Shown: positions 1 through 64,000 of the stretch, one piece after another
How positions within the stretch are numbered: the first letter of the stretch is position 1
Layout of the letters: every line of letters begins with the position of its first letter
Assembly: GCA_025558095.1 (NCBI GenBank)
Contig: JAIVFI010000042.1
Span: forward strand, 62,001 to 126,000
Direction: 5' to 3'
DNA from: Hyaloraphidium curvatum SAG 235-1
Taxonomy: Eukaryota > Fungi > Monoblepharomycota
DNA: 64,000 bases
Program-made: the position numbers and the translations under genes
The notes under the pieces: generated by a model
What the model was told of the DNA's origin: nothing
Seen by the model: the letters and a program-made list of their open reading frames with translations, nothing else
Databases searched by the model: none

Positions 1-183
1 CGGATTCTGAACGCATTTTGTGGCTCTCTCTCCCCAAGATTGAGTGGTCGTGGTCTTGAGAACCGCCGTAGCAAGGAGCGCAGATAGAGATCTATCAAAT
101 TCAGCAGGCTGCCTTTCTCGCAGTGCATAATACAAAATGCGGTTTCGGTTCGAGAGTCCAGTAACCCCGTGTCCAGGAGCCGC

Positions 184-2005
184 CTACGCCCCGACGAGGA
201 ACGAAGCAACGACGGCCAGCACCGCCGCCAGCCATCCCGCCGCAAGCACGCCCGCCGACGACGGCCTCGACGTGGGCGCGACCACCGTGAGCGTCGCCGA
301 TGCCGTCGGCGATACCACCCCGCCCGTGACGGTGGGCGTGGCCCTGTACCTCGGCGGGCACGCCGCGCCCAGGTCGCCGGTCCCGTTGGGCAGCCTGTTG
401 GGCCCCGTGTTGAACATGTCGAGCCACCACGTGCGGTCGCACCACGTCGACTCCCCTCCCCCAAACGCCATCCGGTTGGTCGGGATCTCGTCGAGCCAGG
501 CGTCCATGATCCCACTCTCGTTCTTCCCCTGCCCGATCACCAGGCGGAAGTCGCGGTCGTCGCCCCACTCCTCCTTGCGGATCTCGAACCACACGATGGC
601 CCGGGTGAGGTTGTACCTGTCGAACGTGGACTCGTTGTAGAGCTGCCGCCACCAGGACTGCTTGATCTCGATGGCGGTGGGGCCGGTCTTGCCGACGTGC
701 CACGCCGCGGCGGTCTCGGAGAAGAAGAAGGGCTTGTCCCGGCCGACGGCGAGGCGGCGGTAGTGGTTGCAGATGGGGAAGTTGCCGTACTTGTTGACGC
801 CGTCGAGCCAGTTCCAGAGCGTGTTGTCGGGGACGATCTCGTTGATCGTCTGCCGAAAACGTCAGCCGCAACAAAACACCGCCCATCCGCCGCAACCCAC
901 GTGGTCCTCGGTGCCGTAGAAGTAGATGCTCATGCCGACGATGTCCACGTAGTCGTCCCCGGGCCAGAAGGGCAGGTACGGGTCGTAGTCTGCGGGCCGC
1001 CACTCGCAGTCGGGGACGGCGTTGGGCGCCCACTCCATCTTGACGGCGGCACGTGTGGCGGGCCGCATGGCGTCGACGAACTCGCGCCAGATGCGGACGA
1101 AGAGGTCCTGCTGGTCGCCCCACGGGTACCTGGGGAAGCGGAGTTGGGTGAGAACCAGGGTCGGGGCGGCAGGCCTTCGAGGTAGAAACCGACCAGTTGC
1201 CGTTCATCTCGTGGCCCCAGCGGATGATAATCGGGAGGCCAAGGTCGACAAGCTCGTCGATAAGCTTGAGGAATCTGAGGATACGGAGAAAGAGTCAGAG
1301 CGACGTCGGAAAGGCGACCCGCTAGGCCCGATGCTATCCCGCTCAAGTGGATCGGGCTCAGGCGACCGGTGTCAGTCGCCTGAATGGCAGCCGAGGGCCG
1401 CGCATAGTGCCAGGCCTCGGGATCACAGGGCCCCGTTCTCCCGGATCAGGATCCGACACCCACGGCTCCGTGTAGCCACCCGGGTACATCGGGTCGCCCA
1501 TGGTGCAGTTGAGCACAATGTCGTTGCAGTCGCCTGCCTGGCCCTGCTTGGTGCAGTTCTTGTAGATGTAGGTGCCCGACGAGCAGTTGGACGTGCCCCA
1601 GTACTGCAGGCCCTCCCACGGCATGACGGCGATCGAGTAGGCTGCGCCGTAGCCGAGGTTGAGGACCTGCTTTGCGTGCCGCATCATGCGCTCCTCGCAG
1701 AAGGAGAAGTTGTACTTCTGGTCGCGGAGCGGCGAGGAGCCGACGTCGAAGAAGTCGCCGAAGATTGTGGCGTTGCGGCCCAGCAGCGCGTTGTACTCGG
1801 CGGCGCCGATGCCGTCGTCCCACGCGAGGTGCGCGCCGTGCGCGACGGGCGCGCGCGTCGACTGCGCGGACGGCGCGGCGGGGAGGCGGGTGGCCGTCGG
1901 CGCCTGCCGGGCGAGCAGCTCCACGGGGCCGGCCGCCGCGGGGGCGCACGCCGCGAGCAGCGCCGCAGCGCCGAACACCGCGAGGGCTCTGCGCAGCGCG
2001 GCCAT
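184..2005 (-). CDS. Secreted, probably GPI/membrane-anchored glycoside hydrolase family 26 (beta-mannanase-like), multi-exon
   Basis: Signal peptide MAALRRALAVFGAAALLAAC. Spliced motifs IIIRWGHEMNGNW (acid/base Glu), YPWG, MEWAPN, FWPGDDYVDIVGMSIY, KPFFFSETAA (nucleophile Glu), WFEIRKEE. Ser/Thr-rich linker and hydrophobic C-terminus. Confidence 0.85.
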
Positions 2006-2450
2006 CGCGAGATTCGGGCGGGAGAGCGGCCTGGGGTGTCTTTGCGCCGGGGTGATCCCCCCCGATTTGGTTGATTGAGGCTTAGCGGCAGTCCCGAAGG
2101 CCCTGACGAGGACTCTCGATCGGCCATTCCAGCTGGCTCCACCAACAGCATTAATCCGAAAGGAAAGTGATGATCTCGATGATTCCGGGCTCCTCATCGC
2201 GGGCGGTCCACGGATGGATGGGCACGAGGGGTCGATCCCCCGGAGGCGGTCTTCGAGAGAAGATCGGCTTGGAAATGAAACATGAGCTAAAGGCGGAACA
2301 TTCTGATTCATTCATTTCTCCTTTTGCCTTGAGAGCGCCTCATGTCGTGTCGCCAGGCCGGTCTGCTCAGAGGTCAGGGGGCAACTACAAAAAGTCTAAG
2401 GTGGTCGAACGACGCGCTCCCCTCCCGCCCCCCGCCCGCGATTCCGCGCG

Positions 2451-5400
2451 ATGCGGTACTACCAGGTGCCTCTCCTCGCGTGCAACGACTGCTGTACTAT
2501 TTTTCTGACGCGTTCCCGCCGTCCAGCCGACGTGGCTGTCCCACACCTCGGAGAAGGGCGCGCGGCAGGTGGGCCTCACGGGACCGCGGTCGCGAAGGAT
2601 TCCGCTCACGCCGTCCGACAGCCGATATTCTCGCTGCATTGGCATCCGGATGGACAGCGGCTGGCGACGGGCGGCACCGGTGGGCCCGTTCCGTCGGCCC
2701 GGGGGACGCGTCTGACTTGTTTCTCTACCGCGTCTCCTTCGCTGCCTCGCCAACCCGAACATTAATTGGACCTCCATTCCGGCGCCAGGTCCCACCTCGG
2801 TCAAGATATGGGGCGCCCCCGCCCTCCTGGACCCCCCACCCGCCGCCCCCGGCCCCTCTGCTCCCTCCCAGCCCGAACACCGCCTGCTCTCCGCGCTCAC
2901 GGGCCACGACGCCGCCGTCCTGGTCGTCCGCTGGTCCCCCGACGGCAAGCGTTTGGCTACGGGGGGCGACGACCGCGCCGTGATGCTGTGGGAGCGGGAC
3001 GACGAGGCGGTCGAGTTCGGCGGGCCGAGGAACGAGGAGGGGTATCGGGTGGTCAAGGTGCTCAGGGGGCACGATTCGGACGTCGTTGATCTGGCGTGGT
3101 CGGTGGATGGGGATCTGCTGGCGACGTGCTCATTGGATCGGTCGGTGGTGGTGTGGGACGCGAGGGGGCACGGTGAGCGCGTCCGCAGGCACATGCCCTG
3201 AGGACACCCAACATTTTCCCATACCGCCTTTCAGAAATCATTCGGCGGTTTCATGGGCACGAGGGCCACGTCAAGGGCGTGGCCTTTGACCCGCTGGGCA
3301 CCTACCTCGCGTCCTGCGCGGACGACAAGACCATGCGGATATGGTCCCTCCGCGGGCGGCCGGCAGACTGGGCGGTGGAGCATGTCGTAGAAGTCGGATT
3401 TGAGGGCGGCATGGGGACGTGGTTTTCGCGTTTGAGGTTCGTTCGCTTCTGGACCTCCGCACCGCTTTCGAGATCGCTGATTGCGTCGCGCCGTCCAGCT
3501 TCTCCCCCGACGGCGCATACCTCGCTGCTCCCACCGGCCACAACAACGGCCTGCCCACCGCCCCCCTCTTCGAGCGCCCCACCCCCGACCGCGCCCCCGC
3601 CCCCGCCCTCAGCCTGGTGGGCCACTCCTCCCCGATCGAGGTCTCCTACTTTTCCCCCCGCCTCTTCCGCCGCGGCAGCCCCGACACCTGCGCCGTGCTC
3701 GCCACCGCCGGCGAGGACGGCACCCTGGCGCTCTGGGCTGCCGCGCAGCCTCGCGCGATCGCGGCGCTGGAGGGCATCGTCGCCTCCGGGACCGTGTACG
3801 GGGTGCACGACGTCGCGTGGCATCCGACCGGCTCGTCCATGTGCGTGTGCACGCACGGCGGGTACGTCGGGGTGCTGTCGTTCGAGGGGAAGGAGATCGG
3901 GGACCCCGTGCCGCCGGAGGAGGTGGAGGAGATCCTCAGGAAGCGCGGCAAGGGGGCCAAGCAGGCGGGGATCATCGAGACCCCCGAGTGGCTGCTCGCG
4001 GAGGAAAAGTACAAGGCTTTGGAGGCCGAGAAAGAGCGGGAGGAGCGGGAAAAGGCGAGGGCCGCGGGCGTGGCGCCGCCGTCGCCGGTGCAGGACAAGG
4101 GCAAGGGGAAGGAGGTGCAGAGCCCGAGCGCGCCGCAACCGCCGCCCCAGGTACAGCGGACGAAGGATGGGAAGAAGCGGATCGCGCCGACGTTCATTCG
4201 GAGGTGGGAGCGCCGTGCAGCAGAGCGAAGCCGATCTTCTGATCCCGACGCCTTGGCCCCAGTCTGACCCACGAGGAGCAAACCTCCTCCACCAACCCCT
4301 TTGGCCTTCCCCCTCCTCCTCCATCCCGACCTCCTTCTCCGCCCCGGCCAAAGGAACCACCGGTTGCTTACGGCACCTACGTCGCCGCCGACGGCACGCT
4401 GAAGGACCTCCGCCTCCCGGTCCCGGACGTCGCCGAGCCGCGGCTGATCGTCGGCACCTTCCTGGAGGGCAAGGGCGTGGAGTGCCGTAACGAGGGCCGC
4501 GGGGCGAACGCGACGTGCCTCGTCAGGGTGATCAGGGACGGGCGGACGGCGTGGGACGATACGGTGCCGGGGCACGCGGTCAAGGCGGTTAGCGAGGGGG
4601 AGGTGACCGCGGTTTCGACGAGCGACGGGGGATTGCACGTCTGGAGTCGCGCGGGGAGAAGGTGGGTTTCCGTGAATGGCATTGGTGACCTTGTTGCTGA
4701 CGCCGCAACCCCCAGACTCCTGCCCCCGATCATCATGGAAGCCCCTGCGAGCTTCCTGTGTTTGCGGAAGGACTACCTCATGGCGATCAGCGCGGTCGGT
4801 ACGCTCGATCTTTGGTAAGCCAAGGCCCCTCTGCGTGCCCTGCTGTCTCTGAATTCCTGCTCCTCCCTAGGGACATGAAGGACGTTAAGCAGGTCTTTCC
4901 GACCGCCTCCCTTTCCCCCCTCATGTCGTCCCTCTCCCGGCTGCACGCCGCTGCGGCCGAGCGCAACAAGATCCTAATGCCCGGGATTACCCCCTCCATG
5001 CCTACCATCACCACCGCCGTCGTGCAGGACGACGGCACCCCGCTTCTCCTCGCCGGAACATGGGGCGCGTTCCGGTACGACCCCGGCCGAGGCTGGACAA
5101 AGGTCGTGGACCCGCGGGATCCCGGACCCGAATCCATCGGCCCCAAGAAGGGGCCGTTCGAAGCTCTGCGCCGTTCCGTGGGCGGGGACAAGGGTCCGCC
5201 GCTGCGTGGGCGTAAGCTGCCGCTGGGCTGGCTGGAGGGCAAGCTCGCGTCGTGCCGGGCGCTGTCGAGCTTGGACGAATTCCGGTACTGGCTGCGGCTG
5301 TACATGCAGCGCCTCGCGGAGGACGCCGAGGTCGACCGCGCCGCCGAGATCGTGGATGAGCTGGTTGCGCCCGAGGGGGCACCGTACGCGGGCAACTGGA

Positions 5401-5492
5401 CCAAGGCCCAGCGCGCGGCCATGTTTGAGGAGATGATCCCGATCATGATCAAGCAGCGGGCGTTCCAGCGCGTGTTGGAGGGCTTGATTTGA
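2451..5492 (+). CDS. HIR1: Histone chaperone HIRA/Hir1 (WD40 repeats, B-motif, Hira domain), multi-exon
   Basis: Spliced N-terminus MRYYQ|PTWLSH..PIFSLHWHPDGQRLATGG. WD40 repeats (GHDSDVVDLAWS, GHVKGVAFDPLGTYLAS). Asf1-binding B-motif RTKDGKKRIAP. C-terminal LEGKL..EFRYWLRLY. Confidence 0.93.
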
Positions 5493-5784
5493 ATCTGCTG
5501 GATCGCTATCCCGTGCTCGCTCGTTCCGCTAGGCCGCTAGGCCGGGTAGCTCGTGTTGCCTCGGTTGCATGAATCGGACGAATCCCGCTCGTCGTGCCAC
5601 AGGACCCCTTCGGATCTAGCTCCGCACACTTTTACGATCGTATTTGCCTCGCACGGAGTCTTCAGTGAATCGGAAAAAAGGTGCGCAACGGCAACGGGTG
5701 CGCAAAGGCAGCGGTTTTTTTGTCGCCGCCCCGCGCGGTCCCCGGTCCCGCGTCTCCCGTTCTGCCTCCACGCCCCGCTACACG

Positions 5785-8685
5785 ATGCGGTCGCTCTCGC
5801 GCCCCCTGGCATTCGCCGCAGCGCTCGCGCTGCTCCTGCTCTCCGTCCCGGCCGACGCCGCCGCGGCCAGGAAAGCGCCGCGATCCTCGGTGTCGCGCCG
5901 GCAGGAGAACATCGACCCCACCCTTCCCACGATTGGCAAATGCGAAGGCAACAAAGTTTGCTTGAACGGCTTCACCTGCGATGTCACCTGCGAGGTCACC
6001 TTCCCCCTGTCGGACGTCACGACTCCGGTTCCCTACACGGTCGTTTCCCGGTCGACCGGAGAAACTCTCTTCACCGGAGAGTTCAACCGCACGGACGCCG
6101 ACGGCATGATCGTGCCGGATTTCGTCTTTCCTTTCACCAGCACGTTCAACGGGTGAGTCCCGAGCGCCGCCACCGGACTCGTCGGGCATGGTGTTGCGCT
6201 CCTTCCTTGGAGGCATTGCGCGGGATGCCCAGGCCGGCACTGACCCCAACTCCTCTTCATCGCAGGTGGAACGACATGAACGTCACCATCGGAAGTGGGG
6301 TCTCCCGCTACGTCGTCCAGGTCACCCCGGCCGGCGTCACGATCATACCCATCATCATCACCCTGATCGTGGCCTTCTGGTCCCGCGAAGTCTTGCCGTC
6401 GCTGCTCTTCGGCATCTTCTTGACCGCGACCTTCAGTGGGTTCCTGGAATTGGACTCTGCTTGTGTGGAAAGATCTGATCAGGATCTTTCTCCCCTTGTT
6501 CACTATTCCCTTGCGTGATCCTTTCGGTTCTACAGTCAATAGTGGGTTGATTAGCGCGCGTCGGACGGACGACCGACTAACATGTGATCTGCGCGCAGAC
6601 TACAACCCGATCATCGGCTTCGAGCGTACCCTTGACACCTATATGGCGAACGCTGTTGCTGATCGCTACCACGCACTGCTCATCCTTCTGACTTTCTGGT
6701 GCGGAGCTGCCGTCCCCATTCCGCACCGTGATCACTGATCGTTCGCACTCCAGGCTCGGTTCCCTGGTTTGCCTCGTGCAGAAGTCCGGTGGGGCCGCTG
6801 GATTGGGTCGGGCCGTGAGCAAGTACGCCAAGAACCGCTGGGGCGCGCAGTGGTATGGCTACGTGAGTTTCGCACTGGCGTCGCGATGCAGGATCGGGGC
6901 CTGACGCCTAGCGTCCCCGCAGGCTCTCGGATGGATCATTTTCTTCGACGACTACGCCTCGTGCCTGATCGTTGGTAATCAGATGCGACCCATAACTGAC
7001 GAGTTCTGGGTGTCTCGCGAGAAGCTGGCCTTCATCACGCACACCACCTCGGCCGCACCCGCCTCGATCGTCCCCATGACCAGCTGGATTGGCTTCGAGC
7101 TCTCGCTTCTCACCGACGCCATGCGATCCGTCGGTTCCACGATGGACCCGTGGACGACGCTGCTGGAGACCATCCCGTCTCGCTACTACCCGTTCTTCAT
7201 GCTCTACCTCATCCCCATCCTCCTGATCTTCAAGCGCGAGTTCGGACCCATGCTCGGCGCCGAGCGCCGCGCGATGCGGCTGCACCAGCTGCAGCCGCCG
7301 GACATGATGGTCGAGGACGACTCGCAGGAGTTCAGCGAGTTCTCGGACGAGAAGGGGCCCCAGAAGAAGATCGCGCACTGGGCCCACGCGATGGTGCCCA
7401 TCGTCGTCTGCATTGTCGTCATCATTATCTCGCTATTCCTGACCGGATACTATATCTGCGTCGACAACGGCATCCCGATCACGGTACGTGCGTCGACCAA
7501 GTGCTTGCGTGCTGGTGGGTCTGACTTACGCACATCCAGGCCAGCAACCTTTCCGGCAACGGCGACTCCTACTACGCGCTGACGTACGGCGCCTTCATCG
7601 GCGCTCTCTGGGCCACAATCCAGTACAAGATCTTCGGCGTGCTCACCCTCAAGGAGTCTGTCCAGGGCTGGCTGCAGGGTATCCGCAGCATGATCGAGGC
7701 GCTCATGGTCCTGATCATGGCCTGGGCCATCTCGAACGCGATCGAGGACCTCGGCACGGCGACCTTCATCGTTAGCGCCGCACAGGGCGGGATCGACTGG
7801 CGCGGGCTGCCGGCGCTCATCTTCCTGCTCTGCTGCATCATGTCGTTCTGCACCGGGTCCTCGTGGGGGACGATGGTGAGCCATTTACGGCCAGCAGCTT
7901 TTCATGTTTCTGACCCGCTCTCTCTCACAGGCGATCGTGTTCCCCTTGGCGATCCCCCTGGCCGTCGGCATCGCCCCGCCGGAGTACCAGCACGTGTCGC
8001 TCGTCGACACGGCCAGTGCCATCCTCTCGGGCTCGATCTTCGGCGACCAGTGCTCCCCGATTTCCGACACGACCATCTTGACGACGATCGCTTCCCGCGT
8101 CGCGATCCACCCGCACATCATGACCCAGGTGCGTCGATTTGGCGTACCCCCCGAACAATTCTGACGATTCCCCGCCAGATCATCTACTCCTGCCTCTGCG
8201 CCGTTCTTGCGATCGTCATCGGCCTGATTCCTCTGGGCTACCAGGCATACCCTGCCTACGCCGGCTTGCTGCTCGGAATCCCCGTCCTCGTGATCATCTG
8301 CTACCTCCTCGGCACCCCCGTCGAGTCCGACAAGCCGGACAAGCTCGCGTTCCTGTACAGCTGGCGCAAGAGCAAGGTCACGGGGGAGACGCCCGCCGCG
8401 GAGGGGGCAAACCCGGAGACGTCGGCGCCGCGGATCATGACCACCGAGGTGGGGTCTCCCGCGGCCACGGAGCTCATGAATCTCTGACTCGCCGACGCGC
8501 AGGAGGCGTTCGGCGACGTCGACAAATTCCACGTCGACTCGGACATCCCCATGGCCGGCGGCCACTACTCCATCCCCGAGCAGGCGAAGCGCGCCGTTTC
8601 GGTGGAGCCGCCCGAGGAACGCGCAGAGGCTGCTGCTGTCGACGAGGAGGTCGGAGAGAAGAAGGATGCCGCGGTCTCGGCCTGA
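5785..8685 (+). CDS. NhaC-family Na+/H+ antiporter-like transporter with N-terminal signal peptide and extracellular domain, multi-exon
   Basis: Motifs IFFDDYASCLIVG, MRPITD..VSREKLAFI, SFCTGSSWGTM, SGSIFGDQCSPISDTTIL. Many hydrophobic helices. Confidence 0.88.
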
Positions 8686-8921
8686 TCGCTCCTCCGCTTT
8701 GTCACCCGGGGAATGGGAGGCGGCCGTCCCCGATCGATCACCAAGCCGCCCAGAAAAAGCAATGTACAGCGCAACCATGTAGCGTGATATGTAGCCACCA
8801 TGAATTGGAGCACATTTGCAAGGCAATCGGGGAAGGAAGACGCCTGCTTCGAAGGATGTGAAGGGTGCGGGCGCGCGGCCAACTCCGCTTGGCCCAGCAG
8901 GCCGCGAAACTCCCTTCCAAA

Positions 8922-9944
8922 ATGGCGCCCTCCCCGTCGCAGGCGGCCATCTTCTTTGGCGGAGCAGTGGTCGGCGCCCTGCTCGCCTTTGGCTTCCCCG
9001 CCGCGCAGCCGCCTCTGCCGCTGCCGCTGCCGCCGCTCCCCGAGGGCGTCCCGCCCGGTCTTCTTCAGTCCTGCGCGTCCAACTACGCGGTCCGCGAGGC
9101 CGCGTGGGCCAAACGCGTCGCGCGACGCCAGAAGGAGGTCGCCAACCGCCCGAATCAGCAGCGCAACAACATGTGGCTCCAGATTTCCCAGAAGAACTGC
9201 CCGAACGCGCGGTACGACGAAACGTCGTGGGACCGCGTCGTGGCCTTCAACCCGTTCGACCCCGAGTGGTCATGCCCGGACGAGGAGCGCATCGGGCCGT
9301 TCGCGCTGGACTCGAACGAGGGCGGAAAATGGATCTGCTTCGTGCCCAAGCCCGGGGAGCCTTGCCTGGTCTACTCGGTCGGGTCCAACTACGACTTTTC
9401 GTTCGAAAAGGCCGTCAAGCAGCTCAACGCGGGCTGCGAGGTGCACACCTTCGACCCTACCACGGACGTGGCCCGTTCGAGGGCGCTCGCAGTCGGCGTG
9501 GGATCCACCTTCCACCCCTGGGCCTTCGGCCGCGACCGGAGCGTCGCGCAGATCGCCGACGAGCTCGGGCACTCGGGGCGCCGGATCGACATCCTCAAGA
9601 TCGACTGCGAGCGATGCGAACTCAAGCCGTCGTTCCTCTCGACCTTTTCCAAGTGCCGGAAAGGGCGCGACGGGTCGGACCCGCCCATCGGGCAGATCCT
9701 CATGGAAGTGCACCTTCCCGAGCCGCCCGAGGCCCCGTTCCCTGCCGTCAAGGCCCTGTTCGACGCCTTTGACGGTTGCGGCTTCCGGACTTTCCACAAG
9801 GAGCCCAACGTTGAGTGGGCGGGGGGTTACAACGCGATCGAGTTCGCGCTGGTGGATCCCAGGGCAGCCAGGGAGTCGTTCTGGAGGGCGGCGTGCCCCG
9901 AGGTGCCGCTGGACGCCTTCCTTCAAGCGACGGGGTATCGGTAG
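8922..9944 (+). CDS. Type II membrane SAM-dependent methyltransferase (Methyltransf_22/METTL24-like), intronless
   Basis: N-terminal TM anchor; EGGKWIC, CLVYSVGSNYDFSFE, CEVHTFDPT, IDILKIDCE, QILMEVH, FHKEPN. Confidence 0.85.
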   Translation: MAPSPSQAAIFFGGAVVGALLAFGFPAAQPPLPLPLPPLPEGVPPGLLQSCASNYAVREAAWAKRVARRQKEVANRPNQQRNNMWLQISQKNCPNARYDETSWDRVVAFNPFDPEWSCPDEERIGPFALDSNEGGKWICFVPKPGEPCLVYSVGSNYDFSFEKAVKQLNAGCEVHTFDPTTDVARSRALAVGVGSTFHPWAFGRDRSVAQIADELGHSGRRIDILKIDCERCELKPSFLSTFSKCRKGRDGSDPPIGQILMEVHLPEPPEAPFPAVKALFDAFDGCGFRTFHKEPNVEWAGGYNAIEFALVDPRAARESFWRAACPEVPLDAFLQATGYR

Positions 9945-10351
9945 CGGGGTTCGTGAAGACTGGGGAGGGCTCTGGCGTCGAGCAATTCCGTTGGAGCTTA
10001 TATTAGTGAGTTGGGAACGCCGATATACCCGGAAGTGCCACGTAGTCTGCCAGCGGAACACATCGGAAGGCCGGGGAGTGGCACGGTTCCGAAGGTTCCG
10101 CACCGAGGGCCTGGTGTTCCTCTCGCCGTCGCGTCGCCCCATCGTCGATGGTGGAAGTTCGGAAATGACGTGCGTCGGTTGAAGATGGTGTTGCTTGGCG
10201 TTTTGCCAGGGGTCGGGATGTGCGTCACCCGCGGATTGCGCGATGGTAGTTGGCGCAAGACCCAAACACGTCGCATCTCCACCCCCCGCATAAAAACCCG
10301 GCCCCGGAACCCCTGCGGAGCACCCGAATCCCGCCTCGCAAACTCGGAAAA

Positions 10352-10884
10352 ATGGCCGACTACCACACCAGCTGGTGCTTCGTGTGCGACAAGCAGTGCG
10401 TCGACTCGGTGAGCCCCCACCGCTCCGTCTCCCAGCGGAAAGGACGCTGACTCCCGCCCAGTCTTCCCTGTACTGCAGCCGCGCCTGCCGCAACCGCGAT
10501 TTTTCCCGGTCGAACGAGGCCGCGGGCGAGCACCACGTGCCCGTCCTGCGCGCGCGGCGGACCAACTCCTCCTCGTCGGGGTGGTCCGAGCGCGAAGGCA
10601 GCCCGCCGCCCGAGGGCTCGCCCCCGCCGGCGCCCGCACACTGGGTCTCAGCAGCCCTCGCTACGGACAGCGACGACGGCGAGCCGGAGCAGCCGCCGCC
10701 GGAGGGCAGCCCGCCGCCCAGCCGCCCCGTGTCGGTCCCCCGCGCGCGTTCGCCCGAGGTGGTGTGGGGCACCGCGATCCAGGACTCGGAGCTGGAGCGG
10801 CACTTTGCGAGGGCGATGGAGCGGTACCGCGCCGTGCCGGTACCCGCTCGGAGGATGTGGACCACTGCGCCTTCCGCTCCCTGA
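10352..10884 (+). CDS. Ecl1-like small zinc-finger protein, one intron (10409-10461)
   Basis: Spliced MADYHTSWCFVCDKQCVDS|SSLYCSRACRNRDF gives the CxxCDKQ..YCSxxCR..D pattern, followed by a Pro/Ser-rich disordered tail. Confidence 0.7.
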
Positions 10885-11184
10885 GTCGGGTGTGACTCAC
10901 CCCGCGAAGGACGCTGCGGCAAGGAGAGATGGAGGGCACATGGTCGTGGATGGACATCGTGGATGGTTGCCGACATGTTGTCTGGCGTATTGCATTGCTT
11001 TTCTGACCGTGTACTAGTGGATGCGAACATGGATCGTGGCTTCTCTATACTGGCTTCCGAGGTCCGACGATCTGCACACCCAATCTCCTCGTCCGCGTGC
11101 CAGCCGATCCCAGATTCTCGGTGCGCACATACCACACGAGCGCTTGTCCTTTAGCGGGGATCGTTGCGGCATGAACGGCTCCGG

Positions 11185-12864
11185 TTATGGAGGCGCCAGC
11201 GCAGCCCACCCGTTCGGAACCTCCCCCTCCCCGAACAGGTACCCCAGCGCCTCGTCCACGAACACCTGCGGCGGCACCTGCTCCTCTTGCGCCGCGAGCG
11301 CCCGCGGCAGCCTCTCCAAAATGGACTCGAGGTCCCCCGAAAAGTTGACCTCGAGCACGCGCGGCACCGCCCGCCTCGCCCCGTCGGCGCCCTCCCGCCA
11401 CGCGAGCAGCACGTCGACCCCGTACAGCCCCCTCGACGCCGGCCAGTGCCCGATGAACTCCCTCCCCGCGCCGGCAAACAGCTCCCCCAGCGCCTCCCGC
11501 ACGTCCGCCAGCACCGCATCCCTGTCCGCCCCCAGAGCCTCCAAACCCCGCCGCAAACCCGCGGCGCCGACCATCCCCGACGGGGGGCCGCCGCGGTACG
11601 TGCTGACGGTGAAATTTGCCCCCACGTCGGCCAAATCCGTGCGCGAATAGGGGGAGGGCGCGACCCGGGCGTAGCAATCCATGTGCGCCGCGGCGTCGAG
11701 GGGGTGGAAGCGCCGCACGGCGACGTACACACGCAGGTCGAACTTTCGGCCGGCAAGGAGCACGGGGTCCTGTTCGTACAGCTGGGCCACCCTGTCCCCG
11801 CCCGGCCCTTCCAGTGCGAACCTGAAAACGCACGGAAGGTCCGCGGCGATGCACGGGTCCGAAGACCGGGTGCCGCCCGCTAGCTTGACGATCCACGCGG
11901 GGTGCTGCCCGAGGGAAAGAAGGTGCGCGTGGTGCGCGGCGAGGAGGTGCGATTCCGTCGCGAGGTCGTAGCAGGGCGGGAACCACTCGGGGAACGCTGC
12001 GGCGAACGGGTCCTCCGCGGCCGCGGGCGCGGGGCGGAGGGAGCGGATGCGGCGGCATGTTTGGGGGAGGAGGTCCTTCCGCACCAGACAGCCCTCGTAG
12101 GGGAACTGGTTCACCAGCAGGCCCGGGGGAAGGTCGGACCACTGCCTGAAGGGCGTCGTGAGCCACAGGGCCGAGAGCGCGCGGTCCGAGGGGGAGGCGA
12201 CGATGTCGAAGTCGGGGGAGTGCGAATGCCGCGCCAGGATGGGGTAGTCGGTGTAGATGACCACGGGTTTGTCGGGAACGTAGGGGGGTTCAGAGGTGCC
12301 CACGCCCTTTGCCGGCTTCGTTGGCGGTGTCCGCGTCCCAAAAGATGCCGTGGCGGCCTGAACGGCCTTGGTGACGGCATCTTCCAGCTCCATCCGAGCC
12401 CCAGGGTCCGCCCACATCCCCTCTGGCACCAGCTCCAGCGCGACCGCCGCCCACGACGCCGTCGATTTCTTGCCCCCAAAATGATCCCTCAGCAGCTCCT
12501 CTCCCTCGTCCACATCCTCCAACAGCGTGAGCACCGACGCCCCCTCCCTGACCTCGCTCCTCACGTTGGCCCGCGAGGCCGAATGCCGAACCGCCCGCGC
12601 CTCGGGCACCTCGATTGCCCACAGCGAGTCCCCCGCGCGTTCGCCGCAGCCCCTTGCCGCGCGCCAGAATGCCCGCTCGTCTGCGATTCCGGGCGGGAAC
12701 GATTCCGGCCTCAGTTCGGGTTTGGTCGTCGCGAGGAGGTACGGGGCGCGGAGGGCGGTTCCCCGCGGCAGGCGGCGGGATGCGAGCACGCGGGCCGGGG
12801 CTTCGGGGGAGGTAGCGAGGCGGACGGCGGCGGAGATGTCCAAGGTCGCGTCTGGGGCGTCCAT
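11185..12864 (-). CDS. TTLL12: Tubulin-tyrosine ligase-like 12 (SET-like + TTL domain), intronless
   Basis: SET-like RHS..ANV..EGEELLRD; TTL motifs NQFPYEGCLVRKDLL, WIVK, KFDLRVYV, YGVDVLL, LEVNF. Confidence 0.8.
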   Translation of the reverse strand: MDAPDATLDISAAVRLATSPEAPARVLASRRLPRGTALRAPYLLATTKPELRPESFPPGIADERAFWRAARGCGERAGDSLWAIEVPEARAVRHSASRANVRSEVREGASVLTLLEDVDEGEELLRDHFGGKKSTASWAAVALELVPEGMWADPGARMELEDAVTKAVQAATASFGTRTPPTKPAKGVGTSEPPYVPDKPVVIYTDYPILARHSHSPDFDIVASPSDRALSALWLTTPFRQWSDLPPGLLVNQFPYEGCLVRKDLLPQTCRRIRSLRPAPAAAEDPFAAAFPEWFPPCYDLATESHLLAAHHAHLLSLGQHPAWIVKLAGGTRSSDPCIAADLPCVFRFALEGPGGDRVAQLYEQDPVLLAGRKFDLRVYVAVRRFHPLDAAAHMDCYARVAPSPYSRTDLADVGANFTVSTYRGGPPSGMVGAAGLRRGLEALGADRDAVLADVREALGELFAGAGREFIGHWPASRGLYGVDVLLAWREGADGARRAVPRVLEVNFSGDLESILERLPRALAAQEEQVPPQVFVDEALGYLFGEGEVPNGWAALAPP

Positions 12865-13622
12865 GGCGGGGAACTGCGGCCGCAAGCGGGTTGCTGTTGA
12901 CTTGTTTGCTGCTTCGCCACAGCCGCCTTTGACCAGGAAACACGGAAACGGCATCCAAAGACGGTTTTCGATGCCATCCATAGTTTCTCTATCACCGTCC
13001 GCCGCCTTGCGCTCGCGCCGGACCGCCGCGGTGAACCGCTTCTGCGGAGCGCTGTAGGAATCCGAAAGAGGAACGTTCCCCGACCGCCTCGCTGCGCTCC
13101 CAGCGAATCCCACGACACAGGTCACGTATGAAGCAAGCCAGAGAAGGTGGTGCATCGGCGATGCTCGCTCAACGGTCGGAGGCGGCGCGCCGGTCGCCAC
13201 AGCGGCGGGCCGGGTGTTTCGCGGCGGTGCCGACCGTAACTGGCCACGGGGTTTAGGTGTCGCGTAAGTAGCCGATGGAATGGGATGGCACTCGCCTGTG
13301 ATCTGCCGGCGCCGGATATGGCGGGATCCGGGATTCGGGGGCCGAGAAGCCCGATCCCGTCCATTTTGAGGACTTGAGGGTGTCGGCAGTTGGCTTCACC
13401 CGGCACCGACGGGAGCACGGACGGGCCGGGCCGCACCCCGGGCATGATGCGTGAGGAGATGGCGAGGCGTTCGCCTCTCCGAGCCCGTTGGGCACGGTGC
13501 CGGACCGTGCGGAGGGAGCAGGGACAGCGGCGGAGGCTTCAGCGGATGGCTGGTCGGTGGGGCAAAATCGTCTCTGACGTAAATCCGATTTTGGGAGGGC
13601 ACCCGACGCCGCCGGACCGCCG

Positions 13623-15757
13623 ATGGGCAGCCATGGCGACGCGGGCGGGCGGGCGGACGCCGCGGGCGCGGCCGACGAGGCGGCGGAGGGCGGCGGGCCG
13701 GCGGGCGCGGTGCCGCCGGGCGTCCCTCCGCCGGCTCCGCTGCCCGACGAGCCGGCGCCCGACAAGCTCTACGCGTACGGGATGCTCTCGCTGTCGGCGC
13801 ACGCGTTCACGCTGCTGCTGCGGCTGTGGATCGACGGGTGGGCGGTCACGAAGGAGTTCGGCACGCTGCTCCTCATGGCGCTGCCCCACGCCGCCCTGGT
13901 CGCCGCCGCCAACCGCGGCTCGGCGTTCTTGCGCGCGGCGTTCTGGCCAATCTTTGTCACCGCCACCCCCGTGATCGGCCTCATGGGCGTCGTCGAGGGC
14001 GTCCGCGGTTCGGCGGCGACGACGATGCTCGTTTCCGCGGTTTATGGGGCGGTCGAGATGGGCGACGTGGGCCGGCCGTTCGTCCTCATGGCGGGCACCC
14101 TGGCGGCGGTCGCCTTTGCCGAGTACCGGAGGACAGCTTGGGGCGCCGCTCCGGGGGCCCTTGGCGGAAGCAGGCCGCCCAACCTGCCCTTTCCAGAGGG
14201 CCCCCCATGGCCCCCCACGACCGACACCCCCGCCCTCTTCCTCTCGCACGTCCTCGCCCTCCTCCTGGGCTTCTTCATGATTGCCCACGCGCTCGTGCGC
14301 CTCTTTGCCGCGCACCGCCGCGAGTTTGGCCGCGCCGAGACGGAGCGGCAGCGCGCCGAGGCCGCCTCGGCGGCCAAGGACCTCTTCGTCCGCAGCCTGT
14401 CGCACGAGATGCGGACCCCGCTCAACAGCATCATCGGCACCTCGACGCACCTCATGTCCACGCCGCTGGACGAGGCGCAGAGGGAGCTGTGCGCCACGCT
14501 GCTGGCGAGCTCGAACATGCTGCTGGCCGTGGTGGACGACGTGCTGGACCACGCGCGGATCGACGCCGGCGCGCTCAAGCTGGAGCTCGTCCCGGTGGAT
14601 CTGCGGTGCGTGGTCAGGGAGGTCGCGGCGATGGTGCGGACCCGGCCGGGGGTGAAGCTGGGGAGCTGGGTCGCGCCGGGGGTGCCGAAGAGGGTGCTGG
14701 CCGACCCGACGCGGACGCGGCAGGTGCTGCTGAACTTTGCGGGGAACGCGGCCAAGTTTGCGTCCGAGGGGTTCGTGTCGATCTCGGTCGAGGTGACGGG
14801 GGAGGCGTCGCCGCTGCCGAGCGTGTTTGGGGGGGAGGACGAGGCGTGGGACGTCAGGTACCCGCACTCGCCGCCGGGCGAAGGCCCCTTCCTCGTCTTC
14901 CGCGTCTCCGATTCCGGTACGTGCTTTTCTGCTCCCCATTTGCCGCATCCGCTTACCGCCCGTACAGGAATCGGCATCCCCGCCGCGCTCTTCCCCGCGC
15001 TCTTCCGCGCCCCCTTTTCCCAGGCACACCCCTCCCACGCGCGCACCTACGGCGGCACCGGCCTCGGGCTGACCATCTCTGCGCGCCTGGCGGAGCTCAT
15101 GGGCGGCTGGGTGGCGTGCCGCTCGAGGGAGGGGACGGGGAGCGAGTTCGCGGCTGGGGTGCCGCTGGTCGTTTGCGAGGAGAGGGAGGAGAAGAGGGGG
15201 AGGAAGAGGGGCAGGGGCGGATCGGAGGGGGCGAGGGTGCTGATCGCCGAGGACAACGGTGGGCCGATCCGGACGCGGGTGCGATGACGCGGCGCTGATG
15301 ACGGTCCGGCAGAAACGAACATGGACATCCTGGCGCGGCATCTGGTGCGGCTGGGGTACCACCGCATCCAGCGGGCGACGGACGGGAGGCAGGCGGTCGA
15401 GGCGGTCGAGGCGGCCGACAGGGCGGGGGAGCCGTTCGACGTCGTGCTCATGGGTGGGTCTCTTTCCCGCCCAATCCGTGCCTTTTCGGCCGACGAGCTG
15501 ATCGTTTCCGTCCCCCCTTTCTAGACGTCTCGATGCCCGTCCTCGACGGCCTCTCCGCCGCGCGCGTCGTGCGCTCCCTCCCCCTCCGCCGCCCCCCGCG
15601 CATCCTGGCGTGCACCGCCAACGTGCTCCCCGAGGACGTGCGGGCGTGCACCGAGGCCGGGATGGACGGTTTCGTGGCGAAGCCGGTCAGGGCGAGGGCG
15701 CTGGAGAGGGAGATGGAGGCCGCGGTCGGGTTCGGGGACTACGAGGAGGGGGATTGA
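13623..15757 (+). CDS. Membrane-bound hybrid sensor histidine kinase (TM region-HisKA-HATPase-REC), 3 introns
   Basis: H-box SLSHEMRTPLNSIIG, N-box RQVLLNFAGNAAKF, G1 VSDSG|IGI, G2 GGTGLGL. Receiver VLIAEDN, FDVVLM|DVSMPVLDG, ACTAN, KPV. Confidence 0.93.
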
Positions 15758-16039
15758 ATGAGGTGGAGGGAAAGAGATTTCGGTCCCGGGCCGAAGGGAG
15801 GCTTGGTGCAGTCCCTGCCGTCCGCCCGCGGTGCCCATGTGCCCGGAACCCGCCGTCCTCGAACACGCATGGTGCGACGTCGGATGCCGTCGCGACATGT
15901 GCCCCGTTGTCGATCTGTCGATCTGCATGCGGAGATACGAACGGGAGACATCAACATCCGGGTGGACCTTGGACCCGAATCCCCGGGCCTGGGCTGCGTG
16001 CCGCGTCGGCCGCCCGCCACCCGAATCCCATCTCCGGCG

Positions 16040-18328
16040 ATGTTCGACAACGGGGCGCAGCCCCCGCCGCTCACGCCGGCGGCGGCGGCGTTCTTTGTCG
16101 ACGTCGTGCTGCGCGCCGCGCCGTCCAACTCGCCGATCCTCCTGTTCGGGCTGCGGGAGGCGGCGGCCGCGGCGATCGGGGATGCGGACGGGGCCGCCCG
16201 CGACCCCCGGTGGGCAGAGGCATTCCGCCGGCCCGTGCTGCTGGCCGCCGTGCGATGGGTCGGCGCGGGGCTCGCCCTGCACAGCGGCCGCGTCGATCCG
16301 GACGACGGCTCCTTCGCCGGCGACGGCACCCCGGCGGCCGTCCTGGTCGGCAGCCTGGAATCGTGGCTGCAGCACCTGATCAAAACCGAGCTCGCCCGCT
16401 TCTGGCGCGAGGCCGACGCCGCCAAGCGCGGGGCCGGCCGGACCGCGCCCCTGGCACTGCACACGCCTGCGAACTTGGCCCTGCAATGGACGCTCGTCTT
16501 CGTCGCTACTTTTGCCCAGATACAGGCAGGACGTACAGTGGCCTCCCTGGCCGTGTTTCGCCAGTTTTTCGACGTCGCAAGACGCATGCGGGTCCCGGGC
16601 GAAGACAGCTGCCCGCTCGAAGGCTGCTCCGCCGACGACGCGCCGTTCCTGAACATCTTCGTCTCTGTTTTCTGGGCGTCGGTCACGGCGGCCCTGAACT
16701 TCACCGCGGCGAGCGGGATCCCCTCCGTCGTCGACGTGGTGGCCGAGTTCCCCACGGCCCCGCCGCCCGTCGCCGCGCTGCAAACTGCTCCTGCGCTCTC
16801 GCAGAGCTCGAGCACGCCCGTCATCCACTTCACCCCTCCCCCGTTCCGTGCATTGGAATATCTCGGCTGGATCGATCCGCCTGATGGCCTCGACCCCGTG
16901 CCGGCATCGTCGCGGGCCCTGGTGCTCGACCGCTGCTTGGGCGGCATCAAGGCGGAAAACGGCCTGTTCCTTCTGAATCCTCTGGTGGCCCAGTTGCTCC
17001 AGAAAATTTCGGATTACTCGTCCTGGCTCCGGAACGGCGCCGGGCTGCGGCAGCTGGACGTGCTGGCCCTCGTGGCGCGGAGCACGAACTCCGACCCACA
17101 GGCCGTTCGATCCAGGGACCTATACATGGCCGAAGCCCTGCGCCGCCGCACGGCCCTCCTCCAAGCCGTCGAGCTGATTGACGGAGCCCTGCCAGCGGAC
17201 GTCTCGGACGCCGTCGACGGCGCCGACTTTGTCGCGATCGCCACGGCATTCTCCTCCAGCGCGCCCAACGCGCTCGTCCTGGCCCTCGCCGTGCTCACCA
17301 AGCTCAAGCAGCTTTCCCTGCTCCTGTGCTGCCCCGATCCGTTCGAGGACCTCGTCGGCGCGCCCGAAGCACCAAAAGAGGCCGGGCCGCGCAAGCGGAC
17401 GGACCTCCTCCACCGGGCCCCGACCGGCTCCGACACGGAAAGCGACGTCTCCTCCGCCCCCTCCGTGGTCTCTTCCGAATCTGCGGACCTCTTCTCCTGG
17501 CTCTCTTCCCCCGCCTTTGCCGTCGCATCCCGCAGTGCGGCCATAATCGCATCCATCATGCGCACCGTCTGCGAGCGCGTGCCCGCGTCGGAGCTGGAGG
17601 CAAACTACCTCGCCTCCCACTTCTTGTGCACCGCGGCCGTGCACGGCGCATGGTTTCCCCTCCTCCTCCTGCGCCGCTTCGACGCCCTGGCCCTCAGCCG
17701 GTCCCTCGGCTGCCGGCTGCCCGCCGAATCCATGAAGCTCCACGCAGAGCTCCGCAGCGACGCCGCCGCCTGCCTCTCCGCGATGGAACGCTGCGGGCTG
17801 CCGCAGTACCAATCCGCGCGGCTGATCCTGCAGTCCGTGCTGGACGGGGAGGACGCGCGGTTCGGGCTGGCCGACATCCGCGTGCTGAGGATGGCGTCGA
17901 GGGTGGTCGCGGGATGCCCGCATTCCGGGGACGTGGGGCAGGGGGGGGAATGCTACCTGTGCACGGCGGAAAGGGCCAGGGAGAGGAGGCCGTCGTACCG
18001 CCCGCCGGAAGCGCGGATGGATTCGGACGACGAGGGCGGGGCATGCGAACGCGGGGAGGGGGGCAACGCCACGGATCCGCTGGCGGATGCGGCGGTGCTG
18101 GGCGCTTCGGCCCGGCGGCGTGTGCGTTTCACCGGATCGGACGACGTGCGGGACACGTGGTCGGCGTCGGAATACCCCGGCCGCAGCCCGACGGCCGGGG
18201 AGGAGCCGGACGAGACGGATGAGGGTGTGCTCCCCGCCGGACCGCTTGGGGTGCTCATTAGCCAGCGCAAAAGAGCGGTCGGGAGAGCGGTGGGAGCGGA
18301 GGCGGCGGAGATGCCGTGGGGCGATTAG
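16040..18328 (+). CDS. Uncharacterised protein, weakly similar to a fungal transcription-factor middle region, with a C-terminal RVxF-type motif; start uncertain (ORF open from 15758)
   Basis: Long intronless ORF with normal amino-acid composition; WLSSPAF..AAIIASIM helix region; tail RRVRF..VRDTWSASEY. Confidence 0.55.
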   Translation: MFDNGAQPPPLTPAAAAFFVDVVLRAAPSNSPILLFGLREAAAAAIGDADGAARDPRWAEAFRRPVLLAAVRWVGAGLALHSGRVDPDDGSFAGDGTPAAVLVGSLESWLQHLIKTELARFWREADAAKRGAGRTAPLALHTPANLALQWTLVFVATFAQIQAGRTVASLAVFRQFFDVARRMRVPGEDSCPLEGCSADDAPFLNIFVSVFWASVTAALNFTAASGIPSVVDVVAEFPTAPPPVAALQTAPALSQSSSTPVIHFTPPPFRALEYLGWIDPPDGLDPVPASSRALVLDRCLGGIKAENGLFLLNPLVAQLLQKISDYSSWLRNGAGLRQLDVLALVARSTNSDPQAVRSRDLYMAEALRRRTALLQAVELIDGALPADVSDAVDGADFVAIATAFSSSAPNALVLALAVLTKLKQLSLLLCCPDPFEDLVGAPEAPKEAGPRKRTDLLHRAPTGSDTESDVSSAPSVVSSESADLFSWLSSPAFAVASRSAAIIASIMRTVCERVPASELEANYLASHFLCTAAVHGAWFPLLLLRRFDALALSRSLGCRLPAESMKLHAELRSDAAACLSAMERCGLPQYQSARLILQSVLDGEDARFGLADIRVLRMASRVVAGCPHSGDVGQGGECYLCTAERARERRPSYRPPEARMDSDDEGGACERGEGGNATDPLADAAVLGASARRRVRFTGSDDVRDTWSASEYPGRSPTAGEEPDETDEGVLPAGPLGVLISQRKRAVGRAVGAEAAEMPWGD

Positions 18329-18627
18329 AGGTAGCTTCGGGGCATGGGGTGACGTGGAATGCCCACTGCCCGAATCCCGGCGCGTTGGAACCGAATCCGT
18401 CGCATGAGGTGCAAAATCACCCGAATGGCGGATGAAGGGCGTCGAAGCGCCGCTAGGGGATTCCAGTCGCCCAGCTCGGCGGCCGGTTCGGCCGCAGGAC
18501 GAATACGGGCGGCTTCGGATTCACCCGCTCGGGATGGCGGCTGGGAGCAATCGCAGAGCGGTACGCCATCCAAATACTTTCCCGGGCGTCTGCGGCCTCC
18601 GCTGCCTTCGGAAAGATCTTGCCCGCC

Positions 18628-19576
18628 ATGGCCAGCGTTCGGCGGCGCTGCCGGCGCTCGTCTCCCCGTTCCCCGCCGCCCTCGCCGCTGCGCCCCCCGC
18701 GCTCTTCTCGGACCTCCCGCCCGCCGACGAGCCGCCCGCGCCCGACCGCTTCGCCCGCCGAGCCCGCCGCGTGGCCGTCGACTCGGCGCTGCTCCGCGCC
18801 GGGGGCCCGCCGCGCATCGCCCTGCCCCTGTTCGCCGACGCCGAGCTCACCGCCGCCTTGTCCCACCGGAGCTCGCGACGCGGGCTCGAGACGTGGTTCG
18901 GTTCGGTACCGTCGAAGGCGCCGGCACCGGGTATGTCGCCATTTCCGTCGACGCCGCGGGCTCGATCATCGGCACCTTCGAGACTGGCCGCGGCTCGTTC
19001 GCCATTGTGCCCGGCGACGGGGGCGTCCACAAGCTGAGGGAGGCGAATCTCGCGGCCAAGCCAAAATGCGGGACCGCGGGCATTCGTTCGATGTCTGGCA
19101 GTGCTTCCGCGGTGGCCGTGAACCGAACGTGCAAGTTTGTCGCCTGGGACCCGCGCACGAGGACCTGCCTGCGGTACGCCTCCTGCGCGAGGTGGAAGTC
19201 CTCCCCGGGCACCCAACTGAGGCGGGACATCGAATGGGGCGAGAGGACCTCCTGCCCCGCGGTCCGGGGCTGCCCCGCCCGGACCGTGGTGGGCGTGCTG
19301 CCGGCCAGGGTGAGGCGCGGGGGCCGGGTGCGGCTGTACGCCACGCTGGCGCGCGTCGCCACGGGGCGCGCCGTGGCCGGTGCGGAGGTGGCCTTCAGGG
19401 TCAACGGGGCTCTCGTTGGGCGGTCGAGGACCGACGGGCGTGGGGTGGCTTTTGTGGTCTACGCTGCACCGCGGACGATGAGGATCGGGGGGTCGACGAT
19501 CGCGGCGCAGTTCGCAGGGAACGGCACGCTCGCCGCGTCGAACGGATCCGGGGTGCTGACTGTCAAGCCCGCGTAA
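18628..19576 (+). pseudogene. Disrupted secreted protein: bacterial-type metallopeptidase propeptide-like region + PAN-like remnant + Ig-like domain, with no catalytic HExxH
   Basis: One frame gives RVAVDSALL..IALPLFADAEL..ETWFG; another continues GTVEG..GTFETGRGSFAIVP..PKCG. The frames are offset by a GTTCG duplication at 18896-18905. C-terminal Ig-like segment LYATL..VAFRVNG..TDGRGVA..AQFAGN. The likely signal-peptide ATG (18628) is also out of frame. Confidence 0.6.
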
Positions 19577-19707
19577 GCGAAGTGTGCGATTCAGCGAAAG
19601 AGCAGAGGGAAAATGGCATACGCAACGCTCCCGTCAGCAGGCGGATAGGAGACAGTCTTTTAAACTGAAAATACACCGTACTTCTTACCCGGAGGGAGTT
19701 CGCGACC

Positions 19708-20606
19708 CTACGCTTTCGGCGGGACCAGCCACGAGGCGGTGAAGCCCACCACCTTGTTCCCGGTGGGGTCGGCCGTGGTCAGGGACGCGATGAACCTGCT
19801 TGTATCCGACGTCTGGTTCCGGAACGAGGGGTTGTCGCTCTCCAGAACCCCCTTAATGACCTCGGCCACCTCCTCGGGCTTCTGCGCCGCCTTGAACGCG
19901 CCCTCGGCACGACCCATGTAGGCCGCGATAAGCGGCGCGTAGGCCGGGGGCAGCGCCGCAAGCTTCTCTTTGCCCGCGGCGGAGGCGACAAACGACGACG
20001 CCACGGCGCCAGGCTCGACCACGCTCACGCGGACGCCGAAGGCCGCGGCGATCGGGTGCAGCGACTCCATGGCGCCTTCGAGGGCGAACTTGGCGGCGCA
20101 GTAGGCGTCGTTGAAAGGCTGGCCGAGCAATCCGCCGACGCTGGTCACGCTGATGATGCGGCCGCCTCCGGCCTCGCGCATGATCGGCACCGCGGCGCGG
20201 GCTGCGGCCCACGCGCCGAAGAAGTTGGCCGCCATGACCCCGCGAAGCTCCTCCTCCGACGTGGTCTCCATCGGCGCGACGTGCCCCGAGCCGGCGTTGT
20301 TGACGAGCGCATCGAGCCGGCCGTGGCGCGCCGAAACAGCCTGCACGCATTTCTCGACCGCCGCGGAGTCGGCGACGTCGAGCTTCTCGACGGCGGCGGC
20401 GGCCGCTTTCAGCTCGGCCGGGGCCTTGGCGGGGTCGCGGACCGTCGCGACGACCGCCCAGCCGGAGGACGCGAGCAGCCGCGCGAGCGCGAGGCCGATG
20501 CCGGACGAGCAGCCTGCCAGCAAATGTCAAATGTCGGCGGCCGTGTGCGGCACGCCGCTCAACGACACGCACCCGTGATGAGGACGACCTTCTTGGCGGC
20601 AGACAT
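19708..20606 (-). CDS. Classical short-chain dehydrogenase/reductase (17betaHSD1-like), one intron
   Basis: MSAAKKVVLITG|CSSGIG, LVNNAG, YCAAK, VVEPG. Confidence 0.92.
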
Positions 20607-21150
20607 CGCGTTCAATCGCGGTGCACGGGAGTGATTTCGTGCGATTTGGGCTCCAATTGACGGAATGCGCTCGTCGTGCTAATCTCCCTGCTCGTGGACG
20701 CGGAGACGGGGTCGATGGGGGACAGTCGGCGGTGGGACCCGTCAACACGGCACAGCTCAAATAGACCCGGCCAGGGACCAGCTATCCAGCTATGCAACGA
20801 GCCACTAACCACCGTCGAGATGGGAAGATGCTGCGATTCATTGCATCATTGGCGGGCCTTTCTCGGCGAAGCTCCAAACTGTTCACGCGTTTGCTCGGCT
20901 TCCCGTCCTGCCAAGCGACGTCGGCCTCTGACGCGTGCCGTTGTTCCGCATCCACGAAATCGACCTTGTCTAGGACGCTTTTATGGCTCCTTGTGTCGCC
21001 CGTCGGCGCGTCGTTGGCGAGGCCAGCACTCACAAGAGCAGCGCTTGACCGGAACGCGGCGTCTCGAACAAACTCCCCCACCGACGAGCCCTCCTTCTCA
21101 GCGTCCGAACATGCCGTCTGCTTTCACCTCCACACGACTCCTTGCCGGGA

Positions 21151-21609
21151 TCATCGGCCGACCTTTTTCGCGTAGGCCTCGAGCTTCTTGGTATACTCCC
21201 CCAGCTCGGCCGCAACGCTCTCCAGGTACGCCACCTCGGCGTCCAACGCGTCCACCTGCTTCAGAAACTCCGGCACGGCGTCCAGCGAGGCGTGCAGCGC
21301 GTGCGTGCCCTCAAGCGCGGTCCTGACCGCCTGCCCCATGCCGGCGTACTTGTCCCTCGCCAGCAGGCACTGCCGTTGCAGCAGGCGGTAGTCCTCGCCC
21401 AGCGCGAGCATCTCGGCGGCGTACAGGCGCGCGGTCTTGGCGGCGGCATCGGAAAGCAGGATCCGCGCGTGTTCCCGCTGTCGCGCCTCGGGATTGCGCA
21501 GGAGGTCCGCGGCGGAGGGCGCCGCCGCGCGGCCGGCCGCGGAGGGCGCCGGCGACACCGGCCGCGTGCGCGTCGCCGAGGACACGGAGGACGCGTCCGC
21601 GTCGGCCAT
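21151..21609 (-). CDS. BLOC1S2: BLOC-1 complex subunit 2 (BLOS2)
   Basis: Coiled coil EDYRLLQ..KYAGM..FLKQVDALDAEVAYLESVAAELGEYTKKLE matching the BLOC1_2 pattern. Confidence 0.8.
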   Translation of the reverse strand: MADADASSVSSATRTRPVSPAPSAAGRAAAPSAADLLRNPEARQREHARILLSDAAAKTARLYAAEMLALGEDYRLLQRQCLLARDKYAGMGQAVRTALEGTHALHASLDAVPEFLKQVDALDAEVAYLESVAAELGEYTKKLEAYAKKVGR

Positions 21610-21718
21610 CGGGTCCAATATCTATAGCGTAGACGCGACTCCTTCGGCGATGGAGGTAGTGGAGGCTGCGTCACTTGCCACCGCCTCCCACCGAGTCCTC
21701 CACACTTCCGCCGACGCG

Positions 21719-23165
21719 ATGTCGCAGGACGCTATCGTGATCCGGGAGTACCTTCCCTCCCTCGACTCCCTCGTGGTCTCGCAGAGCCCGGTCCCCGGGG
21801 AACCCGACGCGCACGAGTGCCTGGTCGAAGTCGCGTACTCCAACGTTGCATTCGGTACGCGTGCATGGCGCGGAAGGACCCGGCAGCGCGCCTAAATCTT
21901 CAACCGCACGGCATTCCACAACGCTCTGTGGCGACCGAACCGTCCAGCCGACATTCTCATGATCCAGGGGCTCTACCAGAACAAATGCGCCCTGCCCTTC
22001 ATTCCGGGAACAGGTTCTCTTCCCTCACTGCAGCTCCTCATCCTCAACCAACTATCTTACCCGCCTATGTTCCTGCCAGGCTTCTCCGGCGTGGTCCTCA
22101 AGTCCGGCCCCCGCGCCCTCTCGGCCGGCTTCCGCCCGGGAGACAGGGTATTTGGCTTCACCATCGCCTCGGTGCTCGGCCTGCAGCGCTCCGTGCAGCA
22201 CGGAGCGTGGCAACGATTGATGCTCTGCCCGGTCTTTTACGAGGTGGATCCGGCCAAGGCAGGACCGGGGGAGGTACCCATCCCCCAGCTGTTCCATGTG
22301 CCCGAGCGGATCCCCCTGATTTCGGCCGCCTGCATACCCTCGGCGCTGGGGACCAACTATGCCGCCCTGGTGGAGCGCGGCCGGCTGCAGAAGGGCGACG
22401 TGCTGGTCGTCCTCGCCGCCGCGGGAGGGCTCGGCCTCGTCGCGTGCCAAATGGGCAAGGCGATCGGCGCCACGGTGGTCGCGGTGGCGTCTACGGACGA
22501 GAAACTGGAAATCTGCGGGCGGCAGGGCGGCGCAGACCACCTCGTCAACTACTCCCGCGATCCCGAGTGGGCCGGGGCCGTCAACGACCTGACCCGCAAG
22601 AGGGGCAAGCGGTGGGAGGGCGCGGACGTAATCTACGACCCCGTGGGGCAGACGGCGCAGGCGATGAAGTGCCTCGCCAGGAACGGGCGGTACCTCGTGA
22701 TCGGGTTCACGGGGCGAGGGGCCGGGGGCGTCGCGGGGGCGGACAAGGGCTCAATGCCCCCGATACCGAGCGTGCAGACCAACAGGGTGCTGCTGAAGAG
22801 CAACGAGATCGTTGGCGTCAACTGGTGGGCCGCACTTTGCTGCGAACGGCTTGGGCTTGAGACTTTGTCTCACATTTTCCCCGTCAACCAGGGGCTCGTA
22901 CTTCCAGCACGAGCGCGAGCGCGTCCCCGCGCATATCCCCGGTGCCCTCGCCCTCCTCTCCCGGACAGACTTTGTCCCGCCCGTGTACGAGGAGGGAGGC
23001 GGCGGCGCCCGGCAGTCCGCCTCGCGGCCGGCGCGGACGCCCTTCAAGGGACTGGGCTCGGTGAAGCCCGCGATGGAGCTGCTGGGGACGGGGAAGACGT
23101 GGGGGTTGGTGGCGGTCGAGATCGCGGGTGAGGAGGCGGGGAGGGTGCCGGCGCCGAGGATGTGA
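21719..23165 (+). CDS. NADPH:quinone oxidoreductase (zeta-crystallin-like MDR), multi-exon
   Basis: DILMIQGLYQ..LPFIPG, VVLAAAGGLG, GADVIYDPVG, GRYLVIGF, NRVLLK. Confidence 0.88.
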
Positions 23166-23371
23166 TGCTTTGAGGGTACCTCGTGATGCCGAGCTACAAG
23201 TCTTTCGAGCTGATGTTCGACAAATCGGACCCGCAGGTCTTGAGCGCTGAAGCCGATGGGTCCTGATGCGACCTTTTTGCGGGACATTGGAGGGACTTTC
23301 CCGTTGCCCAGACTTCTACCCATTCTCCCAATCGCGTTGCGTCTCCTTTGGCTCTCCTTGCGGCTCTTTAC

Positions 23372-25157
23372 ATGGCGGTGGCGTCCAAAGGTGCTGCGCC
23401 CGGCGACGCGCCCCCGGAGGACTTCTCGGACGCCGAGTGGCTCGCTCTCTTCCCGGCGCCCGGCAAGGTCCCCGAAGCCCTCTCCGGCCAGCCGGCTCCT
23501 CCGGACCGCGCCGCGGAGCTAAGGGAGCTGCGCCCGCTTAGCGCTAAATCCATGGCTTCAATCCTCCGGGCCAAGAGCGCGCCGCTCGCGCTGCTGTTTC
23601 GGCTGCACCGGGTGGCGACGCCGTGGGGCCGGTACCTATTCGAGATGATGGCCATGCTATCCCTTTTGAGCGTTGCGACCTGGGTGGTTTTCTGGCTTCT
23701 GTACGTGCAAGGAGGTTTCGGGCGCACACAGGCCATCGTAGCGACGGTTACAGCACTTCTGCTGATCATTCGGGCCGGACTGTGGAACTTTCTGCTGGTT
23801 GCCTACGTTTCCACCTTTAACCCGGAAGACGGCGGAAGAAGCAGGCCGGGAAGGGACAGGTTGCGGGACGGGAGGAGGAGGACGTTTCCAACTCCTCTGC
23901 TCCGCTTAGTCTGTCGCTGGACTCGCATGCTCTCGCGGGCCTCGTCCGCTGGCTGGAGCTAAGTTCTGGATATTCATATGGATCAGCAGTGTCACTAGAC
24001 GCCCTGGAGAATGGTCGTGCAGCGGACCACGGCCCTTCTGGACTGCTTCTGGCGCACAACGCGTCAGACGCCCTCTGCCCGTGTCCATTGGCGGGCTGCG
24101 CTGGATCTGTCGCCCGCCGGGCAGCGATGCTGCGCACCCTAGAAGTCTTTGCCAGGGCAGTGGGCCACTTTGTGTTGATGGCTTCGGTCTGTTGGACCGT
24201 GCTCGTTGGCAGCGAGACCTGGCGAACCTGGTGGGCCGCCATGGTGGTCGTCCTTCTAGGTGAGCGCTTGGGCACCGGCTGCTCATGGAAACTGACTTGT
24301 CCTGATCCGCAGTAACGCTACTCATTTCTCTCGTGTTTATCATGCAGCTTGGCCGCTTCTCGACGAACGTGGCGCTCCTGGAGCTTTCCCAGCGAATGCA
24401 ACACCGCGCAGTACGCCCGGCGCTCTCGTCGCTCCTCAACCACCTTCGCCGTGCTGCACTCGAGGGTCCTGTAGCCGATGGTGGCGCCCACAGCGAACCC
24501 TGTGCCTCGGAAACCGCAAAGGACGGGGCGATCGCCCCCGGCTCCCCACCAGGACAGCTGTACATCGAACTGCATCAACATTTGGCCGTCGCCTGGCGGT
24601 TTCGCATCTCCAATACCAACTTTAGCTCCCCGCTCTTCGTTACAGCTGGAATAGCCATCCTCTGCGCGGTAGCGAACATTGTGAGTCGCTCCCTGCTTTA
24701 TTCTGAACCTTTATAACGGACGCATTTGGTGCCGGGCCTCGCATTCGACAAGATCGCGGGAAACTGCATCCCTTGGATGTTTCTCTTCGCAGTCGGGTAC
24801 TACGCCCTCCTCCTCTCCATCGACCTCGTCAACTTTGCCGCCGCCAACAGCTCCGTCCAATGCGTACGAGACCTGTACACGCAAGCGCGCCTCGAGATTC
24901 GCTGCATCCTGGCAAACCCGCTCCTAACCGACCCGCATGGCCCGCGAGCGGCCGCGGCGTCGGAGCTGCGTGCACACGATGCCGTTCTGGGCTCTCTCAG
25001 AGAGATGGATGCTTACCGCGCGCGACTACTGGGGTTCGTCATCACGTATGGGGTGCTGCGGATGGCGTTCGTCACCGTCTGCACTGTACTGCTGGGGGTG
25101 TGGTCGACCCTGAGGGCGCAGGGGACCTACGTCACGCTCGAAATGTCCTGTAGGTGA
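23372..25157 (+). CDS. Putative 7TM ion-channel (GRL-like) family paralog A; introns about 23860-23909, 24260-24312, 24681-24752
   Basis: Family motifs EWLALFP, LAGLVRWLEL, HNASDALCPCPLAGC, LHQHLAVAW, IAGNCIP, LLGFVITYGVLR..GVWSTLR..MSC. Confidence 0.75.
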
Positions 25158-25223
25158 CCGACAATGGAAAGAGATTCGTCTGGCTGCGAAACTACTAGCA
25201 GCACTCTATTCTCGGGCGTCCGC

Positions 25224-26852
25224 TTATTGACAAGCCACGTCCATCGAGATGCCCACCCCGACCCCTCTGAGCAACGTCCAGAGGCCCAAGCACACCGTCA
25301 CAGCGGTCGCAAAAGTGGTCCTGGCGACGCCGTAATCCACGGGCACACCGGCCAGCTTGGCCTTTTCTACGCCAGCGGCGGCAGCAAACCCGCGCAGCAC
25401 GCTTGCATGGCCTGCAATCCTCCCGCGCACTTCCGCAGGTATGTCCCAGGAAAGCAACTCTTCTAGCTCCGAGGCGGCTTGGGAATGCAGGGCGGAAATG
25501 GCCGACATCTCGCTATTTGAGGCTGCGGCCGTGAGGAGGTGCGAGAACAGAACTCCGAGGATGGCCGCAAGGACGATGATGTAGGCGACAGGAACGCAGG
25601 ATCCGGCAATCTATCCGACCGAAGCTCCGATCAGGTCATCGGGCTTCAATTGCGGGGAGTGAGCGAACCCACCGCATTCACGACGGCTCCGGCAAGGTAG
25701 GTGAAGAAGGACATCATGTATGCCCGCTGGAGCTTCGAGACATCGTACCGCTGCTTCCAGCTCGAGGAGATCAGGATGTCCATAACAACGTAAGGTTGTC
25801 GCTCTCCCGGCACCTTATGAACGCACAAATCACCATCTCCCAGCGCCGCAGCCCGAAGCATGGAGACAGTGTCTTCCAACGCAAGCTGCGTAGCACGGTG
25901 ATTCAGGCGCAGCGAAAGGCCAACCATCGGTCGGACAAAGCTGGCCGAAGCCACGAGTGACATGGCTACAATGGAAAGAACTGCAAAGCGGGTAATGTGC
26001 TTGAGCTCAAAGACCTGCTGGTCCAAGAACGAGTGACTCACGGGAGCCGACAACGAAGAATATGGCCCAAGGTGATTGTGCCACTGCAGAGCGCAGTGTC
26101 ACCAGAGGTGTCCACAAGAATCCTGGCATTGCCTGCGCCATCCAAATGCAGCAGAGAGTGCCGTCCGTTAGTAACTTGCCGGCGGCAAATCTAGCCGGAA
26201 CCGCGCCAGCGCAGGAGCGAGCCGCGCATGGACAGCACTCGTCGGCCGGGTCGTGTTGAAGGAACTTGGAAATTGCCGTATCCGACTGACCCTCTTCGAC
26301 AAGCTGCGACCAGCGCACCAACTGCGCCAAGGGAGACGTGTTCAATAATGCTTGCATGTCCTCCTTTGTTGGCTTGTACAATAGCTTCACCCCCGCAAGA
26401 TAGCGAAGGAAAAGGTTGTGGCAAACGAATGAGAAGATCAAGGCCGCTGTCCCTGCGGCAAGCTGAGGAGTCCGAAAGACATCGTCGCCATCAAGTAGCC
26501 ATGCCGGAAGGATGGTAGCCAGGACCGTGAACACCGCCGCCGCCAAGATCAAAAACGCCAGAATAGCCAACCCAGGCGCCAGGAATCCACTGGTGCGCAC
26601 CAGGAATACCAGCAGAGGCCAAGGGCGCGCAGCAGCGACGAACTGAGCGGGCGTCAAGGGCAATGCCGACCTCAGAGAGGATGCTGGGTCGGCGAGTTGG
26701 GGCGCAGCAAACGGGCGAGGGGGAGATGCGGGGAAAGGCAGGAGGGCGAGCCAGACGCGCGCCGGGAACAGCGGTGGCGGCGCCCCGTGTTCCTCAGAAT
26801 GTTCTTCAATGCTAGCGCTATTCAGAGCTTTCCGCGGGAAGTACGGGTCCAT
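25224..26852 (-). CDS. Putative 7TM ion-channel (GRL-like) family paralog B; introns 25981-26041 and 25611-25672
   Basis: VWLALLP, LVRWSQL, HDPADECCPCAARSC, IAGSCVP, LAGVPVDYGVAR..GLWTLLRG..VAC. Confidence 0.75.
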
Positions 26853-26963
26853 TCCTCGACTCGGCGAAGTGGTCAACAGGAGCCCGGGGTCTAGCGTGGC
26901 TGGAGCTGCCTTCCGAAAGGAACACCTGTCGCGCGGGCTACCTCCTCTTTTCGAAGCGAAAGA

Positions 26964-27918
26964 CTACAAGCGGGGCCGAATCCTGTATCCGCCGTCCAAT
27001 CGAATCACCTCCCCGTTGAGATACTTGCTCTCGAGGATCGTACATATCATCGACGCGTACTCTGCAGCCAACAACAGTCAGATGAGCTCGGAGAGCAAGA
27101 ACATGGGCTGCCAGACCCACCGTCGGGGTCTCCGAACCGTTTGGGCCAGACCATATCTTCCAGCATCCCGTCTTTCACTCGCTGAGGCTGGGTCCGGAAC
27201 AGCGGGGTGTCGAAGGTCCCCGGCGCGATCGCGTTGGCGCGGATCCCGAAGGCCGCGAGGTCGCGGGCGAGGGGAAGGACCATAGCAATGGTGCCGCCTT
27301 TGGCCGCGTCGTACTTTGGGTTCGCGTGAGTTCGTTGTTGCTCTCGAAGTCGTGCGGTAACGAAACGACCTACCGAGATCATTCGGGGCTGGCCGTCGTA
27401 GCCCGCTATGGAGGCCGTGAGGACAATTGCTCCACGCTCCCCGTCCTTCCCGTCGGCCGGCGTTGTCTTGGCCATGATAGACGCGACGAGGCGCGAGACG
27501 ATGAACTGCCGAAGGACGCGTTCAAATGACCAAAGTCGCATCTCGGCCGCAAAGAACTCACGCTGCCTGTCAGGTTGATCCGCAAATCCCTGTCAAAGTT
27601 CTGCACGCTGAGGCCGAAGTCCCCGTTTGCCTTCAGCACGGGCCCTGGCGTCCCGAGACCGGCGCAGCAAATCGCCCCGCGGAGGTGCCAGCCCTCTCCG
27701 GCAACCGTCTCCAGGCCCTTCCGCAGCATCGTGTCGACATTCTGCTCGTCGGTCACGTCGCAGCGCCCCGGGTAGCACGCCGAGTCCGGCAGGGTCGGCG
27801 GCGCGTTGACGTCCAAGATGACGACCCGGGCGCCGCGCCGGAGGAGCAGGGTGACGGTAGCAAGACCGAGGCCCGATGAACCACCGGTCACGACCAAGAT
27901 GGAGCCCGGGTACTTCAT
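26964..27918 (-). CDS. SDR, 3-hydroxyacyl-CoA dehydrogenase type-2 (HSD17B10-like), multi-exon
   Basis: VVTGGSSGLG, ICCAG, ERGAIVLTASIAGYDGQ, YDAAKGG, LPLARDLA, IAPGTFDTP, YLNGEVIRLDGG. Confidence 0.9.
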
Positions 27919-28154
27919 TCTGACAAACGGGAGACAGTTCCTCACTTCTGAGAACCGCTGTTTCGCGCGCCCCGCGCCGCCGGGTAGAGTCCGCAGACGA
28001 CCAGAGGGAAGAAACCATGATGCAGTCCATCAAGGGAAGCAACCATAAATGTAGTCCATCGTCGATTACTTTCATGTGATGGATTTTGTTGGTCGCGGTG
28101 CCCTCCACCCTGAAAGTCTGAGGCTTTTTCGTGCAACCGACTCACTGAAGGGTC

Positions 28155-29465
28155 GTGAAACAGTCCGCCCCGGCCGCCAGCGACCTCGCGCGCCGCAGCG
28201 CTTCCCCATCCCACACACTCCGACAGCTCCTGCGGCGGGTCTCGCTCGCGGAGCTCAAGACGCACGTGGGGCTGCAGGGGTTCCTGCGCGACTCGGTGGC
28301 CGACGTGCTCGGCAGGCCCAAGCACGAACTCGTGAAGGAGCTCGCCGGCGTGGGCCACTTCGGCTTCGCGCTGCAGGAGTTTATGCTGGTCGGGTTCTGC
28401 GAAGCGGCGCGGTCGATCGGGCTCGAGTTCCTGTGCAACAAGGAGCTGGGCCGTGCCGTGCGCAAGGAGGACCCCGGTGCGGAGCGCAGGTTCCACGTCG
28501 AAGGGGCCGAGCGCGCGTGGCGCCTGGTGGCGCAGCTCGCTGAGCTTGAGACGCTGAAAGTGCGGATCGGCGTGAGAGAATGTCCCGGACCGGACGACGA
28601 CGATTGGGAGTTCGAGCAAGATTTGGTCGAGGACGAAATTGTCGCCGGCCCCGTGTGGACCGGCCCGCCTTCTTTTCCCGGCGGCTTTAGCGGCTTCGAT
28701 GAGGAGGTCTTCGAGACCTACTACACCCCCGTCTTTGCCTGGCCGGAAGATCTCTCGTTTCGGCCCCACAAGCTTAAGAAGGTCGTGATTGAGCTGCAGA
28801 GCTTGCCGCGGGGTGGTCTTGCCCATCCCCTCGACCAGGGCCCTGTCTCCGAGTTCTTCCAAGCGCTGAACACCATTGCCCCTGAATCACTCTCCTTCGA
28901 CATGAACCCTGCGAGTCTGGATCTCAACCGATACCCCCAGCTTTCCCAGGTTCTCGATCGCATGATCGTGCCGAGCAATTCCGTGTGGTACCTCCAGAAG
29001 CAGGGCATGCGGCCGAGGCGCCTCATCGTGACGCGGCCCGAGAACGTTTTTGGGAAGCTCGCGGGCTTCGACTGCAAAGCCATTGCCAGGCAAACCGGAG
29101 TCAAGGAGCTCGTCTTGGACAGCGCGACGACGGTGGAGCTGATGAGCTGCCTGCCGCCGAACGGCTTGGAGGTCCTGGAGCTCGATTGTCCTCGGCTCGG
29201 GAAGCTGAAGCAGGAAAACTGGGACACCATGGTGGCGGCCATTCGGGCCTGTGGTGTTCGAGAGGTCTTTGTTTCGCCATGGCCTGGCTACCTGGGAAAG
29301 TGCCCCGAGGAAGCCGTCGCCTGGCTCTGCCTGCGCCTCGATCCGGAGTGGAAAGGCAAGATCGGTTTGCTTGGGGACGAGTGGGTGACGGATGAGATGC
29401 TTGCTGCCCTGAAGGAGAAAGATCCGGTTGCGGCGAAGAAGCTGGACCCGGAGGACGGCGAGTGA
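28155..29465 (+). CDS. Hypothetical protein, possibly degenerate LRR/RNI-like; start uncertain
   Basis: 436-codon ORF with coding-like composition and LxxLxL repeats (LKKVVIEL, VKELVLD, LEVLELD, VREVFV). Confidence 0.5.
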   Translation: MKQSAPAASDLARRSASPSHTLRQLLRRVSLAELKTHVGLQGFLRDSVADVLGRPKHELVKELAGVGHFGFALQEFMLVGFCEAARSIGLEFLCNKELGRAVRKEDPGAERRFHVEGAERAWRLVAQLAELETLKVRIGVRECPGPDDDDWEFEQDLVEDEIVAGPVWTGPPSFPGGFSGFDEEVFETYYTPVFAWPEDLSFRPHKLKKVVIELQSLPRGGLAHPLDQGPVSEFFQALNTIAPESLSFDMNPASLDLNRYPQLSQVLDRMIVPSNSVWYLQKQGMRPRRLIVTRPENVFGKLAGFDCKAIARQTGVKELVLDSATTVELMSCLPPNGLEVLELDCPRLGKLKQENWDTMVAAIRACGVREVFVSPWPGYLGKCPEEAVAWLCLRLDPEWKGKIGLLGDEWVTDEMLAALKEKDPVAAKKLDPEDGE

Positions 29466-29897
29466 AGATTGGCTGGTGGATTGGTGGTCATTTGCTTCGG
29501 TCAATCTTCTCCAGTTGCAGTTGGCTCGAGTTAGTTGCATTTCTTGTCTGGAAGCGCATTTTGAACTTCTTTGCTGTAGAATCTTGCTCAGTACGGCTCA
29601 TGTAGGACCGTCGCAACTGCTTTCGAGGCTTTCGAGTCTTTCGAGGTCCCTCTGTTGATGCAACAGGGCACTGTCTTCGACCCGCCCGCCCTGCGCAATC
29701 CAAACCGCCGACCGCCACCACCTGCTCGACCAGAAAGTCAAGCATTTGATGCTCATCTGGGATGTGGGACGCGAGTGATGGACCGCTCTTGGCGGCGCGT
29801 AAACACGCGACGACGCCGCGGTGACATCAGGGACACGCACACACCGACAGGGACGCGCCGGCGCTGTTTCCTCTTCACGGAGCGCTTTCCTGGATAA

Positions 29898-30821
29898 ATG
29901 GATAGGCGCGCCGTGGCGCTGGCGGTGGCGGCTGCCGCGGCAACCAGCGCCGTCGCCTATGCCGTCCGCGCGACCTCTGCGCCATCGCCGCGGGCGACCG
30001 AACGCGCCATCGCAGACGCAGGCGGCGCCACGTTGATCCTCCCCGACGATCGTCTGCTGGAGTATTTCGAGCACGGCGACCGGAGCTCCCCGAGAGTGCT
30101 GCTCGCGATCCACGGCGCCCAGACCACGGGGAACCTGTTCGCCCTCCTGGACCCCTGGGCGCGCAGAGCGGGGATCCGCATCGTCGCCCCGACGCTGCCC
30201 GGATTCGGCCACTCTTCCTTCCCGCACGACGGCTACTCCCCCAAATCCTGGGTCCGCGACGCCGAATTCCTGCTGGGCTCGCTCGGCATCCGCGAGTTCG
30301 ACCTCCTCGGCACCTCCCTGGGCTCCATCCACGCCGCCACCCTCGCCGCCACCATCCCGGCACCCTTCCACGTGCGCAACATCGCCCTGTACGTCGCGTT
30401 CGCCCCCTTCGAACCCGGTGTCCACGATCCGATGCTGGGCTCGGTGCTGAAGATGTTCTCGGAAATGCGCCCGTACGCCACGTTCAAGCGGCTCTTCGAA
30501 GGGTGCATCGTGTTGCCGCTCATGAGGACGCTGATGCCGGCCGGGGACGTATCGCGGTCGATAGCGACGCAGTGGGAAGGTCTCGCCTCCATCGCGGACG
30601 TCATCTACGCCCCATGGGACTTCGATTATGGACACCTGGCGGAAGGGAGAAAGCTGATCGTCGTCAGCGGCAAGAAGGACAACGTCGCGCCGCCGCACAA
30701 CCAGAAGCGGCTGGTGGAGACGGTCCCGGGGGCGGTGTTGGTCGAGTACGACGGAGAACACGACACGAGCTTGAAGGAGGTCAATCTGTTTGAGGAGCAC
30801 ATGGATCTGCTTATGTCGTAG
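29898..30821 (+). CDS. Alpha/beta hydrolase (Abhydrolase_1) with N-terminal anchor, intronless
   Basis: LPDDRLLEYFEHG, IHG, PTLPGFGHS, nucleophile elbow GTSLG, Asp in KKDNV, His in GEHD. Confidence 0.88.
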   Translation: MDRRAVALAVAAAAATSAVAYAVRATSAPSPRATERAIADAGGATLILPDDRLLEYFEHGDRSSPRVLLAIHGAQTTGNLFALLDPWARRAGIRIVAPTLPGFGHSSFPHDGYSPKSWVRDAEFLLGSLGIREFDLLGTSLGSIHAATLAATIPAPFHVRNIALYVAFAPFEPGVHDPMLGSVLKMFSEMRPYATFKRLFEGCIVLPLMRTLMPAGDVSRSIATQWEGLASIADVIYAPWDFDYGHLAEGRKLIVVSGKKDNVAPPHNQKRLVETVPGAVLVEYDGEHDTSLKEVNLFEEHMDLLMS

Positions 30822-30975
30822 CTTATCTCAGATTGCCTGAGGCTCTTTTCGAAGTAGAAGGGTGAAAAGATTCAGCGTCAGTCGTCATCGAGACACCCGC
30901 GCCTGCGTGGGCCGGCGTCTCCCACTTCCCAAAGGGCACTGTGCTGCTCGTCACGGCCGCGACGCGCTCTCCACG

Positions 30976-32469
30976 ATGGACGAGGCCACGCTGCCCACGC
31001 TGAAAGGCCCGGACGACCGCGCGGACCACCCTCCGGCCGAGGTGTGGTTGGCGCTGCTGCCCGCCCCCACAACGCCCGCGGAACGGCTGTCCGCCGACGA
31101 GGCCGAGGCGCTGGCGGAAAGAGACCCGGCCAAAGAGGCCCGCGACGCACGCCCGCTTTCTCGTCGGGACTTTTTGCGCGCCCTCGCCGCCTCGCCCGTG
31201 CACCGCGTGCTGTTTGCGCTGGAGCCGTTCGTGCCCTTCTTGAACGGCCGGCTGGTGCTCCGTTTCTTTCTGGGCTTGCCCCTCATGCTGCTGCCGTACC
31301 TCTGCATCGGGGAAATGTTCGACTCTGGTGTCTTCCACGCCCGCGGCATCGCGACGGGCCTGGCAGCGCTCACGCTCATCTCTTTGATCCATTCCGTCAC
31401 CATGGCGGGAGCTGTTCGCGGAAACTGGGTGGTCTGGCAGCAGCTGGACAAGCACTCGTTCGCCGGATATGTGCGGTGGAGCCAGTTGTGCGATGCCGTC
31501 GACGTGTCGCGCGATGCCGAGGCGGGAGACGCAGCAGTCGCCCCGTGGATAAGGCACGAGGATGGAGACCTTCTGTGCCCCTGCCCGGCACCTTCCTGTG
31601 CTGGTCGGACCATCTCCAAGTCTGCAGTTCTGCAGGTTCTTTCTGCAATCAATCCTGCTCTCTTTGGCACTTTCACCTGGGGTGTTCTCAGCAACTGGAC
31701 GTTTGTCGTGTTCCTCGCCGGCTCGACATGGTCCAACCCCGGCAAGGTCTTCGTAGTCGTCTGGGGGCTCGTCGCGTTGTTTGCAATGAATGTGACGCTC
31801 TTGTTCGAAGTTGTCGCCAGTGACGTTGCTCTGGTCAACCTCGAGGCGAGGGTTCGCAACCGGGCCCTGCGAATTGCGCTCGCCGGACTGGTATCGCGAT
31901 GTACGGTGTCCTCGGCCGGGACCGATGCCCCATTTTCGTGGCCGCGCATTGAACCCTACATTTCCGTGCACCTTGGTTTGGTACCCGCGTGGCGCTCGAC
32001 CAGAATCATCGCGGAATCCGCCGTCAGGATGCTTGCGCTACTAGTACTCGCCATGTGCATAATCGGGCTCATCCCACTCATCGGATCGGGGTGCGTGCCG
32101 TCCTACATCATTGTCGCCGTCGGGCTCTACATCGTCATGGTGTTGCGCTACCTCACCGACGCCGTGGCCGCCAACGCCGGCGTGGCCTCCGCCGGCGAGC
32201 TCTACCGCCGCGCGCGGAGCTCCCTCTCGCTCCTGCTCACCTTGTACCCGGCGGCGCCCGAAGCGGCGCGCATCAGGGCGCACGAGGCCGTGCTGGCGCG
32301 GTTCGAGGCCGCCGCCGCCGGGGACCTTGCAAAGATGTTTGGGTTCGTGGTGGACCTGGCGCTCGTGAGGGGCTTCGTCGCCACGGGGCTGACGGTGGGC
32401 GTCGGGCTGTTTGGTATCCTCCGGGGTGCGGGCGCAACGGCAACTCTGCAGTCAGTGTGCCCGATCTGA
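30976..32469 (+). CDS. Putative 7TM ion-channel (GRL-like) family paralog C, intronless
   Basis: VWLALLP, YVRWSQL, HEDGDLLCPCPAPSC, PYISVHLGLVPAW, GSGCVP, MFGFVVDLALVR..GLFGILRG..SVCP. Confidence 0.8.
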   Translation: MDEATLPTLKGPDDRADHPPAEVWLALLPAPTTPAERLSADEAEALAERDPAKEARDARPLSRRDFLRALAASPVHRVLFALEPFVPFLNGRLVLRFFLGLPLMLLPYLCIGEMFDSGVFHARGIATGLAALTLISLIHSVTMAGAVRGNWVVWQQLDKHSFAGYVRWSQLCDAVDVSRDAEAGDAAVAPWIRHEDGDLLCPCPAPSCAGRTISKSAVLQVLSAINPALFGTFTWGVLSNWTFVVFLAGSTWSNPGKVFVVVWGLVALFAMNVTLLFEVVASDVALVNLEARVRNRALRIALAGLVSRCTVSSAGTDAPFSWPRIEPYISVHLGLVPAWRSTRIIAESAVRMLALLVLAMCIIGLIPLIGSGCVPSYIIVAVGLYIVMVLRYLTDAVAANAGVASAGELYRRARSSLSLLLTLYPAAPEAARIRAHEAVLARFEAAAAGDLAKMFGFVVDLALVRGFVATGLTVGVGLFGILRGAGATATLQSVCPI

Positions 32470-32915
32470 CATGAACAGACGATCCTGTCGTCTCGTTCAA
32501 CATAGCGTCATCCTGCCCGCTCATGCGGACGCTGACACATTCGCCCTCCACGTTGTCAACCCCGAGCGAAACCAATGCCCATGAGATACTGCTTCCTGAA
32601 GGTGAAGCTGATTGAAGACGCGCACTCTGGCCAGCGATCAGATCTCTATCACAGGCGCTGAGCCCCCCCAGCGATCATCATCTTCTTCGTTGATCAGCCA
32701 CACCGTGTCTTGCCCGTGCGTCGCTGAATGGACTTGGATCGGTTGCCCTTCCTGGTGTCCGGATGTATGGACTTCCTTGGCAGTAGATCCTGGCGAATTC
32801 TTGCGAGATCGCGTTGGTGAAGTCTTCTGGGCGGCGGTGTTCGCGACGACCTCGAGCGGGCGAGGATCCAAACAAAGGCCCGGAATTGGAACTGATCCCG
32901 CACACCTCCGGGTCG

Positions 32916-34661
32916 ATGCTCTCGCCGGAGGAGTTCCGCGGGCTACGTGTCGGCGCGCGACGGCTCGGCAGCTTGGCCCGCGCGGCGCTGCTGGTGTTCG
33001 CGGCGGGCCTGGCGGCCGTTGTTGTGACGCGCGGGACGGCGCCCGAGGCGGGCGACAACAACGCCGAGCGGGCGGGGCTCTTGCGGCGGGCAACGAGCGG
33101 GGACACCACGGAGTTTCCGGGAACGGCCGCGGAGGGAGCGTGGCCGCAGCGGGGCGGCGCGCAGCTCCCCGTCGCCGCGGGGATTGAACTCGACGCCGTG
33201 CCCGACCCGCCGCCGCCCTTCCTCGTCGCGCTGCAGCAGGCCCGCGTGGCCGCACACGCACGCGCCGCCGCCTCGCTGTCGCAGCTGGGCCCGCCTTCCC
33301 CCGCGTGCTTCGAGCACGGCGCCCCGGAGCCGCTGTACGACACCGTGATCCTGCTAGCGCAGGGCCGCTCGGGCTCGACCTCCCTCCTGCGCCTGCTCAA
33401 CTCGCTGCCCTGCACCAACATCCGCGGGGAGAACCCCGCCCTGTTCATCCGCTTGCTCGGTGGACGCTCCTTCCGTCAGGGAACAGAGGAGCTCCAGGCC
33501 AACGCGTCGCTCTGGACCGGCGAGCACTGGGACAAGGCCAGCACGGCCTCCAAGCCGGCTTGGTGGAACCGCGTGGAGATGTCGCGCGTGGACGGGGTGC
33601 TGAAGCTCCTCATCGAGGATACCCTGGAGCACGTCCCCGGGAAGATCGTCTCTGGCTGGAAGAGCATTATTCTCTTCCTGTCGCAGAACTACGACGAGTC
33701 GGTCCATTTCCTCGACGATTGGATCAGACTGTTCCCCCGGACTTTGATCCTCCTGCTGACCCGGAAAGGCGTCGAAAAGTCGGGATGGTGGAGGATCACG
33801 CCCGACTCGGCCATGAAGCTCCAGCGGCAAGCTGCGCGCTATGCCGACTTTGTCGCCGCCGTCGAGGCCGGCCGTTACCGCTCTGCAGACTTTCCGGGCG
33901 CCAAGGTGGCCGCAGTCCCTCTGGATTACGATAACGTCGTGGCCTGCCGCGGTCTCGAGCCGCTATTCTCGCACCTCGGCCAACGGTTCGATCCCGACTC
34001 CTGCCGCAGGATCATGGGCGTCAACGTGGAGGACTACGGTATCACCATGTCAGACTACGACTTTTCAACCGAGCAGGGGCACCTGGGCTGGACCTACGGC
34101 TTCCGCGCCGTCAACCCCCTCTCCTCCGCCGCCCCCCACGGCCCTTTCCGGCAAACCACGGAAATCCGCGACCCTCCTCCCGGCATCCCTCCGACGACCC
34201 TACCGCTCTCCCTCCTCGTCCCCCCGCCGGACAAGGAGCACCTCGCGGTCCCGCACCGCGACTCCCCCCTCGCCCTCGGCGTGGCTCGGCACTGGCCCTC
34301 TCTTTCCCCCAACAAACGAAAGGCCGCCGCCACATGCCGCAAATGGACCTCGCACGTTTCGTCCCGCGCGGCGGCGACGGTCGCGGTCCCCCTCCCCATC
34401 GCGCGGTGCGACCCCGCGCTGTACCCGCACAACGGGTACCACGTGCACCTCCTCGTCGACGGCTCCCCTGCGGTCTCGAGGTCGTTTTCGCTGGGCGGGC
34501 CGGGGGGAGGCTTCCGGCACGAGCTGGAACTCAAGCCGGGAACGGAGCTGGAGCTGTGCGTGGCGCCGGCGGTCGAGAGGCCGGGGAGGAGGGGGGATCT
34601 GGGGCTGTGCGGGCCGCTGGCGGCGACCCTGGCGGTAGTGCGGATCGGATCGGGAGGATGA
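32916..34661 (+). CDS. Type II membrane sulfotransferase-domain protein with a C-terminal beta-rich domain, intronless
   Basis: TM anchor; PAPS-binding loop VILLAQGRSGSTSLLRLLN; IRGEN, PAWWN, GWK, LLLTR; C-terminal domain begins DFSTEQGHLGWTYG. Confidence 0.75.
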   Translation: MLSPEEFRGLRVGARRLGSLARAALLVFAAGLAAVVVTRGTAPEAGDNNAERAGLLRRATSGDTTEFPGTAAEGAWPQRGGAQLPVAAGIELDAVPDPPPPFLVALQQARVAAHARAAASLSQLGPPSPACFEHGAPEPLYDTVILLAQGRSGSTSLLRLLNSLPCTNIRGENPALFIRLLGGRSFRQGTEELQANASLWTGEHWDKASTASKPAWWNRVEMSRVDGVLKLLIEDTLEHVPGKIVSGWKSIILFLSQNYDESVHFLDDWIRLFPRTLILLLTRKGVEKSGWWRITPDSAMKLQRQAARYADFVAAVEAGRYRSADFPGAKVAAVPLDYDNVVACRGLEPLFSHLGQRFDPDSCRRIMGVNVEDYGITMSDYDFSTEQGHLGWTYGFRAVNPLSSAAPHGPFRQTTEIRDPPPGIPPTTLPLSLLVPPPDKEHLAVPHRDSPLALGVARHWPSLSPNKRKAAATCRKWTSHVSSRAAATVAVPLPIARCDPALYPHNGYHVHLLVDGSPAVSRSFSLGGPGGGFRHELELKPGTELELCVAPAVERPGRRGDLGLCGPLAATLAVVRIGSGG

Positions 34662-34798
34662 GAAGGGCGCACTGAATGTAGATGTTGATTGAGCAAATAC
34701 CCGCGGGAACACACTGCCGCACCGCGAGGGCAGGAACCTGGCAACTAAACTGGGAATCAAAAGAATGGTCTGAGCAAACCGGGTAGCGCCGTCAGCCG

Positions 34799-36261
34799 TC
34801 AGCGCAACGGGCACACAGAGTCCATGGTGAAGAACACGCCGCTCCCCCGCAGCACCGACCACAGCGCCACGAGTACCGTGAGCATGGTCACCAGCATCGC
34901 ACGGACGACGCCGAAATCCACCGCGAACCCGAGGTACTTTGCCCTCGCCGCGTCGTCGGCGGCGGCAAAGACGCCGAGCAGCGTGGCGTGGTCGCTGATC
35001 CGCCGGTGCAGGTCCGCGCGGTCTACGGGGACGACGGTGGCGAGCACGGCGAGCTCCTGGCCCGCCCAGCGGGACAGCGCCGCGGCGGCAGCGGTGCGCA
35101 GGTTGGCGCAGGCCGTGGTGACGGTGATGATCAGGAGAAAGCCGGTGACCCAGGCGAGCGTGAAGACCTGCAGCGAGAGGATGCAGTTGCCGACAGCGAC
35201 CGTGATCACGACGAAAACGACCAGCAGTGCGGCAACTAGGAGGAGGAACCACTTGTCAGCGAGCTCCTTGCGCGGGTTGGCCCACACCGCTTGAAGAAGC
35301 GGGTGGAGCACGGCGTAATCTTCGTGCTCTCCGGTGGCGGCGCCGTCCTCCCGGATCCGGCGGAAGAGGTCCGCGAGGGCGATCTGCATCGCACGGTGCT
35401 GGACACGGCAGTCCAGAAAGGAGAGGAAGGGGTTGGGAAACAGGGTTTCGCAGCTGGCGTGGGTCAGCAGCGGCCACGACACGATGGAAATAACCGTGAC
35501 TGCGCCGAACCGAAAAGGCAGCCCCACCAGGTGGACCAGAGCTGGGTCCCAAAGGTGACCAGCGTGGTCCAACAGAAGGAAACGGTGGTCAGCACGAGGA
35601 GGCTGTGGCCGGCGACCGAGTCGATCAGGGCGAACCACGAGGCCTTGCGCGCCGTCCCGCCGGCACACGCGGGACCGGGGCAGGAGCAGTACTGGTCCTC
35701 TTCCACGTGCGTGAGGAGGCCCAGCCTGCCCGGGGCCGCCCCGCGGCCCTCGTCCCCCTTTTGCGAGGCCGCGAGCTGCAGCCAGCGGGCCAGGGCGCCC
35801 AGCCGGTGGGCCGAGAAATCCACGAGGGTCTTCCTGAAGAGTCCGGAACTGCACTCGATCTGCTGCCGGATGTCCGGGAACAGAAAAGGCGCCACGGCGC
35901 CTCCGAAGTAGAACATGACCGTCCACCCGAGGCTGGCCGCGATCTGCGCGGTACCAAACGTGCCGTCGTTGAAGAGGAACACGAGGCCGAAGGCGGTGAC
36001 CGTGCAGCACGCGGCGACACCGTTGATGAGGGGCTGCAGCGTGGTCACCGGTGCCAGGAAATCCTCGACACGGAGCACGTATTGCATCGCGGGCAGCGCG
36101 CGCATCGCGGAGATGAGCTCGCCGCGGGAAAGGGGCGCGCTGGGCAGCACCGGCGCGGGCGTCAGGTCGGCGCCGGGCACCAGGCTCCGTGGCCGAGGCG
36201 GGGAAGGGAACACAGCGACCAGCTCGGCGTCCGTGAGGCCGAGCGGGAGCGGCGCAGACAT
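34799..36261 (-). pseudogene. Putative 7TM ion-channel (GRL-like) family paralog D, frameshifted by a 5-bp duplication at 35505-35514 (or an assembly error)
   Basis: ELVAVFP, LARWLQL, YCSCPGPAC in one frame; LHPLLQAVW, VGNC, YLGFAVDFGVVR..ALWSVLRG..SVCP in another. Removing one TTCGG joins them. Confidence 0.7.
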
Positions 36262-36346
36262 TGCGGCGCGACTGGAACGCGGCAATCCGCGTGTTGTGAG
36301 GAGCTACTTGGGAGCTACAATATATGCGCTCCTCAGAAACCCCGAA

Positions 36347-37667
36347 ATGGACCCTCGCACGCTGGCCGTAGCCGCGGCCACCGCCTTCAGTCTGGTCGCC
36401 TACTTTTCCCTCCGAAGGGCGCCGACCTCTGTCCGGTACCTGAAACACGCCGTGTCCAAGACGGGTGAGCACCCGCGCGTCGTTTCCCCGCGATATCCCA
36501 CCGAGCACCTGACGATACAGACCGCTACTTCACCACGAGTGGCGGTCGCCGGCTGTGCTACCGCGTGTACGGCACCCCCAGCGGCCGCCCGATTCTGTTC
36601 CTCCACGGGATGCCGGGCTCGCGGTACTGCTTCGGGCCGGACGCCGAGCAGGTCTGCAAGTGAGCCTCGCCCGAGTCCGTAGTTGGGATCTCTAGACCTT
36701 GAGGGCGACGATGCCACTCCCCAAAGGGACCGCAACCTGTTCGTTGTGTGCCCCGACCGGCCAGGGTACGGGCTCTCGAGTTTGGACCCGGAGGGAACGA
36801 CCATATCAGTTGTGCGCGACCTCGCGGACCTCATGTTGGCCATCCTGGCGGAGCTGGAGAGGTCGGACCGGAAAACGTTCGAGGTGGTCGGGTACTCGAA
36901 CGTGTGATTCCGTGGCGCTCGTGGCGACGGAGCACCCCACTGATCAAGCGGTCCTGGATGGCGCAGGGCGGCCCCTTTGCCCTCGCGCTGGCTCGTCAGC
37001 GCCCGGAGCTTCTGTCAAGGTGCTGGCTCGCCGCCCCGGGGGGGTTCACTGAGCAACCCGGGATCCTCGACGCTCTGGCGCCTCAACAAAAGCAGGGCCA
37101 CATGCTCATACGGAACACCATGTGGTTAGTGAGGATTGCGTGGGTGAGTGGGAACATCGGAGCCGAGAAAGGTGCTCTTCTCTGCGGTCGCTGACCCGCA
37201 CCTCGACTTTCTTCAGCTACTAGCCGCGCCCTTGCTCGTGAACCCAGCCTCGTACTTTGCGGGTTTTGAGTCGGCCCTGTCCCCGGTGGACAAGGCGTAC
37301 CTCGCGGAACGGCCACAGGTCCGGGAGTTTTGGGTGGACTACCTCGTCGGCGAGACGTTCCGGCAAGGCATATACGGGTGAGTCGATCCGCGGTCAGGCT
37401 CCTCAATGTCAAACCTCTCTGTCTACTAGCATGCTCCACGAGGTGCCCCTCGTCATGGGCCGCGTGTCCCCCTCGGGCTTCGGCTTCGACGTCCGCGATG
37501 TGGACACGTCGCGGGTCCCCGTGGCAATCTACTCCGCGTCGCACGACACGCTGGTGTCCGCCGCACAGTGCAAGCAGCTGCACGAGCTGGTTGGCGGTTC
37601 GATGCTGGTGGAGGTGGAGGGAGGGCACGTGAGCGTGCTGGAGAAGGTCTTCAGGGAGCTTCTGTAG
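36347..37667 (+). CDS. Alpha/beta hydrolase (Abhydrolase_1), multi-exon
   Basis: GRRLCYRVYG..PILFLHGMPGSR, PDRPGYGLS, GYSN|GGPFALA, HDTLV, GGHV. Confidence 0.85.
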
Positions 37668-37865
37668 CGGACGAGCCACGTGGCGACTTGCGCGCAAGCT
37701 CCCAGTCCACATCCAATGTCGCTGAAGCTAGAGCTCAATCGGTGGTCCTGATGGCAGCTTCTCCGTCCCCCGGTGCCGCAGCGGAACGGATTCGAGTGCG
37801 ACGACGACGGAACGGCTCCTCGATCGCACGATCGTCGTCCTGCCTCCCTCTTGCTGCCCCGCGCG

Positions 37866-39247
37866 ATGTCCGCCGGATTCTCGTGGCCGCCGCTCGCCCG
37901 GCTCCCCAGCTGGCCCGAGTCCAAGTTTGCCATCCTGCGGAGCGAGCGCGACGTGTGGCACGGCCTCGCCGAGGACGCGCGCCGCGTCGGGTTCTCGGAC
38001 AAGCTGCGCAAGGACCTAAAGGACCTATACCTCGTCCAGCTGGACCCCACCACGTTCTCGAGGGAGGACTTTGACGTGCCGGTGTTGCCGTGGTCGCGCT
38101 TGAGGGCGGGGGGGAAGCACGCCAACTCAGCGGGGTTCGCGGAGCCGGCAGGCGAGCGAACGGTGCCGCTGGCGAGGATCCGCCATGTTTCGGTGCCGAA
38201 AAACCCGGGCTACTCGTGCCTCTATTTTTACGGGGGAGGGTACACGGTCGGGACGCTCGAAGGGTCTGTAGCGTTCTGCATCAAGCTGTCGAAGGAGATG
38301 GGCTGCCCGATCTGGTGCGTTGACTACAGCAAGGCGCCCGAGACCAAGTTTCCCGTGCCGCTATCGGAAGCACTGAGCGCTTGGGACTTTATCTTGTCGC
38401 GAGGCGAAAAGCCGGAGCAGATCTGCCTCGCCGGCGACAGCGCTGGTTGGTAGGACCGATTCCACAACGAGACGTCTATTTAACCCGTGCCTACCCTAGG
38501 CGGTTCGCTCTCCCTTGCCGTCACCCTCTTCCTTCGCGACCACGGGCGTCCACTGCCCGCCGGGGCCGTCCTCATCTGCCCCTGGCTCGAGCTCACGCAC
38601 TCCCTTCCCTCCAACATCATCAACCAGCCGCACGACTACCTCACCGTCCCCTTCGGCCCCATGATCCCCTCCTTCGCGTCGCAGGCCTGCTGCGACGACG
38701 CGCAGCTCCGCCACCCGTACCTCTCGGCCGTGTACGACAACGGGAAGCTGCCGCCGTCGTTCAAGGTGCTGAACCAGGTCGGGGGGGCGGACACGCTGAT
38801 GGACGATGGCGTGCTCTGGGCGCTGCAGCAGCGCGGTGGGGGGGCGACGGTGCGGCTCGAAGGGTACGCCGAGGAGGTCCACGGTAGGCCGCGCTTGACG
38901 TGCTCCGAGATTGTTCTCAATCGATACGAGCAGACTTCCAGGTGTTTGCCGGCGCCCGCGACTTTCCCCTTGCCGACCTCTCCCTCCGCCGCATGGGCAC
39001 CTTTGTCCGGGAGATCTTTTCCGGCGCCGCGATCACCCCAGAATCGCTCTGGTTCGCGCCCGACGCGCCACCGGACACCGCGGGGTCGCCCTGGGACGCC
39101 GAGGCAGTGTTCGTGGCGGGCTTTGGCAAGGTCGGAAAGGACGCAGCGGAGGCGGCGGAATGGATCGGGAGGAAGAGGGAGGTGCTGGATGCGGACGGGA
39201 CGGGGGCTCTTCAAAAGTACTTGAAGGGGCCGTGGCCCAAAGTGTGA
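37866..39247 (+). CDS. HSL-family esterase/lipase (Abhydrolase_3), 2 introns
   Basis: YFYGGGY, VDYSKAPE.KFP, GDSAG|GSL, LICPW, Asp in ADTL, His in EVH. Confidence 0.88.
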
Positions 39248-39272
39248 TTACTCGAACATATCCCGGTACATT

Positions 39273-42200
39273 CTACGGGATGTAACACGTGAAGGTGATT
39301 GAGAGGTGCTTCGTGGAGCCATTGCACATATCGGGGAGGCCGACGGTCGTGACATCGCAGGTGTTCTTGCCGGCGCAATTGAGGAACTGCTCCGCGTTAC
39401 GGTAGGCGAACTGGACCGGGCTTGGCTGGCAGTCCCGCATTGGCCCCACGCGGCACTTCTGGTCCCCCGCTGAGCCCGGATACCGACCAAACTGCGAACC
39501 ACGGCGAACGAGTAAGCCCAAGCGGGCACAAGTAGCCAAGGCCTGCGAAGAACCCACAAGGACCTGCACGATGGAGATGGCCTGTCCGGCAGGGCATCGA
39601 ATTGTATCCCTCCGGCTGCCTTCCGCATCGCAGACGTGCAGCTCGGCCGGCGGGGTGGTTGAAACCTGCTCGTACTGCTTGGGGTAGCCCCCAATGACGT
39701 TGCTGGTCTGCACGGTGTAGGCGTTTGGGATTCGCACAGCCTCGCAGGTCGCCATCATGCACATCCCAGAGAAGATGTCGCCGCTGGAAGGAATAATCCA
39801 AGAGATCGCCTTGTGCGGTACCGCTGATCAGTTTTCGTCCCCATCCGTCGTTGGGGGCACTCACCCTGCACTTCTCCGGGCCCCCGTTGTTGTTGAAGCC
39901 CAGGCATAGCTGCTGGCAGTACTCGTAGGTCGCGGCTATGCCAAGGTTATAGCAAACGCCGCAGGAACAAACACCCGTCCTGAACAATGGCACTGCGGTC
40001 GCAGATTACGCCCAAATCAACCGACGGAGGCGGCCGATCCTCTCAAAACTCACGCGGAAAGACGTAGGGGAAGTAGTGCACGGCAATTTGCTTGCCGTTT
40101 GCGTCGACGGCACCGGGATCCAGCCGGACGAACGCGTCCCTGAACTTCTTGTAGCCGCTCATGTGCACTTCCGGTTTGCTCGGCAGCATGGCGTCGTAGC
40201 GCCATTTGGCGTTGCTGACGGTTTCGATGTTGGCGGCGCGGCCGGTGCACAGCATGCTAAAGACACCGTTGCCCTGAGGCACCCAAGTGTACGCCCAGCA
40301 GACCGTATCCGCCTCGCAAAGGGCGCGGCATTTCTCTTCGGACATCACGGACCCGTACTGCGGGGAAATGGCGGCCAAGTTAGCCAGCACACCGGAATCC
40401 TCGGCCAACCCACGTTGTAGACGCCCTTTTGCCCCTCCCACACCTTTATGTCGTTCGGCGACGTGATCAAGTAGGCCGTCAAGCACCATCCCGGCAAAAG
40501 AACCCAGTCGTCGAAACCACTTGGTGGCGAAGGCGGGAACGCCTTGGCGTGGTCGGCCGCCCACGCGTCCACCTGGGACCTCAGCGCCGAGGGCAGGAGC
40601 CCGTGGACGGGCACGAATGCGTCCAAGGCGGTGACGGCCCAACGCAGCGGCCCTTCGTCCACCGACCGTGCCCATTCGCCGAACCCGGCGAGGGAGCCCG
40701 TGGCGTCGATGGCGCCTGAAACAAGGGACGAGGTTCCGCCGACGGCGGTCCAGCGGCTGTTTTGGAGTGAGCTCGAGAACGAAGAAGAAGAGCTGGACGA
40801 GTCGCCTTTGCCGACGCCCACGCTGGCGCCGGCCCTGCCGAGGCTGACGCTGACCTCGGCCGAGATCTCCCTCGACGCCGACTGGGCGGAGCTGGCGGAC
40901 ATTGCCGAGAGGTCGAAGGTGGTCGTGAGCTTGCCGCCGAGCTCGACCTTGGTGGGGAACACGTGGCCCCAGTTCTCCTGGAGTGCCCGGTACCGCCTGA
41001 ACCTCTCGACGTTGGTGATCTGCTGCGTGACGAGGTCTTGCACCTCGGCGACGAATGCCGGGTTCACGACAAAAGGCGACCTTGCCCCGTTCGGATCGAG
41101 CTGGAGTACGAGGCGCTTGACCCTCCAGTTTGCCACCGCCTTCGTGCTCGACCGCGACGAGCTCGAGGACGAGCTTTGCGACTCGGAGTAGCTGACACTG
41201 GCGCTGACAAAGCCGTATGAGGCGCTGACGCTAGTGTCGAGGAAGCCGGACTGCGCCATCGACGCCTGCTGCTCGCTGGACGATACGCTGGCGTCCGCTT
41301 CCGAGGTGCGGAAGGTGGTGTAGTCGGGGTCGGGGAACGGGCCCGAGGTCCGGGGCACCAGGATCGCTCTGCTCATGCCGATCGATTGCGTCGGATCCCT
41401 TCGGGTCGGGTTCAAAATCCATCTGCGGAGAGTCAGACCCCGCGCGCTCGGACGAAGACGGAAGCACTGACGCATTGAAGATCGAGTTCCGCCTGAAGAG
41501 CTGCTCCCACTGGGACGCACAGAGGTCCGCGGCCGACTCTGGTCGGTCCGGGCATTCTGGCACGGCCGGCGGCGGGGGCGGCGGAGGAGGCGGCGGGGGT
41601 ACCGAGGGCGCCGGCGGGCCCGGAGGCGGTGGGGGTGCCGGCGGGGCGTTGGCCGGGTTCACAATTGCTCGCTGCATGGTCGCGCCGTCCACGATATTCG
41701 GCCCGGCGGCGTAGGTGATGTAAAAGAAGCGCCCGATCATGTTGTTGCTTATCGGGATGCGGTGCGTGAAGCGGTAGCCCCTAGTGGGGACCCCGGCGCC
41801 CTGGCACGCCCCATGGATGGCCGCGCTGTCGGCAGAGGGCATATTCGCGTCCGTCGTGAAGATGGGTCTGGGGTCCACCATGCCCGCGAAAACGGCCTTG
41901 GTTCCGTAGGTGACCCTGACGAGCCCTGGTGTGGGTCCATTGGTGCAGGCCCAGCCCCTAACGAAGACCTCCGAGCCCTCTTGTCGCAGGTCGTCGACCA
42001 TGCCGCGCGGCTGCCTGTTCTCCAGGCTCCGCAGCATCGCGGATCCACGGCCGCTGTATCCGTTGGCCTTGAGCAGCTCCCGCTTGTTCATCCGCACGGC
42101 CGAGACCACGGATTCGCGGGGATCCAGGGCGTAGACAAAGACCTCCACTTCGGCCTTGCCAGCGTCGGAGAAGAGCTTCGAGACCGTGTCCACCGGGAGT

Positions 42201-44311
42201 AGGACCGTAAACCACGCCGAGACTGCCGAATTGCCGCACACTTTGTGGACATCGGCCTCGGCCTTGGCGTCCGGGTTCCTGTTCGCCGTCACGGCGTTCC
42301 CGAGGAAGCCCGTCGAGTCCGCCGAACCCTGCACCCAGATCGTCACCGCACTGGACGACCCCGTCAAGCACGCCCATCCGTCCACGCGAGCCGCTCCGTC
42401 AGTGACCACGGTCCCCGTGACGGCGCCGAGCAGCTTGGTGGACGACTGCTCGACCAAGATCCTCTGCGCCACGTCCCGCGGGTTCTGCGCCGGCGGCGGG
42501 TCCGGCATGCAGCGGTACCAGATGCGGAGGTATGGTTTGCCGCGGTCGCATTCGGGCGGCTCGCCGGGCGAGGCGGCCTGCGCGGGGGTGAGGTTGATGC
42601 CGCAGCTGATCTTGCCCTGGCACCTGGACTGCACGGTCGGCAGCGCCGAGTTGTCGTTGCCGCACACGGGCTCCGAGGTCGCGTCCTCCGCGTCCTTGGG
42701 GCCGAGGCACCTGGATGCCGACCCGGGGTGCCGCCCCAGCGTCGCGCGGTCGATCGCAAGGCTGGTCCCTGCGCACTCGAGCTTGGTCTTGAAGTTCCCC
42801 TTGCGGTTCGGGCACACCGTGACCACCCTCGCCGAATCGGGGTTGGTCCCCACGCTGCGCTTGCACGTGTAGGCCACCTCGAGGTACGCCTTTCGGCCCT
42901 TGCAGCTGCGCATGGAGGGCACGAGCTCGCGCACGCCGGCGGTGCAGTCCTCGAGGCCGTGGCACGCGGCGCGCACCCGCGCGAGCACGGTGGCGGTCTC
43001 GTCGGCGCCGATGGAGCACTGCAGCATGCGCACCACGGGGAGGCGGCGGAAGGAGGCGAGGGCGGAGAAGTCGGCGGGGGTCTGGTTCTCCTCCTCGTCC
43101 GAAGAATCGTCGTCCTCCGAGTCGCCGTCGCCCGAATCATCATCTCCCGAATCATCGTCTCCCGAATCGTCGTCGTCGGCCGCTTCCTCTTCCTCTTCCT
43201 CCTCCTCCTCATCCTCCTCGGGCGGGGGCGGCGGCGGCCTGCCCTTGACCCCCTTGGGCGTGGTCTTCCTCCGCACGAGCCGCTTCCTGGCCAGCATCCT
43301 CCTCGCCCTGACCGCCCTGATCGCCCTCCTCCTCTCCTCCACCGCCTTCGAATCGCACTTGTCCCCGAACCTGCCCGAGCCGTAGCGCACCGACGCGATC
43401 TCCATCACGCCGCTGCCCTCGCACCCGAGGGAGAGGTACCCGTTGTCGGAGCAGGTGATGGAGGTGTACTGCCGCTCCGGTGGGGGGCGCTTGAAGAACT
43501 TCTTGCGGCCCTTGGGGCCGGCGGGGGGAGGGACCACGGCCACGAGGGAGGGGACCAGCTCGGCGCCGTGGTCCTCGCCGCTGTCGTCGTCGTCGTCGTC
43601 GTCCCCGCCAGATCCGGAATCGTCGTCATCGTCGCCGTCCCCTCCTCCTCCTTCTGCGTTGTCGTCGCTCTTGCCGCCCTTTGCGTCTCCCTTGCCCCCG
43701 TCCTCCTTTTCCTCCTCGTCGTCGTCGCCCTCCTTCTCCTCCTCGTCCCCCTTGAGCTGCCTAAAGTCCGGCACCGGGTCAGGGGGCGGCGGCGGCGACG
43801 GGGGGTTGGGAAGCAGCCCAATGCCGCCGCCCCCCATAGGCAGTTTGGGGAAGAAGAAACCCGTCCCGCCCGTCCCGCCCACCCCTCCGCCGAGCGACAT
43901 CTGCCCGCCGCCGCCGCCGCCGAACGGTCCAACACCCGAAGCGGATCCGGATCCGGAGTCGGTGCCCTTGCCCTTGTTGTTCTTCTTGTTGATGATGTCG
44001 GTCTTTGTATTGATGCCGCTGCCGCCGGTCTTGGTGCCGCCGCCGCCAGTCTTGGTCCCGCCGCCGCCGTTCTTCGGCAGCTTCGGCGGCGGGGGCGGCG
44101 GGGCCGGCGGCCTCTTCTTCAGGCCCGACCCGCCGCCGCCCGCCAAGTTGCCGAGGCCGCCGGGGAGCCGGCGCCGCGCGAGCCGGTCCCGCGGCGCGCC
44201 CGACGCGTTGCACGCCATCCGCCCGTCCGCCGCCGCGGGCCGCGAGAGCGCGACAGCCGCGGCGGCGAGCAGCGCCAGGAGGAGCACGAGGGCGCGCGTC
44301 GGGGGCGCCAT
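39273..44311 (-). CDS. Large secreted MACPF-domain protein with SUEL (rhamnose/galactose-binding) lectin domains, two GWAC repeats and PAN/apple-like modules, multi-exon
   Basis: Signal peptide MAPPTRALVLLLALL; Cys patterns of three SUEL-like domains; MACPF signature WGHVFPTKVELGG plus WTAVGG..WARSV; PAN-like CRALCEADTVCWAYTW. Confidence 0.8.
43100..44075 (-). repeat. Coding low-complexity repeats in the MACPF gene (GGGGTKT repeats, DDSGD repeats, poly-E/D/P)
   Basis: Repeated ccgccgcc(g/a)gtcttggt units near 44020-44070 and cccgaatc(a/g)tc units near 43130-43175. Confidence 0.7.
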
Positions 44312-44681
44312 CGCGGTCACAGGTTGTAGGCGGCCCGTGGGTGGGTCAGGACCCGTCGATGCCTCGCCATGCCTTCTAAGGTGGCTGGTGCCTTCCGCCT
44401 TGCCGCCGCTATCGGGCGTTCGGAAGCAGGAAGAGGAGGTCGGAATCGCCGGTCGTTCATTCGCAAAGCCCGAGTACATCATTTCGGAGTTGCGCCGGAG
44501 GAGGGGGGCACAGCACAGAGCCCAGCCGACGTTGCGACACACCGCCCTTCGCGGCCGCGATCTCCTGCCGCAGCTTCTTCCTTTCCGGGGAATCCATCGT
44601 TCCCGCGGATCGGTTCCCCCGGATGGAAACAGGGCCCCGCGAAAGTGCTCCGGCGGACCAAGGTCCCGCACGCCGCATCCA

Positions 44682-45440
44682 TCACAAGACCCCCCTCAGC
44701 TCGTCCACCTTGGCCGCCGCCGCCTCCCCCAGCTCCTCCGCCACCGGTTTGACCGACGCCCCGCATGTTCTGATCCTGGATATGATCTTCGGCTTGAACA
44801 CACCCCTCAGGATCGGCAGCACGATCGACGAGAAGACGAAGGGCTCGTCGACCGCCAGTATCCGCGAGATCTTCAGCGGCAGCGCGCCCACCACGCGGCC
44901 TTCGAACGACGTGACCTCTGCCAGCTTGATCGGGTGCGCGAGGAACGAGAAGGGGGAGAAGCCCCTGGCGAGCACCACCACGACGGCGCCGGCGGTCTGC
45001 GCCGCCGGGTCCCGCGTCAGCACGGAAAGGAAGCCGTGCAGCATGTGCAGCCGCAGGTCCGCGACCTCCGCCGTGCCGAGCTTCACCCTCCCCGGCCGCA
45101 CGACGGCCACGGGCCGCGAATCGCCCGGGGTGCGGTCCCACCCCGCCGCGACCGAGGAGTCGATCACCTCCCCCGCCCTTTGGAGCGCCGCGACGACCTC
45201 GGGCGACGTCCACCGCGGCGAGTCGATCCAGGGCGGGAGGCCGAACTCGGAGACCAGGCCGGCGTAGCGCCACGCCCTCGCCGCGGCGGAGGGCACGTCG
45301 CCGTCGCGGGCGAGGAGGAACAGGTCCAAAGCGGAGTTTGGGAGGTCCCCGACGACGGCCAGGCGGGCGGCGGCGTCGGACGGGGCGTCGGGCGCGGAGG
45401 CGAGCGCGCGGCACGCGGCGAGGACGGGGTGGTCCGGCAT
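44682..45440 (-). CDS. CRAL-TRIO/Sec14-like lipid-binding protein, intronless
   Basis: LFLLARDGDV..A, RPVAVVRPG, ALPLKISRILAVDEPFVF, FKPKIISRI. Confidence 0.72.
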   Translation of the reverse strand: MPDHPVLAACRALASAPDAPSDAAARLAVVGDLPNSALDLFLLARDGDVPSAAARAWRYAGLVSEFGLPPWIDSPRWTSPEVVAALQRAGEVIDSSVAAGWDRTPGDSRPVAVVRPGRVKLGTAEVADLRLHMLHGFLSVLTRDPAAQTAGAVVVVLARGFSPFSFLAHPIKLAEVTSFEGRVVGALPLKISRILAVDEPFVFSSIVLPILRGVFKPKIISRIRTCGASVKPVAEELGEAAAAKVDELRGVL

Positions 45441-45709
45441 GGCTTCGGCCTCCCGTGGGGCGGTTTCGGGTCGTGCCGATGAATCCCGAGGCAATGTAGA
45501 TAGAAAGCCCCGCGGCACGAGATGAGGGCGTTGAAGGCCTGCGGTAGAACGCTGCACGTTCGCGGCGCGCGGCGGGAAAATGGTCCTGACATCGCCCCAC
45601 CCGGGACGACAGCGGATATTCCGGACACGGGTATTCAGAGGCAGGCAAACAAAGATATCTATTGGTCGATTACTAGCATACTAGTTGCTTTGGGGTGGAT
45701 CCGCGGCCC

Positions 45710-46556
45710 TCATCGCCGCCTGGTGGTGGTCCGCCGCTTGGTGGTGCTTTTCCGGCGGGAGCTCGACCTCCGCCTCGTCGTGGTTCCCCGCCGAGACGTC
45801 GTCGCGCGCTTCCTCGAGGTGGTCTGGGGGAAGTACCGGTTCGGGGAGGAGGCTGGGGAGAGGAGACACCTATCAGCCTCCAAGTCCAGATCAGCATCGG
45901 GCAGGAGGGGAACCCACAGAGCGACGAGCAGGTGAGCAGGCTCGAGGCGTTGGTGATGTCGTCCGCGGCGCAGACCCTCGTCGACGTCTCGCAGAACCCG
46001 AGCATGCCCTGCCCCGGCCCCGGGTACAAGGCGACGATGGCCTGGTACACGTCACGCGGGGAGGGGCGTGGGGGGCAGGAGGAGCCCCAGTAGGAGAGCT
46101 GGAAGGCAGTGTGCGGCCCTAGAAAGGGGGAGATTATGTCAGGGGGCCAGTGATCGTGGATCAGTGTCGGGCAAGCTCACATGTGAAGAAGGCCGAGGGC
46201 ACCGAGCTCCCGAGGAACCAGCCGATGATCCCGTCGACGACGGGCAGCGCCGCCATCCCCGCCGGCCGGGCCTCGCACCAGATCTTCCTGCTCCCGCCGG
46301 TGTCGGTCCCGCCGCACTCGGCGGCCGCCATCGAGCCCATCGGCACGGCCGTGCCGTCGCGCTCGCACGAGTCGGAGAACTCGATGCGGGAAGTGAAGCC
46401 GGCGGCGGTCGACGGGGCGGGGCAGCCGGGGGTGGTCCACTCGAGGGACTTGACGAGGAAGCCGGCGGTGCGCGACGGGGCGGCGGAGGTGCGCGCGCAA
46501 AGGGCGAGGAGGGCGAGGGCGAGGAGCGCCGCGCGGGGGAGGGCGGGAGGTGCCAT
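45710..46556 (-). CDS. Small secreted Cys-rich protein with a Thr/Arg-rich basic C-terminal tail, 2 introns
   Basis: Signal peptide MAPPALPRAALLALALLALC. Predicted spliced tail TTSRKRATTSRRGTTTRRRSSSRRKSTTKRRTTTRRR. Confidence 0.6.
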
Positions 46557-46832
46557 CGCGAATGCCGGGGTTGTCTGCGGTTTCCTCGCTGATGCTGCCT
46601 TGGATTGAGCCGCGGCTCGTTGAAATAGTTCCCGCGGAAAGTTCGAGCGGTTGAATCGTCAGGCGGTTGCGGTTCGGAAAGATCCCTACCGCATCCACCT
46701 CGACGTCATAAAGCGGTCGGCGGCTAAAGCTGGACCGCAAGCCGCACACAGCCTGCGCAACAAATAGGAAAGCCAGGTTCCGAGTGAGAAGGGCCGCACA
46801 GCGAATCGTCTCCAATCCGACCCAGCAACGCC

Positions 46833-49581
46833 ATGGCTCGCCTCGCCGTCCTCTGCGCGCTGCTGTTTGCGCTGCTCGCGGCCCCCCTCCGCGCCCCGCA
46901 CTCGTCCGCGGTCGGCTTCCCGCTCGCGGCCGCCGCGGCGCTGCCTGCCGAGGCCCATCCCGCCGGGATTCGCTCCGGCGACCGCGATGCCCCCGACGCG
47001 CCCCGCCTCGACGCCCGCCAGCTCGTGCTCAAAAAGACGACGACCCGCCGCTTGCCCAAGAAGACCACAACCCGGAAGCGCCGAACGACGTCTCGCCGCC
47101 GCGCCTCCACCAAGCGCCCGCAAACAACCGCCCGCCCGGCTGCCCGCAACACCACGTCGTGGCTGCTGATCCAGGAAGACCTGCGCGCCGGCAGGCTCTC
47201 GCAGCCCGTGGCCGCGCTGTACCGCGCCTTTGCCGAGTTCGGCGACCCCCTCCTGCCGGCCAAGTACCGCGTGCCCGTCTCCTCGGTGCCCCGCGAGGAC
47301 GCGTCGACCCGCGATGCCCTGGTCGGCCTGCTGGCCGCGTACTCCCGCCTCTCGGCGGCGCAGCGCGCCCAGGCCGACCCGTACTTCATGCCGCCCATGC
47401 ACGGCCGCTCGTGGTGGCAGCGCAGGTTCGCGCCGGGGTCGGCCGGCGGCAGCAGGCCCTCGCGGCTGCGCGCGCGCTCGGACCACCACGGCCAGCCGGC
47501 CGGCACCGCCGCCGCGGGGCTTTCCAAGCGGCAGGCACCCACTGATCCTCTGGATCCCACGTTGATGCTGCGCGAGTGGGACTCGTGGGCCTCGCTGGAC
47601 GGCAACGCCCGGGTCTGGTATCAGGCAAGTGCCCTCCCGTGGTTCTGCTTGCAGCTTGTCGCTCATCCAGCATGCCTCAGGTCCGCTACGAGTCCACCGA
47701 CCGCGCCCTCGCCCTCCGGATGGCCAACGAGATCCCCCGCATCTGGGCCGCGCACCGCCGCCTCCTCGGCCGCGTTCCCAAGAACGACTTTGGCTCCCGC
47801 AACTCGGGCCGCGGCGGGGACGACCGCCTCGACATCGCCCTCGTCGACGCCAACTCGTACGTCCTCCCCTACGGCCGCTCCTGCACCAGCGACTCCCCCG
47901 CCTACGTGGGCTTCAACCGCGCCGCCCCAAGCTGGAAGGACGAGCTCGCGCACGAGCTCTTCCACGCGTTCCAGTACGCCTTCCGCGTCAGGACCAACTG
48001 CATCGCCATCGACTACGCCTGGCTGCAGGAGAGCACGGCGCAGTGGGCCATGGACTACGTGTACCCGCGGAATGCGGACCAGCACCGCGCCGCCAAGTTC
48101 TGGATGGACTCGCCGCACATGAGCCTGGACGACGAGTCGGCAGCGGGGACCGGCCGGCGATGTGGGTCTCTGCCGGATCACCGCTGCCTGCTGATCTCGA
48201 GCTGACCTTGTCCCTTGTCGCGGCAGACGGAGGGTATATCGTCTGGCACTACGCCGCCCAGGTCCTCCGCGACCCCTCGCGCATCCTCCACGTCTGGCTG
48301 CAGGCCGCCACCAAGGACCAGCTCCCCGCCGTCGACGCCGTCTTCCCCGGCGGCCTGCGCAAGCACTGGCCCCTGATTGCCCTGCACAGCTTCAACAAGG
48401 GCACCCTGAACCACCTCGCCGAGCGCGGCCTGGCCCGCGGGCCGGCGGTGTTTGGCGGGGGCACCGCGCCGATCGACCTCACCCTCGAAGGGGCCAACGT
48501 GTACGCCCCCGAGCTCCAGATCGACCTGCCCTACTTGTCGGCGACCTACGTGCACATGCGCGTCAACGACACGGCGCTGCGCGGGTTCACTTGGTACAAC
48601 TCGCACCGCTTCGCCCTCGACAGAAAGACCGTCGCGGTCAACGTCTTCGGCGCGCCGTACGACGCGCTGGTGTTCGAGGGCAGGGGCTACACTTCCCGCA
48701 CGAGGGGCGTGGCGATCTGGGCGGTGTGGCGGCTGCAGGGCAAAACGACGTGGGAGCGGCCCGAGGAGTGGACCGACGTGCCGTTCCGGCGGTTCTGCCT
48801 GGACAAGCGCGGGGAGCGGCTGGCCGAGATCGCGGTCGTCTACGCCAACTCGGAGTTTGCGGACAAGAGCTACCGCACGACCAAGCTCGGGTCGGTCGGG
48901 CCGACGGTGATCATGTCGGACATGTTCTGCCACGCCGCCAAGGGCACGTCCAAGGTCACCGCGACCTGGAACGGCGGCAGCTGGGTCGCCGACGCCTCTG
49001 CGCTCTCCTTCGAAACCACCCCGTCCGTCGGCAACGGCGGCTCGGGCACCGACTCGCTGTCGACGTACAAGACGCTCTACACCGAGGGCGTCTCGCAGCC
49101 CCCCGCCGACTGCAACATCACCATCCCCGGCACGCAGCAGATCGACTTTGGCGCCTGCCTGCCGTACATGATCGCCCCCACGAGGTTCTTCCCCGCCGCG
49201 GGGACCGTCGCCGTCGTCGCCAGCGGCACGACCAGCTGCGACCCCTCGCCGCCCGAGACGGCGATCTCCACCGCGGCAGGGACGTTCGCGGCCACCGACA
49301 ACGGGCTCACGTACCTGGACCTCCTCGACTCGTCGCTCTCGGGCCCCGCGCACAGGTCGTACGTCGGCTCCGCCCTGGACACCTCGGAGGGCTCGGTGGT
49401 GGTGCACAACGGGTGCACGGGGCTGGACGAGCCCACCGTGGGCGGGCCGTACCTGCTGACGGCCAGGTCCAACGGGCGGGCGCAGGCGCTGCAGGGGGAG
49501 GGGGGGAAGGGGGTGGAGGGGTCGACGCAGCTGACGGAGGGGAGCTTCGTGTGGAAGCTGCAGAGCGAGAGGGAGGCATAG
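46833..49581 (+). CDS. Secreted zinc metalloprotease (HExxH, bacterial DUF6055/MXAN_6640-like), 2 introns
   Basis: Signal peptide; GGDDRLDIALVD; ELAHELFHAFQY followed by WLQESTAQWAMDYVYP (third-ligand Glu); beta-rich C-terminus. Confidence 0.78.
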
Positions 49582-49786
49582 ACGGGGGGCGATCGCGGCG
49601 GTTGTGCGACACGCCCCAACCCGGATCGGCGCTCGGCGGGATGTGAAAAACAGATCGGTACATTCTATGTTTTTTCTCTCCGTAGCGTGACGATCTCCTG
49701 ATTCCGGGGTCGGTCGCAAGGCCCGCCAGCCCCGGCTCGAGAGCACCCTCGAAGGAACCGTGCGGGTGCCGCTATACGACACATCC

Positions 49787-51370
49787 ATGGAGATCCGCGG
49801 AACAGACGCCGCGTCGATCCCTCTGATCCCGCAGCAATTCCCCGGATCCTTCACGCCCACAGAATGGGCCGCCCTCTTCCCGGGCACCGCGGGCCCCATG
49901 AGTGACCTTGCCCCCCAACCGCAGCCACTCACGCGTGCAGCGCTCCTGCAAACCCTTCCAAACTCACTCGCCGCAGCCGCACGCGTGCAACTCTACCTCG
50001 GCCGACTGTACATCAACTTCATGGTCTTTCTCGTCGTCTTTGAGGCCGTGCCCATCACGGGGCTGCAGGGGACCGTGTTTGCGTTTGGAGCAGACCAGTT
50101 TCCGGCAAAGCAACGTGCCGTGGATGTTTCCATGGTCATCTTGTATCTCGTTGCCGTGCCGGTCATGTACTACCTGCTTGTCGTGTTTGCGACGGATCCT
50201 GCAAAGTTGATGTCGACCTCGGACTTGCAGTGGGGTCGCAGCAAGACACAGAGGGACCTTGCTGCCATTCAACTCGTTGAAAGTGTCTCGGGTGGGATTG
50301 AGACGGACCGAACGCCAACCGGCACCAAAGCCAAAGCAAGTACGGACCCGCAAAACGACCAAGAGCCAACCATGGACTCGTACGATCTTGCAGGTATTGC
50401 TCGCTACCTTCAGCTCGCCCGTACCGAGCCAGACTCTGCACTGCTGGCCCACGACGGCTCTGATTTATGCCCGTGCCCGGCTCGCTCCTGCGTCGGTGGA
50501 CTCATTCGTCACGCGGGGCCTTTACGGTTTCTCGAAATGATTGGAAGAGGGTCACTGGACAGCTCTTGCTGGTTCTTTATGGTTTACACGCCGCTGGTTT
50601 CGCTCGCGGCGCGCACCTGGACGACGCCCTGGTCAGCCTTCTTTGCAGCCATGGCTGTCGCATTGGGCCCTCTTCTTTACAGTTTCCCCACGTCTTTTTC
50701 GATTCCCAGCTTTGGTATTCCATCCATGGAGCTCACGAGACGCCTCTACGGGCGCGCCGTGGGCCTGTCGCTCGCGCACTTTCTCGAAAAGCGCGAGCAC
50801 GCCCTGGTCGCAGGCGAAACCATCACATCGACACAGGAACCTGTACATATCGCGCTCCACCGTCAGTTGGCAGTAGACTGGAACTCGCGCGCGAAAGTCC
50901 TCGGCCGCGGCAAGCTGTACCTCGGTACCCTTATTGCTCTGGACTTTGTGTGCGCGCTCGCATACATTGTCGCATCGGGATGCCTACCCGTATGGCTTAT
51001 TTGCTTTACTGCACTGCACCTCCTGGACGTTATCCGCGCCCTCTTTATCGCCGCGGCATCCAATGCCGCCGTTGTCGACGTCTCCCGTGAATACCTACTC
51101 TGCAAAACCCGGATCCAGGAGTTCCTTGCAACAGAGGATCCGACACAGCTACCGTCACCTGGATGCATGTCGCTGGCCGCCAACGAGAGGCTGCTGACTT
51201 CGTTTGCGGATGTGGACTTGTACCGCGGGTCGTTTGTTGGGGTTCGGGTGAGCTATGCGTCGGCAAGAGGGTTCCTGGCGGCGACGTTTACGGTGTTTGT
51301 GGGATTGTGGACGGTATTGCGGGGGTTTGGGATTCCGGTGACGGCCGACAGTGTTTGCCGCGGTCCATAA
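49787..51370 (+). CDS. Putative 7TM ion-channel (GRL-like) family paralog E, intronless
   Basis: EWAALFP, IARYLQL, HDGSDLCPCPARSC, LHRQLAVDW, ASGCLP, FVGVRVSYASAR..GLWTVLRG..SVC. Confidence 0.8.
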   Translation: MEIRGTDAASIPLIPQQFPGSFTPTEWAALFPGTAGPMSDLAPQPQPLTRAALLQTLPNSLAAAARVQLYLGRLYINFMVFLVVFEAVPITGLQGTVFAFGADQFPAKQRAVDVSMVILYLVAVPVMYYLLVVFATDPAKLMSTSDLQWGRSKTQRDLAAIQLVESVSGGIETDRTPTGTKAKASTDPQNDQEPTMDSYDLAGIARYLQLARTEPDSALLAHDGSDLCPCPARSCVGGLIRHAGPLRFLEMIGRGSLDSSCWFFMVYTPLVSLAARTWTTPWSAFFAAMAVALGPLLYSFPTSFSIPSFGIPSMELTRRLYGRAVGLSLAHFLEKREHALVAGETITSTQEPVHIALHRQLAVDWNSRAKVLGRGKLYLGTLIALDFVCALAYIVASGCLPVWLICFTALHLLDVIRALFIAAASNAAVVDVSREYLLCKTRIQEFLATEDPTQLPSPGCMSLAANERLLTSFADVDLYRGSFVGVRVSYASARGFLAATFTVFVGLWTVLRGFGIPVTADSVCRGP

Positions 51371-51697
51371 GCTAATCAAAGGTCTTTTCTGTCCAGACAA
51401 CATGCGCGAGGGCCCCGGTTTCGTTTCGAAGCTTCTTGGCGCGGCGGAGCGTGGCCGTCCTGGTGCCGTGTGCGGGGCTGTCGGTGCGACGAAAGAAAGG
51501 CGCCGCGATCCGGGTCGCCGTTGGAGTGGGTCGATAAGGGGATGTTTGTTTGAGCTCGTTGCCGACGAGACTTTCAATGCGGCTCAATAATGGGCCAACG
51601 AACGCCTGGCGAAGGAGGCGATACGGAAGTTGCGGAGCTTCGACAGTCATCCCTGTCGAGACGCCCGTCCCCAACCTTCGCTCACGAATCTCCCACA

Positions 51698-52969
51698 ATG
51701 AGCGGCACGGTGGAGCTGGTCCGCCTCTGCAGCAAGCTGCTCAAAGCCGGCCAGGACGATCGCGTGCTCCAGGAGCTCGCGGCGCCAGGCGGGCGGGCGC
51801 TCCTTTCGGCCACGCTCGAGGAGCGCGACGGAAAAGAGAGCGGGCGGACGCTGCTCCACATCGCCTGCGGACGGGACCGTGTCGTCGTCATTCGCAAGGC
51901 GCTGGACATGGGAGCTGATCCTTGCGCCCGCGACGGGGAAGGAGACACCCCACTGGCAGTCGCTGCGCGCTTCGCAAGGTCCATGGCTTTGGAGGAGATG
52001 CTCCTCGATCCACGCGTGGACGTCGACGCGGCCAACTTGGACGGGAACACGGCGCTACACCTCGCCGCGACCACGAACAAGCCCGAGGTCGCCAGGAAGC
52101 TCCTGGAGAAAGGCGCGGACCCGCACGTGCGGAACAAGGCTGGCTACACACCGTACCGCGCCGCCGTCGTAGACGCCCAGCGAGGGAGCAAGTACGTGAA
52201 GCGGGATTCGCCAATCCTCGGCTTCTTGGAGCGGGCCGAGAAGGAACGGCCTAGGAAGCGGCCCCGTTCGAGTTCGCCCGAGCCCGCCGGCCACGTTGGC
52301 CGCAAATCCGGAAATGGTCGTAGAGCGGCGCTGGAACAGCCAGAAATCGACCTCACCGGCTCCTGGCCTCCTCCGGACCTCCCTGAGACCCAGGAATCAC
52401 GGATCCTTTCGCAAGACTTCCAGATCCTCGCGCAGGAGCCGACCCCACGTCGCTTCTCGCGAGAACCTTTCGTTCCCGCGACCCAGCCTCCCGTTTCCCG
52501 GACGCCGAAGCAGGTGGGGGGTCTGGTTGGCAGCTCCAAAGACAGCATCGGTGGAAGCAAGGTGCCCGCCGCGAACCTCTTCGACCGGGCTGCCCACAAG
52601 TGCACCCACCCGTTCAACGCCATGGACGGCCACCACGTCCGCTCCAAGGGCGAGGTCCTGGTCGACAATGCTCTGCGCACCCTGGGCATCCTTCACGACT
52701 ACGAACCGGCGAGGAAGGTTAACAACGTCGGGGGTGGTTTGGCATCGATCCGGCCTGATTGGCACCTGCCTGGCTACGACGTCTATATCGAATACTGGGG
52801 CATGGACACACCGGAGTACGTGGACAGGAAGAACTGGAAGAAGACACTTTACGGCCTCAACGAGCTGAATGTGATCCACCTGACGGAGGAGGACACGATG
52901 AGCAGCGGGCTCGAGGAGAAGCTGTCGAAGAAGCTGGAGACGTACAGAAGGCGGAGCATTTTGGAGTAG
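51698..52969 (+). CDS. Ankyrin-repeat protein fused to a C-terminal PD-(D/E)xK-like nuclease domain, intronless
   Basis: ANK repeats GRTLLHIAC, GDTPLAVAA, GNTALHLAA, GYTP. C-terminal DGHHVRSKGEVLVDNAL..YEP..PDWHL..YIEYWG..Y..RK..K..Y. Confidence 0.8.
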   Translation: MSGTVELVRLCSKLLKAGQDDRVLQELAAPGGRALLSATLEERDGKESGRTLLHIACGRDRVVVIRKALDMGADPCARDGEGDTPLAVAARFARSMALEEMLLDPRVDVDAANLDGNTALHLAATTNKPEVARKLLEKGADPHVRNKAGYTPYRAAVVDAQRGSKYVKRDSPILGFLERAEKERPRKRPRSSSPEPAGHVGRKSGNGRRAALEQPEIDLTGSWPPPDLPETQESRILSQDFQILAQEPTPRRFSREPFVPATQPPVSRTPKQVGGLVGSSKDSIGGSKVPAANLFDRAAHKCTHPFNAMDGHHVRSKGEVLVDNALRTLGILHDYEPARKVNNVGGGLASIRPDWHLPGYDVYIEYWGMDTPEYVDRKNWKKTLYGLNELNVIHLTEEDTMSSGLEEKLSKKLETYRRRSILE

Positions 52970-53093
52970 CGGTTTGACCTACCATGTTTTGGGAGTATCT
53001 AGCGAATACATTTTCAGAGTGATGGCGTGAGTTGAAATCCACAAAACATGCTTTCCCCGTTTGACCATCCATCATGTAGCAGCTGGCCGCCAA

Positions 53094-55238
53094 CTAGCTG
53101 AGGTCCTTGCTCCTGGAGCTGTACTGCTCCGACTTCTTGCTGACGTATCCCGACGGGGTCGACAGCGCCGGAGTCACCATCGTGGACCTCTGCTCGGCGT
53201 TGCTCTTGGAGAAGGACTGCAGGTAGGCCCTCCCGCCCGAATCCAGAGAGCGATCCGAGGCCAGCTTCTCCAGCGACTTGTCAATGTCCTGGATGAGCGC
53301 CTCGAGGAAGCGGCGGACCTCGGGGTCGCCTGACGTGGGAGCCGACGAGGAACCCGCGGCCGGGGCCGGCCCGCAGAGGGCGAGCGCAGCCAGCACCTCG
53401 GCCTTGGCGCCTTTGAGGATCTCGCGGGCGCGGACGAGGTCGTGCTCCTCATCGGCGAGCCTGAGGGCGCGGGCCGTGGCGTCGGCGGCACCAATGCGCA
53501 TGCGGTGCTTGAGGACGTGGAGGTTGCGGGCCGGGCTCGGAGGCAGCTCGGCGACCCTCGAGACTTGAAGCGCGTCTGCGATGGCTTGCCCATCCGTGCT
53601 GGTGTCCAAGACGGTGAAGGATGCCCGAGCCTCGAGCACGGCTTTGATACCCGGAGCTCCTTCGGGCAGCTCCAGCTCCACCACGATCTGCCGCTCCTCC
53701 TCGTAGTAGACGTCGACAAATCTCACGGCCAGCGTTGCCGCCGAAGGCCTTTCGGCGGGGTACCCGCTGAGGACGCCGGCGATCCGGGCGCCGCCGACGG
53801 CCTCGATCTCGAGCTTGCATCCACGGACCGCGACGCCCTTGAGCGCTCCGACGGCCCCGGCGAACGCCTCGCGCATCACTTCAGCGACATCGACGTAGGA
53901 GAAGGATCCTCCGTGCGTGGCGAGGGAGGCGAGGCAGTTTGCATCGTGGTCCGATCCAATCCCGAAAGTGTACACGGGGCAGCCCAAGGTCTCGGCGCGG
54001 GACTTGAGGCCATCGTAGCCGGCGGAGCCGTGGTAGTACGAGTCCTGCCCGTCGGAAAGGAGGAGAACCGCGGCGGTCTTGTTCCTCGCCGTGCGGCCTT
54101 CGAGGATGGATAGCGCGAGGCCAAGGCCGGATGCGATGCTCGTGCCTCCGCTGGCCTCGATGTTACCGACCAGCTCTGAGATCCGCTGCACCCCGGTCGC
54201 CGTGAGCTTGGTGAGCTGGCAGAGCACCCTCGCGTTGTCGTTGAAGAGCACGATCGAAAGCCGGTCGCTCTCGGAGAGGGCCGAGGCGATGTGGAGGAGC
54301 GTGTCCCTCACGCGGAGGATCTTGTCGCCAGCCATGGAACCCGAGATGTCGACCACCACAACGAGGTCGGCCGGGTTGCGGTCTTCGTCCTCATTGGGGT
54401 CGGCGCTCGCGCGGAGCGAGACCATCGCGTTGACCTTGCAGGCCCCGGCGGGGACCGGGTCCGTCTCTGCGTCGATCTTGAGGGTGACGATGCGAGAGTA
54501 GTCGTAGGCGGCGGCGGCAGCCCGCGCAACCTGGTCAATGGGGTCGTCGCGGCTGGGGTCGGGCATCGCCGGTAGACTGTGGAAGCTCTGCGTGCGTGCG
54601 CGCCAGCCGCCCGGGCTGTAGTTTGCTGGCGCTCCAACCGGAGCCATGGCCATCGAGTTGGAGGTCGCCGGGGGCGGCAAGGACTGGTTGATCGTGCGAC
54701 TCGCCAGGTTGCGGGGAGGTCCGCTGATGACGTTGTGCAGGATGGCTGCAGAGGGCGCGTTGGGGCCGGGCGAAGGCCCGCTGATGTGCGCAGCGAGGGG
54801 GCGGCGGCAGGTGGGGCACGTGGCGCCGTGCTTGGCACGGAGGAGGCGCTCGAAGCACGAGACGTGGAGCTCGTGCCCGCATCCGGGGTTGATGATGGGG
54901 CGACCGCCCCGGCGCTCGAGGTCCAGCAGGCAGATGGCGCAGTTGTCGACCTCCGTAGCCCCACCAGCCGCGGGCGCATCAGCGGCAGGCCCGGCCAACG
55001 CATCCTGCGCAACCGGCACATCGAGCGTCACTTGCACGACCGGAACGGCAGGCGCTTCCGGCACAAGCGCTTCGGGAGCGTCGGACATGACCACGTCGCC
55101 GTCGCCGTCGGTCGAGGTCGCGGGACTTGCCGAGCGTGAGGCCAGCCGGGCGCTTGAGCGGCGGCCCGTCGGCGGCGTTGCTGCGCGAGGGGCTGCCAGC
55201 CGAGAGCCGGTCGCTTTCGCAGGGGTGTCCTTCGGCAT
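53094..55238 (-). CDS. RING-finger + vWA domain protein (WAV3-like E3 ubiquitin ligase architecture), intronless
   Basis: RING CAIC..CGHELHVSC..CPTCR; MIDAS DISGSM, GGTSIASGL, LLSDGQD, TFGIGSDHD. Confidence 0.88.
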   Translation of the reverse strand: MPKDTPAKATGSRLAAPRAATPPTGRRSSARLASRSASPATSTDGDGDVVMSDAPEALVPEAPAVPVVQVTLDVPVAQDALAGPAADAPAAGGATEVDNCAICLLDLERRGGRPIINPGCGHELHVSCFERLLRAKHGATCPTCRRPLAAHISGPSPGPNAPSAAILHNVISGPPRNLASRTINQSLPPPATSNSMAMAPVGAPANYSPGGWRARTQSFHSLPAMPDPSRDDPIDQVARAAAAAYDYSRIVTLKIDAETDPVPAGACKVNAMVSLRASADPNEDEDRNPADLVVVVDISGSMAGDKILRVRDTLLHIASALSESDRLSIVLFNDNARVLCQLTKLTATGVQRISELVGNIEASGGTSIASGLGLALSILEGRTARNKTAAVLLLSDGQDSYYHGSAGYDGLKSRAETLGCPVYTFGIGSDHDANCLASLATHGGSFSYVDVAEVMREAFAGAVGALKGVAVRGCKLEIEAVGGARIAGVLSGYPAERPSAATLAVRFVDVYYEEERQIVVELELPEGAPGIKAVLEARASFTVLDTSTDGQAIADALQVSRVAELPPSPARNLHVLKHRMRIGAADATARALRLADEEHDLVRAREILKGAKAEVLAALALCGPAPAAGSSSAPTSGDPEVRRFLEALIQDIDKSLEKLASDRSLDSGGRAYLQSFSKSNAEQRSTMVTPALSTPSGYVSKKSEQYSSRSKDLS

Positions 55239-64000: not shown

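Follow-up and report, generated by a model that had tools for sequence, protein, structure and literature searches.

Background

The closest described systems belong to the 7TMIC superfamily, for which structural criteria have been published (Benton et al. 2020, PMC7746228; 2023, PMC9998090). Outside animals and plants, one to six copies per genome were reported, the fungal ones being single genes of two Spizellomyces species (PMC7746228), and the structural screens of 2023 missed the chytrid proteins (bioRxiv 10.1101/2023.08.30.555482). The only TM7 motif named by Benton et al. 2020 (PMC7746228) is (T/S)Yhhhhh(Q/K/E)(F/L/M).

The genes described here come from the aquatic unicellular fungus Hyaloraphidium curvatum (Monoblepharomycota), an early-diverging fungus, as the preliminary description of this DNA had supposed. 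The fungal GRLs published so far are single-copy genes, detected through their sequence similarity to animal GRLs, whereas hundreds of copies make up the present family, for which no sequence link was detected; the plant DUF3537 (PF12056) families have 4-12 members (PMC7746228). No paper linking Hyaloraphidium with the 7TMIC superfamily was found in a literature search. In our best explanation, to which as a whole we give a probability of about 0.6, the Hyaloraphidium lineage has a family of its own, with about 330-450 members of 7TMIC fold that act as ligand-gated chemosensory channels.

Gene models

When a profile built from 25 paralogs was run against the 64-kb window (the whole stretch of DNA analysed), exactly five family genes (g1 to g5) were found, and tblastn with g3 and g5 as queries was in agreement. 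Pairwise identity among them is 27-37 % when compared exon by exon, as was done for g1 and the frameshifted g4 in place of joined proteins.

Gene g1 (23372-25157, plus strand) consists of four exons (23372-23859, 23910-24259, 24313-24680 and 24753-25157) coding for 536 aa. Its introns of 50, 53 and 72 nt have the splice sites GTTGCG..TTAG, GTGAGC..CTGAC..CAG and GTGAGT..AAG, and splicing there brings the exons back into frame; the profile matches exon by exon, all motifs are present, and the last exon is 100 % identical with the public partial model P0146. Gene g2 (25224-26852, minus strand) has three exons (26852-26042, 25980-25673 and 25610-25224), introns of 61 and 62 nt and a product of 501 aa. 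The public protein P0059 (501 aa), 100 % identical to g2 exons 1 and 3, was the sole representative of the full g2 product in the alignments. Both genes are arranged tail-to-tail and have two intron positions and phases in common, with an identity of only 29-31 %. Genes g3 (30976-32469, plus strand; 497 aa) and g5 (49787-51370, plus strand; 527 aa) are intronless. The latter is identical to public protein P0015, and its intracellular loop 1 (IL1) is enlarged by about 60 aa of disordered insertion; no public protein identical to g3 was returned.

In the case of g4 (34799-36261, minus strand), the frame is broken once, between an open N-terminal part (36261-35512) and an open C-terminal part (35497-34802). 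A 5-bp tandem duplication, TTCGG-TTCGG (35505-35514, minus strand), lies at the break, at a profile position (about 250) where g1, g2 and the two L031 genes have an intron. A search for identical public proteins gave none for g4, which is likely a young pseudogene or else reflects an assembly error. The five dispersed paralogs of the preliminary description stand with their coordinates, with the corrections that g1 has three introns and g2 two, and that g4 is not an intact ORF, its frame being broken at the duplication. TTCGG-TTCGG occurs at two sites in the window (0.26 expected). A special role for it was put aside as probably due to chance, since its genome-wide count is only about twice that of the control, with some copies inside repeats or microsatellites.

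The GC content of 60-71 % yields many spurious long ORFs, and the reading frames could in principle be such artefacts or the cargo of a transposon. Against this, the exons are brought into frame by short introns of canonical type, g2 and g5 agree with public gene models, and dN/dS among young duplicates is 0.12-0.36, lowest in the TM6-TM7 exon; the family is under purifying selection. No DNA repeats linking or flanking g1-g5 were found, and for this reason an origin by transposon or segmental duplication was rejected as well. Together with the possibility that the products are GPCRs or transporters (discussed with the fold below), the idea that these are not real genes is regarded as very improbable.

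Conserved motifs

The ordered motifs noticed in the preliminary description are carried by all five genes: W-x-A-L-x-P (as a variant in g4), R-W/Y-x-x-L, H-x(5-6)-C-x-C-x4-C-x-G, L-H-x2-L-x3-W, G-x-C-x-P, A-x-x-N, G-F/V-x-V-x5-R, L-R-G-x-G and a C-terminal Cys. The consensus of the 25-sequence alignment and that of the 109-sequence alignment show the same order.

Among 109 family sequences, the only strictly invariant columns are the His and three Cys of IL1. In g3 they form H194-x6-C201-x-C203-x4-C208-x-G210 (31555-31605, plus strand) in the TM2-TM3 loop, predicted to be cytosolic, and the region is modelled by AF2 with a pLDDT of 91-94 and without regular secondary structure. The motif may bind zinc or another metal. 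A conserved Cys pair, C373 and C495 in g3 numbering, is also present, one member in EL3 and the other in the C-terminal tail.

TM7b is the most conserved transmembrane helix (residues 461-484 of g3; 32356-32427, plus strand) and is the counterpart of the helix that lines the pore in insect OR/GR. It has an information content of 2.63 bits; TM1-6, the least conserved parts, have 1.27-1.49. The family consensus is T-x-L-T-V-x-V-G-L-W/F-x-x-L-R-G, and the Arg at the outer end (R483 in g3) is nearly invariant. From the motif (T/S)Yhhhhh(Q/K/E)(F/L/M), which is not kept in the fungal family, only the Thr fits (T473, 98 %). The preliminary description had taken G-F/Y-x-[LVI]-D for an established 7TMIC motif; this was not confirmed, and PMC7746228 names only (T/S)Yhhhhh(Q/K/E)(F/L/M).

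Predicted topology and fold

Hydropathy of the 25-sequence alignment gave seven hydrophobic segments, in agreement with the AF2 helices of g3 and g5. Long loops follow TM2, TM4 and TM6, and conservation is highest in TM7 and the C-terminus, much as had been described beforehand (about seven segments, a long loop after TM4, a best-conserved C-terminus). Over 109 sequences, the mean lengths of IL1, IL2 and IL3 are 64, 71 and 64 aa, and those of EL1, EL2 and EL3 are 6, 9 and 5 aa. The mean number of Lys and Arg is 23.4 in IL1-3 versus 1.9 in EL1-3 plus the C-tail, with the same direction in all 109. By the positive-inside rule, the N-terminus is predicted to be intracellular and the topology inverted relative to GPCRs.

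The AF2 model of g3 has a pLDDT of 89.4 and a pTM of 0.87; that of g5 (pLDDT 87.1) shows an equivalent helix pattern. According to the secondary-structure strings of the models, from which helix boundaries were taken in place of coordinates, g3 contains helices 255-278 and 284-313, 327-371 and 376-423, and TM7 is split into 430-449 (TM7a) and 461-484 (TM7b). In both models TM4, TM5 and TM6 extend beyond the membrane into the cytosol as an anchor domain. When g3 residues 281-497 were predicted in four copies without the family alignment, the chain was poorly folded and no tetramer verdict was obtained.

In an unbiased structure search with the two models, insect OR/GR outranked every other fold. 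All eight OR/GR representatives head both match lists, with collinear alignments over 300-350 residues. In the ESM Atlas, the best matches were plant DUF3537, the best named match (TM 0.53/0.59, 348 residues), and a cnidarian cluster; no PHTF-type cluster appeared. A language-model feature match to DUF3537 scored 0.92, and giant-virus proteins gave weak structural matches. The likeness to insect GR/OR-type channels proposed in the preliminary description is borne out by these models.

GPCRs likewise have seven helices. However, the 50 best structural matches contain no GPCR, Foldseek gave the transporters on its list a probability of at most 0.10, and the predicted topology is N-in. The outcomes named beforehand as speaking against a channel (a GPCR or transporter match, an N-out topology, a helix count other than seven) did not occur.

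At the sequence level, 25 members had no match in Pfam even at E ≤ 10 (7tm_7 PF08395, 7tm_6, Trehalose_recp and DUF3537 included), and a PDB profile search gave no match. The PF08395 and PF12056 profiles found nothing in the genome, and the control genomes and controls of the respective searches were equally silent. Because no sequence method ties the family to 7tm_7, 7tm_6 or DUF3537, membership in the superfamily is an assignment by predicted fold alone, and it is supported by the models. An unrelated seven-helix bundle may have come to pack like OR/GR by convergence, in which case the mechanism would not be transferable. We consider this improbable: two models sharing only 25 % identity both have all OR/GR representatives, and not some other fold of membrane proteins, at the head of their lists, unusual features (the split TM7 and extended TM4-6) are reproduced, and DUF3537 was matched independently in a different library. 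Moreover, branches of the superfamily are known to lack mutual sequence similarity.

Comparison with known systems

The insect OR/GR (Orco, MhOR5, AaegOR10, AgamOR28, BmGr9, Gr43a, Gr64a; Pfam 7tm_6 and 7tm_7) have no sequence similarity with the fungal family, a putative channel family whose host is a unicellular, non-flagellated fungus. The fungal proteins add the invariant IL1 His/Cys3, the EL3/C-tail Cys pair, the Arg at the outer end of TM7b and about 90 conserved residues in the N-terminal region (E-W-L-A-L-F-P and D-P-A..R..P-L-T). To our knowledge, neither the His/Cys3 motif nor the pore-mouth Arg has a counterpart in OR/GR, and we know of no nearly invariant Arg like R483 in the cation-selective insect channels.

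The chytrid SpunGRL1 and SpalGRL1 (PMC7746228) are likewise from early-diverging fungi and agree with the family in length, seven TM segments, N-in topology and intracellular loops longer than the extracellular ones; the TM7 motif is largely degenerate in both. The family is set apart from SpunGRL1 by published description. Likeness to plant DUF3537 is structural only, and the IL1 Cys motif is not described for DUF3537 in the literature found. PHTF-like (Class-B) 7TMICs have the core fold and an elaborated IL1 (TM2-TM3) in common with the family, but their IL1 is far longer and they are conserved low-copy genes, while the fungal family has an IL1 of about 64 aa and a hugely expanded number of genes.

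Family size and evolution

The expectation that many more copies exist genome-wide proved correct. A DNA motif count places the family at no fewer than about 320-340 loci: C-P-C-x4-C-x-G occurs 288 times in the genome DNA (33 for the control motif), and the same Cys motif with the upstream His 387 times (50 for the control). In the profile search of proteins, 452 representative clusters reached E ≤ 1e-3 and 272 reached E ≤ 1e-30; the own-genome search gave 684 candidates with 89 scored matches. When 30 clusters from the profile search were sampled, 29 were H. curvatum hypothetical proteins. Word-indexed protein searches, too insensitive here, returned only three H. curvatum proteins with g3 or the alignment, and only the query itself with P0046. 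No part of the full alignment is conserved well enough to serve as the query of a metagenome scan, and scans with a subfamily alignment or with P0046 gave no relatives.

The family includes local arrays, inverted pairs, one frameshifted copy and truncated copies, which suggests evolution by birth and death. Its pattern of variable TM1-6, conserved TM7b and purifying selection resembles that of a receptor repertoire.

Proposed function

The mechanism that we propose is modelled on Orco, MhOR5 and BmGr9. Contacts between the cytosolic anchor domains (extended TM4, TM5 and TM6 with TM7a) would hold the subunits together, probably as tetramers, around a central pore, the walls of which would be formed by the conserved TM7b. 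Within each subunit, the fast-evolving bundle of TM1-TM6 would serve as the binding site for a small ligand and would gate the pore. Read in this way, the repertoire would consist of ligand-gated channels with which the fungus senses the chemistry of its surroundings. We propose two further features particular to the family: the His-Cys-Cys-Cys site in IL1 may bind a metal (zinc) in the cytosol, and an extracellular disulfide may join the TM5-TM6 loop to the C-terminal tail.

H. curvatum is non-motile and has no swimming stage, and classical chemotaxis is therefore not an obvious use. The proteins may instead have the 7TMIC fold and another role: self/non-self, virus or partner recognition, metal- or redox-regulated transport, or a place in internal membranes as suspected for PHTF-type 7TMICs. 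We consider this rather unlikely, although several points favour it besides the lack of motility (general knowledge). Immune-like recognition families, too, typically have hundreds of fast-evolving copies, giant-virus proteins are among the weak structural matches, and no counterpart of the invariant His/Cys3 and the pore-mouth Arg was found in the 7TMIC literature. In addition, the function of nearly all non-insect 7TMICs is untested (PMC9998090, concluding remarks). On the other side, variable TM1-6 with a conserved TM7b and anchor is the pattern expected for ligand-gated OR/GR-type channels. A PHTF-like role in particular does not agree with the short IL1, that of PHTF being very long, or with the best Atlas matches, DUF3537 and the cnidarian cluster.

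Ligand-gated chemosensory channels are the preferred reading. In its furthest form, offered tentatively, a non-motile unicellular fungus would have independently built several hundred OR/GR-type ligand-gated channels, in which the His/Cys3 site could couple gating to zinc or redox state.

Conclusions

A repertoire of several hundred 7TMIC-fold proteins has a size so far known only from animals. No such repertoire outside animals would exceed these 330-450 members, in which the pore helix is conserved and the ligand-pocket region varies. As a culturable microbe with mostly intronless genes, H. curvatum could be used to test ligand gating of non-animal 7TMICs, what they sense and how repertoires expand, and the invariant His/Cys3 motif and the Cys pair offer mutable handles for structure-function work. 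If the reading is true, large 7TMIC chemoreceptor repertoires are not an animal invention.

Family members in the window

When the window (G+C content 60-71 %) was searched with a profile built from 25 paralogs, exactly five family genes were observed in its 64 kb, in agreement with tblastn and with the five highly diverged paralogs of the preliminary description: g1 (23372-25157, + strand), g2 (25224-26852, - strand), g3 (30976-32469, +), g4 (34799-36261, -) and g5 (49787-51370, +). Their pairwise identity is 27-37 %, and the ordered motifs reported for them are present in all five. g3 and g5 are uninterrupted ORFs. g1 contains three introns (50, 53 and 72 nt) and g2 two (61 and 62 nt), with GT..AG ends throughout, a CTGAC branch site in one and a pyrimidine tract in another; reading frame and profile alignment were restored once they were taken out. 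These two genes lie tail-to-tail and have two intron positions and phases in common, despite an identity of just 29-31 %. The g2 model is 501 aa long, as is the public protein P0059, and exons 1 and 3 of g2 match that protein at 100 % identity. g5 is the public protein P0015, g1 is covered only in part by P0146, and no identical protein for g3 or g4 was found among the sequences returned by the search.

The frame of g4 breaks once, at a TTCGG-TTCGG tandem duplication (35505-35514), and is open on either side; judged from its sequence, the gene may be a pseudogene of recent origin or reflect an error of the assembly. The g1 and g4 proteins were analysed exon by exon, not as joined products. The 10-mer TTCGGTTCGG has two copies in the window (0.26 expected), one at 18897-18906 and one at 35505-35514, where the g4 frame is broken. 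Across the genome it was counted 122 times (65 for the control), and some of these copies belong to dispersed repeats or TTCGG microsatellites.

The closest relative of each gene was never another of the five, and no DNA repeats linking or flanking them were found. They are old, dispersed paralogs among unrelated genes. Neighbouring ORFs encode a tubulin-tyrosine-ligase family protein (11185-13200, -), a histidine kinase with HisKA and HATPase_c domains (13623-15287, +) and a zinc-type alcohol dehydrogenase (21959-23131, +) ending about 240 bp before g1. An ankyrin-repeat protein (51590-52969, +) lies directly downstream of g5, together with a RING-finger and von Willebrand A protein (53094-55238, -). 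A galactose/rhamnose-binding lectin domain of the SUEL type is encoded by a very long ORF (41231-44671, -), which also contains low-complexity repeats, acidic and rich in Ser and Pro, with a 15-nt period (43092-43218).

Predicted fold and relationship to known families

AlphaFold2 models were obtained for g3 (25-paralog alignment; pLDDT 89.4, pTM 0.87) and g5 (109 sequences; pLDDT 87.1, pTM 0.86). When the PDB was searched with Foldseek, the insect receptors BmGr9, AaegOR10, AgamOR28, Gr64a, Gr43a and MhOR5 topped the list with high 'prob', at weak E-values (best 9.5e-3) and TM-scores of 0.26-0.41. An ESM Atlas shape search returned a cnidarian cluster (TM 0.58/0.70), a chlorophyte cluster and plant DUF3537 (TM 0.53/0.59 over 348 residues), to which the language-model feature match was 0.92. 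The model has an extended TM4 (helices 255-278 and 284-313, g3 numbering), long TM5 (327-371) and TM6 (376-423), and a TM7 split into 430-449 and 461-484, and so reproduces the hallmark helix pattern of the 7TMIC superfamily (Benton et al. 2023, PMC9998090). A GPCR fold, which the preliminary description had named as counting against this assignment, was looked for and no GPCR was present among the structural matches; a GPCR, a transporter or an artefact is already disfavoured.

No sequence link accompanied the fold. None of 25 members matched Pfam even at E<=1​0, a PDB profile search gave nothing relevant, the 7tm_7 and DUF3537 models found nothing in the genome in a search whose controls were also silent, and only the Thr of the GR TM7 motif remains. 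The proposed likeness to insect GR/OR-type channels therefore stands by predicted fold and not by sequence, and the family can be placed in the 7TMIC superfamily, which is defined by structure, but in none of the families defined by sequence. Convergent resemblance is a rival explanation, though an unlikely one.

The g3 model also weakly matched an Edafosvirus protein in BFVD (E 0.022, prob 0.99), as well as Catovirus and Yasminevirus proteins; these giant-virus proteins are about 440 aa long and uncharacterised. An ESM Atlas cluster partly from Nucleocytoviricota gave TM 0.54/0.63. Going by the models, these may be viral 7TMIC-like proteins.

Motifs, loops and topology

Hydropathy of the family alignment gave seven hydrophobic segments, in line with the approximately seven of the preliminary description. 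The three long loops, of 64-71 aa each, contain 23.4 Lys and Arg residues on average, and the three short ones (5-9 aa) together with the tail 1.9, a pattern seen in 109 of 109 sequences. The N-terminus and long loops are thus predicted inside, as in the inverted topology of insect GR/OR channels.

Only four residues are strictly invariant in the 109 sequences: a His and three Cys of the TM2-TM3 loop, spaced H-x(5-6)-C-x-C-x4-C. Residues conserved in at least 90 % include, numbered as in g3, R167, D198, R292, R296 and A297 (the last three in the TM4 extension), C373 (TM5-TM6 loop), N400 (end of TM6), G456, R465, T473, R483 and G486, as well as C495 in the C-terminal tail. With this predicted topology the His/Cys3 motif would be cytosolic and is naturally read as a candidate zinc site, and C373 and C495 would lie outside. 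A C373-C495 disulfide is plausible, and consistent with it the models pair short strands 373-375 and 488-490.

Family size and range

The genome searched was a 31.9-Mb assembly of 55 contigs, in which the window is bases 62001-126000 of contig 42. A single-query search gave 89 scored matches among 684 first-look candidates. Two independent DNA motif counts gave 288 for C-P-C-x4-C-x-G (33 for the reversed control) and 387 for H-x(5-7)-C-x-C-x4-C-x-G (50 for the control), the latter including a few double counts. The signature is thus present at no fewer than about 320-340 loci, so the anticipated many further copies exist. When 1.84 billion representative proteins were searched with the family profile, 452 clusters matched at E<=1e-3, 403 at <=1e-10 and 272 at <=1e-30. 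Altogether the family probably numbers 330-450 members.

Copies are frequently clustered in local arrays or arranged as inverted pairs. Young paralogs (68-94 % amino-acid identity) forming local arrays and a head-to-head pair were observed on contig 1 (702-719 kb; L034, L035, L036) and contig 14 (38-42 kb; L037); an intron of the contig 1 genes falls at profile position ~360, that of the last g1/g2 intron. Two truncated copies covering profile positions 8-214 only (L032:1351-2082 and L033:2116-2847) occur close to the end of contig 10 (~808-814 kb). They are inverted, 100 % identical in DNA and separated by a TTCGG microsatellite (contig 10: 811103-811191). The arrangement suggests that a palindromic duplication took place very recently.

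Public proteins matching the genome's own family loci are named Hyaloraphidium curvatum hypothetical protein at NCBI, as are 29 of 30 sampled family proteins; the host, a member of Monoblepharomycota, is indeed an early-diverging fungus. The cluster representative P0046 comes from contig L031 (14.8 kb, 54 % G+C) of the Logan assembly of run SRR26194948. At the DNA level this contig is not in the H. curvatum genome except for ~1.5 kb (query 6734-8264; 69-93 % identity) and a weak 206-nt match (query 882-1087; 67 %). It carries two tandem members (2163-5656), each interrupted at profile ~250, the position of a g1/g2 intron. The family is therefore found in at least one other organism, presumably a related one; two metagenome scans gave no further relatives.

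The fungal GRLs published so far come from two Spizellomyces species with a single gene each, and unicellular eukaryotes have up to six GRLs (Benton et al. 2020, PMC7746228), in contrast to the probable total here. Later screens list only Chytridiomycota and Blastocladiomycota as 'Fungi' with 7TMICs, and nothing linking Hyaloraphidium to 7TMICs was found in the searched literature.

Conservation, selection and proposed function

Information content is highest in the third extracellular loop (2.83 bits), TM7b (2.63), the C-tail (2.39) and the hairpin before TM7b (2.27), and lowest in TM1-TM6 (1.27-1.49), which bears out the best conservation at the C-terminus. Between young duplicates (68-94 % amino-acid identity), dN/dS came to 0.25-0.36 when the first 360-390 codons or the entire gene were compared, and to 0.12-0.27 for the TM6-TM7 exon. 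Purifying selection thus acts on these genes, most strongly on the C-terminus.

These patterns fit a ligand-gated channel. If they work like Orco, MhOR5 and BmGr9, the proteins would form tetramers held together by a cytosolic anchor; the conserved TM7b would line the pore, and ligands would bind in pockets of the variable TM1-6 bundles. The same fold in another diversifying role is a rival, less probable reading. Under the channel reading, the repertoire would consist of ligand-gated channels sensing the environment. Two features, the His/Cys3 site and a conserved Arg where TM7b reaches its outer end, suggest properties that differ from those of insect channels, e.g. in selectivity or in metal/redox regulation.
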